A stretch of DNA of 64,000 nucleotides from Octopus sinensis (Eukaryota): NCBI RefSeq assembly GCF_006345805.1, contig NC_043015.1, positions 48,236,001 through 48,300,000 of the forward strand, written 5' to 3'. Shown here one piece after another: positions 1 through 64,000 of this stretch. The position numbers and the translations under genes are program-made. Numbering within the stretch: position 1 is the first letter of the stretch; each line of letters begins with the position of its first letter. Below the pieces are notes generated by a model, which did no database searches, was not told the origin of the DNA, and worked only from the letters and a program-made list of their open reading frames with translations.

Positions 1-699
1 TAAAACTTGCATGGTCTCTCGAATAATTTAACCCTAAATTCATTTTAGAGTAGGGGTTAGATAGACATGCTTTTTTAAGATGAATTCATTGATATGTTCA
101 ATGGTGTGTTATACATTACATAAGATATGTTTAGAGGTGCAGTGTGGCTATGGGGCTTGGATGTCTGTTTCACAACCATGGGGTTTTGAGTTCAGTCCCA
201 CTGTACAGCATCTTGGGTAAGTGTCTTCTACTACAGTCCAGACCAACCAAAGCCTTGTTAGTCGATTTGGTCTGAGGAATCTGAAGGAAGCCTGTTGTGT
301 GTGTGTGTTTGTGTGTGTGTGTATGTGTGTGTGTGGGTGTGTGTGTGTGTTACAACCTCTCTGCCTCTAAAATCACGTGATAGTTGTAAATGCATGTCAC
401 CATAAATCAGGCAGCATCCTTTGTTTCCAATCTTCCATGGAAACATGTCTTGTCATGGGGGAAATATCATCTTTGGTGAGAGTTGGTGACAGGAAGGGCA
501 TTGGAAATTTGCTTCAACAAATTCCCTTCAACCTGTGTGAGCATGGAAAATTGGACATCAAAACGATGATCATCATCATGATGACAAGTGTATACAATAG
601 TCAAACAGCCATAGCTGCTTTATTCCTCCTTCAAATGAATAAAAACACAAGGAAATCCTCTCCCATCACTCAAACAATGTGTGTAACCACCTGTCTAGT

Positions 700-886
700 G
701 CATTATTTACATTATTTACATTCAACAGATATTTGTCTTCATCTTGTTTGTTGTTAACCCGTTTCAGCTGATGTACCCTCCAAGCCTTCTTTAGGTGTCT
801 TGGGGAAATTTTGAACTTTGGTTCTCATTCCTAAGGTATTTTTCAATGTCATTATTGTTGTTGTTATAATAATAATAAGAATAATG

Positions 887-917
<31 letters not shown>

Positions 918-1166
918 TAATAATGATGATGATGATGATGATGACGATGACGACGACGACAACAACAACAACAACATCGAAAAATACCTTAGGAATGAGA
1001 ACCCAGGTTCGAAATTTTCCCGAGACACCTGAAGAAGGCTGGAGGGTATTTCAGGCGAAATGTTGTGTTAACAACAAACGAGATGAGGACAAATATCTGT
1101 TGAATGTAAATAATGTAAATAATGTAAATAATGCACATAATTCCTCATCTCTTAAATATAGAACTG
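700..1166. mobile_element. Fold-back Penelope-like non-autonomous element with minimal HHR (copy 1)
   Basis: ~165-bp inverted arms around a triplet microsatellite, ~30-nt one-sided tail, near-perfect 12-bp TSD cacctgt(c/g)tagt at 688-699 and 1167-1178, HHR core at 1024-1069. Confidence 0.65.
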
Positions 1167-1277
1167 CACCTGTGTAGTATTGTCAACTTTGAAAATTTAA
1201 ACATGTGCTTCTTGTTTGCTTAATTTCCATTGACTTCTATTCTCATTGATACATTAAGATACAATATCATCTTGCAG

Positions 1278-1448
1278 AAATGGTGGATGGATTTTGGATA
1301 ATTTCCCATTAACTCAAGAACACTGGCAGTTGTGTTCAGACTTTAATTTAATCCCAGACACTGTCATTTGTTTGATTGATACATCAGATCAATGGAGTTG
1401 GTTAATGCATCAATGGGCAGAACATTTCTTTGCTACTGTCAAACACAG
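1278..1448 (+). CDS. AK9: AK9 exon ([16 protein letters not shown]...FATVKH)
   Basis: ttgcag acceptor, gtttgt donor, adenylate-kinase GWILDxFP motif, phase 2/2. Confidence 0.9.
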
Positions 1449-1786
1449 GTTTGTATAAGTTTAAAAGTCTTTTACATTTGTTTCCAATTTCAAACTTTGG
1501 CACAAGGCCAGCAATTCCAGGGAAGGAGGTAAGTTGATTACAATGGGTTCTTCTGCCCAGCTTAATTCCATATGTTCAGCTGTTCTGCTAACTTATATAA
1601 AATATTTACAGTATAGGCACAGGAATGGCTGTGTGGTAAGTAGCTTGCTAACCAACCACATGGTTGCGGGTTCAGTCCCACTGCTTGACATCTTGGGCAA
1701 GTGTCTTCTGCTATATCCCCGGGCCGACCAATGCCTTGTGAGAGGATTTGGTAGACGGAAACTGAAAGAAGCCTGTCGTATATATG

Positions 1787-1823
<37 letters not shown>

Positions 1824-4800
1824 TTGTGTGTCTGTGTTTGTCCCCCTAGCATTGCTTGACAACCGATGCTGGTGTGTTTACGTCCCCGTCACTTAGCGGT
1901 TCGGCAAAAGAGATTTTGAGGATCTGATCAAAGACATTGCAATTCAAAAAAGTAGGAGGAAACTTTTCAAATATAAATAAAGTGGAAGTATACAAAAATA
2001 AACATTATTTTCCCTCTTACTGTTTTTTTTTTCATTTTGAAAAATAAAAATTTATTTTGTGGTTTGTTATTGTTTATATTTTGAATTACATAATCTTTTA
2101 TGGGGGCACCAAAATCTTTTTAAGTGCTTAGGGCCTTGGTGGGTCTTAATCCAGCCCTGCACATCATCAGTAATTAATTTTATAAGCAAATTATTAGTAA
2201 TTAATTTTATATGCAAATTATCAGTAATTTATATGCCAATCATCAGTAATTAATTTATATGTATATCATCAGTAATTAATTTTATGTGCAAATTATCAAA
2301 TTTAAATGCAAATCTTCTATCTCTGCCCCTTTCCATGACCACCACTGCCGGATTTTAAAAACTTCAGATGTTTCTTATAACTACAAACAAACACAACTGT
2401 CCTTCATTTACATTTAATTCTGAATCATATTTCTTTCTTGTCTTTCAGGAAAGCAGGTAAATATAATGTAATCAAAGTTGAAGTTGGTAAATATGTCTTT
2501 GCTATCACCTGATCAAGTGAGATGTTTATTGCTAGCAACAGTAAAAATACCAATAAAAACAACAATAACAATTCTAACAACAATACTAATAAAAGGCGCA
2601 TGGCTCAGTGGTTAGAGCATTCGGCTCACAATCATGAGGTAGTGAGGTCGATTCCTGGACTGGGCTGTGTGCTGTGTTCTTGAGCAAGACACTTTATTTC
2701 ACGTTGCTCCAGTTCACTCAGCGGTAGAAATGAGTTGCAGTGTAACTGGTGCCAGCCTTTGCCTCTCCTTTGGATAACATCAGTGGTGTGGAGAGGAGAG
2801 ACTGGTATGCATGGGCAACTGCTGGTCTTCCATAAACAACCTTGCCTGGACTTGTGCCTTGGAGGGGAACTTTCTAGGTGCAATCCGATGGTCATTCATG
2901 ACCGAAGCGGGTATTTACTCTTTACTAATAAAAGTTGAGACCCCCTTCGGTCATGACTTACTGTGGGATTACACCTAGAAAGTTACTCTCCCAGGCACAA
3001 GTCCGGGCAAGGTGGTTTATGGAAGACCAGCAGTTGCCCATGCGTACCGGCCTCCCCTCTCCACACCACCAGTGTTATCCAAGGGAAAAGCAATGGCCGA
3101 TACAGCTTGGCACCTGTGACATCGCAACTTATTTCTACGGCTGAGTGAACTGGAGCAACGTGAAATAAAGTGTCTTGCTCAAGAACACAACACACAGCCC
3201 GGTCCAGGATTCAAACTCACAACCTCACGATCGTAAACTCGATGCTCTAACCACTGGGCCATGCGGCTTCACTAATAAAAAAATCAAATAAAAAACAGGA
3301 AAAATAATCTAGAATCCTTGTCTGGTACCAGATTGATCCCAAAATCTAATCAGTTTGTGCCAATTACGAGGCCGAACTTCCCTGAAAGTTTCATCTGAAT
3401 CGATCCTGTAGCAATAACAATAAAAATAACAAGGTTAGTAATAGAAATGATGGTCACTGCCATCGATTTTGATGTATAAGTAATGATTCAATGTCTGAGT
3501 ATTTGAAGATTTAAGAGAAAAATAAAAGAAGCTGCATCTATTTATGATGGATGAGTGAATGTGATGCAAGTGCAGGGATGGGTTTTGCTATGGAGTTACA
3601 CTTGAGACACTGATGGGATCGGACAAATGTATCTGTTGGTTGCAGGATATAATTCTTTTTAGATAATCAGAACAATGATAAGACTAACAAGAGCACTCAG
3701 AGAGCGCGAACCTCCGCCAAGGCAACACCGACGTCCCCTCAATGATTAGCCGGAGATGATTTTTTAAATGGAAATCTCTCTCTATCTGCTCAGTCGAAGT
3801 CGACTCTCGGTCACTCGTTGGATCAGTGTCCTCCAGTCAGTTCTATCCTGGGCCGCTTCTTTCAGATTGGCTATGTCCATCCCGGTATTACTCTTGATGG
3901 TGTCAAATATCTGAAATAAAACTCAATTGCTCTCACAAATGAGAATACTAATTATGAACCTGATCGCTCTCAAAAATTAAATAAAAAAACAGGAAAAATA
4001 ATCTAGAATCCTTGTCCGGTACCAGATTGATCCCAAAATCTAACCAGTTTGTGCCAGTTACAAGTTGTGCCAAACTTCCCTGAAAGTTTCATCCGAATCC
4101 ATCAAGTGGTTCTTGAGATATCTTGTCCATGGACAAACAAACAAACGGACATGACTGAAAGCAATACTTCCACCTTCGCTAAGGCCGGGGGTAATAACAA
4201 GAAAAACAACAGCAATGCAATACTAATAACAACATTTAAAGCAGCAGTTTAAAAATTTTTTTTTGTATTTCCTTCATTTCCAATCTTCCATGAAAAACAT
4301 GCCTCGTCATAAAGAAATACTGACTTGGAAAAGGGCAACAGGAAGAGCATTGCGACATATAAAAATATGGCTTCAACAAATTCTGTCCAACGCATGCAAG
4401 CATGGGAAAGTGGATGTTAAAACAATGACGACGATGATGTCATCTTTGTTGTTGTCAATGTTAGCGACGGTAGTGGCAATGACGGGTCAGGTTGACTATC
4501 AACCCCAATGGTTTTTCGTAGTCTGGGAATATTTAAAATGGGCAGACATGTTGCCACTCTGTCACACCTCATTTTTCCTTGATTGAATTTTATTTGAAAT
4601 TGGTCATTATTGCAAATAAATAATTCAAAGAAAGTTTGTTTCATTGATTGTAGCAATTGACAGTATTTTCTTTCTTTCTTTCTTTCTTTCTTTCTTTTTT
4701 TGTTGCTGTTCCTTCTGGGGTTTTTTTAAGAAGAGGAGGAGGAGGAAGAAGAAGAGGAAGAATTCTATAATGAAGATACTAGACTTGGAAAACCCGAGGG

Positions 4801-7800
4801 AAGACAACTTGGGGAAGAAAATGCTGAAGAAGAACTAGAACAAGAGCAAGAAGAAGAAGAAGAAGGGCAAGAAGAGCAAGAGAAAGAAGAGGAGAAATTG
4901 GAAAAAGACAGTGAACAGGAGAAAGAAGAGAAAGAAGCAAAAGAAGAAGCAGCAGAAGAAGAAGCAGAAAAAGAGGAAGAAGATGAGAAAAAAGAGGAAG
5001 AAAAAGAACAAGAAATGGTAAATAAAGAGGGAGAAGAAGGAGAAGTGGAAGAGGGAGAGGTAGAAGAGGAAGAAGAAGCAGTAAAACAGGAAGAATTAAA
5101 ATCGAAAACTCATTCTGTGTCAGACATGATTCCTAAGGGAGCAGAAGGTAAATATTTGTTTAGTATTCATGTATTTTATTTAGTATTTGATGTACTTCAT
5201 TTAATATTTAATGTACTTAAAGTGGCAATCTGGCAGAATCATAGGCACACCGGGCAGAATGCTCAGTCGCATTTCGTCTGTCTTTACGTTCTGAGTTCAA
5301 ATACTGCTGGGTCAACTTTGCCTTTCATCCTTTCAAGGTCAGTAAAATAAGTACCAGTTGAGCACTGGGGGGGTCAATGTAATTGACTTGCCCCCTCCCC
5401 TGAACTTGCTGGCCTTGTGCCAAAATTTGAAGCCAGTATTTAATGTACTCCATTTAATATTTGATGTACTCCACTCAATATTTGATATATTTCACTCAGT
5501 ATTTGATGTACTTCACTCAATATTTGATGTACTACACTCAATATTTGATGTACTCCACTCAGTATTTGATGTACTTCACTCAATATTTGATGTACTTCAC
5601 TCAATATTTGATGTACTCCACTCAATATTTGATATATTTCACTCAATATTTGATGTACTTCACTCAATATTTGATGTACTACACTCAGTATTTGATGTAC
5701 TCCACTCAATATTTAATATATCTCACTCAATATTTGATAGACTTCACTCAATATTTGATTTGCTTCACTCAATATTTGATGTACTCTGTTTAATATTGGT
5801 TTCAAATTTTAGCTCAAGCCAACAATTTTGAGGAAGGGCATAAGTTGATTACGTTGACCCCAGTACGCAACTGGTACTTATTTTATTGACCCTGAAATGA
5901 TGAAAAGCACAGTCAACCCTTGTAGAATTTGAACTCAGAATGTAAAGACAGACAAGATGCCACTAAGCATTTTGTCCGACTCAGTAATGATTCTGCCAGT
6001 TTGCAACCTTTGTCCTCCATTTAACATGAAATGTACTTCATTTAGTATTTAAAATACTTGTTTCATTTAATGTACTTCATTTGATATTTTATGTACTTGC
6101 TTTATTTAATATTTCTGGTTTTCATAAGAGTCTGACTTGTTCCTTCTCGAGCCACGCCTGGCTCATAAGGGCCGGTTTCCCGGTTTCCTTGGCGTATAGG
6201 TTCCCCACCTGGATGGGACGCCGGTCCGTCGCAGGTGAGCTACTGGCTTCCGTGTCGGTGGCACGTAAAAACACCATCCGAATCATGGCCGAAGCCAGTG
6301 CCGCCTCGACTGGCCTCCATGCAGGTGGCACGTAAAATGCACCAACCCGACCGTGGCCGATGCCAGCCTCGCCTGGCACCAGTGCAGGTGGCACGTAAAA
6401 AGCATCCACTACACTCACAGAGTTGTTGGCATTAGGAAGGGCATCCAGCTGTAGAAACTTTGCCAGATAAGACCAGAACCTGGTACAGCCTTCTGGCTTC
6501 CCAGATCCCCGGTCGAACCGTCCAACCCATGCTAGCATGGAGAACGGACGTTAAACAATGATGATGATGATGATGATATACGACGGACTTCTTTCAGTTT
6601 CCGTCTACCAAATCCACTCACAAGGTGTTTGGTCGGCCCGAGGCTATAGTAGAAGACACTTGCCCAAGGTGCCGCGCAGTGGGACTGAACCCGGAACCAT
6701 GTGGTTGGTAAACAAGCTACTTACCACACAGCCACCCCTGCGCCTTTGTATATGATTTGCAAGATTCTTCATGTGAATTTGTATTGGAACAAATTTTGTT
6801 GTGTCTAGGGATTGTCATTATCATTATGCCAATATTATTTTTTTTCTTTTTTTTTTCTACAGAAATGGAATTCATGGAAGAAGCAATATTTGTAAGAATT
6901 TTTTTTTTTTTATAATTGTTTTTCAAATTTTTTTTTCCTATACAAAGGAAAAAAATCCCAAGTTCTTATAAACAGTTCCAAAGTGGAATAAAATGGTTTG
7001 CTGTGAGAAAGCAATAAACCAGGATAACGGTAAAACGGAGAAAGCAGTAGCATTGATCGAGTGTCTAAGCACACCCCAAATGCACACACTTTTTTGAAGA
7101 ATGGAAAGCATGTGTGCTTTTATCATCATCACTATAATCATCATCACCATCACCACCACCACCACCATCATCATCATCACCATCATCATCACCATCATCA
7201 TCACCATCATCATCACTATCATCATCATCATCACCATAATCATCATCATCATCATCATCACCATCATCATCACCACCATTATCATCATCATCATCATCAC
7301 CATAATCATCATCATCACCACCACCATCATCATCATCATCATCACAACCACTACCATCATCATCATCATCATCATCATCACCATCACCATAATCATCATC
7401 ATCACCACCATTATCTTCATCCTCATCATCATCACCATCATCAACACCATCAGCAGTAGCATCAGCATCATCATCACCATTGTCATCACCATCATTGTCG
7501 TCGTTGTCGTCGCCGTTGTTGTTGTTGTCATTCAACATGAGCTTCTCCATCCTTGCGTGGGTGGAACGGACGGAATTTGGTGAGGCGGATCTTCTATAGC
7601 CGGATGGTCTTCCTTGTTGCCAACTGACACCTGTCCCCAGCAGCAAGGTAATAACTTCCCCACGACAAACATGTTTTTGTGGAAGATTGGAAATGAAGGC
7701 TACCGCTTGCAGGATGGTGACATTTGTTTACAACTAGCACATGAAGTCAAGACAAGGAGACAATAACACACACACACACACACACACCACACACACACAC

Positions 7801-7812
7801 ACATTTACATAT

Positions 7813-7852
<40 letters not shown>

Positions 7853-7893
7853 TTACATATGTACACACACACCACACACACACATTTACATAT

Positions 7894-7927
<34 letters not shown>

Positions 7928-7935
7928 TTACATAT

Positions 7936-7975
<40 letters not shown>

Positions 7976-8019
7976 TTACATATGTACACACACACACACA
8001 CACACACACATTTACATAT

Positions 8020-8051
<32 letters not shown>

Positions 8052-8127
8052 TTACATATGTACACACACACACACACACACACATTTACATATGTACACA
8101 CACACACACACACACACATTTACATAT

Positions 8128-8163
<36 letters not shown>

Positions 8164-8620
8164 TTACATATGTACACACACACATACACACATGTACAGA
8201 GTGTTTGAAGTCGTATACTCTTTTACTCTTTTACTCGTTTCAGTCATTTGACTGCGGCCATGCTGGAGCACCGCCTTTAGTCGAGCAACTCGACACCAGG
8301 ATTTATTCTTTTGTAAGCCCAGTACTTATTCTATCGGTCTCTTTTGCCGAACCGCTAAGTGACGGGGACGTAAACACACCAGCATCGGTTGTCAAGCAAT
8401 GCTAGGGGAACAAACACAGACACACAAACACACACATACATATATATATATACGTATATACGACAGGGTTCTTTCAGTTTCCGTCTACCAAATCCACTCA
8501 CAAGGCATTGGTCGGCCCGGGGCTATAGCAGAAGACACTTGCCCAAGATGCCATGCAGTGGGACTGAACCCGAAACCATGTGGTTGGTTAACAAGCTACT
8601 TACCACACAGCCACTCCTGC

Positions 8621-8655
<35 letters not shown>

Positions 8656-11600
8656 CTCTCTTTTTACTCGTTTCAGTCATTTGACTGCGGCCATGCTGGA
8701 GTAGCGCCTTTAATCGAGCAACTCGACCCCGGAACTTATTCTTTTGTAAGCCCAGTACTTATTCTATCGGTCTCTTTTGCCGAACCGCTAAGTGACGGGG
8801 ATATAAACACACCAGCATCGGTTGTCATGCAATGCTAGGGGGACAAACACACACACACATATATATACATATATACGACGGGCTTCTTTCAGTTTCCGTC
8901 TACCAAATCCACTCACAAGGCTTTGGTTGGCCTGAGGCTATAGTAGAAGACACTTGTATATATATATATACAACAAAAACTTTTTACCACACAGCTATGC
9001 CTTGAATAATTATAATCATATTTTGTTGTATCTAGTGTGTGGAGGAGGGGAGCTCATTATGCCAAAAATAAACACAGTCTTAAATAAATTTTGTCTTCAG
9101 TTCTACCGTTTTGCTTATTTTTCAATTACTTCTCTCTGTCCCTGTGAAATTTAGACTGATGGTGAAACAGAAATAACTTTAAGTGATGTGATGTATAAAG
9201 AGTCATCTGAAGAGTATAGAAAATCATTGAAAATTGCAAACACTATTCTTAGCGGTGCAATTGAAAGTGTCAAAACTTTCATGGGTATGGACCCTGTTAT
9301 AATTCCTATTGAGAATCAAACTACTGAAGATATTTTCATGAAAGTTGTAGAAGAAATTGAAAGTAAGTAGAAATTAAAATTTTTAAAAACTTTTTTAAGC
9401 CTTTAGTGTTCAAATTGTGGAGGCGCAATGGCCCAGTGGTTAGGGCAGCGGACTCACGGTCATAGGATCGCGGTTTCGATTCCCAGACAGGGCGTTGTGA
9501 GTGTTTATTGAGCGAAAACACCTAAAGCTCCACGAGGCTCTGGCAGGGGATGGTGGTGATCCCTGCTGTACTCTTTCACCACAACTTTCTCTCACTCTTA
9601 CTTCCTGTTTCTGTTGTACCTGTATTTCAAAGGGCCGGCCTTGTCACTCTCTGTGTCACGCTGAATATCCCCGAGAACTATGTTAAGGGTACACGTGTCT
9701 GTGGAGTGCTCAGCCACTTACACGTTAATTTCACGAGCAGGCTGTTCCGTTGATTCGGATCAACCGGAACCCTCGTCGTCGTAACCGATGGAGTGCTTCC
9801 ATAGTGTTCAAATTAATATGTCATAAGTAATCCTTATTCATTCACATTTCTAAAAATTTATCTGGTATTATCTTGTAGCTTCATGATTTGAAAGATGTAA
9901 TTGTTTATTTTTAGAATTACATTGCAGGGTAGGTGTGAGATCCTGGTTCCGGCCAGTTTGAGCATGAAATGAGTAGAATATTCGGGCCGGATATAGCCGG
10001 TTTAAACACTAAAGGGTTTAATGAAGCAGAATTTGAAAGGAAACTTAAATCACGTTATGGCTTGGGTGTATATGTTGGGTGTAAAAATAGTATTACCCAA
10101 ATAAAATATTTGGAATGTGGTTTTCTAGAATAACCTATCGCAGAATTATTATGATCACACAGAATGCACTTAATACTACTCAAACGTAGGTACAATATTC
10201 AACCAACACACGTCACACTAACACAGTAACCAATAACGGTTGACCATCACTGTGAACTGCTGCTGACAGTTCACATAGTTCTTTATTTATTGGAATCTGC
10301 TAGTCCATTTTCAGTCACATGGGTGTGTTCAGGATCCTCCCACGACAAATAATATATTGATTACAAATTTTGGCACAAGGTTGACAATTTTGGTGGAAAA
10401 AGTAAGTTGGTTACATTGACCCCTGTTCTACAACGAAAGTTCTACAACGAAAGTTGTAGACACAGAATAAAGCTACGAAAGAGCCGTAAAATTTCACAAT
10501 AAAAGTATTTTGTATGTTAATTCAAATAACATCGGAAAGGATTAAATTAAAAAGTAATGAAATATAGGAATGAATTTATCCAACAACCTTATAGATAAGG
10601 TTGGTTTAATTAGGAAATTCCTAGTAAGTATCTAATGCATCTAATTGTTTATTGTTGTTTGCTTATAACAGAACTTTTCAAACATGAAGCCATTGAGTAT
10701 TCTGTTACTGAAATGGAAGAAGATGATGCAAATTATGATGCTGATATGGAGGAGGATGAGAAAGAAGAAGAAGATGACAATTATGATGAAGAGGTATTGT
10801 CTTGACATCATTCATTCTAATCAATTTTACATGCAATTACTTTTCAATTAGCAAAAACAATTTGTATTGTAGTGAGCACACAAAAGTTGTGTCGCAAATT
10901 AATAAACACTTACATCAGTTCAAACATGTATGAGACATATTTAGCCTGTATAAAGGCTATATTCACTGCTAATCTGTTGTGAAGAATCTTTCTTACTGTT
11001 AGACAATAGGTTTTGAAAGACACCAACAGAATGCATTTCTCACTTCTTGGCAGTCATCAGCAAATTGTACTGCAAGAGGGACAACCCTGAAATGACTTTG
11101 GAAACCTTTCTTTCCTTATAGTAAATGAATATCAAAACACCCTTCACCTAGAGCAAGAAAAGTTCCCCAGCACAAATTAGCAGTGAATATGACCTTTGTG
11201 CAGGTCAAATATGTCCCCAAAATTTTTGAACTGATTTAAATGTTTGTTATACACAACACTGCTTTCATGCACTCACTACAATATTTTGTATAGCCAGGGT
11301 TGGCATTGCACTTGACCAGCTAAATATTTTTATGCTGCTTTACTATAAGGAAACAGATGTTTTTGAAGTCATTTCAGGGTTGTCTCTCTTGTGATACATG
11401 GTGCTGATGATTGCGAAAAGTGAGAAAGGTTCTCCACAACAAATAAGCAAAGAGTATTACCTTTGTACTGGATACATTTACTTTGTCCTAAATACATTTA
11501 CTCTTTTACTCTTTTACTTGTTTCAGTCATGTGACTGTGGCCGTGCTGGAGCACCGCCTTTAGTCGAGCAAATCGACCCCAGGACTTATTCTTTGTAAGC

Positions 11601-14600
11601 CTAGTACTTATTCTATTGGTCTGTTTTACTGAATCGCTAAGTTACGGGGACGTAAACACACCAGCATCGGTTGTCAAGCGATGTTGGTGGGGGGGGGACA
11701 AACACAGACACACAAACACACACACACACATATATATACGACAGGCTTCTTTCAGTTTCCGCCTACCAAATCCACTCACAAGGCATTGGTCAGCCCAAGC
11801 CTATAGTAGAAGACACCTGCCCAAGGTGCCACGCAGTGGGACTGAACCCGGAACCATGTGGTTCGTAAGCAAGCTACTTACCACACAGCCACTCCAGCGC
11901 CTACAGATTAAAATCTTTGTTTATATACAACATTGCTTTTGTGTGTCCACTACAATATTTCTTTTAGCTGAGGCTGGTGTCATATGTGGTCAGCAAATTC
12001 TTTTATGCCGATAGGGAAGCAAATGTTTCCAAAGTCATTTCAAGGTTGTCTCTCTTGTAGTACATGGTACTGATGATTGTCAAGAAGTGAGAAATGTGTC
12101 CACCATCCAACACCTATTGCCTAAAGTAAAAAAAAAAAGGTTCTCCATTGTAATATGAAATATGTCCCAAACATATTTGGACTGATCTAAATGTTTAAAA
12201 AACAACATAATTTTTTAAATAATTTTTTCCCAACAAATGTATTTTTCTTTTTTTTTTTCTTTTGTAGGAAGAAGATCCCAGAATAAGTAAGAAGAGATTA
12301 CTAGGTGATGTAAGTCATTATTGTCCAGTAATGTTGAAAGAAAAAGGTGTTTTAATCTCAGCAAGACATGAAGTAGCAGTCAGATATGACAGTAAACTGT
12401 ATTACTTGACATCCATTGAAATATCAGACCAGTTTGTTGCACAACCAGAGGACTATACCCCCAAAGACAAACCATTCCAGGTTTGTAATATAAATCAATT
12501 TATCAACAATACTATTTTAATAACTGAAAATTACAATTTGGTTGCTAATTTAATCCTTAGGAGATGACAGGGCTGATCTATCAACTGAAAAGTGAAATGA
12601 TGAAGAAGATTGTATTAGTTCTTTCAATTTCCTACAAGAATATGTATAGTTTTATATACGTAAATTAATTTATTTCAAAAAAGGTTTTTTGAAAAATAAC
12701 CAGTCCATTTAAGTGTACCCTTCAATCATTGAGCAATAAACTGTGCATGAGAAGACCTCTTGAGTCAAGTGAAATCATTGTCATGGCTGATGCCAGTGCT
12801 GCCTGATTGGCTCCTATGCTGGTAGCACGAAAAAAGCACCATTCAAGCGTGGTCAATGCCAGTAATGCCTGACTGGCTCCTGTGCAAGTGGCACATAAAA
12901 AGTACCATTCAAGCATGGTTGTTGCCAGTGCCACCTGACTAGCTCCTGTGCTGGTGGAATGTAAAAAGCACCATTCAAGCGTGGCTGTTGCCAGTGCCGC
13001 CTGACTAGCTCCTGTACTGGTGGCATGTAAAAAGCACCATTCAAGCGTGGCTGTTGCCAGTGCCGCCTGACTAGCTCCTGTGCTGGTGGTATGTAAAAAG
13101 CACCATTCAAGCGTGGCTGTTGCCAGTGCCGCCTGACTAGCTCCTGTACTGGTGGCATGTAAAAAGCACCATTCAAGCGTGGCTGTTGCCAGTGCCGCCT
13201 GACTAGCTCCTGTACTGGTGGCATGTAAAAAGCACCATTCAAGCGTGGCTGTTGCCAGTGCCGCCTGACTAGCTCCTGTACTGGTGGCATGTAAAAAGCA
13301 CCATTCAAGCGTGGCTGTTGCCAGTGCCGCCTGACTAGCTCCTGTACTGGTGGCATGTAAAAAGCACCATTCAAGCGTGGCTGTTGCCAGTGCCGCCTGA
13401 CTAGCTCCTGTACTGGTGGCATGTAAAAAGCACCATTCAAGCGTGGCTGTTGCCAGTGCCGCCTGACTAGCTCCTGTGCTGGTGGAATGTAAAAAGCACC
13501 ATTCAAGCGTGGCTGTTGCCAGTGCCGCCTGACTTGCTCCTGTACTGGTGGCATGTAAAAAGCACCATTCAAGCGTGGCTGTTGCCAGTGCCGCCTGACT
13601 AGCTCCTGTGCTGGTGGTATGTAAAAAGCACCATTCAAGCGTGGTCAATGCCAGTAATGCCTGACTGGCTCCTGTGCAAGTGGCACATAAAAAGTACCAT
13701 TCAAGCATGGTTGTTGCCAGTGCCACCTGACTAGCTCCTGTGCTGGTGGCATGTAAAAAGCACCATTCAAGCGTGGCTGTTGCCAGTGCCACCTGACTGG
13801 CTCCTGTGCAAGTGGCACATAAAAAGTACCATTCAAGCATAGTTGTTGCCAGTGCTGCCTGACTGGCTCCTGTGCAAGTGGGACATAAAAAGTACCATTC
13901 AAGCATAGTTGTTGCCAGTGCCGCCTGACTAGCTCCTGTGCTGGTAGCATGAAAAAAGCACCATTCAAGCGTGGTCAATGCCAGTAATGCCTGACTAGCT
14001 CCTGTGCTGGTGGCATGTAAAAAGCACCATTCAAGCGTGGCTGTTGCCAGTGCTGCCTGACTAGCTCCTGTGCTGGTGGCATGTAAAAAGCACCATTCAA
14101 GCGTGGCTGTTGCCAGTTCCGCCTGACTTGCTCCCATGCTGGTGGCATGTAAAAAGCACCATTCAAGCATAGCTGTTACCCATACTCAAGAAAACCCATC
14201 CTCTGCTCCAGAAATGTTAATTCTTTTGCTCTAGACAATTTAATTATTCTAAATAAATTCCTACATTTTATGAAGATTTTGTGACTTTCTCTTCCAGCCT
14301 CCACCACTTCGGATCTGCATACTCGGTGCACATGGCTCAGGGAAAACTGTTTATGGCCGTTACATAGCAAATAAACTTGGTATCTTCCACATTTCATTCA
14401 AAGAAAAATTACAAGAATTGATTATCAAAAAGACTGGCAGGAAAATTGGCCCCTTATATGAAGAGGATACTGCTACAGACTATGGGTCACTGTAAGTAGA
14501 GAGAAGTAGATAGAACACTGAAAATGTATCTGTTGTATGTGATTATGGAGGAACGTTTTATGGGTTTTATACGTCCTATGTGTAGGCGCAGATGTGGTCA

Positions 14601-14907
14601 TGTGGTAAGAAGTTTGCTTCCCGAACCAACGCTGACCGTTAAGCAAAGAGGGGCCAACACAAAGACCCACGCAACACACACTGACGACACATCATCATCT
14701 TTCTTTCTGTTACTTGTTTCAGTCATTTGACTGCGGCCATGCAGGGGCACTGTCTTCAGTGGAGCAAATCGACCCCAGGACTTATTCTTTGTAAGCCTAG
14801 TACTTATTCTATCGGTCTCTTGTGCCGAACCGCTAAGTTACGGGGACAGAAACACACCAGCATCGGTTGTCAAGCGATGTTGGGGAGACAAACACACACA
14901 CACACAC

Positions 14908-14946
<39 letters not shown>

Positions 14947-15070
14947 CATCATCATCGTTTAACGTCCGTTCTCCATGCTAGCATGGGTTGGACGGTTCGA
15001 CCGGGGATCTGGGAAGCCAGAAGGCTGCACCAGGCTCCATTCTTATCTGGCAATGTTTCTACAGCTATAT

Positions 15071-15101
<31 letters not shown>

Positions 15102-17968
15102 CAGCATCATCATCGTTTAACGTCCGTTCTCCATGCTAGCATGGGTTGGACGGTTCGACCGGGGATCTGGGAAGCCAGAAGGCTGCACCAGGCTCCATTC
15201 TTATCTGGCAATGTTTCTACAGCTATATATATATATATATATATATATACATGACAGGCTTCTTTCAGTTTCCGTCTACCAAATCCACTCACAAGGCTTT
15301 GGTTGGCCCGAGGCTATAGCAGAAGACACTTGCCCAAGGTGCCACGCATCATCATCATCATCGTTTAATGTCCGCTTTCCATGCTAGCATGGGTTGGACG
15401 ATTTGACTGAGGACTGGCATACCAGATGGCTGCACCAGGCTCCAATCTGATCTGGCAGAGTTTCTACAACTGGATGCCCTTCCTAATGCCAACCACTCTG
15501 AGAATGTAGTGGGTGCTTTTATGTGCCACCGGCATGAGCGCTAGTCAGGTGGCACTGGCAACGGCCATTCTCAAATGGTGTTATCCCCACTTAAACATGG
15601 ATGTTCTGTTGCAACAAACTATACCGCAGTAGATACCATGAGAGAAACTCTCATATTAGCTTTTTGAGCAAAATGCATTGTTGTTTATATAACTGGCCAG
15701 CCGGCGATATAGTTTGTTCTAGCACAGAACCATGAGTTGGATGTAGTCTCTTCTAACAGAACATCCAAATGAGAATGAAAGTTATCTTTCAGTATTAATG
15801 GAAGCACTCCGTCGGTTACGACGACGAGGGTTCTGGTTGATCCGATCAACGGAACAGCCTGCTCGTGAAATTAACGTGTAAGTGGCTGAGCACACCACAG
15901 ACACGTGTACCCTTAACGTAGTTCTCGGGGATATTCAGCGTAACACAGAGAGTGACAAGGCCAGCCCCTTGAAATACAGGTACAACAGAAACAGGAAGTA
16001 AGAGTGAGAGAAAGTTGTGGTGAAAGAGTCATGTACTGGGAGTTCATTTAAATTGGCCATACCTTTCCCCATGTAGTAGACTATTTACAGACTATGTCTG
16101 TAAACTTTAAGTGTGATGGCTGTGTATAATTTTCCTCAGGAGGTTAGCATCTAATGGTTAATTTATATTGATTTCAGGTCAGATGAAGATTCAGATAATA
16201 AGAATAAAGAAGTTGAAGAGCAACAAGCAGTAAGTAGTGTTTCTGTAACAATCAGTAACTTATTTAGGTGGTTGATTTTAATGTGTGAATCAATCGATTT
16301 TTTTTTTCATACAAGAATTAATCAATATCTATAAAGCTGAAATGCGAAAAAGTTGTTAGATTTCTTGGTTATTTGTCTCATTTTGGCATGGGAACGGTTT
16401 AAGGGGCAGTAGATGGGGTCGGATTGGCACCAAAAATTTACACTGGGGTGGGCAATGGTGTGAAGAGGGTTGCAAGTTGCTCAGGGCTACCATTTGGTTG
16501 CCATGGTGAGGAATATGGGAAAAATTGAGTTTTATAGGATTGAGAGGTTGCGCTGTTTGAATAATGGTGGCTTTTCGTGTTGCTGCAGGGGCTAGAGGCG
16601 GTTATCTTTAATTGTGGGTGTAAAAACTTGTGGGATTTTGGAAATGGGGGGGTAAAGAAGAGAGCAAGGCAAAGAAGACGAACAAAAGAAGAAAGGGAAA
16701 AGGAGACAACGTGCACAAAACAACACCACCACCAAAACCCGAGCAAAACATGGATCAAAACAGCTTGTTGGTCTTAGAATGGGAATTAATTAGATTTAAT
16801 TAATTTAATTTAGATTTAATTAGTTTAAGTGTTCTTTTATCTGTTATCTTTTACTGGTTTCAGTCAGTGGGCTGGAGCCATGCTGTAGCACCACCTTCAA
16901 CAGTTTGGTCAACGTTTGATACTTATTCTGTTCGTGTCTGTTTGCTGAACCACTAAGTCATGGTGACATGAACATACTTTCTAGCGATAGTGAGGGTCAA
17001 ACCCAAAAAAGAAACAGAACCATCCAGTCCAGACTGTAAGTCGCTTGGCATCTGGAAGGGCATCCAGCTATAAAAATCTTGCCAAAACTAACTTTGCATG
17101 TGCTGGTGCCACGTACAAAGCACTGAGTCCACTCTGCAGAATGTTTGGTGTTAGGAAGGGCATCCAGCTGTAAAATCCTTGCCAAGACAGACACAGTAGC
17201 CTTGGGTAGATTTTCTATATATACATGCATATATACATGTGTATATATACATGTATATATGTATGTATTTTTGTGTGTGTGTATATATACAGTTGCCGCC
17301 AAAATGTTCAGAACGGCATTGTTTTCGTCAGAAAAGTAGGTATAATTTTTTTATCAAAGTTGTTTTATATTCCATAATTTTCACAGACAATAAATACGAT
17401 ATTATTTGTTATTGCGGTTATTTTCAAAAGTCTTTGAAAACTACTGCAGTGAATTATTTATGCGGTATTTATTTCCGGTAATCTAGCGCGCCTAAATGAA
17501 GACTTTTGAAAATAACCACAAATGTAATAGTGTAATAGGTAGAACTACATTCATTTTCGACCTCGTGTTGATATCTGGCGTGAAGTTCTGCAAATTATAT
17601 TCTGCATAGACGATCATACTGACGATCTACAGATAAATTGTGTAAGTAAAATTACGTAATTTGTTGAGAGTGATACAATTGTTTATGATTAACCTATATT
17701 TTTTTTTACTTTTCATTTATCTTGCTGACTTACGTTTCTGATGTGCTAAATTTTCTGGAGAACAATTTTTAGTGGTTGAGACCATAGCGGATCTTCTTCT
17801 AGAATAAGGGTTTCCACATAGTGGTTAAAAAAATTCCCTCTTATATTTATGTATGAAATACTATTTACTGAATCTCAGTTTTATTTATATGCTAGACCAC
17901 TGGAGTTAAAATTGATGTTATCAAATTAATATCCAATTTTTCACCCTCATTTTGATTTTAATTTTATA

Positions 17969-18021
<53 letters not shown>

Positions 18022-21000
18022 CCTTCGAACATTGGGCCTCACAGAGGCAATGACAGGAGACTGGGACCTTTGGAGATATGCTGTGATTGAGAAGACCCGG
18101 CAACTAAAGTGAAATTGCAGCCATGCATGTTCAGCCCTGTTAAGAATACCCCTGCTGATGCGTCGGGTGATATGATATGATATGCTTGAGAAGACCTGTT
18201 GAGTCAAGTAAAAGCAATTTCACAGCAGGGGCCGGTGCCGCTGACTGGCTCCCGTGCTGGTGGCATGTAAAAAGCACCATCCGAACATTGTCGATGCCAG
18301 GTCTGCCTGACTGGCTCATGTGCCTGTGGCACATAAAAAGCACCAACAGATCGTGACCAATGCCAGTACCCCCCGACTAGCTCCTGTACCGGTGGCACAT
18401 AAAAAGCACCTACTATACTCTCTATGAGACAATAGTATAAGACAATAATATAAGACAATACTATGAGACAGTAGTATAAAAACAATTGTATGAGACAACA
18501 GTATAAGACAATACTATGAGATAATAGTATAAGACAATACTATGAGACAATAGTATAAAAACAATTGTATGAGACAACAGCATAAGACAATACTATAAGA
18601 CAATAGTATAAGACAATACTATGAGACAATAATATATGACAATAAAATAAGTCAGTATAAGACAAGTTATGAGACATTTGTACAAGTATTCCATCTGTTG
18701 TTTATAGGAAACCTTCACGGAACCGGAAGAGTTGACAGAAGATGAAGAATGTATTAGACACTTTCTCGAGGCTAACACCCCTTTATCTAGTGACTTACTG
18801 TCGACAATTATATCACCTTGGTGGTTTGAAGAACCATACAGGTTTGTGTAAATAATTCTACTACTGATGTTATCTTTTAAGATTGGTCTTATATATATGA
18901 TGGTTAGGACTAGAGTTAGGATTAGAGTTAAGGTTGCATAAGATCCACAATAACTATTCTGGTTCTTCTTATTTCTTAGAAAATGGAATAACTGTTTCAC
19001 TGAATGTTAACTGCCTCGAAACATCTTGGTGAAGTTGTTGAGTAGCCATGGTTTGTCTTACTGGAAGTGAATTGTACCATTGAAAGTCATCATTATCATC
19101 ATCATCATCATCGTCATCATCATTGTTGGTGGCGGTGTTGGTGGTGGCGGCATCATCATTGTCATCTTTTCACATCTAAGTACTTGACTTCGGTCCATCA
19201 TTGTAAATATGCCAAGCTCTAGCCAGGGACCATATCTTATTATATTCCATCATGCAATGGTTATTTCTGTGGAGTGCAGTCCAGGCATTAGTCAACTGCC
19301 GCAGAAGACACTACCTGTGTCACTGTGAAGCGAGCTTTCCAACCACACAGCCATTGTTGTGGCTGTGGTAATAATGAGTAAGGATAGTTGTTAGATAAAA
19401 TTATCAGGTTGCTAGTGTGGTATGCTAATGGTCATGTAGCCTAGTGGTTGAGGTGTTGCACTCATCATCACTAGATCATGGTTTCAATTCCCAGATTGGC
19501 AGTGTGTTGTGTTCTTTAGCAAAACACTTACCATAAATCCTCGAGTATAATCCGCATTTTTTTCCCAAAATTTAAAGGTCAAAATCCCTAGTGCATACTG
19601 TATACGAGGTTAAAAATGAAAAATATTTCTTAAGCAATGTCCAAGTCTCTATTTGCTGTCCGGCAATGTTTATTCAGACGCATTTTGTGATGTCGGGCAC
19701 GAAAATACCTTAAGCTAAGCCTGAAAGCAATGAAGTCATAAAAGAATCATCCATAACTTGCAGTAAGCAACATTTATTAAAATAAAAGTATTCAGAACAC
19801 AGAATAACATGTAACAAAAACAATTTGCAAACATATTTACATTCCCATATACCAGTTAAGAACATCACCATTATTGTATTACGTATGCACAGAAGTGTTT
19901 GTTTGACTAGGTGCTGCTGGCTTAATTACGCATGACTCGTTAGAGAAGGGGTGCATATTATACACAATGTTTAGGTTTTTCAGAGGTACAACCCCCTAAA
20001 AATCCCCTACGTATTATGCTCAAGGGCGGACTATACTTGAGGATTTACAGTAATTTCACATTGCTCCAGTCAAACCAGCTGTAAGATTTTGTCGATGTGA
20101 TTGTTTATTATGTGGAATGACATGATAGGGTAGGTGAGAGAGCCTGGATCTAGTCAGTTTGAAGATAAGACAGGTAGACTGCTTGAGCCAGATATGGGTG
20201 GTTTAAATGCTTAATCCAGTTCAACCAGCTGCAAATGGGTAACCTTGCAATGGACTATTATTCTGCTCAGGAAGGATATTTGCTTGCCTGACCAGTCGGG
20301 TGACATTGCTCAAAAGCTACAATGATGGAAAGAAATGCATGGTGACCAGCAACAAATAATAACAAGTGATAAGTTGGTTGGCCTGGTGGGCGGCGAGCTG
20401 GCAGAAACATTAGCACGCCGGGCAAAATGCTTAGCGGTATTTCGTCTGTCTTAACGCTCTGAGTTCAAATTCCGCCGAGGTCGACTTTGCCTTTCATCCT
20501 CTCGGGGTCGATAAATTAAGTACCAGTTACGTACTGGGGTCGATGTAATCGACTTAATACCTATGTCTGTCCTTGTTTGTCCCCTCTGTGTTTAGCCCCT
20601 TGTGGGTAATAAAGAAATAGGTATTATATTTATATTAAACCTTTTAGCATTCAGATTATTCTGTCGAATGTAATGCTTATTTATCCACATTGTTTTGAAT
20701 TATTCATGCATTATCTCGTAGCTTCAAAAATTTTGTTGATGTGATTGTTTATTATGTAGAATGACATCATGGGGTAGGTGAGAGAGGCTACTCTTCTCCT
20801 CTGGAAGCCATCTACTTGCAATACCAGAGGGCGCACACTCTCCTACTCTGATGTAATCTCCAGGGATACAGGCATCCAGCAACAGGACCTCCGTAATGCC
20901 ATGATGGACCGTGAAGTCTGGCGTAGCATGGTAAATTCCATTGTCTCGACCATGGTCGAACAATGATGATGATGATGATGATGAGAGAGGCTGGAGCTGG

Positions 21001-24000
21001 TCAGTTTGAACATAGGACAGGTAGACTATTTGGGCTGGATATGACTGGTTTAAATACTAAAGGGTTAAATTATATTTTAAAACAAAATACTTATTAATTC
21101 TTCATAGCAACAATTTTAAAACTATACATATGATATTTCTTGTGTTTTAGATCAGTTGGGTTCGTATTAGAAGGTTATCCAAGTATGGTAGATGATGTCA
21201 GTTTAACAGCAAATAGTGGATGTTTCCCAGAAGTTGCCATCATCTTAAACATTGAAGCAGAGGATGTTATTAACAGATTGTTGCCAGCCAGACTAAATTC
21301 TTGGAAAACTAAAAGGGATGCGAAACTTGAAAAAGTAGAGAAGAAAAAGGATCAAATAATGCAGGAAAGAGTGAGTAAACATTTCAGAGATTATTATCAT
21401 TGATTTCATTTTTAAAGCATTATTGTTAGTTCGTTAGTTCAGAAATTCTGTTAATTTTTTTTTGCTTATTCTCTCCTTATTGGGCAATCTCACTAATGCC
21501 AATGGCAGGAAGAAGAGCACTCACTACGCACCGTAAAGTGGTTGACATTAGGAAGGGCATCCAGCCTTAGAAGTCATGCCAAAGCTGACGCTGGAGCTCA
21601 ATGTAGCCCTATGGCTCGCCAAATCCTGCCAAATCATTCAACCCATCTCAGCATGGAAAACAGTTGTTAAATGATGATGATAACAATGATGATGACAAAG
21701 ATGATGATGATGAGGAGGAGGATGGTGATGATTATATTGATGAGGATGAAGACGACAGGAGTTTAATATCTTTGGAGGGTCATTATGCCAATAATGTACA
21801 CCAGCACTGGATTCTGTTTCACTTCTTTATTAATTGTCAATTGGTTAGCTGTTAAACCAATTAACTCATCAATCATCTGATTAATCATCATCATCATTTA
21901 ACGTTCATTTTTCCACGATGGCATGGGTTGAATGGTTTAACTGAACACTGGTAAGCTGGAGAGCTGCACCAGTTACCAATCTGATCTGGCATGGTTTCCA
22001 CAGCTGGATGCTCTTCCTAACGCCAACCACTCCAAGAGTGTAGTGGATGCTTTTTACGTGCCAGTTATATAACTCTGACATTGGCCCTGACTATGATCTC
22101 AGTTGCCTTGATGAGTGTTTTTCTCAAGCACAGCATATTGCCAAAGGTCTTAGTCACTTATCACTGTCTTCACGAGGACCAATATTTGAATGGTGCTTTG
22201 TACATGGCACCGGTATGGGTGCCAGTTATGCGACACTGGCATTGACTACAACTATGATTTCACTTGGCTTGACAGATCAAACAGTGCATTTTATGTGCCA
22301 TTTATGCAACACTGACATCGACCATGACTACAATTTCATTTGGTTTGACTGGTCGAATGGTGTTTTTTAGGTGTCACTGGCACAGGTGCCACTTACATAA
22401 CACTAGTATCACCCATGACTATGATTCCACTTGGCTTGACTGGTCTTCTCAAGCATGGCATATCACCAAATGTCTCAGTCACTTGTCATTGCCTCCCAAT
22501 CAGTTATGGTGACGAGCTGGCAGAAACGGTAGCACATCAGGCAAAATGCCTAGCGGTATTTCGTCTGTCGTTACGTTCTGTGTTCAAATTCCGCTGAGGT
22601 CGACTTTGCCTTTCATCCTTTCAGGGTCAATTAAATAAGTACCAGTTACACACTGGGCTTGATGTAATCAATCCCTTTGTCTGTCCTTGTTTGTCCCCTC
22701 TATGTTTAGCCCCCTGTGTGCAATAAAGAAATAAATCAGTTATGTTTGTCAGGGGTCATTTTATCACCAATTGTGCTGATGAGGTGTACAGGTGGCTCCT
22801 CAAAGTATAAGTAAAAGTGAGTGGAGACAGAGGGACTAGCAGTATTTGGGTGGGGGGTGGGGTGGGATAAATGCAAAGAGAATAGAAGGGGGCAAGAGAT
22901 GGAGAAATGCACCGGCATCTAACCCCTATTTTATAATCTCAACAGCTTATACCTTGTTATATAATCTCTCATCACTTAATACCCAGTTATAATTTTAATT
23001 CACCTCTTTATTTCCCCCAACAAATAATATGGTTATCTCCGATCATTGCTTATTTTTATTCAAAATATTTTATTTTATCCGTTCTCCGTTTCAAGAGTGA
23101 AAACATTGAAAAAAGACGTATGGAAATATTAAATGAACTCACCGAAAAACAAAAAGCAGCAGAAGAGGTATTTACTTAATTATATTCTAATAATTAATTA
23201 ATAATTTAAGGCAGTGAGCTGGCAGAATCGTTAAGCCGTTAGCATACTGGACAAAATGTTTAGTGGCATTTCAACTGTCTTTACGTTCTGAGTTCAAACT
23301 CCGCTGAAGTTGACTTTGCCTTCCATCCTTTCAGAATTGATAAAGTAAGTACCAGCTAAGTGCTGGGGTCGATATAATCGACTTTCCCCTCCCCCTGAAA
23401 TTGCTCGCCTTGTGCCAAAGTTTGAAATCAATAATTAATTGATAGTTAAATTATTGGGTTGTCCAGAAAGTTTGTGCCGATTTATAGTAGCTTACATTTT
23501 GACTTATTTTAGAACATGGTTGAGTCCACAAAATAGGATTTGACTACACCTCCATTTAGAGCACAGTTAAAGCTATCTTTTTGTGGAAGAAGGTTTATGT
23601 TCCTATAACCTGTATTAATTCTGTAACCCTTTAAAATGGAAAATAAGAAAGTTCATTTTCGGCACTTCATGCTTTTCTTTTTCTGTAAAGGGAAAAATGC
23701 CTCACAAGCAACCAAAGAAATATGCACAGTTTACGGTGAGGTTTCTTTATCCGAAAGAACTGTACAAAAGTTGTTCACAAGGTTCTGAGATGGAGATTGT
23801 AGGCTTATTGATAAAGAGCGATCAGGCAGACCATCCACTACAGATGATGACCCAATCAAGTCATTAATTGAGAACAACCCACACTGCACAACCCAAGAAT
23901 TGGCAGAAAGCCTCAACCTATCAAAATCTGTCATTCATGAGTACCTGGTAAAGCTTGGGTACATAAATCGCTATGATGTTTGGGTACCACATGAGTTGAG

Positions 24001-26335
24001 TGAGAAGAACCTTTTGGATCGCATTTCCATCTGTGATTCGCTTTATAAACGGAATGAAAATGCACCTTTTTTAAAGTAAATTGTGACAGGTGATGAGAAA
24101 TGGATTATCTACCGAAATGTTCAGAGAAAGTGATCTTAGAGTAAGCGACATGAGCCACCCTTAGCCACCCCAAAAACAGGTCTTCACCTTTAAAAAATCT
24201 TGCTTTGGAGGAGGAGGAGGAGGAGGACAATGATGATGATGTGGTAATGACTGATGATGATGATTACTACTACTGCTACTCTTGATGCTGCTGCTGCTAC
24301 TACTACTACTACTACTATTACTACCTTAGGAAAGAATTACAGTTGTAATGATGTAATTTTTCCTTCTTGTAACTAAGCTGCATTTTTATTTTTTGTAAAA
24401 TTTTCATATCATTTAAAGGAAGGAAAAGAAGAGGATCCTGATGAAGAAATGGACATTGAATCAACACTGTTGGAAGAATTTCCGGTAATTATAAGTTATG
24501 TCTTCAACTTAAGCTTAACAATAGATTTTAGAACATTGAGTAAGTTTCTCAATAAACTTTGGAAACATATTGTGGTGTTTTACAATTTAGAAATAAAAAA
24601 GTGAGTATTTTTTTTGGCCATTTATAATCCTATTTTACTTTATAGAACTGGGTTAATCCTCTGACCACCTTTTAGAACTGAGATAATCCTCAGTTCATTT
24701 TATAGAATTGGAATAATCCTCAGTCTATTTTATTGAAGTGAGATAATCCTCAGTTCATTTTATAGAACTGGGATAATCCTCTGCCAATTTTATGGAACTG
24801 GGATAATCTCCTCTTCATTTTATAGAACTGGGATACTATAATGTATAGAATCCTGTTTTAAATAAAGTTTTACAAAGAATATTTATTGAAAGATAGTCTT
24901 TGAATAGTTTTCTCTTTTGATATAATTTCTTCGTAAAACTACGTACCTATGGATTCTGTCTTGCAGTTGCCTGAAGATGACAGAAGGGATGAATTTGAAA
25001 CTGAAGATGATGCCAGAGCTAGATTTTCTAAAGATATTTCAACGTTATATGAGGCAGAAAATTCAGAAATAGAAAAAGTTCGGGTTAGTTACTATGATTT
25101 TCCTTTGCTTTTTTTCTTTACAACATCAAGGGGTAATAACAGATGTAGACAAAAGCAAGAGAAGGTGATGTTCAATAAGAGACAAACACTCTCATTCCTA
25201 TATACACACACACACATAAATCCCGTCTTCTATCACCACCCCTTGTTTGATGTAAATCACTGTCTTTCAGACCTTTTTATTAATTACTAGCATTATGACC
25301 CGGCAACGACGGGTCATAGTGCTAGTGCATGTATATATGTGTATATATAAGTGTACATATTACATGTACATCTATATATATACATCTACACATAAAATAC
25401 AAAATACAAAGTTATATCTTGATATCGCCAGTGATAACAATACTCAAAATATATAACAGACTGGAATTGTAGGCCCGTCTCTTACAATTTCGATCAATTG
25501 GATCTTGTCCTCCCTCTTGTATAGAAGTGTGGCTACAATCCAGCCTACCTCAACTTCTGGGGGGGGGAGAGACATTTTAAATTTTTATCCGGTACATCCT
25601 ACGTCCCAGATATAAAGGTAAAAATAAAATATTTCCACTTTGCAAGTTCGAGTCGAGTACTCCCTTGCACGTTCCGTTGACTCGAACCTTGCTTCTATTG
25701 TGGCGAATTTACCGCCTCTGGTTAGATATCTTTCATAGTCGCACCAAGACACTTTTCGAAGGTGCTTTCCTCCAGGTGTTCAAATCTTTTTTTTCTACAT
25801 TGTATACTTTATAGACAATAGTCTTTTCTTTAATTTAATTTTTTATTATCCAACTGGACTATTCCATTTCTGCACGCTAATTTTATTTTTAACTTATTCC
25901 CATTCATGTGAAACCACTTATTCAAGTTCAAATCATTGATGCAATTTTATACCAATTGCTATTTTTACTTTTGTTATGTTACGATTATATTATACTTTAG
26001 TTTGATTTTAATTATTACTTACTACATATAATTCAATTGTTATTATTATTTTTATTGTTAAAGTAAAAGTATCTGACATAAAATAACATGTAATACTGAA
26101 ATAGTGGAGAAGATATATTACTATGGGCTCGTTCTAGGCAAGAAGTTGAACATTTTTTTTGCCCATGAAACTACATGGACCCTAAGTAAGGCATGTGTAA
26201 AATTTGAATGGAATTGGTTGTGTAGTTCTCAAGTTTTAGGGAAACACACAGACAGACAGACAGACAGACAGACACACATCTCAGTTTTATATATAGAGAG
26301 ATTCTCTAATGATTCTCCCAGCTCATCGCCTTAGA

Positions 26336-26371
<36 letters not shown>

Positions 26372-29300
26372 CCTGATGCAGTACCAGGCAGTGGCTCTCA
26401 TGGCTTCTGATCTTAACTGATTGAAAGTGTTATCATGTACATTGTTTTGTCTTGGTATAAAAGATGGGCTACAGCAAATATTCTGCTCAATACCACAGAT
26501 TTGCTTGTCAGTTGTTTGACCATAACCAGTTGAGCATGTCCCTTAGTGGCTGACGATATGTGCATCTCTGATCACGAGCAGAAGTAGTGGGGGAGCATCA
26601 TAGCCATGTGTTGAGAGGGATTCTTTGGGGTTTGAATAATTCACCTCTGGAAACATGGGTGGTTCTTTCAACATCCTTAAACAACCCTTATTCAGGGACC
26701 TTTTGAGCAGGATGGGCTACTCAACCTGAAGAAAATTCTAACTGGGCCCCACCTGCAAGGTCATGCGCTGTTTATCTTGATATGAGATCACCATGTCGCG
26801 CACATATGGTTGTGATGCATGTGCCTGGTGTACCTTTATCAGACGGGTAGTCATGATGGGTATATTGGGTTTCGTATATTTTACCCCAGTGTCACTTTGA
26901 TGACATGCACTGCTCTCTCACTCAATAATAATAATAATAATAATAATATTTTTGGGTGGGGGTTATTAATGTGCTTGATTCAGTTATAAAGACTATAAAA
27001 TGTCTCCTTGTTGCCCTGCCACCAATTTTTGCTTTTGTCCCATCTCCCAACCATCAATGTTTTATTCTTTGTTTATATACCATTAAAAATTTTGCTGTAA
27101 CTTTTGTGATTGATGTTATTTTTGTTTGTTGATGTTTTACTTAAATGGTGGTCAATCACAGTTTTGTTCTTTCACATCCACAAATTCAAACAGTTTGTTA
27201 ATACCATTGTATATCATTGTCTTATTCTTTTATATTTAACAAACAAGTCAGTAGCAGGGGAGGGTGCACTGAATGTGTAGCTGCTAGAATAAGAATAGCC
27301 TGGGCAAAGTTCAGAGAGCTCTTACCTCTGCTGGTGACAAAGGGCTTCTTGCTCAAAGTAAAAGATGGACTGTATGACACATGTGTATGAACAGCCATGC
27401 TACATGGCAGTGAAACATGGGCCGTGACTGCTGAGGACATGCGTAAGCTCGCAAGGAATGAAGCCAGTATGCTCCGATAGATGTGTAATGTCAGTGTGCA
27501 TACTCGACAGAGTGTAAGTACCTTGAGAGAAAAGTTGGACCTAAGAAGCATCAGATGTGGTGTGCAAGAGACACGACTGCGCTGGTATGGTCATGTGGTG
27601 CGAATGGATGAGGATAGCTGTGTGAAAAAGTGTTACACCTTAGCAGTTGAAGGAACCTGTGGAAGAGGTAGATCCAGGAAGACCTGGGATGAGGTGGTGA
27701 AGCATGACCTTCGAACATTAGGCCTCACCAAGGCAATGACTAGTGACTCAGACCTTTGGAAATATGCTGTGCTTGAGAAGACCCAGCCAGCCAAGTGAGA
27801 CCATAACCACGTGGCCTATGCCAGGGGTGTAACCAGCCCACTTATGCACATCTTTCCTTCATTGGACACTAAACTCTGATTGTGAAGACCTGTTGAGGCA
27901 AGTGAAATCAAAATCGAAATCAAATTAGATGACTGGCTTCCATGCTAGTGGAGTGCTAAGAGCACTATCCGAGCGGGATCGTTGCCAGAGCAGCTAACTG
28001 GCTTCCGTGCTGGTGGCATGTAAAAAGCACCATTCGAGCATGATCATTACCAGCGTTGCCTTACTGGCACTTTTGCTGGTGGCACGTGAGAAAACATTCA
28101 AGTGAGATCGTTGCCAGTGCCGCTGGAGTGCAGGTGGCAAGTAAAAAACACCATTTGAGCGCTGCCGTTGCCAGTACTGCCAGAATGGCCCTCATGCCGG
28201 TGTTACATAAAAGCACCCACTACACTCTCAGAGTGGTTGGCATTAGGAAGTGCATCCAGCTGTAGAAACTCTGCCAGATCAGATTGGAGCCTGGTGCATT
28301 CCTCAGTCAAATCGTCCAACCCATGCTAGCATGGAAAGTGGACGTTAAACGATGACGACGATGAAGCCACTGCCGCTGCCTACGAAACATCTTTACTTAT
28401 GTGTTTCAAAATATCATCTCCCTTAAAATAACTGCTACCAGGACTCCACTTGTTCTAATTTGTCTTTGAATGCAAACAGATGGCAATAGCCAAGACATTA
28501 TGTGTCTGAAAAATTCTCTCTATCAACATATAATGAAGGACAAACAACTATGGTATATCTTCTTTAAGCTATATATAAAAATATCAACTAGGAACAGGAG
28601 TGTATTGGTGTAGTATTTATTTCATTTTGTTCTGTTATACACTGTGAGGGCAAATGCAATCAGCCATCTAAAGACTCTGACCAGAAGTCCCGCCTAACTG
28701 GAAATCCCTTCACTGCAGACCAGCTCACTAGCTAGCCTGTAGGGAAGTTCCTGACTACAGTTTGTCTGTTATCAATTCTTGGGTAGTGGCCTACAATGGT
28801 TTAGCAGCTGAAATATATTATCTACATCTGGAATGATGCCACCAACATGAACTTTTGAAATGTGTTTGTAGTCAAGACTATTATAGTAATTTCATTTATG
28901 AACTTTTTTCACAAGTTAGAAATTCTCTGAAAGATATCTGCGATACATATTTTGTTCTAAAAGATTTTCTGTATAATTGCAGATTGGTTTGGAGGATCAG
29001 CTAATTCCAACCATTATTATCGATGCCAATCAAAGACAGCATATTGTAAATTATATTTTGATGCGATCCTTGAAACCCTATGTTACATATCGACAGAGTC
29101 TGTTTGAAAGAGTGTATCCCGTGAATGAATCAACAGCAAAGTCTCTTCTCCACTCAGGATATAAGCTGCTAAGTCATTTGGGATATTGGTGTCCTGTTAT
29201 GGTAATTCTCACCCTCATGTCACTTGCATATTAATTGTTCTTTATGTACGGACATCTAGTATCATGTAATTGTTTCTGATGTGTTTATGAAACTACTGAT

Positions 29301-30207
29301 ATTTTTCATTTTGCAGCAATTTACATTTTATTTGATAATCATTGCCATTTTAATGTCCAGTTCACCATACTTTCATTGGTCAGACAGAATTTGTTCAAGT
29401 AGTGGAGGCACATGGCCTACTGGTTAGAGCAGTGGACTCGCGGTCGAGGGATCGCTGGTTCGAATCTCAGACCGGGTGATGTGTGTGTGTTTATGAGCAA
29501 AACGCCTAAACTCCTTGCGGCTCCGGCAGAAGGTAATGGCAAACTTCTGCTGACTCTTTCGCCACAACTTTCTCTCACCCTTTCCTCCTGCATCTTGCAG
29601 CTCACCTGCGACGGACCAGCGTCCCGTCCAAGTGCGGAACCTATACGCCAAGGAAACCGGGAAACCAGCCCTTATGAGCCAGGCATGGCTCGAGAAGGAA
29701 CAAACAACAACAATTTGTTCAAGTAGATTTTCTGTGACTGGATACCCTTCCTGTTGCCAACCCTTCCTTGATTCCAAGCAAAGTATTTTTTACCTCTGGC
29801 CAAATATATTTGCATGAAAGATTGAAAACAAACAACATTACTTGTATGATGGTGATCCTCATTTATAACCATCGTGTAAGATCATGTGAAGGTCTGGCTC
29901 TCCATCAGTTACGATGACAAGCGTTCCAGTTGATACAATCAACGGAAACAGCCTGCTCATGAAATTAACATGCAAGTGGCTGAACGTACCACAGACGCAT
30001 GTAGCCTTAACATAGTTCTCAGGGAAATTCAGTATGACACAGAGTGTGACAAGGTTGGCCCTTTGAATTACAGGTACAACTCGTTTTTGCCAGTTGAGTG
30101 GACTGGAGCAAACATGAAGTGAAGTGTCTTGCTCAAGGACACAGCTCTTCACCAGGAATTGAACTTACAACCTTTTCTATTGTGAGCTGTATTTCTTAAG
30201 CACTAAG

Positions 30208-30289
<82 letters not shown>

Positions 30290-33200
30290 GCGCGCACACA
30301 TGCATATGCATATATGGCTTTCAGTTTCTATCTACTAAATCTACTCACAAGGTGTCAAGCAGTGAGACTGAACCCAAAGCCATGTGATTGAGAAGTGACT
30401 ATCTTAACCACAGAGCCACGTCTGCGTCTTAAATTCTGAACTCAGGAGTTCAGAGTTCAAGTCATATCGAGCCTCTTACTTCTTCTGAGTCCAATAACAT
30501 AAAAGGGACATATCAAGGTAAGTGGTCTAGCTTGAGAGGGAAATCGATCACGTTTACCTGTCATCAGCTTGCTTTGCAAACATGGTTTTGGCATCAGTCT
30601 CAGTGCATGGCATCATGGGCAAAATGACCTGTGGATGGAAACTGTGTGGAAGCCCATATATATGTGTGTGTGTGTATGTATTATATGTTCCAAAAACTAT
30701 ATACAAGTACAAACAAATGGGAAAGACACACATGGAATGTCACTAAATCCTCTTCAGTTATTGTCCAAAGGATCATAGCAATTCCATGCCTTCATCCTTT
30801 GGATGATAACTGAAGAGGATTTTGCATTCTATGTGTGTATTTTCCATTTGTTCCGTTTGTTTGTACTTGTATGTATATCTTTGAACATATTCAAAGTAAC
30901 ACCACACACTTTCTTATTTTATATATAGGCGCAGGAGTGGCTGTGTCGTAAGTAGCTTGCTTACCAACCACATGGTTCCGGGTTCATTCCCACTGCGTAG
31001 CATCTTGGGCAAGTGTCTTCTACTATAGCCTCGGGCCGACCAAAGCCTTGTGAGTGGATTTGGTAGACAGAAACTGAAAGAAGCCTGTCGTATATATGTA
31101 TGTGTATGTGTGTGTGTATGTATTATATGTTCCAAAAACTATATACAAGTACAAACAAATGGGAAAGACACACATGGAATGTCACTAAATCCTCTTCAGT
31201 TATTGTCCAAAGGATCATAGCAATTCCATGCCTTCATCCTTTGGATGATAACTGAAGAGGATTTTGCATTCTATGTGTGTATTTTCCATTTGTTCCGTTT
31301 GTTTGTACTTGTATGTATATCTTTGAACATATTCAAAGTAACACCACACACTTTCTTATTTTATATATAGGCGCAGGAGTGGCTGTGTCGTAAGTAGCTT
31401 GCTTACCAACCACATGGTTCCGGGTTCATTCCCACTGCGTAGCATCTTGGGCAAGTGTCTTCTACTATAGCCTCGGGCCGACCAAAGCCTTGTGAGTGGA
31501 TTTGGTAGACAGAAACTGAAAGAAGCCTGTCGTATATATGTATGTGTATGTGTGTGTGTGTATGTATGTATGTGTGTGTATATGTTTGTGTGTCTGTGTT
31601 TGTCCCCCCTAACATCGCTTGACAACCAATGGTGGTGTGTTTACATCCCCGTAACTTAGCTGTTCAGCAAAAGAGACCGATAGAACAAGTACTAGGCTTA
31701 CAAAGAATAAGTCCTGGGGTTGATTTGATCGACTAAAGGCAGTGCTCCAGCATGGCCACAGTCAAATGACTGAAACAAGTAAAAGAGAGTAAAAGAGAAT
31801 AATGTGTGTGTGTGTGTGTGTGTGTATGTGTAAGAGAATTTTTTCTCCATAGTATTTGCTTTGAATTTGTCTTTTAGAAGTTGAAATTTGTCAAAAGCAT
31901 AAATTAACTATTCTGAAGTTCACTTAAGTGTAAACACCGCTTGGGGCTGATACTACTTAATTTCTTCCAACCTGGCAATCTAATTGTGCATTTTAGTCAA
32001 AGTTGTTGACTGCATTTTAGTTAAAGCTATGTCTTTGATTAGGTCTGTCCAGAGTTACCTCTCCAGTGTTTCACATTGATAATGGCTAAAGAGCTAGAAA
32101 CACAGCATCTGGAAATCTGACAGGGAGCAACACTGAACAGATGTGCTTTTGCACTTTTTGCCATAAGAGAGAATTTGTTCTCTGTGGTAACTACAGTGAA
32201 TTTGCCTTTAAAAATTGAAATATGTCACAAATATATTTTAACTAACCTAAAGTTCACACACCCACCCCACCCACTGCTTGACAACCAGTGTTAGTTTGTT
32301 TACATCCCCATAACTTAGCTCAGTAAAAGAGAATGATAGAATAAGTGCCAAACTTTAAAAAAATAATTACTGGAGTCAATTTATTCAACTAAAACACCTT
32401 CAAGGTGGTGCCCCAGCATGGCCACAGACCAATGGCTGAAACAAGTAAACAATAAAAGATATAAATGAATTTTAACATTTTAATCCAAGATATGAGGCAG
32501 CTAGCTAGCAGAATTGTTTGCCCACTAAACACAATATATAGTGAAATTTTGCCCAGCTTTCAGGTTCTGGGTTCAAATTCCACAGAGGTCGAGTTTGCCT
32601 TTCATTCTTTCGGGGGTCAATAAAATAAGCACAAGGTGAGCACTGGGGCCGATGTAACCTATTTCTTTACTACCCACAAGGGGCTAAACACAGAGATGAC
32701 AAACAAGGACAGACAAACGGATTAAGTCGATTACATCAATCCCAGTGTGCAACTGGTACTTAATTTATCGACCCCGAAAGGATGAAAGGCAAAGTTGACC
32801 TCGGCGGAATTTGAACTCAGAACGTAACGGCAGACGAAATACGGCCACGCATTTCGCCCGGCGTGCTAACGTTTCTGCCAGCTCGCCGATGTAACCAACT
32901 TATTCCCTCCCCCAACCTTGATGGCCTAGTGCCAAAATCTGAAATCAATATGAAGGTGCCAAGCTGGCAGAATATTTAGCAGATCGAACAAAATGCTTAG
33001 CGGCGTTTTGTCTGTTTTTACGTTGTGAGTTCAAATTCCACCGAGAAAATGACTGTGCCTTTCATCCTTTCGGGGTCGATTAAATAAGTACCAGTTATGC
33101 ACTGGGGTCAATGTGATTAACTTAACCCCTGTGCCTAGTGCCAAAATTTGAAATCATTATGAAAGCAGTGAGCTGGCAGAAGCATTAGCTTAGCAGCATG

Positions 33201-36200
33201 CTGTCCATCTTTACGTTCAGAGCTCAAATTCCACTGAGGTCAACTTTGCCTTTCATCTTTTTTGAGGTCAATAAGATAACTCCCTATTTCTTTACTACCC
33301 ACAAGGGGCTAAACATCATCATCATCATCATCATCATTTAGCGTCCGTTTTCCATGCTAGCATGGGTTGGACGGTTCAACTGGGGTCTGTGAAGCCGCAA
33401 GACTTCATCAAGCCCAGTCAGATCTGGCAGTGTTTCTACGGCTGGATGCCCTTCCTAACGCCAAAAACACAGAGAGGAAAACAAGGACAGACACACGAAT
33501 TAAGTCGATTACATCAACGCCAGTGCGTGACTGGTACTTATTTAATCGACCCCGAAAGGATGAAAGGCAAAGTCAACCTCGGCGGAATTTGAACTCAGAA
33601 CGTAACTGCAGACGAAATACGGCTACACATTTCACCCGGCGTGCTAACGTTTCTGCCAGCTCGCCACCTTATGGGGTCTATAAGATAACTACCATTTGAG
33701 CGCTGGGGCCGATGTAATCAACTTTTCCCCTCCCCCAAGCTTGCTGGCCTTGTGCCAAAATTCGAAACCAGTATTTTTGTCTAAAATACTATTTATTGAA
33801 TGAAAAGCAATTAAAAGACTTAATTGAAATAAGAGTGGCTATAGATGCAGGAGTGGCCGTGTGGTAAGAAGCTTGCTTCCCAGCCAGATTCAGTCCCACT
33901 GCATGGCACCTTGGGCAAGTGTCATCTACTATAGCCTCAGGCCGACCAAAGCCTTGTGATGGAAACTGAAAGAAGCCCGTTGTATATGTATATGTGTATG
34001 TATGTGTCTTTGTGTGTGTGTTTGTCCCCCACCATTGCTTGACAACTGATATTGGTGTGTTTATGTCCCCATAACTTAGTAGTTCGGCAAAAGAGACCGA
34101 TAGAATGGGTACCAGGCTTACAAAGAATAAGTCAAGGAGTCGATTTCTTTGACTTAGAGGCGGTGCTCCAGCATGACCCCAGTCAAATGACTGAAACAAG
34201 TAAAAAACAAAAGAATATAAGAAAAGTTATACTTAATTATATTGTTGCTAATAATTATTTTTTGATTTAATTTCAAGCTCAAAGAAGGTAATCCCATGCT
34301 ACCTTACCATGGACCAAACCAAAAAAGAGTGGGCTGTATATATCGTCAGTATATCTACTTCTTGAGCTCAGTCCAAGCACGGGAGGAATTTAGTAAGAAC
34401 CCATTGTATTACTTAGAAGGTTTATCACCTAAACTTGTAGTTCCAGTCAAGCTCAGCATCATCGGACCACCAAAGTCTGGAAAAACTTATTGTAAGTTTG
34501 AATGTTCAATCTTTATAACTTTAACCCCTTGCAGACGGATTTATTACTGACAGTCTGTGTTGTGCACCGGTATTAGGCCGTTCAGTAACTACGTAATTTT
34601 TCATACATGGAATTTTACAGTGTATTTAGAGATTTTTCACAGCGTGGTATACTTGAAAATGCAGTGCCGCGCAGAGCGAGACATTGCACCGCGCATGCAC
34701 AGTGTTTCAATGCGGTTAGTACTGCTTCCTATCTGCAAGGAGTTAACATTTATTGCTATTTCCATAATCATTTGTACACACACACACACACACCCATTTA
34801 CAAACACACACACACACACACACACACCTGTACACTCATACACACATATGAACACACACGCACGCACACACACACATATACTCACACACACATACACCCC
34901 ACGCACACATACACACACATGTTCACACACACATGTGCGCGTACATGTGCATACACACACACACGCACACACCCATTTACACACACACACACTCACATAT
35001 ACACACCTGTACACTCATGCACACATATGAACACACATGCACATACACATATACTCACACACACATGCACACCACGCACACATACACACACATGTTCACA
35101 CACACATGTACGCGTGCACGTGCATACACACAGACACACACAAGTGTAGTCATGGTTTGGTTGAGTAGTTTGAGGTGGTTTCATGGCAAAGAATTCATCA
35201 AGGTATCTTTTTTACGTCATCCGAGGAATTGAAATTTTTGCCATTAAGACTATTCTGCAGAGACCTGAATAAATGGAAATCCAAAGGAGCAATATCTGGT
35301 GAATATGGAGGGTAGGGTAACACATCCCAGCCGATCATGAGGTTTCGAGTTCAGCAAAACAAACCAATGAAATCAGTTTCAGGCTTTAAAGAAATAAGAA
35401 CTGGGGTTGATTCATTTGACTAAATATTCTTCATGGCAGTGCCCCAGCATGGCCACAGTCTAATGACTGAAACAATTAAAAGATAAAACAGTGTGTGTGT
35501 GTGTAAATATATACTTATTTACAATATTTAACCCTTTAGTATTTAAACTAGCCATATCTAGCCAAAATATTGGGTTATCTGGAAAGTTCGTGCCGATTTA
35601 TAGCAGCTTACCTTTCGACCTTTTTTAGAACATGGTTGAGTCCATAAAATAGGATTTGACTACACCTCCATTTAGAGCACAGTTTAAGCTATCTTTTCAT
35701 GGGAGAAGGTTTATGTTCATATAACCTGTGTTAATTCTATAACCCTTTAAAATGGAAGATAAGAAAGTTCATTTTTGGCACTTGATGCTTTGGGAACCAG
35801 ACAAAAGTTGCTGCAGCTCGGCTGGGATGTGTTACCCTACCCTCCAATTTCACCAGATATTGCTCCTTCGGATTTCCACTTATTCAGGTCTCTGTAGAAT
35901 AGTCTTAATGGTAAAAATTTCAATTCCTTGGATGACATAAAAAGATACCTTGATGAATTCTTTGCCATGAAACCACCTCAATTCTGGGAAGAGGGTATTT
36001 TAAAGTTAAAGGAAAGATGGATATGCATTATGCAACAAAATGGTTCATATTTGGTTGATTAAAAATGTAATGGCAAGTATTTATTGACCTTTTACTTTCC
36101 TTTAAAAATCGGCATGAACTTTCTGGACAACCCAATATTTTCTCCTGTGTTTATGCTGAAACTGGCCAGATCTGGCCTCTCTCACCAACCCTACAATGTA

Positions 36201-38855
36201 ATTCATAAAATTAACAATTATCTCATCAAAATCTCAAAGCTAACAATATAAACAAGAGCACTCAGAGAGCCAAGGCAACCTCAGCCAAGGCAACACCAAC
36301 GTCCTCTCAATGATTAGCTGGAGAGGATTTTTAAAATGAGAATATCTGAAATAAACTCAACTGTTCTCACAAACAAGAATACTAAAAATGAACCTAATCG
36401 CTCTCTAAAGTCAAGTAAAAAAACAGGAAAAATGATCCAGAATCCTTGTCCAGTAGCGGATCAATCCCCAAATCTAATCAGTTTGTGCCAGTCACAAGGC
36501 CAAGCATCTCTGAAAGTTCCATCCGAATCTATCCAGCGGTTCTTGAGATATTTTGTCCATGGACGAACAAACAAATGCAACTGAAAATAATACCTCTGCC
36601 TTCGCTAAAGCAGAGATAATAAACAAACATTACATTTGACAGAATCTTGTGAATACTAGAGGGACAACGAAAAGCCTGGCTGATGACAGTCAAGGCTGAT
36701 CTGAAACCCAACCTAGGCCCCCATATCTACGGCGTTCGCCACTGGAATAAGGTGTGCTTGGAGATCACGCAGTTGTTAGCCTCAAATCTCCTGGCCTGGT
36801 CGGCGTTTGTGAGAGATCCAGCATTGAAGATGAATGAAGCCAGCTCAACCCACCCCGGGTGAATGCTGTCAAGTCAAGTCAAAGTCAATACTAGAGGGTT
36901 ATACATACATGCACATATTAATGTAAGTTTGTATGTTTGCCTTCTTATCATCTATTTATAATTCAATCATCATTTATATCCTACGATTATCTTAAATTAT
37001 AAGTTGCGGCAGCATGTTCTCCAGTTGCAACCTTGCAACATTGGCTGCAAACCTGGGTGTTGCTACCCATAACGTGGAGGAGAGAAAAATTCATAAATAC
37101 AGGGACCTGACCAGCTGCTATCACTTTGTGCTGGTCGCAGTCGAAAAATCAAGTGTTTCAAGGACCCTGTACTACTAATTTCCTCCACAAAATAGGGACA
37201 TCGGCGATCTTCCAGAGACATGAGCCCTGCAAGGTGGAGTGGCTACTGCAGCAACGCCATAGCGGTCATTACCGTGGCCCACAGCTGAGTACTCCTTTTG
37301 CTCTGGTGTATGTAGCCCTTCACACTCTCCCCTTCTATATTCTGCTGCTTTACCCCCTCCTTTTTTTCTTTTTTTCTTTTCCTTTCTTATCTGTTTCTTT
37401 GTATTTTAAATGTCATAAATATACTTTTTATCTTCATGAATTTGTTTTGCAAAATTCCTGATATGAAATGATTTGTTGAAACAGATATTGTTTTATACCA
37501 GGATGGTCATTTTGTTTTTCCTTTTTGCCAAATAAACACACATTATGTATTCATTCTTCACTTGTTTATTATTGTTCTTATTTTATCTGCTTTCCATTGT
37601 CTGGAAATCTTTCGTGACACATCTGTGACCTCTTCAGTGACTCTTCCAGCCACTTATATGCCCCGCTTGTATTCTGTTTACTCCGTTCTCTAAACAGAAC
37701 TAAAGCAAGACCAAACAGAACAGGAGGATGCACATGGATGGAAGAGTTGCTGAGGAGGTCACAGATGTGGGACAAAAGATTTCCAGGCAATGGACATAAG
37801 ATAAAATAAGAACAATAATAAACGATTAACCCTTTAGTGTTCACATTATTCTGCCAAAATTAATGCTTTTTAATCCTCATTGTTTTGAACTAATCAAGCA
37901 TCATCTTGAGATTTTGATCGGGTAGCTGTTAATTTTTTAAATAATATTGTAGGGTTGGTGTGAGAGACCAGATCTGGCCAATTTGAACATAAAACAGGCA
38001 GAATACTTTTGGCCGGATATGGCCGGTTTAAATGCTAAAGGGTTAAAGAACGAATATATAGTACATATGAATATATAGTGCGTGTGGCAGAAAAGAAAAA
38101 AAATTACCATCCCAAAATATAACAATAAAAGTTTTATCATTTGAATTTGTATTTTCTATTTTCAGTTTGTCACAAACTTGCTGCCCAATTTGGACTAATG
38201 AAATTATCGATGGGAGACGCTGTAAGGAATGTGTTGGAAAATCAACCCAAGACATTCCTTGCTCAACAAATATTAAGTTACCTTATCAAAGGGCTCACTG
38301 TCCCAGATGAATTAGCAGTGAAAGCCATTGAAACGGCTTTATTGGATGTCACTGCTCAAACACGAGGGTATATTTTATCTTTGGTCTTCTAATTGTTTCA
38401 GTCATTAGACTCAGGTCATGCTGGGGCACCACCTTGAAAGAGTTTTAGCTGTACAAACAAACCCCTGCACTTCCTTTTTTTTTTTTTTTTTGTGAGCCTG
38501 GTACTTATTCTGTCTGTCTCTGTTGCTGGACTAATAAGTTATAGAGGACGTAAACACACCAACACCAGTTGTTGAGCTGTGGTGGTGCTGACAAACACAA
38601 TACAATGACACATGTGAGGACTGGCAAACCAGGAGGCTGCACCAGGCTTCAATCTGATCCGGCAATGTTTCTACAGCTGGATACCCTTCCTAGCGCCAAC
38701 CACTCCGAGAGTGTAGTGGGTGCTTTTTACATGCCACTGGCACAGGAGCCAGTCAGGCAGCCCTGAGAGCAATCATGGTCGGATAGTGCTTTCTACATGC
38801 CACCGACACAGAGCTACATATATATAAGTATATATATATGTGTATATATATGTAT

Positions 38856-38890
<35 letters not shown>

Positions 38891-39065
38891 CTTACATATA
38901 CATATATATGTATGTATATATATATATATATATTTAATACACAACTATGAGAGAGGATAGTTGTGTATTAATAATATTTACTGAATCTCAGTCTTTTATG
39001 CGCTAGGCCACTGGTGTTTAAATTGATGTTATTAAATTAATATCCAATTTTTTCACCCTCATTTT

Positions 39066-39102
<37 letters not shown>

Positions 39103-39138
39103 CACATATATCTGTATATGTATATATGTGTGTATGTA

Positions 39139-39192
<54 letters not shown>

Positions 39193-39465
39193 GGTGATGA
39201 TGATGATATATTTTTTTAATTTACATTTTATTTACACTTTTAGCGCTTTCTTCCGTTATCAGATTTGTTAAAAAGTGGTTTAAAGTTAAATTTCTTGGCC
39301 TTTCTATATATAAAAAAAAATCACAATTTTTTATATATAAAAAGGCCAAGAAATTTAACTTTAAACCACATTTTGATAAATCCAGTAACAGAAAAAAGCA
39401 CTAAAAGTGCGAATAAAATGTAAATAAAAATATATATAATTATCCAACGTTCCCACTACCTTACT

Positions 39466-39505
<40 letters not shown>

Positions 39506-42500
39506 ATAATATCAGGGTAATAAATATTTTATAAACTTTTACTACCCGTGGCCTAGCATGTAGAAAAAATTAGTCAATAGACTATATATTATTCATATAA
39601 ATGCAGTGTACATTTAAACATATAAGAGGTATCCTTCATAAGATTCCTTTAATGCTAGAAGGAACAGCTAAAGTCCAAACCACTATTAGGGATAAAAAAA
39701 AAACTCGAAGGGAATGAAAAATAAAAACATTTACCATCTATTTCCTAGACCATGGTTTCTGACTTTTTTTTAGCAAATATGATGAAGACTTCACCTAGCA
39801 AATTATTTTATTTGCTAAAAAAAAATGTCAGAAACCATGGTCCAGGAAATAGATGGTAAATGCTTTTATTTTTCCTTTCTTTGAAGTTTTTTTTATTCTT
39901 CCTAGTAGTGGTTTGGACTTCAGCTGTTCCTTCTAGCATGAAAGGAATCCTATGAAGGATACCTTTTATGTGTTTAAATGTACACTGTATTTACATATAT
40001 ATATGTGTGTGTGTGTATGTATATATATATATATGACAGGCTTCTTTCAGTTTTCATCTACCAAATCTACTCACTAGGCTTTAGTCAGCACCAGGCTATA
40101 GTAGAACACACTTGCCCATAGTGCCATGCAGTGGGACTGAACCCAGAACCAGTTGGTTGGTGGAGTGAGCTTCTTATCATACACCTACACCACCAGCACC
40201 TGTGGTGATAGCTTTTGTTTTTTTTTTTGTTTTTGTTTTTATCTAGATTTACATATTAAGATATGTAAGCAATTAATTACAGCTTCTATTCTAAATCTAC
40301 TTTCGTCAAATTTCATCTTCATCATCCTCACCATCATCATCCCCGCCTCCTCCCATCATCATCATTATTTAATGTCCACTTTTCCATGCTTGCACGAATC
40401 AGACAAATTCGTTGAGGTAGACTCTCTACAGCTGGATGCTCTTCCTGTTGCTGAGCCTCACCAAGTAAATGAGGTGCTTCAAACTTAAATAGCACAGTGG
40501 CCAGACAAGATTTCACAAACTTCGTAGGCTGACTCTGAAGGAGTGAATACTGCAACTGTGAAATCTTGCGTGCATTAATTTCAGCTCTTCTTATTAGTAA
40601 CTACATTGTTTCTTCCTAGGTAAACCGACATCTGACTGTTCAAAGAACACTTCAAAAGTAACTGGTAGCAATTTCTCTTGAAAATGGTCAAATCTTTCAT
40701 CAACATTCATCATCATCATCATCATCATCATCGCCACCACCATCATCAGCAGCAGCAGCACCACCACCATCATTTAATGTCTACTTTTCCATGCTTGCAT
40801 GAATCAGACAAATTCATTGAGGCAGACTTTCTACAGCTGGTTGCACTTCCTGTTGCTAACCCTCACCTGTTTCCAAGTAAAGTGCTTCAAGCATAAATAG
40901 CACAGTGGTGTCATCAAGTACCTGCAGAAAAAGGTTTTTAGCCCCACCAGGGACATCCATGCTGACCTGGTTTATAACATTAGGGTATTACATTCCAGCT
41001 TTATCAAAAGTGCATAGCTGAATTTAAGAAGGGAACTGACCTTTCAACGTATTTTAGAACATGGTTGAGTCCATAAAATAGGATTTGACTACACCTCTAT
41101 TTAGAGCACAGTTTAAGCTATCTTTTTGTGGAAGAAGGTTTATGTTTCTATAACCTGTGTTAATTCTGTAACCCTTTAAAATGGAAGATAAGAAAGTTCA
41201 TTTTTGGCACTTGATGCTTTGGGAACCAGACAAAAATTGCTGCAGCTCGGCTGGGATGTGTTACCCCACCCTCCATATTCACCAGATGTTGCTCCTTCGG
41301 ATTTCCACTTATTCAGGTCTCTGCAGAATAGTCTTAATGGTAAAAATTTCAATTCCTTGGATGATGTAAAAAGATACCTTGATGTATTCTTTGCCATGAA
41401 ACCACCTCAATTCTGGGATGGGTTTTTTTCAAGTTAAAGGAAAGATGGAGACGCACTGTGCAACAAATGGTTCATATTTGGTTGATTAAAAATGTAATGG
41501 CAAGTATTTATTGACCTTTTTCTTTCTTTTAAAAATCGGCACGAACTTTCCGGACAACCCAATACATGCCTGGTCACTGGAAATATTATTTTTCTTGGAA
41601 TAATTAAGGGTTGGCAGCAGGAAACCTGTCTCAAAATAAATTCTGACTGACCTATGCAAGCATGGAAAAGAGGATATTAAGTGGTGGTGATAATGATGAT
41701 GGTGGTGGTGGCAATGGTTGTTGCTGTTGTTGTTGCTGCTGTTGCTGCCGCTGACGCCACTGCCGATGCCGACGACGACCATCATCATCATCATCATCAT
41801 CATCATCTATGCAAGCTGTGACAGATGGCGTGATATTATTTTACTACACCTTCGCATTTCAGATGTAATTAACCCTTAAAAAAATTACTTAATCTTGCTC
41901 AATTACTTCCTTATCTTTCAGTTATGTTTTTGACGGGATACCTGCGACTGACAATCTAGCCAAATTACTGGATGCCAGGAAGATTATTCCAGTAAAGGTC
42001 TTAGTGTTGAATACTGCCATGGAAGAAACTGCATTCAGAGGATCTCTTGAACGAGTCGAGAAGGAAGCGTGAGTCTGATTGAAAATACTTGCCTCCAGTA
42101 AAATCTAAATTTTGCCTGATGTAATTCTGGTCATTTTAATCCTTAATCTTTTAGTATTTAGATTACTCTGTCAAATGTAATGCTTGTTGCTGGTGTCATG
42201 CAAATGACACCCGTGAAATTATAATTGTGGCCATAGCCAGTAGCATGATCTGCGAATGTTGGGCCTCATGAAGGCGAGGAATAAGGTGGTGAAGCATGAT
42301 CTTTGTATGTTGGGCCTCATGGAGGCAAGGAACAAGGTGGTGAAGCATGATCTTCGTCTGTTGGGCCTCATGGAGGCGAGGAATAAGGTGGTGAAGTATG
42401 ATCTTTGTATGTTGGGCCTCGTGGAGGCGAGGAACAAGGTGGTGAAGCATGATCTTCGTCTGTTGGGCCTCACGGAGGCAAGGAACAAGGTAGTGAAGCA

Positions 42501-44393
42501 TGATCTTCGTATGTTGGGCCTCGTGGTGGCAAGGAACAAAGTGGTGAAGCATGAACTTTGTATGTTGGGCCTCATGGAGGCGAGGAATAAAGTAGTGAAG
42601 CATGATCTTTGTATGTTGGGCCTCGTGGAGGCAAGACACAAGGTGGTGAAGCATGATCTTCGTCGGTTGGGCCTCATGGAGGTGAGGAATATATGTATAT
42701 ATGTATATATGTGTGTGTGTATATGTTTGTGTTTGTCCCCCCCAACATTGCTTGACAACCGATGCTGGTGTGTTTAGGTCCCCGTAACTTAGCGGTTTGG
42801 CAAAAGAGATCGATAGAATAAGTACTAGACTTCCAAAGAATAAGTCCTGGGGTCGATTTGCTCGACTAATGGCGGTGCTCCAGCATGGCCGCAGTCAAAT
42901 GACTGAAAGAAGTAAAAGAGTAAAAGAGAGTTACATTACACATCCAGCAGTGTACACTAGCCTCATTCCTTTCTAACCTTTGCATATCCTCTGCATTCAG
43001 GGCTCACATCTCATGTAGAATTGCTGTCTGTATACAGGCATCATACTATCTTCCTTTCACTCGGAGAGAAGACCCTTTGTGTGTACAAAAAGTAAATGAA
43101 AATGAAATCAACTGAAGTATTGTATTTAAAATTTTAAAAAAGAAGCCCCAAGTGCAAGCCGACCATTTTTACAAACAAGTACATTCCATGCTTTCTATTC
43201 AATTGTTTAGAAATTCAAGCAAACTTTATCTCTCTGCTGCTATATCTGTTTGCTTCAGGTCTTATTCCGAACATAACAGTGCCCAGATCCTTGCAACAAA
43301 ACATCAAGTCTACAAGAAAGAAAACCAAACCATACAGGACTGGTATCAGAAGACTTTTGAGAACCTTTGTATAGTCATTGGGCAACAGTCCAAGTGGGCT
43401 CTTTGGAATGAAATTAAAGAGGCCATATCGGGTTCTGTTGAAAAAGTTCAATCGTATTTAGAAAATGTCAAGAAAGGTAAAGTTTACTTTGTAAAGAAAG
43501 GTTTTTTTATGGCTTAGCTGCCAATTAAAATTTCTGTGGATTTATTGTTCTTTTTGTTAATATTTTGCTAATTCTTCAAAAGAGCAAACAAATTTTGGAA
43601 TTTTTAAATTTTCATCGTGCTATGCATCAGTATTCTTTTTATTAACAATCACCATGACTGCCACCACTACCACCACCACCACCACCACCTGCACCACCAC
43701 CACCACCACCACCACCACCTGCACCACCAAACCAACATCACTAGCCCCACCACTATAACAACAACCAGTACTACCACTGCCACTGATGCCATCAATACCA
43801 CCACCCACAGGACTACCACCAACACCACCACTACCACCACCATCAACTCTACTAATACCAATACCTATTTCTTTACTACCCACAAGGGGCTAAACATAGA
43901 GGGGACAAACAAGGACAGACATAGGTATTAAGTCGATTACATCGACCCCAGTGCGTAACTGGTACTTAATTTATCGACCCCGAAAGGATGAAAGGTAAAG
44001 TCGACCTCGGCGGAATTTGAACTCACAACATAACGGCAGACGAAATACCGCTAAGCATTTCGCTTGATGCGCTAACGTTTCTGCCAGCTCGCCGCCTATA
44101 CCAATACCATCTCTACCATTATCACCACAACCAATGCCTCATTTGCAGGCTTTTTTTATGGCACTGCACAAACACCTTTACATGAAACTTTCAATCAAAT
44201 AGAAATCATTGGATTCTTTTGAACTATAGGCACAGGAGTGGCTGTGTGGTAAGGAGCTTGCTTACCAACCACATGGTTCCAGGTTCAGTCCTACTATGTG
44301 GAACCTTGGGCAAGTGTCTTCTACTATAGCCTCGGGCCGACCAAAGCCTTGTGAGTGGATTTGGTAGACGGAAACTGAAAGAAACCCGTCATA

Positions 44394-44448
<55 letters not shown>

Positions 44449-44667
44449 CGGAGTAAACACATAAATGTGAAACAAGTGGAAAAAAGAGTACTCAATACCA
44501 GTGGTAGAGTAATATGCTTTATTTTAAGCAGCAGAAAATTCAACAAATCTGTTACTCTGAGTTTCTCGTTGCCGTTCATCAGACAGTTCTAGCAAGAACT
44601 GTCTGATGAACGGCAACGAGAAACTCAGAGTAACAGATTTTGTGAATTTTCTGCTGCTTAAATAAAG

Positions 44668-44718
<51 letters not shown>

Positions 44719-44924
44719 CTGTGTTTGTCCCCCACCACCATCGCTTGACAACAGATGCTGGTGTATTTACATCCCCATAACTTAGTGGTTCGGCAAAAAG
44801 AGACCAATAGAATAAGTACTAGGCTTACAAAGAATAAGTCCTGGGGTGGATTTGCTTGACTAAAGGCGGTGCTCCAGCATGGCCGCAGTCAAATGACTGA
44901 AGTAAAAGAGTAAAAGAGTAAGAG

Positions 44925-44983
<59 letters not shown>

Positions 44984-45017
44984 TATATATATATAGATAT
45001 ACATATACATACATACA

Positions 45018-45050
<33 letters not shown>

Positions 45051-47143
45051 ATAATAATATTAGGGAATATATCCAAATTACAGGGAAAAAAATCAGATTT
45101 AGGATTAAATCCAATTTTATAGTAAAATATTATAAAATATTATTTGAGACAAAACCACTATTTTGCAAAACAAACAAGGAAAGACTTAATCATACATAAA
45201 ATTTAATAAATAGTCAAAAAAACCGCCACTACAATCGTTCTTGTCTTGATCGACAATCTTCAGGTGGACTTCCAATCTAAAAAATCAAAATTTTAAAATA
45301 TAAAAATAATACTTTTAAATAATTAAAGTATAAATGAAAAAATATAAGTATATAATCCATATATAACCTATATATAATCCATATCGAAAATATAGACTAA
45401 TTACCACGAATTCCCTAAAAAAAACCATGATAAAACAAAACTCTTAAAAACATATAACGATAAAATCTCCCTTTTCTAAACTCTATAACAAACCTATAAA
45501 GTAAACCCCCTAACCTAAACATTCACACACAAATACACACACGTAAACCACAGACTCACGACTTATACACATACCTATACTAACTTATAAACCTCAATAT
45601 ACACCAAAACCCACTCCCTCCCCACACAGACAAATTAAAACATACATCCCAAAACCTAAATAACAAACCCATATACACATTCACACACAAAACACACACT
45701 CACACGCAAAACACTCACACACAAAAGATACATATACTCCCTCACATATACGCCTATACATACTCACTAAACTCGACATATACAACAATACTTACACACC
45801 CACAAAAAACATTATATACATTTATGAGCTTTAACTCACCTTAGCATCTCTAACAAACAACTTGCAGTAACCCAATCCCATTCTCTATGCCTACCTCACT
45901 ACTACACTATTCCATTCACATTCCAAGCAACGCTAGTCCACCACCCGGTTATTCACGTGGCAAAACGAACACCACTCAAAAATTATGAATGAAACAATGT
46001 AAAAAAATTACCAACACCTAAAATAGACAAAATACCACAAATTACCTAAAAAAAACCATGATAAACCAAAACTCATAAAAGCATATAACGATAAAATCTC
46101 CCTTTGCTAAACCCTATAACAAACTTATATAGCAATCCCCCTAACCTAAACATTCACACACAAAAAACCCACACGTAAACCACAGACCCAAGACTTATAC
46201 ACAAACCTATACTAACTTATAAACCTCAATATACACCAAAAACCACTCCCTCCCCACACAGACAAATTAACACATACATCCCAAATCCTAAATAACAAAC
46301 CCAAATACACATTCACACACAAACACACACACACGCAAAACACACACACACTACAGATACATATGCTCCCTCACATATACGCATATACATACTCACTAAA
46401 ACTCGATATATACAACAATATTTACACCCACACTCATACAGATAAATAAATTAATTATACAATTAAAAACTCACAACCAATCTCATATACATAAACACTC
46501 TTATGAAAACAACAATAAATACATCGTAATTAACCAGAATATCAAAAATAACATTATGACATAAGGATAAATCAAATACATACTTACAATTCAGTTACAA
46601 ATTATGAAGTGAAATTAGATTCTTAGCCGTTAAAAAACCAAACAAAATTACGTTACCATGGAAATAACTAATGTAAAAAAAGAATACGCGCCATAGAAAG
46701 TAAACGTCATTCATAGTATGAATGGAGAAATATAATAAATGGAACTAAAAACTATTTCCACGTAGCAAACCAACGCTACTTAAAAAAATTTATTATGAAT
46801 GGATTCTTTAAAAACTATCATGAAAAATCAATTATATACATTTATGAGCTTTAGCTCACCCTAGTAACTCTAACAAACAACTTACAGTAACCCATACTCA
46901 ATGCCTACCTCATTACCACCCTAATCCATTCACAATTCCAAACAACACTAGTCCACCACCCGGTTACAATTCCCAACTCTACCCATTCATTCACAATTTC
47001 AACGACGTTCCCTTCAACTGTCGATCAAGACAAGAAACGATTGTAGTGGCGGTTTTTTTTTGACTATTTATTAAATTTTATGTATTGATTAAGTCTTTCC
47101 TTGTTTGTTTTGCAAAATAGTGGTTTTGTCTCAAATAATATTT

Positions 47144-47196
<53 letters not shown>

Positions 47197-47976
47197 GACA
47201 CATGTCTTATGGCTGGATTTGGTAGATGGAAACTGAAAGAAGCCCATTGTATGTATGTATGTATATGTAAAAAGCACTATTCTAGTGTGCTCCATGCCAG
47301 TGCTGCCTGACCGGATCTCGTGCTGGTGGCATGTAAAAAGCACCCACTACACTCTTGGAGTAATTGGCATTAGGAAGGGCATCCAGCTGTAGAACGACGA
47401 CGACAACGACGACGACAACGACGACGACGACGACAACGACGACGACTCATTGAAATTAGGTATTTAAAATGAGGCACCAAGCCAGTTCAGTATAGTCCGT
47501 ACAGCTCAAGGTTAGGTGAACAAAATGCAAATAAGTAACAATGATGTCAGGGACACCAAAATCTTTTAAGTGCTCAGGGCCTCTGTGGGTCTTAATCTGG
47601 CATTGATCTAGCTACAGACTAACCTGCTTCAACAAATTCCGTCTAACCATTATCATCATCATCATCATCATCAACATCAGCAGCAGCATCATCATCACCA
47701 CCACCACCACCATGATGATTTTTGTCATTAGAAGCACTTGGCTCACTCTGCAGAGTGGTTGGCATTAGGAAGGGCATCCAGCTGTAAAAACCAGGCAGAA
47801 ACAGACACAGAAGCATGGTGCAGGCTGCCACCTGGCCCGCTCCTGTCTAATCATCCAACCCATGCTAACATGGAATGAGGACGTAAAATGATGATGATGA
47901 TGATGACGACGACGACAACGAAAATTTAGTATAACATTTTAAACAGCAATTATTTCAATTTCTATTTAAAAAAAAT

Positions 47977-48021
<45 letters not shown>

Positions 48022-48024
48022 CAT

Positions 48025-48057
<33 letters not shown>

Positions 48058-50801
48058 CAGCAGCAGCAGCAGCAACTGTAGAAGTAGGGCAATGGTGGTG
48101 GTGGTGGTGGTGGTTGTGGTGGCGGCAGTGGTGGTGGCGGTGGTGGTATGTGAACAATTCCAAAACTTTCTTTTAATGTCTTTATATAAGTTCTCTCTGT
48201 TTTGTGACAAACCTAATCAAGTGACAAACGAGCAAATACAAACGAAAATGTTTTCTTCCAAACTCCATCTCGGTTTTTTTTTTTTCCTTATCTTCTTTCA
48301 CGTGTCTTTCTGTCTTCCTTGCCAGATCAAGCAGCCAGGCTCCAGGGTTTATGTATAACTAAAGAAACATTCTTCAGCAGACTTGGTGAATTCCGTGAAT
48401 ACTGTCCGGTTACCCTTGCGCTCGATGGAGAATTAGCAGATTGTTCAAAAGATGAATCGATGAACCTTGTTGCTGAATATCAAGGTAATCTTGGCTCAGA
48501 TTTCAATGCTCAGTGAAAGAATAAGCTTCATGAAAGAATGGTCCCTCCTGGGTTCAGTACCACTGTGTGGCACCTTGGGCGAAATGCTTAGCGGTATTTA
48601 GTCTGCCGCTACGTTCTGAGTTCAAATTCTGCCGAGGTCGACTTTGCCTTTCATCCTTTTGGGGGTCAATTAAATAAGTACCAGTTACGCACTGGGGTCG
48701 ATGTAATCGACTTAATCCTTTTGTCTGTCCTTGTTTGTCCCCTCTGTGTGTAGCCGCCTGTGGGCAGTAAAGAAATAGGTATTTCGTCTGCTGCTACGTT
48801 CTGAGTTCAAATTCTGCCGAGGTCGACTATGCCTTTCATCCATTTGGGGGTCAATTAAATAAGTACCAGTTACGCACTGGGGTCGATGTAATCGACTTAA
48901 TCCTTTTGTCTGTCCTTGTTTGTCCCCTCTATGTTTAGCCCCTTGTGGGTAATAAAGAATTATATACTAGGCTTTAAGCCTAGTATAATAACATATAAAT
49001 TAAGGATAAAGAAAGAAAGAATAGAAGAAGCAAAAGTAAAGGTGAAGAAAAATAACTGCATACAAGCCAATTAGGCATAGGGTCAGGGTTTGGGATTCAC
49101 TGGCTAAGACTAATGAACAAAGAGTAGAGGGCAGAGATGTACAAAATTTAGGGGTATTTTGTGTATCTCCAGCCTCCTCCTTTTATAATATATATAATGA
49201 AATTATTGTATACAGTGCTCAGGTGCACCACAACTTGTCAGAAAGTGCGTATAGAGTATATGCAGTAATGTATAAATGTCTGGAAAGAGAACAGTGTATG
49301 AGTCAGATACATGCTTGCGTGTGTATGGAGGGGAGGAAATCAGGTGTAGTGTTGGCGAATCTCAGGAAGCATGGAAGTTTTGAAGGATGCAGTGCTCCGA
49401 CAACTAACAACTGATGCCGGCAGTTTGTTCCATGCTTCAGCAACTCTCAGCGTGATAAAATGTTTCCTAAAGTCATGGGAGCTGTGCTGTTTTCTGACTT
49501 TGTAAATATGTCCACGGGTGTTAGACGGGTGGAGTTTGAAAAGGTGCTCTTTAGCCTTAGCTAGTGAATCCTAAACCCTAACCATATGCCTAATTGGCCT
49601 GTATGCAGTTATTGTTCTTCACCTTTTGCTTTCTCTATTCTTTATTCTTTCTTTATCCTTAAGTCACATTGTGTGATTATGACAAGGGAAGGATGACCTC
49701 CCTTTGCAAATACCATAAGGGCACTGAAAGTGTGCCTAAAGCCAGCTGGAGACGATGTTCTCCTGGGGCTACAAGCTACAGTAACACCCACCCTTAGTGG
49801 TTAGCCATATTGAGATGGCAAGTATACCTCACATTGTCGTGCAGTTACTGTTTATACCTCGTTCAGAGATTTATTATTGCTTGCATACAGTTTTTCGAGA
49901 TCAGTGACGAAAAGTACTGGAAAAACGATATAAGTATTTGCATTGGGACCCCTTTCATCGAAAACCGGTGATTGCCGTACGCTGAGGACAGGTCAATACC
50001 TAGAAACTGCAGTCCGTGCGTATCACTTAGGTTAACGAGGGAAGGATGACCTCCCTTTGCAAATACCATAAGGGCACAGAAAGTGTGCCTAAAGCCAGCT
50101 GGAGACGATGTTCTCCTGGGGCTACAAGCTACAGTAACACCCACCCTTAGTGGTTAGCCATATTGAGATGGCAAGTATACCTCACATTGTGTGATTGTTT
50201 TATAGCAAAATTCATATCAATACAAGAAACCAAAGTAATTACATTGTTTCCTTATATCACATTAGTTATATTTGTGGCACAAATATAACATAAGAAAACA
50301 ATTTATATAAATTTTGCTAAAAATGGTTTATTCTTTATGTTGGAAATCTATATGGTCATCTGCAATTGAGGAGAGCAGCTTCTTTCAAATTAATGTAACG
50401 TTTTCACATTGATTGATTAAATGGAGCCACTTGAAACAGCCGTAATGCACTGATACCTGGACATCCTTGTTATTTATTTGTTATCATCATCATCATCATC
50501 ATCAGCATTGTTTAACGTCCGTTTTCCATGCTAGCATGGGTTGGACGGTTCGACCGGGGTCTGGGAAGTCAGGAGGCTGCACCAGGCTCCAGTCTGATCT
50601 GGCAGTGTTTCTACAGCTGGATGCCCTTCCTGATGCCAACCACTCCATGAGTGTAGTGGGTGCTTTTTACAGGGGCGAGAGGAGGCTGGCAACGGACACG
50701 ATTGGTTGGTGCTTTTCACGTGACACCGGCACGGACACCAGTCAGGCGACGCATATATATATATGTGTGTGTGTGTATATATATGTGTATGTGTGTGTGT
50801 G

Positions 50802-50848
<47 letters not shown>

Positions 50849-50938
50849 GTACTGTTTCACGATTGAAAATTCAACAAAAAAGGTACTCTATTTGGTGAGA
50901 GATAAATATTATTTATTTAAAGGGCACAAAACATGTAT

Positions 50939-50995
<57 letters not shown>

Positions 50996-51382
50996 GGTAT
51001 GTAGAAAAATACAACATGGACAAGAACGTATAACTCATAGAAGACGATACAATAAACATGGACAGGACATTCGAACCCCTCAGTCTTCAGTCAAGAACCG
51101 GATCATCGTAGTAATTTCGGCTGATTAATCTTGATATATATAAAGTTAATCCAAACATGAAAACACAAAGAGAAAGCACAACAACGCGAGGACGTGGAAC
51201 AAATATAGTATTATTAGATACTCAGGAAGGAAAGGAAGGAGGGTTCTACGTTTTGAGCGGAGCTCTTCGTCAGAAACATAGGAAAAGGAAAGATCCAGAG
51301 AAGGGAAGACGGAGGAAATAAATTGCCAACAGTACACACGAGGTCACATTTTGAATGTATATATATACATTTTGAATGTGTG

Positions 51383-51424
<42 letters not shown>

Positions 51425-52968
51425 TGTGGGAGATCAACATACAAAAGTTATACAATCCTAGATTTTATCCATAAAAATAGTATTTTAGATGAAAGTAGCA
51501 GAAAACTGGATTTTCCCAATATCTGATCTAGCATACCTAATGAAATTATAGAAATTTAAAAAATCAGCCATGCTTGCTTTCATCCAGCTGTGCCTCTTTT
51601 TTATTTTCGAGTTTAAACTGAAGCACCAGGCAGATTACATATTTCAGCAAGATACATTATTTCATTTTCAGTTCAATTCTGCTGGGACATGAAAGCCTAT
51701 ATCAGCAGGGTGCAGGATTGCTTGCTTTCTGCATTAATCTTTTACTTGTTTCACTCATTGGATTGCAGCCATGCTGGGGCACCACCTTGTAGGGTTTAGT
51801 CTAACAAATCCACCCCAGTACTTAGGTTTTTTTTTTTTTAATCTAAATGGCGATGCCCCAGCATGGCCACAGCTTGTGAGCTGAAACTAGATAAAAATAA
51901 AAAAAAATAAAAAATACTTCTTCTGTTGGTTTCTGTTGCCGAACTCCTAAGATATGGAGATATAAACACACCAACACTGGTTGTCAAGTGGTGCTGATGT
52001 GGATCAAACGCAAAAACATGCACGCACACACACACACACACACACATACACACACGTACAAAGGGCTTCTTTCAGTTTCTCTCCATCAATTCCATTCATA
52101 AGGCATCTGTCAGCCTGAGGTTAAAGTGGAAGACACTTGCCCAAGGTGCCATGCAGTGGGACTGAACACAGAACCATGTGATACATAAGGAGCAACCTTC
52201 TTACAAACATTATTATTATTTTGGCATTAGGAAGGGCATCCAGCTGTAGAAACACTGCCAGATCAGACTGGAGCCTGGTGCAGCCTTCTGGCTTCCCAGA
52301 TCCCCGGTCGAACCGTCCAACCCATGCTAGCATGGAGAACGGACGATAAACGATGATGATGATGATGATGATGATATTATTATTATTATATTATTATTAT
52401 TATTATTATTATTGAGTGAGAGAGCAGTGGATGCCATCAAAGTGACACCGGGGTAAAATATATGAAGCCCAATATACCCATCATGACTACCCGTCTGATA
52501 AGGGTACACCAAGCACATTGCATCACAACCATATGTGCATGACATGGTGATCTCATATCAAGATAAACAGCACATGACCTTGCAGGTGGGGCCCAGTTAG
52601 AATTTTCTTCTGGTTGAGTAGCCCATACCGCTCAAAAGGTCCCTGAATAACGGTTGTTTAAGGATGTTGAACGAAACACCCATGTTTCCAGAGGTGAGTT
52701 ATTTAAACCCCAAAAAATCCCTCTCAACACATGGCTATGATGCTCCCCCACTACTTCTGCTCGTGATCAGAGATGCACATATCATCAGCCATTAAGGGAC
52801 ATGCTCAACTGGTTAAGATCAAGCAACTGACAAGCAAATCTGTGGTATTGAGCAGAATATTTGCTGTAGCCCATCTTTTATACCAAGACAAAACAATGCA
52901 CATGATAACACTTCCAATCAGTTAAGATCAGAAGCCACGAGAGCCACTGCCTGGTTCTGCATCAGGGC

Positions 52969-53063
<95 letters not shown>

Positions 53064-54191
53064 GTTTGACTTTTGCTATATATTGGTACAAGTTGGCTCC
53101 AACTCTCACCCAGAGACCTCAAGAGACAACATTATGTTTGTTTTAAGCCTTGAGATTTCATAGAAAGTATTTTGCGTAGGATATGAGCAGTTCCCATGAG
53201 CACTATCTCTTGAATTTCTGCCATTTTGGGGTTTCCTGGTATCTGAGTTAGGTAGAGATCAGCCCCTTTTGCTATCATTCCCAGAGCACCTATGTATGAC
53301 AACAGGTATTGTTTTAGGCTTCAGATTTCACATTTTGCTGATTTCTGTTTCAAGATCTTTATATTTGCTCAGTTTTTGGTAGGTCTTCACAGATACGTTT
53401 ATATCGATTGGGACAGTAATATCAATGAGGAGGCATGTTCTTTGTCTGAAGTCATTCAATATGATGTCTGGCCTATTTGCATCTATCTTTCTGTCAGTTT
53501 GAATGGGGAAGTTCCAGAGGAGTGAGATGCAGTCATTTTCAAGCACTGGGGGTGGTTTGTGTTCCCACCAGTTTTTTACATGGGGCAAATCCAGGTTTTT
53601 GCAGATTATCCAGTGAATATATTGTGCAGCTCTATCATGCCTGTTGAGGTACTCTGTAGGTGCTAGAAGAATGCACTTGGAGACAACATGATCAATGGTT
53701 TCATTTTGTTGTTGACATACACGACATGTTGGGCTACTGCCGTTCTTTATAATATGCTGGCCTGGTTGTTTCTTGTTGGTAGGCATTGATCTTGAGCTGC
53801 TATGATAAACCCCTCTGTTTCAGATTTTAAGCCAGAGGCCATTAGCCATTGATGGGTCAGGGCTTGGTCAACATCTGCATTTATTCGCTCTCTTTGGGTA
53901 TTTGCCATAGAGAGGTTTTTCTTACCATTTATCATTCAGAATATCTAAGGCTGCAGTTTTAGCACGAGTTTTAATGTGCTTAGCTTTTTCTGTGCTTGTT
54001 TCTTGTATGTCTATCTCTAATTCCGAAATTTGTTGTATTCGGAATTCACTTAAATATTCCTTTGCCTGTTTTGTTACTGAGTATGATGCTTTCTTGTTTT
54101 CATGTTTTGAGACAAGTTTTAACATCCAGTCCTCAGAGTTTTTCGGGTAGGTGTCTAGGCCAATTGTAGCAATCTTCATTGTTATTGCCAG

Positions 54192-54229
<38 letters not shown>

Positions 54230-57200
54230 GTAAAGTAAAAAATGTTTTAAGACCTTTTAAAACAGTTTGAACAACATTTGATGGTTTATTTTTACTTTTA
54301 TTCAGGAAAATATTACAAAATGGAAAATGAGGCACGAATGGAGACATTTTTAAATGAACCACAAAAATTTGTTCCTCCTTACGCTCCAATGGCTTTACCC
54401 CCTCAAGAACTGATCCCACAGAAATGTTTAAAGAAAGAAGAAACCCCACAATTTGAATACTTTGGTTACTGTCCCGTGACATACTATGAAGGAAAATGTC
54501 GGTATGATATTTTAAGGGGTTTTTTACAAAATATTGGTCTAAGTTTTCATTATTCATTTCAAAATAACAAAGGTTTTAATCTTTCTTTGTCTTCGATAAT
54601 GCTTTGTAAGTGAAATTGACTGATAGAAACTGTGGGGAAGCCCATCTTGCTATGTGATAGCAATTTATACTCTTGTTGAGGCAAGTGAAATCAAAATCAA
54701 ATTCGATGACTGGCATCCGTGCTTAGTGGAGCGCTAAGAGCACCATCCGAGCGTGATCGTTGCCAGAGCAGCTAACTGGCTTTTGTGCCGGTGGCACATA
54801 AAAAGCACCAATCGAGCATGATTGTTACCAGTGTTGCCTTACTGGCACATGAAAAAACATTCGAGTGAGGTCGTTGCCAGTGCCACTGAACTCGCTCCGG
54901 TGCCCTTCCTAACACCATCCACTCCAGGAGTGTAATAGGTACTTTTACATACCTCCGGCTACAGTTCACGGATACCATTCACATGGCATTGGTAACAACG
55001 GCTATGATTCACGAATGCCATTTACATGGCACCAGCAATGACCATGATTCACAGATACCATTTACATAGTGCCGTCAACACCCACAACTCACAGGTGCCA
55101 TTTACATAGCGCCACCTTAATTTGTTTATAACAGTTAATGTTTTATAAGTAAAGGCACATGGCCTAGTGGTTAGAGTGTCGTGCTCACAATTTCAAAATT
55201 GTGTTTCAATTCCTGAATCAAGTAATGCATTGTATTTTTGAGCAAAACACTTCATTTTATATTGCTCCAGTCCACTCAGCTGCAAATGAGTGACCCTGTG
55301 ACATACTAGCATCCCATTCAAGAGCAGGAGTGATCTTTGTCATTCATATGCCATGGAAACTAGGTAACTGTCTTTATGAGCCCCAAGACATGAGACAGTC
55401 ATGTCCAGTTGGTAGGTTTACTTAATCTCTCTATATATAAACGGCAAAATATCTGTGTGCGTGTCCTTTATACAAATCCACAATTTTTCAGTTAGAGAGC
55501 TCACACTTTCTGTGGTCATTCAAAACCTTCCAAGGGTGGTCGTGCACATCTTTACATTTTCCCAGTCACCCTGCAAAGCCATTAAAAAATCAATAGAAGT
55601 GACTGACTTTTTTGTGAATTTTGTATCCAAATCCCAATCAAAATGCCCGAAACTTGATACGCCAATTGAATGCCAGATAGCTGTATGTGATTGGTCAGAG
55701 ATTTGGACAGTACTCGCATGTATGTGCGCACGCACGCAGCTGTATATGCATGCACTAGCACTATGACCCGGCATTGCCTGGTCATAGTGCTAGTGTTTTA
55801 TAAACTGTTTGGTCAGGCTTTCACTTATGCTGTCTTTTCTTTTTTTTTTTATTTTTGTTTTGGGTTTTTGTTTCTAGATATGAAGCAATTACTCTTGGTC
55901 AACCAGATTTAGTTGCTGAATATCAGAAAAAATATTATTGTTTTGCCTCAGAAGAGAAACTGGAAAAATTCATGAGGTAATTAATACTTCATAATTTCTT
56001 AATAAAATAACATTGTATAACAAAATTTAAAAAAAAAAAAATTTGTCTTTGGTCAGTAATTGTTATTTCCTATTTGCTTCAATCTAGAAATCAAAGGAAA
56101 TGACTTCTATTCCCTTCAAACATTGCTTTTGTGACCTAGATATCAATGTTTTGAAACTGACTTATTTTCCATTACATTTCACACAGATTCAGCACTGAGT
56201 TGCTGAAGCAGAAATATCGTTATAGCAAATATTCTGCTCAGTACCACAGATTTGCTTGTCTGTTGCTTGACCATAACCACCTGAGCATGTTCCTTAGCGA
56301 CTGACAATATGTGTGTATCTTGGATTATGAGCTGGTGTAGTGGGGAGGGATTATTTTGGTTTTGAAAAAATGTAACAAAAGCAAAGTCTGAAGAAAACAT
56401 TAGCCATTTTTCATACTTTGTAGGGGTAAGCAGGTAGAAAATAACAGTTGCTACCCAAGGGCAAAAATCATGTTACACAATGTAACCATTCTAACTGAGC
56501 AGAGTTCTGGTTACAATATAGTTCTGCTCAATCAAGATTAACCAGGATTAAACAACAATGACTGCAGGATGAGGTAAACTTCATTAATTATGAAGAATTG
56601 GTAATAATTAATTAAATAGATTATTGATTTTTTATAGCAAATTAAATAAATAAATAATAAATAAATAAATAAATATTACCACTCTCTAGTTTTGGAGGAA
56701 AGGATAATTCTTTCTACTAAAGACACAAGGCCTGAAATTTGTGGGGAAGGGACTTGTTGATTACATCGACCCCAGTGTATAACTGGTACTTAATTTATTG
56801 ACCCCGACAGGATGAAAGGCAAAGTTGGCCTCAATGGAATGCCATATAGCATGAATCGTCAACTCTTTTTTTTTTTTGCCAAATGTACCAGTTTCCTGCA
56901 ACACAATTTTTCCACTGGCCAGGGGATCAGATGCATGATAAAACACAATAAGCCGAATAATCATCATCGTTTAACGTCCGTTTTCTGCGCTAGCACGGGT
57001 TGGATGGTTCGACCGGGGTCTGGGAAGCCAGGGGCTGCACCAGGCTCCAGTCTGATCTGGCAGTGTTTCTACAGCTGGATGCCTTTCCTAACGCCAACCA
57101 CTCTGCGAGTGTAGTGGGTGCTTTTTACGTGCCACTGGCACAGGTGCCAGGGGAGTCTGGCATCGGCCACGATCGGTTGGTGCTTTTAACGTGCCACCAG

Positions 57201-59310
57201 CACGGGAGCCAGTCAAGGCGGCGCTGGCATCGGCATCAGCCACGTTCAGATGGTGCTTTTTATGTACCACCAGCACAGAAGCCAGTCGAGGCGGTGCTGG
57301 CAACGGCCACGTTCGGATGGTGCTTTTTATGTGCCACCGACACAGAAGCCATTAGCATGCCAGGAAAACTGTTTAGAGGCATTCCATCCATCTTTAGATT
57401 GCGAGTTCAAAATGTGTCAAGGTCGGTTTGATTTATAGTTAATCACCCGAACCCTAACCTGAACCCTGCCATCCATCATCATGTGGTGAACATGATCAAT
57501 GTTTTTTTTGGTGGTGACATCTGCAGGACGTCCAGACCTTGGGTCATTTTTATGCTTCTCCCTTCTCCCTTTAAATTCAGCTACCTGCTTTTGCACTGTT
57601 ATTATTCCTTAATTTAGCAACCATGTCAGCATCAGTGTCCTTGAGGGCCAAACCCTTTCTCTGCAGGTACTTGATAACACCGCAATGCCAAATTTTGTCC
57701 ATTTTTCAAGAGAAGTCACTACTAGTTACCTTTGAAGTCTTCTTTGAACAGTTAGATAACAGTGTACTGGGAAAGAACTAATCTTTTCTACCCTAGGCAC
57801 AAGGCCTGAAATTTTGGGGGAAGGGGCCAGTCAATTACATCGACCCCAGCATGCAACTGGTACTTGATTTATCAATCCAAAAAGGATGAAAGGCCAAGTC
57901 GACCTCAGCAGAATTTGAACTCAGAACATAAAGACAGACAAAATACCGCTAAACATTTCGCCTGACATTCTAACGTCTCTTATTTCTTTACTGCCTACAA
58001 TGGGCTACACACAGAGAGGACAAACAAGGACAGACAAACGAATTAAGTCGATTATATCGACCCCAGTGCATAACTGGTACTTATTTAATCGACCCTGAAA
58101 GGATGAAAGGCAAAGTCGACCTCGGTGGAATTTGAACTCAGAATGTAGCTGCAGACGAAATACCTATTTCTTTACTACCCACAAAGGGCTAAACACAGAG
58201 AGGACAAACAAGGACAAATGGATTAAGTCAATTATATCAACCCCAGTGCATAACTGGTACTTATTTAATCGACCCCGAAAGGATGAAAGGCAAAGTTGAC
58301 CTTGGCGGAATTTGAACTCAGAACATAGCGGCAGACGAAATACTGCTAAGCATTTCACCCGGCGTGTTAACATTTCTGCCAGCTCGCCGACTTGAATTCT
58401 AATGTTTCTGCCAGCTTGCCACCTTCCTGGAAATAAATAATGCAGTTGAAATTAATGCATGGAAGATTTTGTACCTCTAGTGTCACTCCTTCATAGTCAG
58501 CCTATGAACTTTGCAATCCACCCGCATAAACATCCAAAAGTGTTTTTCAGCCCAATATTTACATGCTGTTATTAGCAGCGTTATATATTTCATGATCCAC
58601 TGTTCCAAGAAAAAAAATTATTTCATGTTCTCTCAAAAGTTTACGATTTCTTATGACTTCAGCAATAATTAAAAAAAATATTCATTTCATTTTCAGATTA
58701 CCACAGGTATACAGTAAAATTGAATTGAGTTATAAACTTCCTCCAAAACCTGATCCATTAATGGTAAATCTTCTGCCTAATCTTGGCTTCATGGAACAGT
58801 CATTATCAACACCAATTTTGAGAGCACTGGTTGCCGTTGGAAACTTCAAACCAAAGTTTCCTTTCCTCAGTCCCACACAGTCTGCTCTTCTCTATGTAGC
58901 TTTCCATCTTAAAGGTAAATATCATTTTATATACAACCCAATGTAAGAAATATGGTGGCTGGTATCCAGGGTAAACTTTAGCGTCTCTATAAAACTTAGA
59001 AAAAGAGTTGTCTGTTGATGAGTGATTTTAACCCTTTTGTTACCAACCTAGCTGAAACCGCCTCAGGCTCTGTAGTACAAATATGTTGTTTTCCTAAGTT
59101 TTGAATTAAAATCTTCCACCAAACCTTATTCACAATTTATGTTCCTAACAGTAGCTAGATGATAACTAAGTTATTTTTACTAAATTCTTTGTTATATTTA
59201 AAGTAATTGAAAGAAACACAGAGCCACTTTTACAACATTGAAGGCTCCTGGGCAAATTCATGCATTGGGCCCTATTTATTGACAAGTACACACACACACA
59301 CACACACACA

Positions 59311-59375
<65 letters not shown>

Positions 59376-62065
59376 AACTCTGCCAGATCAAGATTGGAGC
59401 CTGGTGCAGCCATCTGGTTCGCCAGTCCTCAGTGAAATCATCCAACCCATGCTAGCATGGAAAGCAGATGTTAAACGATGATACTCTCTCTTTTACTTCT
59501 TTCAGTCATTTGACTGCGGCCATGCTGGAGCACTGCCTTTAATCGAGCAACTCGACTCCAGGACTTATTCTTTTGTAAGCCCAGTACTTATTCTATCGGT
59601 CTCTTTTGCTGAACCGCTAAGTAACGGGGACATAAACACACCAGCATCGGTTGTCAAGCAATGCTAGGGGGACAAACACAGACACACACATGCATATATA
59701 TATATACATATATACGACAAGCTTCTTTCAGTTTCCGTCTACCAAATCCACTCACAAGGTTATAGTAGAAGACACTTGCTCAAGGTGCCACGCAGTGGGA
59801 CTGAACCTGGAACCATGTGGTTGGTAAACAAGCTACTTACCACACAGCCACTCCTGCACCTATATATATATGAGAAACTCTGCCAGATCAAGATTGGAGC
59901 CTGGTGCAGCCATCTGGTTCACCAGTCCTCAGTCAAATCATCCAACCCATGCTAGCATGGAAAGCAGATGTTAAACGATGATGATGATGATATATATCAC
60001 AGCTGAAGTGTTAAGACTGGTCCTTCTGTAGCGGTGCCATGCAAAAGTGCTTGTGTGGTGCCACATAAAAGCACCCAGCACATTCTGTAAAGTGACTGGT
60101 GTTAGAAAGGGCATCCAGCTGTAGAAACCATGCCAAATCAGACTGGAGTCTAATGCAGCCAGCTGGGGAGCTACATTAGACTCCAGTACTTAGTTATTAT
60201 ATTGGCCCCTTTTGCTGAGCTGTTAAGTTACTGTTCATAAACAAACAAGTACCGGTTGTCAAATGTTGGTGGTAGGAGGACAAGCACAGACACATATGTA
60301 TGCACACATATATACATATATAAATCATCATCATCATCATATGTCCGCTTTCCATGCTAGCATGCGTTGGACGGTTCAACTGGGATCTGGGAAGCCAGAA
60401 GGCTGCACCAGGCCCAGTCTGATCTGGCAGTGTTTCTACAGCTGGATGCCCTTCCTAACGCCAACCACTCCGTGAGTGTAGTGGGTGCTTTTTACATGCC
60501 ACCGGCTGGGAAACGGCCACGATCGGATGGTGCTACACACACATAACACAAATAAGTATAGAAAAATATACAACTTACTCAAAAATAGTTTAAAACATCC
60601 AATGTAATTTTTTTATGCTGTCTTATAAGCTTTTATGCTAATTTTTGTGCTATTTTTTCCCAGTATTTTCCTTCAAATTAGTTGACACTGAACAATTAAT
60701 TACCTTAGAAATGAAAAGCTATGATTCAGTACATTATTTACATTCAACAGATATTTGTCCTCATCTTGTTTGTTGTTAACATGTTTCGGCTGATATACCC
60801 TCCAGTAGTGATTAAGAGCACAGGCTACTAACCCCAAGATTCCTAGTTCGATTCCAAGCAGTGACCTGAACAATAATAATAATAATAATATCATCGAAAA
60901 ATACCATAGGAATGAGAACCCAGGTCTGAAATTTCCCCAAGACAAGAAGGCTGGAGTGTATATCAGCCGAAACGTTGTGTTAACATCAAAGATGAGGACA
61001 AATATCTGTCGAATGCAAATGATGTAAATAATGTTCATAATTCCTCATCTCTTAAATAGAGAACTATGATTCAGTATTTCGTTTTTGGATTTGGCTTGCA
61101 AGATTCTTTATATGAGTTCGTGTGTTGAAGCATATTCTGTTGTGTCTGGGGAGTGTCATTCTCTTTTAGAGCCTTATTATTTAACACACTCACCAGTAAA
61201 ATTTCCACTTATTTCTTATTTTTGTTTTCTAAAATTTTCGTTGCGTCTTGCAACCTTGTCAAGACTATTGAAAAGGTTGCAAGACGCAACAAAAATTTTA
61301 GAAAAATAAATAAAGGAGTGGAAACTTTTACTTGTGAGTGTGTTAGATAATAAGGTACTAAAAGAGAATAGTGGAGGTGCAATGGCCCAGTGGTTAGGGC
61401 AGCGGACTCGCGGTCGTAGGATCGCGGTTTCGATTCCCAGACCGGGCGTTGTGAGTGTTTATTGAGCGAAAACACCTAAAGCTCCACGAGGCTCCGGCAG
61501 GGATGGTGGTGATCCCTGCTGTACTCTTTCACCACAACTTTCTCTCACTCTTACTTCCTGTTTCTGTTGTACCTGTATTTCAAAGGGCCGGCCTTGTCAC
61601 TCTCTGTGTCACGCTGAATATCCCCGAGAACTACGTTAAGGGTACACGTGTCTGTGGAGTGCTCAGCCACTTACACGTTAATTTCACGAGCAGGCTGTTC
61701 CGTTGATCGGATCAACCGGAACCCTCATCGTCGTAACCGACGGAGTGAAAAGGAAGGCGCTTCCATCAAAAGAGAATGATTCTTCCCAGACACAACAGAA
61801 TATGATTCAGTACTTATACAATATTTAGTAATTCATATTTCTTTTCTTTGCAGCTTTTAACAAACAGAAATCAGGTTATATCAGGAAAAAATATAAACAA
61901 AAATTAAAGAATTTTGAAGAAAATTGTAATCTGATTGCGTACCTCAGTAGCAACATGAGCGAGTCTTACCAAAAAACTGACCAAAGAGAATTTGGCTTCA
62001 CTGAAAAACTGGAGACTTTTTTTGCTCTAAAAGATTTTAAACAGAATTCAATTTGGATTGCATAA
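1278..62065 (+). CDS. AK9: Adenylate kinase 9-like gene, 5'-partial, 24 coding exons in window (~1310 aa)
   Basis: 24 exons with AG/GT ends join in consistent phase with no stop until TAA 62063-62065. Motifs: [32 protein letters not shown], four YCPV/WCPV YHS-like modules, and the C-terminal [22 protein letters not shown] typical of AK9. Confidence 0.93.
2449..2486 (+). CDS. AK9: AK9 micro-exon (38 nt; alternative in-frame donor gives 8 nt, 2449-2456)
   Basis: Long polypyrimidine tract plus ttcag; two gtaaat donors 30 nt apart; needed to go from phase 2 to phase 1. Confidence 0.65.
2595..2923 (+). mobile_element. tRNA-derived SINE (family D)
   Basis: tggctcagtggttagagc A box, gtcgattcc B box, flanked by actaataaaa. 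Confidence 0.8.
2934..3270 (-). mobile_element. tRNA-derived SINE (family D), inverted relative to its neighbour
   Basis: Reverse-complement similarity to 2595-2923, flanked by actaataaaa. Confidence 0.8.
3686..4195. mobile_element. Dispersed repeat with terminal hairpin (Helentron/DINE-like); second copy at 36252-36620
   Basis: aacaagagcactcagagagc start, (acaa)n, end stem-loop; carries a ~130-bp LINE-like insert at 3776-3905. Confidence 0.55.
4731..5147 (+). CDS. AK9: AK9 Glu-rich exon (417 nt)
   Basis: Pyrimidine tract plus taag acceptor, open E/K-rich frame, gtaaat donor, phase 1/1. Confidence 0.75.
5437..5795. repeat. 21-bp minisatellite, ~17 copies
   Basis: Unit tatttgatgtacttcactcaa. 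Confidence 0.9.
6863..6891 (+). CDS. AK9: AK9 micro-exon (29 nt, [10 protein letters not shown])
   Basis: Poly-T plus ctacag acceptor, gtaaga donor; converts phase 1 to phase 0 as the next exon requires. Confidence 0.75.
7122..7530. repeat. Compound (CAT/CAC)n microsatellite
   Basis: Direct reading. Confidence 0.95.
7768..8198. repeat. (CA)n array regularly interrupted by tttacatatgt
   Basis: About ten constant interruptions between variable CA tracts. Confidence 0.9.
8217..8955 (-). mobile_element. Two tandem copies of the abundant tRNA-derived SINE family A (internal TA/CA microsatellite)
   Basis: Head tggctgtgtggtaag..gggttcagtccc, CORE-like cttgggcaagt, tail (gtaaaaga)n; further copies at ~1616-1912, 6578-6744, 11499-11902, 33843-34215, 44228-44925, 51740-52205, 59482-59860 and 62635-63105. 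Confidence 0.85.
9155..9362 (+). CDS. AK9: AK9 exon (TDGETEITL...KVVEEIE)
   Basis: tttag acceptor, gtaagt donor, open frame, phase 0/1. Confidence 0.85.
9417..9801 (+). mobile_element. Full-length tRNA-derived SINE (family C; possibly octopus OR-type)
   Basis: A box tggcccagtgg, B box gtttcgattcc, 13-bp TSD tagtgttcaaatt at 9404-9416 and 9802-9814; other copies at 61370-61767 and 15799-16028 (-). Confidence 0.85.
10672..10793 (+). CDS. AK9: AK9 acidic exon (LFKHEAIEY...DNYDEE)
   Basis: aacag acceptor, gtattg donor, phase 1/0. Confidence 0.85.
12268..12480 (+). CDS. AK9: AK9 exon, YHS-like module ([15 protein letters not shown]...PEDYTP)
   Basis: ttgtag acceptor, gtttgt donor, YCPV...YYL...F..QPEDY pattern, phase 0/0. 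Confidence 0.92.
12780..14177. repeat. 66-bp minisatellite, ~21 copies, derived from the RTE 3' UTR subrepeat
   Basis: Period 66 (gtaaaaagca at 12961, 13027 and so on); the unit matches 28010-28220. Confidence 0.9.
14298..14491 (+). CDS. AK9: AK9 exon with P-loop ([17 protein letters not shown])
   Basis: ttccag acceptor, gtaagt donor, Walker A motif, phase 0/2. Confidence 0.93.
16178..16229 (+). CDS. AK9: AK9 small exon ([17 protein letters not shown])
   Basis: tttcag acceptor, gtaagt donor, phase 2/0 fits both neighbours. Confidence 0.8.
18424..18675. repeat. 13-bp minisatellite (tat(g/a)agacaata..)
   Basis: Direct reading; ends ~30 nt before an exon acceptor. Confidence 0.85.
18708..18841 (+). 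CDS. AK9: AK9 exon ([16 protein letters not shown]...PWWFEEPY)
   Basis: ttatag acceptor, gtttgt donor, WWxEEP motif, phase 0/2. Confidence 0.9.
19531..20050. mobile_element. pogo/Tigger-like MITE inserted in a SINE
   Basis: ~25-bp TIRs ccataaatcctcgagtataatccgc / gcggactatacttgaggatttacag, TA flanks. Confidence 0.75.
20790..20981 (+). mobile_element. Short 3' fragment of a second RTE-like LINE
   Basis: [19 protein letters not shown] followed by (GAT)n; TSD tgagagaggct at 20779-20789 and 20982-20992. Confidence 0.75.
21151..21370 (+). CDS. AK9: AK9 exon ([10 protein letters not shown]...IMQER)
   Basis: ttttag acceptor, gtgagt donor, AK G-F-x-L-(D/E)-G-(F/Y)-P motif, phase 2/0. Confidence 0.92.
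23096..23167 (+). CDS. AK9: AK9 exon ([12 protein letters not shown]...AAEE)
   Basis: ttcaag acceptor, gtattt donor, 72 nt phase 0/0, coiled-coil-like. Confidence 0.8.
23454..24207 (+). mobile_element. Mariner transposon, 5' half, degenerate transposase
   Basis: TA plus TIR ttgggttgtcc..; ATG at 23636; RSGRP, WVPHEL and IVTGDEKW motifs with stop codons. Confidence 0.9.
24419..24484 (+). CDS. AK9: AK9 exon ([22 protein letters not shown])
   Basis: ttaaag acceptor, gtaatt donor, 66 nt phase 0/0. Confidence 0.78.
24641..24834. repeat. 30-bp minisatellite, ~6 copies
   Basis: Unit tatagaactgggataatcctcagttcattt. Confidence 0.85.
24967..25083 (+). CDS. AK9: AK9 exon ([19 protein letters not shown]...EKVR)
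   Basis: ttgcag acceptor, gttagt donor, 117 nt phase 0/0. Confidence 0.85.
25287..26301 (-). mobile_element. Non-autonomous Helitron-like element with a different interior
   Basis: Same terminal hairpin and tctctctatatataa 5' end as 55426-55793, (GTCT)n near the 5' end, AT target. Confidence 0.7.
26372..26923 (+). mobile_element. ~550-bp non-coding module flanked by (TAA)n; second copy at 52414-52970 (-)
   Basis: Two highly similar copies with matching ends, both between TAA tracts. Confidence 0.75.
27247..28363 (+). mobile_element. 5'-truncated RTE-clade LINE (ORF C-terminus plus 3' UTR, (GAT)n tail)
   Basis: [35 protein letters not shown] with internal stops. The 3' UTR end (ggaagggcatccagctgtagaa..catgctagcatgg..) recurs as short truncated copies throughout the window. 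Confidence 0.88.
28983..29201 (+). CDS. AK9: AK9 exon (IGLEDQLIP...LGYWCPVM)
   Basis: ttgcag acceptor, gtaatt donor, R.SLFERVYP and G.WCPV motifs, phase 0/0. Confidence 0.92.
29403..29711 (+). mobile_element. tRNA-derived SINE with family-C-like head and a different 3' tail
   Basis: A/B boxes, (CAA)n end, 15-bp TSD aatttgttcaagtag at 29388-29402 and 29712-29726; the same tail occurs at ~6135-6245 (-). Confidence 0.85.
31369..31798 (+). mobile_element. Full-length SINE family A
   Basis: ggcgcaggagtggctgtg head through the gtaaaagag tail. Confidence 0.85.
32495..33775. mobile_element. Cluster of nested SINE family B copies in both orientations
   Basis: At least five partial or full copies inserted into one another. 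Confidence 0.8.
34278..34491 (+). CDS. AK9: AK9 exon (LKEGNP...YIYFLSS...[10 protein letters not shown])
   Basis: ttcaag acceptor, gtaagt donor, YHS-like tail plus Walker A GPPKSGKT, phase 0/1. Confidence 0.93.
34775..35142. repeat. Degenerate CA-rich repeat with internal duplication
   Basis: Direct reading. Confidence 0.85.
35570..36135 (+). mobile_element. Mariner internal-deletion derivative (MITE) with both TIRs
   Basis: TA TSD, ~28-bp TIRs, transposase N-terminus fused to the C-terminal HPPYSPD region. Confidence 0.9.
36658..36887 (+). mobile_element. 3' fragment of a third RTE-like LINE
   Basis: [26 protein letters not shown] then a (caagt)n tail. Confidence 0.65.
37485..38130. mobile_element. 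Old fold-back element with degenerate HHR, right arm interrupted by a piggyBac-like MITE
   Basis: Inverted arms 37564-37680 and 37713-37823, resuming after 38046; CTGAAGA/CTGAGGA-GGTCAC..GAAAGATTTC in the arms. Confidence 0.5.
37826..38046. mobile_element. piggyBac-like MITE (TTAA, ccctttag..ctaaaggg)
   Basis: TTAA flanks and short TIRs; interrupted copies at 9399-10017, 20636-21068 and from 35529. Confidence 0.75.
38166..38367 (+). CDS. AK9: AK9 exon ([17 protein letters not shown]...GLTVPDEL...TRG)
   Basis: tttcag acceptor, gtatat donor, AK NMP-binding LSxGD and GxxVPD motifs, phase 1/2. Confidence 0.93.
39208..39435. repeat. AT-rich palindromic (fold-back) element
   Basis: ~105-bp diverged inverted arms with a short loop. 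Confidence 0.6.
39501..39998. mobile_element. Fold-back element with HHR-like motif, in (TA)n
   Basis: ~185-bp inverted arms 39595-39778 and 39810-39998, TGATGA-A-GAC..GTC-A-GAAAC-CATG-GTC at 39780-39842. Confidence 0.55.
41039..41562 (+). mobile_element. Mariner deletion derivative, 5'-truncated copy
   Basis: Same deletion junction as 35570-36135; [18 protein letters not shown]; right TIR plus TA. Confidence 0.88.
41922..42068 (+). CDS. AK9: AK9 exon (YVFDGIPAT...ERVEKE)
   Basis: tttcag acceptor, gtgagt donor, GYVxDG motif, phase 2/2. Confidence 0.9.
42243..42689. repeat. 51-bp minisatellite, ~9 copies, derived from RTE ORF end
   Basis: Unit encodes [17 protein letters not shown], matching [15 protein letters not shown] at ~27691-27735. 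Confidence 0.88.
43259..43476 (+). CDS. AK9: AK9 exon ([11 protein letters not shown]...SKWALW...YLENVKK)
   Basis: cttcag acceptor, gtaaag donor, HNSAQI and SKW motifs, phase 2/1. Confidence 0.92.
43866..44097 (-). mobile_element. Full-length SINE family B
   Basis: Head ggcggcgagctggcagaa, B box gagttcaaattcc, body gcctttcatcctttcggggtcgataaattaagtacc (Meta/Sauria-like from recall), TSD ataccaatacc at 43855-43865 and 44098-44108; copies at ~5222, 5810, 20388, 22507, 23209 and 48577. Confidence 0.85.
44447..44667. mobile_element. Short fold-back element with HHR-like core, inserted in the (TA)n of a SINE
   Basis: Near-perfect ~75-bp arms 44517-44667, CTGATGA..GAAAC in each arm, left tail. 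Confidence 0.55.
45051..47147 (-). mobile_element. 2.1-kb Penelope-like non-autonomous element with inverted pLTR-like ends, in (TA)n
   Basis: ~125-bp inverted repeats at 45131-45255 and 47019-47147, ~80-nt one-sided extension, HHR motif at 45226-45267 on the minus strand, internal direct duplications, no ORF. Confidence 0.6.
48326..48484 (+). CDS. AK9: AK9 exon, YHS-like ([11 protein letters not shown]...[13 protein letters not shown]...AEYQ)
   Basis: tgccag acceptor, gtaatc donor, phase 1/1. Confidence 0.93.
48999..49662. mobile_element. Element with ~110-bp inverted termini enclosing the CR1 fragment
   Basis: 49001-49113 is the diverged reverse complement of 49551-49662. Confidence 0.6.
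49190..49550 (-). mobile_element. CR1-clade LINE 3' fragment
   Basis: Minus-strand [36 protein letters not shown], the typical CR1 ORF2 end. Confidence 0.8.
49679..50190 (+). mobile_element. Retrozyme-like insertion: 353-bp monomer, ~1.4 tandem copies
   Basis: 153-bp direct repeats at 49685-49837 and 50038-50190 (one mismatch seen), HHR in between, 15-bp flanking duplication tcacattgtgtgatt at 49664-49678 and 50182-50196. Confidence 0.75.
49968..50026 (+). ncRNA. Type I hammerhead ribozyme
   Basis: GTGAT-TGC-CGTACG CTGAGGA C-AGG-TCAATA-CCT-A GAAAC TGCA GTC CGTGCG-T-ATCAC. Full core, stem I with internal loop, stem II, short stem III with palindromic loop, GUC cleavage triplet at 50012-50014. 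Confidence 0.85.
53061..54192 (-). mobile_element. R4/Dong-like non-LTR retrotransposon fragment (CCHC knuckle plus restriction-like endonuclease), frameshifted
   Basis: [31 protein letters not shown] motifs; bounded by (TAA)n on both sides. Confidence 0.85.
54306..54501 (+). CDS. AK9: AK9 exon (KYYKM...[11 protein letters not shown]...[10 protein letters not shown])
   Basis: attcag acceptor, gtatga donor, phase 1/2. Confidence 0.93.
55426..55793 (+). mobile_element. Non-autonomous Helitron-like element
   Basis: A|TC start, 3' hairpin ctagcactatgacc..ggtcatagtgctag, CTAG|T end, no TSD. Confidence 0.75.
55878..55976 (+). CDS. AK9: AK9 exon (YEAITLG...[20 protein letters not shown])
   Basis: ttctag acceptor, gtaatt donor, YHS Y.F.S....F pattern, phase 2/2. 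Confidence 0.93.
57780..58425 (-). mobile_element. Cluster of three tandem/nested SINE family B copies
   Basis: Repeated ggatgaaaggcaaagtcgacctcggcggaatttgaactcagaa blocks. Confidence 0.8.
58697..58914 (+). CDS. AK9: AK9 exon (LPQVY...KLPP...GFMEQ...KPKFPFLS...HLK)
   Basis: tttcag acceptor, gtaaat donor, conserved AK9 C-terminal block, phase 2/1. Confidence 0.94.
60732..61064. mobile_element. Fold-back Penelope-like element (copy 2 of the 700-1166 family) with tRNA-like segment
   Basis: Same arms and the same tail cataattcctcatctcttaaata..gaact; TSD tatgattcagta at 60720-60731 and 61065-61076. Confidence 0.65.
61077..61800. mobile_element. Fold-back element interrupted by a SINE
   Basis: Arms start catattctgttgtgtctggg (61131) and end cccagacacaacagaatatg (61804); flanked by tatgattcagta. 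Confidence 0.6.
61370..61767 (+). mobile_element. Full-length tRNA-derived SINE (family C)
   Basis: Near-identical to 9417-9801; TSD aaaagagaat at 61360-61369 and 61768-61777. Confidence 0.85.
61854..62065 (+). CDS. AK9: AK9 terminal coding exon ([18 protein letters not shown]...IWIA*)
   Basis: ttgcag acceptor, phase 1, in-frame TAA at 62063-62065. Confidence 0.92.
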
Positions 62066-62271
62066 ATATTGTTAGAAAATTTTTTTTTATATTTTGAACA
62101 AAAGGAGGTTTTGACCACAAAATAACAAATATGTTATAATTGACAAATAATTAAATATTTATTAGGGAAAAATACATAATATTAATAACATTTACATCTG
62201 TTAAATTGTTATATTTCCAAACATGAATATCTTTTTTTTATTTTTTTATAATTTGAAGAGTTTTTAACTCA

Positions 62272-62277
62272 AATAAA
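62272..62277 (+). promoter_or_regulatory. Candidate polyadenylation signal of AK9
   Basis: AATAAA about 205 nt after the stop, followed by T-rich sequence; the region is AT-rich so a chance match is possible. Confidence 0.5.
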
Positions 62278-62429
62278 AGATTAAAAAAAAAATTGAGTCT
62301 GTCATTTATTTTTGCTTCATAAGTGATTTTATTTATTTATTTTTTTTTTTCACAAAGAAATTTTTTTTTTCTATCATATTGCTCTTGAACAAAAACATTC
62401 ACATCATTGGTTTTGTCTTATATATATAT

Positions 62430-62462
<33 letters not shown>

Positions 62463-62894
62463 GAAATATAGAACTGCAGATGATGATGATAACAAAATGA
62501 ATAATTTGATGAATTAAAATATTTTTGCCTTGTTTTAATGAGATTTTTAATAGAAAATATTTTAGGAATGTTATATTAGTGAAAAAGTATTAAAAAAAAA
62601 TTGTTTGTTATATATTTATATATCTTTTATTAGTACAGCCATGATGGGGCACTGCTTTGAAGGGTTTTAATCAAATAAGTCAACCCCAGTACTTTTTTTT
62701 AAAGTCTGGTACTTAGTTATTATATTGGTCCCTTTTGCTGAACTGTTAAGTTACAGTTCATAAACAAACAAGTACCAGTTGTCAAATGCTGGTGTTGGGG
62801 GGACCAAAAAGACACACATATATGTACACATATATACATATATAAATATGTATACATACATACACACAAACACACATATATATATATATATATA

Positions 62895-62925
<31 letters not shown>

Positions 62926-63269
62926 TATATATGTATATATAAACAATGAGCTTCCACACAGTTTCCATCAACCAAATTCACACACAAGGAACTGGTCAGA
63001 CTGGGACTATTGTAGAAAACACTTGCCCAAGGTGCCATGCAGTGGGACTGAACCCAAAACTATGTGGTTGCAAAAGAAGCTTCTTAACCACACAGCCAAG
63101 CCTCCTTTTTTCACAACCATTCTTTTCTTTTTTTTTTTTTACACTATTTATTATATTCATTAAACATTTAAGCGAACTGTGCTATTAAAAAGCTTTGTAA
63201 AACAAGGCAGAAACAATTACAACTTGATGAGGTTCTGTTAAACACAGCAAACAAATAATAACAGAGTGG

Positions 63270-63775
63270 ATTATATACCTTTAATGATATAAATTATACG
63301 TCTTTAATGGTATAATTTATATAACTTAAATGATATAAACTATATAACTTTAATGATATAAAATTATATACCTTTGATGATATGAATTATATATCTTTAA
63401 CAATATAAATTATATACCTTTAAAGATTTGATTTTATATATTGTCAATGATATAAATTATATACCTTTAACAATATAAATTATATACTTTTAAAGATTTA
63501 TTTTATATATTGTCAATGATATGAATTATATACCTTTAACAATATAAATTATATACTTTTAAAGGTTTATTTTATATATTGTCAATGATATAAATTATAT
63601 ACCTTTAACAATATAAATTATATACTTTTAAAGATTTATTTTATATATTGTCAATGATATAAATTATATACCTTTAACAATATAAATTATATACCTTTAA
63701 AGATTTATTTTATATATTGTCAATGATATAAATTATATACCTTTAACAATATAAATTATATACCTTTAATGATTT
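63270..63775. repeat. AT-rich minisatellite (~23-bp subunits in ~61-bp higher-order units)
   Basis: tttaacaatataaattatatacc repeated. Confidence 0.85.
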
Positions 63776-63776
63776 A

Positions 63777-64000
63777 TCTCTCTCTATATAAACGGCAGTT
63801 TGTCTGTGCGTGTTTCTGTGTGTCTGTTTTCTCGTACCCTATCATGACCACGGCTTTCACCGATTCTGATGAACTTGACACCACATAGCCCAAATGTCAT
63901 AATTCAAAACTAACGCAGCGAAAATTTTAAAAGTTCCCCCAGTTCTGAAAAAAATCGATAAATTCGACTGGGGTCGAGAATAAAAAAAAACAAACCACAG
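63777..64000 (+). mobile_element. 5' end of a Helitron-like element running off the window
   Basis: a|tctctctctatatataaacggca start shared with 55426. Confidence 0.55.

Follow-up and report, generated by a model that had tools for sequence, protein, structure and literature searches.

Fold-back elements in the introns of the octopus AK9 gene

The window, by which we mean the whole stretch of 64,000 nt analysed (Octopus sinensis, contig NC_043015.1, positions 48,236,001 to 48,300,000), holds exons of the gene for adenylate kinase 9 (AK9), which were located by tblastn with the Octopus vulgaris AK9 protein (Table 1); the exon at 58596-58943 is 99% identical to that protein. All elements discussed below are intronic in this SINE- and microsatellite-rich gene, as a first-pass annotation, made from the letters alone, had proposed in placing its elements within one gene. 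The stretch 60700-61380 was present in part in sequencing runs of four organisms. A glutamate-rich frame of 206 codons between AK9 exons (4730-5350) was not among the tblastn matches of more than 70% identity, and is probably an AK9 exon.

Fold-backs were recovered by self-BLAST and arm alignments at every place where they had been annotated, with arm identities of 77-97%, a range from which the families appear to differ in age; the element at 51144 is a single arm with no fold-back partner. The arms stand head to head and, where a hammerhead ribozyme (HHR) is recognisable, its motif reads from the centre outwards, the longer arm adding a 3' tail. This one-sided extension measures 31 nt in both copies of F1, ~57 nt in F6, ~68 nt in F4 (where it opens with a bulged hairpin), ~77 nt in F5 and ~90 nt in F3 (structured, fold z -2.74). 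The first-pass annotation had given 30-95 nt for most of its elements; the asymmetry at 37485 is partly due to a nested MITE.

Target duplications flank F1a (12 nt, one mismatch), F1b (13 nt, exact), F6 (12-15 nt) and F9 (15 nt, exact), and none of 298 random position pairs outside simple repeats reached the duplication score. The earlier observation that several copies sit in (TA)n was borne out for F3 (39501), F4 (44447), F5 (45051) and F7 (51144), while no target duplication or microsatellite target was found in the flanks of F2, F3a and F10. The inner breakpoints lie at most ~15 nt upstream of the HHR core, or within stem II, in F1b, F3, F4, F5, F6 and F10; those of F1a, F2 and F3a are neither near the core nor in stem II. 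Altogether, debris of HHR-bearing Penelope-like elements (PLEs) makes up ~7% of the window and falls into about ten families. These had been called unrelated in sequence, which is correct for arms and cores; the tails at 37485 and 61077 (F2 and F6) are related (69.5% over 82 nt, E 3.6e-4), and the ends at 39501 and 45051 (F3 and F5) have 22 nt in common (E 7e-4).

Table 1. Features of the window (positions are those of the window; fold-back spans are from self-BLAST)
Feature	Positions	Strand	Fold-back span	Description
AK9 (host gene)	1258..62062	+		21 exon matches, residues 621-1859
F1a	700..1166	+	701-1165	inverted tail-less arm 701-867, (AAT/GAT)n centre, sense arm 961-1166; decayed minimal HHR, core 1029; tail 1136-1166; target duplication 688-699, 1167-1178
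F1b	60730..61065	+	60730-61065	inverted arm (60730-60805) ends within HHR stem II; the sense copy that follows has a tRNA-like head, (AAT)n and an HHR body lacking the first core box (deletion at 60944), with its tail at 61036-61065; target duplication 60719-60731, 61064-61076
F1 tRNA-like head	60805..60870	+		5'-truncated; B box 60846-60854
F2	37437..38130	-	37564-37823	old fold-back, 77% arm identity; cores 37637 (-), 37750 (+)
TIR element nested in F2 right arm	37826-38045			ends TTAACCCTTT; related ends at ~35530
F3a	39199..39465	+		fold-back in (TA)n; both arms with a decayed core of U3:A8 type (39271 -, 39373 +); stem I of 5 bp, stem III GCGC; tail short
F3	39502..39996	-	39595-39996	fold-back
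F4	44447..44668	-	44512-44672	near-perfect fold-back; both boxes at 44582 (-) and 44603 (+)
F5	45051..47143	-	45127-45255/47019-47152	arms 96-97% alike
F6	61077..61802	-	61158-61369	tailed arm 61077-61262; inverted arm 61263-61369 + 61768-61802, split by a tRNA-SINE
F7	51144..51355	-		single arm; minimal HHR core 51273
Lone F2/F6-type tail remnant	6745..6825	-		78% over 83 nt to F6 tail
F9	49679..50181	+		non-coding unit of 353 nt, 1.4 copies head to tail; the repeated 156 nt are 98.7% alike; HHR 49976-50020
F10	30683..31367			fold-back in two copies, within a duplication of 442 nt; both arms have the first core box
F13	10865..12200			old unit, one inverted and two tandem copies; decayed HHRs (11060 -, 11404 +, 12070 +)

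Hammerhead motifs in single copies and in the read consensus

The first-pass annotation attributed a CUGAnGA..stem II..GAAA motif of varying integrity to all of its elements. Both core boxes were found in the right arm at 700, in the left arm at 37485 and in each arm at 44447 (there with a stem II of only two pairs), and the remaining copies deviate: 45051 carries one box per arm, so that its HHR is split between 45263 (-) and 47034 (+); in 51144 the GAAA has decayed to AAAA; the first box is missing from 60732; both arms of 61077 read UUGAnAA (U3:A8); and both arms at 39501 have only the second half (GAAA, palindromic stem III, UC). A strict HHR descriptor passed none of the eight named copies; its two hits in the window (49982 and 11404) both lie outside them, and 20 shuffles together gave one hit. 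With a relaxed descriptor the window gave 6, 5 and 3 hits at scores of at least 8, 9 and 10, respectively (shuffles 0-3, 0-2 and 0-2), and one of the eight named copies passed at 8 or more, being also among the five at 9 or more. A descriptor hit at 10381 was taken as chance. No HHR family was among 142 Rfam matches at E up to 10, minimum free energy folding did not recover the HHR fold in most copies, and of eight motifs folded in this way only two had a z below -2. Single copies are thus weak evidence, and the case for the ribozymes rests on the read consensus, position and orientation.

The consensus was built for F1b and F6 from three DNA runs, which represent three organisms, and from a raw, unstranded RNA run. 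The first core box of F1 is intact in all four runs, as seen from loose ends in 195, 203 and 164 contigs and from reads with insertions (315 of 1215 and 340 of 528). In the restored F1 HHR stems I and II have 5 bp each, stem II is preceded by an additional base and stem III is ACGU, which corresponds to the minimal type I HHR described by Cervera and de la Pena (PMC4209133; here and below, published work is cited from those parts of the papers that were available). In F6 the GAAA is regained at 61291 (75-82%), and U3 and A8 are kept in both arms, with no other letter among the rows listed. A descriptor scan, as proposed earlier, thus passed none of the named copies in its strict form, and the reads yielded a minimal HHR for F1 and F6; a minimal type I HHR is found in a single copy in F9, and half cores in F3 and F10.

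Being of the minimal type I with palindromic stem III, these HHRs would be predicted to cut only as dimers. Within AK9 pre-mRNA they are unlikely to fold, since the arms of a fold-back would pair with each other. Read ends of the RNA run did not pile up at the predicted cleavage sites or accumulate in number anywhere else, so that this run gives no sign of cleavage; a study of anole PLEs likewise saw no cleavage (PMC11167929). On the F1/F6 stretch 84% of RNA reads continue into unlike sequence, which indicates mostly read-through in other transcripts.

Tails and truncation in F2 and F6

Contigs leave the F6 arm at many inner positions, from 61094 to 61221, a pattern that 5' truncation would produce and fixed terminal inverted repeats would not. 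Across 60719-61812 one 12-nt word, common to the F1b and F6 duplications, occurs three times, which suggests that a single site received these two elements in succession. In F2 an apparent overhang of 80 nt is not the tail, because the nested TIR element interrupts the right arm; with that element removed the arms match out to 37486 and 38130, and the true extension seems to lie further out, at 37437-37486.

The F2 and F6 tails and the lone remnant near 6.8 kb all have an in-frame ATG and a similar 28-codon frame, with 8, 9 and 11 changes by codon position, a bias too weak to prove coding. Pseudo-LTR (pLTR) tails of Penelope/Poseidon elements carry the start of the ORF (PMC11167929, PMC3846280). 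The F6 arm also has a consensus 5' splice site (GGTGAGT, 61194, minus strand), which precedes the ATG of the tail frame by 35 nt; introns can occur in PLE pLTRs.

Further hammerhead-bearing elements

Several elements were absent from the first-pass annotation, among them F3a, F9, F10 and F13 (Table 1). F9 carries the only fully intact HHR in the window, a minimal type I form, and its head-to-tail arrangement falls within the retrozyme definition (a type I HHR in units 150-450 nt long), so that by its sequence it is retrozyme-like. The last 9 nt of its unit are identical to the first 9 nt of the flanking duplication (49664-50196), which suggests a homology-primed insertion, and the copy starts 21 nt downstream of the equivalent of the predicted cut site, as it would if a circle or dimer had been copied over more than one unit. 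The arms of F10 have no GAAA. The interior of F5 spans 1.7 kb, is non-coding, has 6% G on the plus strand and contains an internal duplication.

Beside F7, a short element in (TA)n (50993-51134) has a first core box (51090, minus strand) with no clear GAAA, and is perhaps another PLE end. A (TA)n-flanked repeat is present in two copies (38935-39070 and 17843-17958, 86%) and contains a short motif that resembles one of the F3 tail.

Search for linked reading frames and further copies

None of the 291 non-exonic frames of at least 55 aa in the window matched a PLE RT or GIY-YIG domain, so that the link between arms and PLE ORFs sought by the first-pass annotation was not found within the window. 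The sole RT-type hit among these frames was a zf-RVT domain in an unrelated LINE remnant. A 44-codon frame opened by the AUG of the F4 core matched no PLE protein and one repetitive unrelated protein, and the peptides of the F2, F6 and 6.8-kb tails matched no protein; both searches are weak at 30-45 residues. Such an absence of ORFs is expected for stubs and passengers, and suggests that autonomous PLEs may have left most of the copies as truncated stubs. In a search for further copies in other data, no metagenome contig and no genome contig was found, and 49 viral loci that contain a 16-mer were taken as chance, no BLAST match to any family being longer than 37 nt.

Family F1 and its tRNA-like head

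The F1 head in the window is truncated at 60805, and read letters upstream of this point complete an A box lying 45 nt before the B box (window plus read consensus); both are putative boxes, recognised by the A/B-box consensus. Upstream of the A box the read consensus stops agreeing. Neither ARAGORN nor Rfam gave a tRNA match on the cut head of the window copy. Reads passed from F1 into unlike flanks 1503 times behind the tail and 639 times before the tail-less arm, which makes two kinds of ends.

We tentatively suggest that F1 could be an abundant SINE-like element of ~300 nt found in several octopus species and hitherto undescribed, in which a predicted Pol III tRNA head is followed by (AAT)n, a PLE pseudo-LTR with an intact minimal HHR, and a tail, and which would be mobilised by the RT and endonuclease of a PLE. 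A rather unlikely alternative is that the head belongs to a separate SINE with an (AAT)n tail, joined once to a PLE end or co-transcribed with it by chance, and is no part of F1. The head is indeed present in only one of the two window copies, and the reads were cut at the (AAT)n linker with loose ends there dropped, so that no read was seen to bridge head and body. However, the head sits inside the 13-nt duplication, is cut at the inversion joint and lacks a separate duplication; none of the other SINEs in the window matches it; the (AAT)n linker is present in both arms of copy a; and the depth of head relative to body was alike in all four runs (1.15, 0.89, 1.12 and 0.79, contig depth not being copy number).

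If F1 is read as a single SINE-like element, it may be the PLE counterpart of LINE-dependent SINEs and of the LTR-dependent Helenus and Cassandra. It resembles these Pol III-headed passengers of LINEs and LTR elements (for those of LTR elements, PMC10886601) in its Pol III-type head and differs from them in its pLTR-like body with a tail and in its PLE-type fold-back insertion. The SINE-like HHR elements of schistosomes, SM-alpha and Sj-alpha (PMC6765202), are like F1 short and non-coding and combine a Pol III-type head with an HHR, and F1 differs from them too in its body and mode of insertion. A repeat annotation of Octopus vulgaris (PMC13282606) counts 31 PLE families with recent activity and 893 SINE families left unclassified, with no mention of hammerheads found in the available part of that paper, and F1 may already sit in its library. 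Neither a tRNA-headed, PLE-mobilised SINE nor octopus HHR fold-backs appeared in the literature as covered by titles and abstract openings (most subscription journals, Repbase and Dfam lay outside the scope). If true, F1 as a tRNA-headed PLE passenger would represent a missing class of Pol III parasites, and would offer a short natural template for the role of the PLE hammerhead and for the formation of tail and inversion.

Origin of the fold-backs

The fold-backs are real and very probably PLE-derived, each the product of one insertion by a PLE RT and GIY-YIG endonuclease starting from an RNA 3' end. What was observed directly is the architecture, the duplications, the consensus cores of F1 and F6, the variable truncation of F6 and the likeness of F4 to Hydra elements; the PLE origin proposed in the first-pass annotation is well supported by this architecture, by the 12-15-nt duplications, by the consensus HHRs of two families and by the homology of F4 to Hydra-clade PLE ends. 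Against it stand the failure of all named copies under the strict descriptor, the half cores of F3 and F10, a consensus drawn from two families, the lack of a linked RT or GIY-YIG frame and of an RNA-end pile-up at cleavage sites, tails of 57-90 nt where 30-40 nt are in print, and the dissimilarity of F4 to Hydra-1_Obim. That the elements are instead MITEs of DNA transposons with HHR-like words by chance would agree with their shortness, lack of coding sequence and inverted ends, with single copies scoring near the shuffled background, and with the presence of a true TIR element in the window (37826-38045). This is nevertheless highly improbable: the equal fixed-length TIRs and fixed duplications of 2-9 nt that mark MITEs, which had been named beforehand as signs of DNA transposons, were not seen in the fold-backs, in which the arms are unequal, the inner joints variable and the duplications 12-15 nt long; cores are restored in the consensus, U3:A8 covariation is found in two families, and F4 has Hydra-type homology. 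For F1, F4 and F6 the MITE explanation is largely refuted.

The first-pass annotation went further in describing the whole population as non-autonomous, ribozyme-bearing PLE derivatives. The PLE derivation stood, whereas non-autonomy was shown for no family and is likely for three, being indicated by non-coding bodies only in F1 (tRNA-like head), F5 (1.7-kb interior) and F9 (353-nt unit). In its strong form, with all families dedicated derivatives that have short master copies, we consider the proposal unlikely. It is favoured by the absence of coding sequence from every copy, by the defined upstream end of the F1 head, by the F5 interior and the F9 unit, and by non-autonomous PLE derivatives in print (PMC8557442). 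On the other hand, severe 5' truncation of autonomous PLEs, combined with an inverted partner, gives the same stubs (PMC4209133, PMC8969392), and the F2, F6 and 6.8-kb tails have an ATG and a 28-codon frame like those of Penelope/Poseidon pLTR tails, if with weak codon bias.

In the PLE-derived origin that we favour, the enzyme would nick both strands, either at a distance of ~12-15 nt or within (TA)n. One cDNA would start at the far end and include the tail, and the other would start 30-90 nt further in, and so be tail-less; synthesis of both would end prematurely, in many cases at the hammerhead or inside it, and their head-to-head joining would yield exactly the units seen here. Priming at two sites and on two strands is taken from the literature, the anole PLE protein having been found to nick and extend both strands and its RT to start at two sites whose distance equals the tail (PMC11167929); we infer the pairing of enzyme with family, the cleavage and the non-autonomy. 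About ten families would have been active at different times; they would belong to several lineages of PLEs, of which one or more is of Hydra type. Most copies would be dead stubs of autonomous PLEs or of short derivatives, with F1, F9 and probably F5 as non-coding passengers, and the longer tails of the other families (57-90 nt) may map lineage-specific internal RT start sites.

Comparison with known elements

The octopus elements have in common with endonuclease-bearing (EN+) PLEs (Arkhipova 2013, PMC3846280; Craig 2021, PMC8557442; Frangieh 2024, PMC11167929) an inverted 5'-truncated pLTR, a one-sided tail, target duplications, microsatellite targets and an HHR near the 3' end. They differ in being without an ORF, in having tails of 57-90 nt in four families (compared with 30-40 nt), and in duplications of 12-15 nt (compared with 8-10 nt in the Adineta PLE examples). 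Pairs of minimal HHRs on opposite strands, 100-700 bp apart and in many unrelated families per genome, were described by Cervera and de la Pena (2014, PMC4209133), so that the pattern itself is already known, and these are new members in a new genome. The extra base before stem II, the palindromic stem III and, in F6 and F3a, the U3:A8 pair are likewise features of metazoan minimal type I HHRs in that paper, where the U3:A8 core covariant is known from Schistosoma PLEs; Octopus was absent from the one supplement file searched.

F4 has the same HHR stems I and III as Hydra-2_Amil, and nearly the same as Hydra-1/2_Ajap (compared by eye over a few dozen bases). Its distance from core to end is 135 nt, compared with ~130 nt in two of the Hydra PLEs, and its bulged tail hairpin recurs with changed pairs in Hydra-2_Amil, again by eye. 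These Hydra elements bear ORFs and target (TA)n; F4 also lies in (TA)n, without an ORF. This indirect link, which concerns the 3' end (the only part present) as compared by eye, suggests that F4 is a PLE end of Hydra-clade type. Identity with Hydra-1_Obim was rejected, there being no match between the two. The stem III of F3 resembles that of Hydra-1_Obim. A Naiad origin of F3 or F5 was also considered and set aside: no Octopus Naiad was among the matches listed in motif searches of the available part of the Craig supplement (PMC8557442), and the 3' ends of Naiad_Obim and Naiad_Ovul shown there are unlike the F3 and F5 arms.

With non-LTR retrozymes (PMC7229834; bioRxiv 10.64898/2026.07.22.740005), which the same sources regard as PLE derivatives, F9 has in common a non-coding unit of ~350 nt, the head-to-tail arrangement and a type I HHR; it differs in comprising only 1.4 units with one HHR, and the other octopus families are inverted and not tandem. 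About ten HHR-bearing PLE families, whose debris would amount to several percent of intron sequence in octopus, would escape annotation based on ORFs, and such hairpins should not be filed as MITEs. The known pattern is thereby extended to a genome with one HHR-bearing PLE found in print (Hydra-1_Obim).

Other repeats in the window

A minus-strand LINE remnant with zf-RVT and restriction-like endonuclease motifs, which we take to be Dong/R4-like, lies between (TTA)n runs at 52519-54230, and a 484-nt 3' piece of it is repeated at 95% identity at 26336-26819. Remnants of Tc1/mariner-like transposases were seen at 23600-24100 (HTH Pfam hits at 23789-24076) and 35170-36140. Two tRNA-headed SINE copies stand tail to tail at 2593-3269 and form a palindrome of 680 nt; octopus SINEs were reportedly described by Ohshima and Okada in 1994. 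A perfect-looking hairpin of 43 nt is present in two copies (25286-25330 and 55750-55795), a minisatellite with 21 copies of a 66-nt unit derived from a common repeat occupies 12718-14271, and a 21-nt array with inverted flanks extends over 5168-6060.

What the first reader, a model, noticed from the sequence alone, without database searches (positions are those of the whole stretch)
45051..47147. 2.1-kb non-coding element whose two inverted ends each hold a complementary part of one canonical HHR
Seen: the minus strand at 45267-45226 reads CCAC CUGAAGA UUGUC-GAUCAA-GACAA GAAC GAUU GUA GUGG, with perfect stems I and II and one A missing from GAAA. The other arm (47019-47049) keeps GAAAC intact but lacks the CUGAAGA. 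The interior is strongly strand-skewed (C/A-rich), with duplicated blocks at 45411/46041 and 45811/46831 and no ORF. It is inserted in (TA)n. Inference: a non-autonomous PLE whose consensus HHR is intact. Its arms could also pair in the AK9 pre-mRNA.
Basis: partly seen in the sequence, partly recalled or inferred. Interest (0 to 1): 0.72.

Follow-up and report, generated by a model that had tools for sequence, protein, structure and literature searches.

The report
Two-armed Hydra-clade Penelope retrotransposon insertion
This is a broken, back-to-back copy of the control region of a young Penelope-type jumping gene sitting in an AK9 intron, not a split ribozyme; the copy is ordinary, but its many sister copies likely record which RNAs such elements copy and why they keep their intron.

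Summary
The sequence features are real; the 'split hammerhead' reading is not. 45051-47018 (minus) is the 5'-truncated pLTR of a protein-coding Hydra-clade Penelope-like element (5.7-kb unit, RT plus C-terminal endonuclease). 47019-47147 is an inverted 129-bp piece of the same end. The intact HHR occurs 1607 times in G000, the one-A-short form 61 times (3.7%; 3-nt runs lose a base at 2.8%). The arms face opposite ways, so no single RNA carries both in sense. The skewed interior is upstream sequence, a 23-nt first exon and a 1.3-kb retained intron.

Family record: 79 of 80 two-armed insertions have one tailed and one untailed end. 1395 arms are spliced, and none sampled extends upstream of the inferred start; 0 of 158 promoter-bearing copies are spliced. 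39 of 100 arms begin 1-36 nt after the HHR cut site. This favours sense-RNA templates primed twice; in-vivo cleavage is suggested, not shown. The scan noted spliced fold-backs and two fixed ends before, on other DNA (e1-9506236, e1-8807173).

The parts
45051..47018 (-). Long arm: 5'-truncated pLTR/3'-UTR of the autonomous element, unspliced, ending at the tailed 3' end
   Evidence: 97.7% identical over 2046 columns to the 3' part of the unit in L031; 12 substitutions and 3 deletions against the majority of 17 copies
45051..45130 (-). Tail, between the two fixed 3' ends (about +100 and +189 nt from the HHR cut site); stops short of the ORF's ATG at +238
45226..45267 (-). Type I hammerhead of Hydra-clade layout, one A short in GAAA in this copy; predicted cut between 45230 and 45229
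   Evidence: layout compared by eye with File S2 of PMC8557442
45277..46587 (-). Retained GT-AG intron of the element's 5' leader (1309 nt in L031); most of the strand-skewed interior
   Evidence: GTAAGT donor and pyrimidine-AG acceptor; 1395 genomic arms carry the exact spliced junction
46588..46610 (-). 23-nt first exon; inferred transcription start at 46610 in an Inr-like motif (consensus recalled)
   Evidence: spliced arms begin 0-15 nt inside it (52 arms); 0 spliced against 158 unspliced copies when upstream bases are present
46611..47018 (-). Sequence upstream of the inferred start (3' UTR of the unit, likely promoter side), cut off by the 5' truncation
   Evidence: continues into the unit in L031 and others
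47019..47147 (+). Short inverted arm (-27 to +100 from the cut site): 3' half of the HHR, untailed end; blunt join to the long arm without microhomology
45389..45951 (.). Internal duplicated blocks (partners 46020-46433 and 46823-46966), inherited from the master element
44925..45050 (.). (TA)n target, left; any target-site duplication is hidden in the microsatellite
47148..47195 (.). (TA)n target, right
43116..43514 (+). Frame holding an AK9 exon upstream of the insertion (host gene; insertion is intronic, long arm antisense)
   Evidence: E 4.6e-11 to AK9, chain 9d2f_A residues 1527-1606
54251..54520 (+). Frame holding an AK9 exon downstream of the insertion
   Evidence: E 1.3e-16 to AK9, chain 9d2f_A residues 1651-1726

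Best explanation
This is one dead, head-to-head insertion of a young protein-coding Hydra-clade Penelope-like retrotransposon, likely made by two reverse-transcription events on sense RNA. Shown: the long arm is the unit's truncated pLTR with intron, HHR and tail; the short arm is the same end inverted and untailed; nearly every two-armed copy has one end of each kind. Inferred: the element's endonuclease cuts (TA)n, and the two target ends prime at two UA-rich internal sites (+100, +189). Both cDNAs run towards the RNA's 5' end, stop, and are joined head to head. Both priming sites lie in the 5' leader, before the ATG. Spliced messages therefore give only short hairpins ending at the start site, and copies that carry the promoter can come only from unspliced read-through RNA. 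That explains intron retention. This locus came from such unspliced RNA. The missing A is likely a homopolymer slip (assembly error or decay) with no function.
For: Unit with ORF and tandem pLTRs, period 5734 nt. Hydra motifs in the ORF pieces, and 190 longer relatives including a Hydra vulgaris protein at 39%, E 9e-42. HHR 1607 intact against 61 short; one-base loss in 3-nt runs 45 of 1631. One tail plus one short end in 79 of 80 insertions, p 7e-23 against independent mixing (83 of 85 with the 5 pairs of low cover added back). Spliced junction 1395, unspliced acceptor 1153. Promoter-side bases plus exon 1 are followed by the donor G 158 times and by any other base 0 times. Both arms are of the same template class in 28 of 32 pairs, against 11 expected (permutation p 1e-5). 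The untailed arm reaches more than 20 nt further 5' than the tailed arm in 13 of 32 pairs, which simple fold-back of one tailed cDNA does not give. In vitro, a Poseidon protein cuts and extends both strands from two internal sites that bound the tail (PMC11167929).
Against: No locus-specific reads were available, so error and true decay of the A cannot be told apart. Every ORF copy translated had frame breaks, and Pfam gave no RT or GIY-YIG hit for the ORF pieces or six relatives; the assignment rests on motifs and homologues, with no tree against reference Hydra sequences. The unit (5.7 kb) and tail (about 89 nt) exceed the published <3 kb and 30-40 bp. Priming here sits at UA-rich sites that match the target, whereas PAc priming was reported as non-homologous. 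Asymmetric arms could also arise by later deletion in an unstable palindrome, which weakens the fold-back test. Part of the loci were chosen by similarity or as close pairs, and the pair table was entered by hand.
Confidence: 0.8

Rival explanations
1. Split ribozyme: a non-autonomous element whose two arms each supply part of one HHR.
For: In this copy neither arm holds a complete core.
Against: The arms are on opposite strands, so any one RNA has one sense and one antisense arm, predicted to pair with each other. 1607 of 1668 exact matches are intact. Short-arm breakpoints vary widely across copies, and only 4 of 100 arms begin between -48 and -1. The sequence is part of an ORF-bearing unit.
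Confidence: 0.02
2. Fold-back: one cDNA primed at the tail site folds on itself, is copied back, and the endonuclease trims the second arm at +100.
For: Gives one tail plus one short end and same-class arms automatically. Near-perfect palindromes without spacer exist (L123). PMC8557442 ascribes the tail to endonuclease resolution.
Against: The untailed arm is longer at its 5' end in 13 of 32 pairs, and in six of them the tailed arm starts at or beyond +100. Two internal start sites on both strands were seen in vitro.
Confidence: 0.13
3. Self-priming on an antisense template explains inverted ends and intron retention (PMC3846280).
For: Published hypothesis; it fits head-to-head arms and unspliced long copies such as this one.
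Against: 1395 arms have the GT-AG intron removed exactly, and those sampled stop at one sense start site; only sense RNA is spliced. Spliced and unspliced insertions share the same two 3' ends.
Confidence: 0.04
4. A DNA transposon or MITE with terminal inverted repeats.
For: 129-bp inverted ends, TA context, many short hairpin copies.
Against: Fixed 3' ends with variable 5' junctions, precise intron loss, an RT ORF in the same unit, asymmetric tail.
Confidence: 0.01

Closest known systems
Hydra-clade C-terminal EN+ Penelope-like elements (PMC8557442; section 11, passages, supplement part 2 of 59 seen)
   Same: DKT, CxCx5C linker, CxxC and CxH around E and N, no CCHH, (TA)n targeting, type I HHR with the same layout (U after the first core, stem II opening U-A, palindromic stem III), inverted 5'-truncated copy plus one tail.
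   Different: KWK instead of RWK; 5.7-kb unit with about 2.9 kb between stop codon and HHR; 1.3-kb leader intron; about 89-nt tail; asparagine-rich stretch after the RT. The listed Hydra-1_Obim has a different HHR sequence and no pLTR described, so this is another family (compared by eye).
Drosophila virilis Penelope (PMC2377424 passages; PMC4209133 parts 1-2 of 4)
   Same: Internal promoter, short first exon, 5'-UTR intron ending just before the HHR, intron kept in long genomic copies.
   Different: Intron 1309 nt rather than 75 nt. Splicing leaves this HHR unchanged (acceptor 9 nt before stem I). Spliced genomic copies are abundant here; the passages read mention none.
Poseidon of Anolis, PAc (PMC11167929, parts 1-2 of 4)
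   Same: Two internal reverse-transcription start sites bounding the tail; AT-rich targets; both strands cut.
   Different: Start sites lie upstream of the ATG and end in UA runs matching the target. Here an excess of arms begins just after the HHR cut site, whereas PAc RNA-seq showed no reads ending there and cleavage was dispensable in vitro.
Metazoan non-LTR retrozymes (bioRxiv 10.64898/2026.07.22.740005, part 1 of 5)
   Same: Non-coding, type I HHR, PLE pLTR-related.
   Different: No tandem HHR-bearing monomers; this is a truncated copy of the coding element.

Membership tests
EN+ Penelope-like elements | Single ORF with RT and GIY-YIG endonuclease | tested here: inconclusive
   RT motifs (DIxxYYxSI, YRDD) and a YIG endonuclease region align with 700-aa relatives, but the copies read are frame-broken and Pfam gave no hit
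EN+ Penelope-like elements | pLTRs in partial tandem, inverted 5'-truncated copy, tail at one end | tested here: met
EN+ Penelope-like elements | HHR in the pLTR | tested here: met
   1607 exact intact motifs
Hydra clade | DKT motif | tested here: met
   SDKTRN in the L031 ORF
Hydra clade | CxCx5C linker, CxxC and CxH, no CCHH, endonuclease C-terminal | tested here: met
   CTCRDKSNC, CYLC and CRH in the last ORF piece
Hydra clade | RWK motif | tested here: inconclusive
   RIKWKAF aligns with RMRWKA of relatives; K in place of R
Hydra clade | Insertion into (TA)n | tested here: met
   3' flanks of the mapped arms
Hydra clade | Generally under 3 kb (descriptive, not defining) | tested here: not met
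   unit period 5734 nt; ORF region about 2.5 kb
Hydra clade | Monophyly with reference Hydra RTs | not tested
   no tree built; a Hydra vulgaris protein is among the hits
Type I hammerhead ribozyme (family consensus) | CUGANGA, GAAA, NUH with three stems; self-complementary helix III for dimers | tested here: met
   (helix III 8-mer pairs with itself, -5.8 kcal/mol); the monomer fold is weak and not the MFE in the stretches folded; Rfam gave no HHR hit on the window copy
Type I hammerhead ribozyme (family consensus) | Self-cleavage | not testable with these tools
   only indirect genomic signal
Type I hammerhead ribozyme (this copy) | Intact core on one strand | tested here: not met
   left arm GAAC, right arm lacks CUGAAGA
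Non-autonomous PLE family or retrozyme | Propagates as its own defined non-coding unit | tested here: not met
   5' junctions differ from copy to copy and the sequence runs into the ORF-bearing unit
MITE or TIR DNA transposon | Symmetric terminal inverted repeats, fixed internal structure, no RNA step | tested here: not met
   asymmetric ends in 79 of 80; spliced copies

The most novel reading that the evidence does not exclude
The family's genomic copies are a fossil record of three RNA templates of one Penelope-like element: spliced capped leader, unspliced read-through RNA, and RNA cut by its own hammerhead. The third class (39 of 100 arms starting 1-36 nt after the cut site, about 8 times the rate just upstream and 10 times the rate just downstream) would be in-vivo evidence that a PLE hammerhead cleaves in the germ line and that the cut RNA is reverse-transcribed into dead-end hairpins. 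Splicing and self-cleavage would both divert the element into short sterile copies, and intron retention would follow from priming inside the 5' leader.
Probability: 0.4. Interest if true: 0.75.

Novelty: new member of a known kind. Interest (0 to 1): 0.48.

Why it matters
The locus itself is ordinary and should be annotated as a truncated PLE, not as a split ribozyme or MITE. The family matters because three stated open points become countable in one genome. These are sense or antisense template (left open in PMC3846280), why PLEs keep introns (called unknown in PMC8557442), and what the HHR does in vivo (unclear in PMC8557442; dispensable in vitro in PMC11167929). Seven paper searches turned up no report of abundant spliced PLE copies or of copies starting at the HHR cut site; subscription papers such as Arkhipova 2003 and Pyatkov 2004 were not read.

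Tried and rejected
Rfam scan: no hammerhead hit, only low-score miRNA and repeat noise. Pfam on three ORF pieces and six relatives: nothing relevant. Raw-read check of the missing A: only assembled contigs were served, which cannot be tied to this locus. No RNA holder listed. Four runs guessed to be RNA showed no joint across the intron, uninformative for a 23-nt exon in contigs. Arms starting exactly at the cut site: 0 genome-wide for the exact 29-mer context (a terminal ambiguity letter does work); L112 (+1) and L048 (+3) are the only near cases seen. Copies ending at the cut site: none; the 13 candidates all continue into the element after small errors, and the apparent one in L043 is an assembly gap. 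Monomer folding gave no significant stability (z -0.85 to +0.82). Look-up of earlier findings by sequence: nothing. PMC13282606 (passages) gives only PLE totals. The bioRxiv preprint's supplements were not requested; they could bear on novelty.

Full report
Observation. The HHR-like string at 45267-45226 is the only hit of a type I descriptor in the window, and only when the second core is relaxed to GAA. The right arm starts inside stem II. The arms differ by five gap columns and no substitution. The left arm continues about 80 nt beyond the point where the right arm ends. The insertion lies between two AK9 exons on the + strand.

What it is. A search of the own genome G000 with the left arm gave 1338 candidates, 40 scored; apart from the window's own copy all were 99% identical and two bases longer. 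Thirty-three stretches around them showed the sequence downstream of an ORF, in tandem with period 5734 nt and in inverted arrangements. The ORF pieces of L031 carry RT motifs, DKT, a CxCx5C linker, a YIG endonuclease region, CxxC and CxH, and no CCHH. They align with roughly 700-aa relatives (190 hits among longer proteins, one named as a Hydra vulgaris protein). These are the marks of the Hydra clade (PMC8557442 section 11). The HHR layout matches that paper's Hydra table but differs in sequence from Hydra-1_Obim (by eye). Pfam does not recognise the pieces or six relatives, no tree was built, and the copies read are frame-broken. The window holds only the last 1.97 kb of the unit plus an inverted 129-bp piece, joined bluntly. 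That arrangement is described as common for PLEs.

The missing A. The exact intact 43-mer occurs 1607 times and the one-A-short form 61 times; these count arms, not insertions. In an alignment of 17 long copies, one-base losses rise with run length: 0.4% for single bases, 1.2% for two, 2.8% for three (45 of 1631), 20% for eight. The 3.7% is thus close to background, and the pattern fits long-read consensus error or slippage. Reads could not decide it for this locus. The arms lie on opposite strands. The AK9 pre-mRNA would carry the 3' half of the HHR in sense and the other arm in antisense, predicted to pair over about 125 bp. No split ribozyme can form in cis.

The interior. Many sister arms match only up to 48 nt before the cut site and then carry another short sequence. 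That sequence maps to 46610-46588 on the minus strand, followed by GTAAGT, and the -48 boundary follows a pyrimidine tract and AG. The skewed interior is therefore 408 nt of upstream sequence, a 23-nt exon and a 1.3-kb intron. Genome-wide, 1395 arms have the spliced junction and 1153 the unspliced acceptor (several subfamilies). All 52 spliced arms mapped begin 0-15 nt inside the exon, 10 of them at its first base; the mapping reference ends at that base, but the flanks printed show no upstream element sequence. In this subfamily, exon 1 with eight upstream bases is followed by the donor G 158 times and by another base 0 times. A few copies use a donor 4 nt further on (L085, L131); the test would not see these. 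The anatomy parallels D. virilis Penelope, with a 75-bp intron 46 bp after the start (PMC2377424).

Ends. 3' ends fall at about +100 or +189 from the cut site, both after UA-rich runs, both into (TA)n. Of 85 outward-facing end pairs in L031-L143 and the window, 80 had at least 90% element cover; 79 of these have one end of each kind. The five set aside were four mixed and one short-short. L031-L063 were chosen by similarity and L119-L134 as close pairs, and L036 holds a duplicated insertion. For arm classes I used the first 100 of 730 matches of a 28-mer at +65 to +92: 39 begin at +1 to +36, 35 in or beyond the intron, 19 are spliced, 4 begin at -48 to -1 and 3 at +37 to +65 (one value set by hand; long arms are under-extended by the method, which does not change their class). 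The rate of starts per base is 0.011 in +1 to +36, against 0.0014 just upstream and 0.0011 just downstream (p 6e-7 and 1e-7). In 42 two-armed insertions entered by hand (left out: single-armed loci, L107, L110, L117, L087, L056, L060, L069, one L036 duplicate), 32 had both arms in the three main classes. 28 of these were concordant, against 11 expected.

Mechanism. Shown: two fixed 3' ends paired one of each; precise intron loss; a fixed upstream limit of spliced arms; no spliced copy with upstream sequence in the tested subfamily; an excess of starts just after the cut site. Inferred: both target strands prime on sense RNA at the two sites, as PAc does in vitro, probably on one RNA molecule, and the two cDNAs are joined head to head. 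Both sites lie before the ATG (+238). A spliced message can therefore give only a hairpin of under 270 nt per arm, and promoter- or ORF-bearing copies must come from read-through RNA primed in the next pLTR, whose intron is not removed. This argues against the antisense self-priming model, at least for the spliced class. Fold-back with endonuclease trimming remains a minority option, because palindromes can lose arms later.

The ribozyme. The class starting after the cut site is the least settled point. For cleavage: a sharp drop upstream of +1, no matching excess in the AT-rich intron end (3 of 35 arms in -49 to -200), and same-class pairs. Against: starts peak at +9 to +25 rather than +1; none begins exactly at +1 in the exact context genome-wide, while 10 of 52 spliced arms are untrimmed; no copy ends at the cut; and in five pairs the short arm stops there while the tailed arm passes. 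Stalling at the folded or protein-bound ribozyme or at the U run explains the data about as well. I put cleavage at about 0.45, stalling at 0.4 and other causes at 0.15.

Papers seen: PMC8557442 (passages, section 11, supplement searches, supplement part 2 of 59); PMC11167929 and PMC4209133 (parts 1-2 of 4); PMC3846280 (passages, Discussion); PMC2377424 and PMC13282606 (passages); bioRxiv 10.64898/2026.07.22.740005 (part 1 of 5). The Inr consensus and the link of long duplexes to A-to-I editing are recalled. The label octopus comes from an earlier scan note, not from a test of mine.

Verdict. A real but ordinary truncated, inverted copy of a new Hydra-clade family. The split-HHR idea fails. 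The value lies in the family statistics, part of which the scan has noted before on other DNA; my reading was recorded before those look-ups.

Noticed in passing
window 44523-44662, tail running left to about 44500: A second head-to-head insertion of another family: 68-bp arms, each with a CUGAUGA/GAAAC hammerhead whose stems I and III resemble Hydra-2_aMil, one short end in (TA)n and one tailed end. 402 candidates in G000, 40 scored. Its coding partner was not sought.
   Followed up: partly
L031 4077-4330; L060 4322-5143: Asparagine-rich low-complexity stretch between the RT thumb and the linker, recalling the N-rich inserts of Adineta Penelope ORFs.
   Followed up: no
L085, L131, L128: Alternative splice forms fixed as genomic copies: a donor 4 nt downstream (L085, L131) and 9 extra nt on the acceptor side in both arms of L128.
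   Followed up: no
L119-L143: At least three exon-1 variants and a subfamily whose intron diverges beyond -155, all sharing the same HHR; several masters seem to have been active.
   Followed up: partly
L036 (G000:C1:102985000-102993500): A whole two-armed insertion with identical junction occurs twice in tandem, 2.8 kb apart: segmental duplication or assembly duplicate.
   Followed up: no
L077, L078, L083, L086, L093, L102, L118; L073, L084, L085: Single-armed copies, most joined straight to TA-rich repeats at the 5' side, start at the same two clusters (+9 to +32; about 5 nt inside exon 1) as two-armed ones.
   Followed up: partly
window 23789-24076 (+): Mariner-type transposase fragment (HTH; HTH_Tnp_Tc3_2 below cut-off) in an AK9 intron; 41192-41437 looks like another (by eye).
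   Followed up: no
window 53331-53819 (-), 27481-27795 (+), 49343-49570 (-): LINE C-terminal fragments (weak zf-RVT hit for the first; the others by eye).
   Followed up: no
window 42196-42894: Tandem array with open frames on both strands and a repeat of about 18 codons; not examined.
   Followed up: no
window 46610 (minus): This copy keeps the inferred start site, intron and HHR antisense to AK9, so it could drive an antisense transcript; untested.
   Followed up: no

What the first reader, a model, noticed from the sequence alone, without database searches (positions are those of the whole stretch)
49664..50196. Apparently intact hammerhead ribozyme in a 353-nt retrozyme-like repeat, sense to the AK9 pre-mRNA
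Seen: 153-bp direct repeats exactly 353 bp apart with one mismatch, which suggests a young insertion. A 15-bp flanking duplication (tcacattgtgtgatt) has its first 9 nt also matching the monomer, suggesting microhomology-primed insertion. There is no coding capacity. At 49968-50026 lies a complete type I HHR: stem I CGTACG/CGTGCG extended by GTGAT/ATCAC across an internal loop, core CUGAGGA, stem II AGG/CCT with loop UCAAUA, then GAAAC-UGCA-GUC. Established: non-LTR retrozymes and Schistosoma Sm-alpha-type repeats are 170-400 nt tandem units with type I HHRs; their short stem III has a palindromic loop (here ACUGCAGU) and cleaves as a dimer, producing monomeric and circular RNAs. Inference: this is a permuted ~1.4-mer cDNA of a 353-nt circular RNA from a possibly undescribed cephalopod retrozyme family. 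Being sense in an intron, it could be cut in the pre-mRNA.
Basis: partly seen in the sequence, partly recalled or inferred. Interest (0 to 1): 0.92.

Follow-up and report, generated by a model that had tools for sequence, protein, structure and literature searches.

The report
Penelope-mobilised hammerhead retrozyme family
This intron insertion is one of hundreds of copies of a small non-coding jumping element carrying a predicted self-cutting RNA; the copies end at the two fixed points typical of Penelope-type retrotransposons, which likely copy it, possibly from a small circular RNA.

Summary
A 511-bp insertion (1.45 turns of a 353-bp unit) with a 15-bp target duplication and one type I hammerhead lies sense in an AK9 intron. 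It belongs to a dispersed family: 258 exact hammerhead matches in the genome (control 0), plus two sister families. The stems covary, and loop III is mostly palindromic, which favours dimer cleavage (predicted). The family is not randomly permuted. Its 3' ends fall at two fixed sites about 46 nt apart. In 64 of 64 two-armed inverted insertions with both ends classed, one arm ends at each site, and both arms share subfamily variants (95% against 56% for shuffled pairs). With 9-15-bp duplications and AT-rich targets, this is the Penelope-like (PLE) signature. It is junction-level evidence for the proposed PLE mobilisation of retrozymes. Copies read through the cleavage site and past one unit, which fits a circular template but also uncleaved multimers. 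Not shown: cleavage, circles, expression, and the partner PLE. This lone copy has a 2-bp stem III and a C·A pair, so cutting of AK9 pre-mRNA is probably weak. Verdict: new member of a known kind, with useful mechanistic data.

The parts
49664..49678 (+). Left target-site duplication (15 bp)
49680..50190 (+). Single-armed insertion, 511 bp = 1.45 units; 5'-truncated at unit position q19 (q1 = base after the cleavage site, 50015); 3' end at the short family site (q176)
49680..49837 (+). First copy of the 158-bp repeat (pseudo-LTR-like; 3 mismatches to the second copy)
49835..49881 (+). 'Tail': about 46 nt between the two family-wide 3'-end sites (q172-176 and q213-223), inferred to be reverse-transcription start sites
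   Evidence: analogy to PMC11167929
49968..50026 (+). Type I hammerhead: stem I 49968-72/50022-26 and 49976-81/50015-20; core CUGAGGA 49982-88; C·A at 10.1-11.1; stem II 49990-92/49999-50001 with loop UCAAUA; GAAA 50003-06; 2-bp stem III with loop UGCA; predicted cut after C50014
50033..50190 (+). Second copy of the 158-bp repeat, ending at the short site
50182..50196 (+). Right target-site duplication; first 9 nt shared with the element end (microhomology)
48326..48484 (+). Upstream AK9 exon (matches residues 1600-1654 of PDB AK9)
54306..54505 (+). Downstream AK9 exon (matches residues 1651-1726); right end approximate

Best explanation
This is one dispersed copy of a non-coding 353-nt retrozyme family that is likely copied into the genome by the reverse transcriptase-endonuclease of an autonomous Penelope-like element (PLE). 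Steps: (1) a few source loci with two or more hammerheads are transcribed (inferred); their hammerheads pair through the palindromic helix III and cut out monomers that are ligated into circles (predicted). (2) A PLE protein binds the RNA and makes a staggered cut of about 10-13 nt in AT-rich DNA (inferred from the 9-15-bp duplications). (3) Each cut end primes reverse transcription inside the RNA, one at the short site (q~173) and one at the long site (q~218). The two fixed ends and their one-of-each pairing are shown; priming is inferred. (4) Both cDNAs come from the same template lineage (shown), run through the ribozyme junction without stopping (shown) and terminate at variable points. 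Joining the two gives head-to-head insertions; keeping one gives single arms like this copy. (5) The window copy has a single hammerhead, so it cannot release a monomer by itself and likely cuts AK9 pre-mRNA only weakly.
For: Fixed ends. Among 129 loci picked by an internal motif (67 family A, 62 sister set B), 74 are two-armed; 64 have both ends in a class and all 64 are short+long (p 5e-20 against independence); the other 10 have an unclassed end; singles are 27 short, 24 long, 4 other. TSD >=9 bp (9-15, mode 12-13) in 38 of 78 loci with non-repetitive flanks; 91 of 169 loci lie in microsatellites. Mismatched-flank control 1-5 against 44 of 84 at >=8 bp. Arms share diagnostic alleles at 251 of 265 sites against a null mean of 0.555; 206 of 217 with ends trimmed. 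86 of 90 arms that reach the cleavage junction pass it; 41 of 188 arms exceed one unit. Repeated parts within one arm agree at 32 of 33 (A) and 32 of 35 (B) diagnostic sites in the unbiased sets. Hammerhead: 96% of cells paired, 21 double-change cells, 0 of 500 shuffles as high (related sequences, so not a probability); N7 takes all four bases; loop III palindromic in 94 of 129. In two natural dimers the dimer fold beats two monomer folds by 12.5-17 kcal/mol. Intact RT+GIY-YIG ORFs of 775-883 aa exist in the genome. Two internal RT start sites that bound the tail, and cutting and extension of both strands, are shown in vitro for a lizard PLE (PMC11167929). Inverted 5'-truncated copies and one-sided tails are described PLE features.
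Against: No autonomous PLE with a homologous pLTR was found. Of 53 PLE loci (some overlapping), matches fell at three genomic places and look like separate neighbouring insertions; 8 of 230 element loci have PLE ORF pieces nearby, none joined to the unit. Circles, cleavage and expression are untested. In the lizard PLE, hammerhead mutants insert normally and unprocessed RNA is the main substrate. A U4-to-C (CCGA) lineage makes up 23 of 111 cores in sets A and T (eight loci counted in both), so a weakened ribozyme may still spread. Core positions are not less mutated than the rest in families A and B (5.3% against 4.4%, 5.7% against 2.5%). Among the longest copies, 35 of 175 diagnostic sites disagree between repeated parts, mostly in four loci; one circle read twice does not explain those. 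G10.1-C11.1 is absent in all 129 motifs. The unit's fold is only modestly stable (z -2.4 sense, -2.0 antisense).
Confidence: 0.62

Rival explanations
1. Same PLE-type integration, but the template is an uncleaved linear multimer transcribed from a few tandem arrays; the hammerhead is inherited from the PLE ancestor and is not needed for copying.
For: Hammerhead activity is dispensable for insertion in the lizard PLE in vitro. Arrays and dimers exist and their units are 0-2% apart, so they would give the same within-arm agreement as a circle. A CCGA core lineage has spread. Mosaic long copies exist.
Against: The core, covarying stems and palindromic loop III persist across three families 65-80% apart. 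Same-strand hammerhead pairs were found at only 6 loci among those held. The 5-mer and the dimer checked look expanded after insertion. No pile-up of 5' ends marks a fixed transcript start.
Confidence: 0.27
2. The copies are merely 5'-truncated tail stubs of an autonomous PLE, and the 353-bp periodicity comes from local duplication.
For: Ends, tail and inversions are those of ordinary PLE stubs; earlier notes in other genomes read similar small elements this way.
Against: 41 of 188 arms wrap the same closed 353-nt unit at independent loci. Upstream flanks of 76 single arms share no common extension; the three matches are two loci held twice and one duplicated region. No ORF is joined to any of 230 loci.
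Confidence: 0.05
3. A TRIM or solo-type LTR element with 158-bp LTRs.
For: Direct terminal repeats flank a short internal part in this one copy.
Against: The repeats do not end in CA; there is no purine tract before the second repeat and no evident primer site; the TSD is 15 bp; other copies have variable 5' ends and inverted arms.
Confidence: 0.01
4. The copy has been co-opted to cut or regulate AK9 pre-mRNA.
For: It is sense in the intron with an intact core. A similar axolotl hammerhead (2-bp stem III, mismatch at the base of helix II) cleaves 22% in an hour as a monomer (PMC7229834).
Against: It is young (3 mismatches in 158 bp), one of hundreds, has a single hammerhead, no partner in the window, and a predicted inactive monomer fold (tertiary contacts not modelled).
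Confidence: 0.05

Closest known systems
Metazoan non-LTR retrozymes (Cervera and de la Pena 2020, PMC7229834; mussel 350-390 bp, axolotl Rtz_353 with HHR_Amex2)
   Same: About 350-nt non-coding unit, GC 45%, type I hammerhead, no LTR, PBS or PPT, long TSDs. The 2-bp stem III with tetraloop and a mismatch at the base of helix II match the description of HHR_Amex2.
   Different: Mostly dispersed sub-dimer insertions, not long arrays. The parts of the paper I read propose PLE mobilisation from co-occurrence and do not report fixed ends, tails or inverted arms. Expression and circles are shown there and not here. Sequence relationship to the mussel family was not testable.
Vertebrate retrozymes as non-autonomous PLE derivatives (Li, Clavereau, Pollet 2026, bioRxiv 10.64898/2026.07.22.740005)
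   Same: Same conclusion; monomer-rich families and local array expansion are described there too.
   Different: Their evidence is co-occurrence and pLTR homology in Xenopus; no mollusc is among the taxa named. Here the evidence is insertion anatomy, and no homologous pLTR was found.
Endonuclease-positive PLE insertions (Craig et al. 2021; Frangieh et al. 2024, PMC11167929)
   Same: Partial tandems, inverted 5'-truncated copy, one-sided tail, AT-rich targets, two internal end sites downstream of a hammerhead.
   Different: No ORF; a closed 353-nt unit; tail about 46 nt against 30-40; a canonical-type rather than minimal hammerhead. Strict one-of-each use of the two sites per insertion, whereas the in vitro study saw no difference in start site between strands.
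Non-autonomous Chlamys PLEs such as MRC1 (PMC8557442, passage)
   Same: Non-autonomous elements with pLTRs and head-to-tail insertions.
   Different: Those generally resemble their autonomous families at the 3' end, and most Chlamys lack hammerheads.

Membership tests
Type I hammerhead ribozyme | Core CUGANGA / GAAA / UH with three stems, stem I open | tested here: met
Type I hammerhead ribozyme | G10.1-C11.1 pair at the base of stem II | tested here: not met
   C·A 96, A-U 16, U·U 9, U-A 7, U·C 1 of 129 motifs; an active natural hammerhead with U·U there is described
Type I hammerhead ribozyme | Match to an Rfam hammerhead model | tested here: not met
   no hammerhead family at E<=1
Type I hammerhead ribozyme | Self-cleavage | not testable with these tools
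   only folding energies
Non-LTR retrozyme | Non-coding unit of 150-450 bp with a type I hammerhead, GC below 50% | tested here: met
   353 bp, GC 45%
Non-LTR retrozyme | Tandem copies with two or more hammerheads | tested here: met
   met for the family (6 loci; a 5-mer array); not for the window copy, which has one
Non-LTR retrozyme | No LTR, PBS or PPT; TSD longer than 4 bp | tested here: met
Non-LTR retrozyme | Expressed as linear and circular monomers | not testable with these tools
   only assembled contigs available, none on record as RNA
PLE-type insertion | Two fixed 3' ends bounding a tail present on one side only | tested here: met
   64 of 64 classed two-armed insertions
PLE-type insertion | Variable 5' truncation, partial tandems, adjacent inverted copy | tested here: met
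   74 of 129 loci two-armed; 41 of 188 arms longer than one unit
PLE-type insertion | AT-rich or microsatellite targets | tested here: met
   91 of 169 loci microsatellite-flanked; no genomic background rate was computed
Non-autonomous derivative of a specific PLE | Sequence homology to the pLTR of an autonomous family | tested here: inconclusive
   none found, but only 150 of 5029 GIY-YIG candidates were scored and 53 loci examined
Autonomous PLE | RT + GIY-YIG ORF | tested here: not met
TRIM / LTR element | TG..CA LTRs, PBS, PPT, 4-6-bp TSD, fixed ends | tested here: not met

The most novel reading that the evidence does not exclude
A Penelope protein dimer holds one small circular retrozyme RNA and uses both ends of a staggered DNA break as primers, one obligatorily at each of two fixed internal sites, reading round the circle through the ligated ribozyme junction. 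This would be the first direct picture of how animal ribozyme circles are retrotransposed, would explain the PLE one-sided tail and inverted copy as a single coupled event, and would give a 353-nt minimal substrate for PLE biochemistry.
Probability: 0.35. Interest if true: 0.78.

Novelty: new member of a known kind. Interest (0 to 1): 0.5.

Why it matters
The link between animal retrozymes and Penelope-like elements has rested on co-occurrence and pLTR similarity. Here a non-coding retrozyme family carries the PLE integration signature at more than a hundred examined junctions, which supports that link by independent means. The strict short+long pairing and the shared template of both arms constrain PLE integration steps that are still untested. 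The family, three generations deep, offers a small natural RNA for testing whether circles are the template. I found no description of a cephalopod retrozyme in eight literature searches; Repbase/Dfam and two relevant supplements could not be seen.

Tried and rejected
Rfam: no hammerhead hit. Runs: no RNA holder listed; 4 of the 24 listed runs were laid, all contigs. Family sequence is present in all four, no contig spans the locus or shows the empty site, so neither expression nor polymorphism can be read. Partner search: one recalled Pfam accession was not in the library. The GIY-YIG search scored 150 of 5029 candidates, mostly one family. Homologues beside PLE ORFs at L098/L111, L087/L113 and L077/L103 look like separate neighbours; the L111 copy has (TA)n on both sides. 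5' ends piling up at the cleavage site (a linear cleaved template): rejected, 4 of 90. A cluster of second-pass 5' ends at q333-340 in five top hits comes from a length-selected set and is left unexplained. Arrays as rolling-circle products: rejected for the two checked, since their units are 0-2.3% apart but 3-7% from their own inverted arm. Recurrent differences between the 5' and 3' copy that would mark one heterogeneous master locus: none stood out apart from end effects. tRNA origin: ARAGORN found nothing. The bacterial promoter scan is uninformative here. One search used a structure string shifted by one column and is void; one search replaces it. Duplicated loci were dropped before counts: 3 of 70 in set A, 8 of 70 in set B, 12 of 60 in set T, and 8 more T loci shared with A. 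Set B includes some more distant copies caught by its motif. Earlier-findings look-ups by place and by sequence gave nothing.

Full report
Observation. The repeat extends to 158 bp (49680-49837 / 50033-50190) with three mismatches, one of them in the 153-bp core. The hammerhead has CUGAGGA at 49982, GAAAC at 50003 and C17 at 50014; positions 10.1-11.1 are C·A. Rfam finds no hammerhead. Flanking + strand exons match PDB adenylate kinase 9 and define an intron 48485-54305, so the element is sense. I use unit coordinates with q1 = 50015. The taxon was not tested.

Family. A DNA search gave 3612 candidates, of which 40 were scored, giving 130 matches; the full-length ones are 88-97% identical. An exact hammerhead pattern occurs 258 times (131 +, 127 -; reversed control 0) and an internal motif 333 times. 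A sister motif occurs 487 times; that family B is 75-80% identical, also with a 353-nt unit. A third, older family C is about 65-70% identical. These are lower bounds. Contigs of all four public runs laid, from two coded organisms, hold the family.

The ribozyme. On 22 natural copies from these families, 96% of cells pair, 21 show double changes and 0 of 500 shuffles reach that; slid controls give 16-51% (related sequences, so this is not a p-value). N7 takes all four bases. Loop III is UGCA or UCGA in 94 of 129 motifs. Canonical metazoan hammerheads with a 1-2-bp helix III and palindromic loop need a second copy to fold as a dimer (PMC4209133, passages). In two natural dimers the constrained dimer fold is 12.5 and 17 kcal/mol better than two monomer folds and within 3.1 kcal/mol of the minimum; for L133 the unconstrained minimum already shows the eight-pair helix III. 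The window monomer prefers an inactive fold (-16.3 against -8.6; tertiary contacts ignored). Against strict dependence on the ribozyme: no motif has G10.1-C11.1, a CCGA lineage accounts for 23 of 111 cores, only 18 of 47 spanning arms keep a fully intact core, and core positions decay as fast as the rest in A and B, as expected of dead-end copies.

Ends. 3' ends cluster at q172-176 and q213-223. To avoid bias I took 129 distinct loci picked by an internal motif. 74 are two-armed, with 5' ends joined and 3' ends outward. In 64 both ends fall in a class, and all 64 pair one short with one long end; 10 have an unclassed end; singles are 27 short, 24 long, 4 other. Of 169 loci, 91 have microsatellite flanks; 38 of the other 78 have a 9-15-bp duplication (mismatched-flank control 1-5 against 44 of 84 at 8 bp or more). 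Junction microhomology averages 2.4 nt against 1.8 in controls (p 0.001); the window's 9 nt is the largest of 67. The two arms share subfamily alleles at 95% of sites against 56% for shuffled pairs, close to what age alone would erode (4% mismatch elsewhere).

What this means. Inverted 5'-truncated copies and a one-sided 30-40-bp tail are PLE hallmarks (10.1101/2021.04.23.441226, passages). A purified lizard PLE protein cuts and extends both strands at AT-rich DNA and starts reverse transcription at two internal RNA sites that bound the tail; its hammerhead is dispensable for insertion, and start sites did not differ by strand (PMC11167929, parts 1-2 of 4 read). The family studied here fits that chemistry and adds that, per insertion, the two sites are used one each, on one template lineage. 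Intact RT+GIY-YIG ORFs are present, but no homologous pLTR turned up in the 53 PLE loci examined. The partner is therefore inferred, not identified.

Circle or multimer. Of 90 arms reaching the cleavage junction, 86 pass it; 41 of 188 arms exceed one unit and 6 reach the second junction. A cleaved linear monomer cannot be the template. In unbiased sets the repeated parts within an arm agree at 64 of 68 diagnostic sites, as for one unit read twice; in the length-selected set 35 of 175 disagree, mostly in four mosaic loci. The 5-mer array and one dimer look expanded after insertion. Same-strand hammerhead pairs were found at six loci. A circle from such sources fits, and related retrozymes do form circles (PMC7229834, parts 2-4 of 6 read; supplement unreadable), but uncleaved multimers fit nearly as well. 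I put PLE-type mobilisation at about 0.9 and a circular template at about 0.65 given that.

This copy. It is a single short-ended arm of 511 bp with one hammerhead and no homologue elsewhere in the window. It cannot excise a monomer alone. Some monomer cleavage is possible by analogy with axolotl HHR_Amex2, but an effect on AK9 is unlikely to be large; this is inference.

Novelty. Non-LTR retrozymes are known, and their PLE origin was argued from co-occurrence and pLTR homology (10.64898/2026.07.22.740005, parts 1-3 of 5 read; supplements closed). Eight searches and passages of PMC10886601, PMC8490949, PMC8557442, PMC8969392 and PMC11722881 showed no cephalopod retrozyme and no report of tails or paired ends in retrozymes. 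The held library is incomplete, and Repbase/Dfam and the supplements above may bear on this. Earlier scan notes from other genomes describe similar PLE-type small elements; they are unchecked leads. Verdict: a real, new member of a known kind, with junction data that make the retrozyme-PLE link and the circle hypothesis directly testable. Interest 0.5.

Noticed in passing
window ~44518-44668: Near-perfect palindrome with a minimal hammerhead motif on each arm, next to (TA)n; looks like a stub of an unrelated PLE family.
   Followed up: partly
window 49023-49641: 97-nt inverted repeats (84%) around a very high-copy repeat just upstream of the element; MITE-like.
   Followed up: no
window 30665-31559: Exact 442-bp tandem duplication; recent duplication or assembly artefact.
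   Followed up: no
window 41192-41434 and 23789-24076: Transposase-like fragments in AK9 introns; the second hits HTH_Tnp_Tc3_2, the first looks mariner-like by eye (recalled, not tested).
   Followed up: no
L030:1880-2480: About eleven 50-bp tandem repeats of the hammerhead core region itself (q297-347) inside a two-armed insertion.
   Followed up: no
L091-L095, L099-L102: Young PLE family with several intact 781-aa RT+GIY-YIG ORFs, 98-99% identical, with a long 3' region; candidate donor of the enzyme, no sequence link to the unit.
   Followed up: partly
L111:8286-8512 / 9002-9228; L096, L097, L108: Other hammerhead-like motifs beside PLE ORFs, unrelated to this unit.
   Followed up: partly
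L003, L010, L015, L016: Long copies whose repeated parts belong to different subfamilies; template switching or re-insertion into an older copy.
   Followed up: partly
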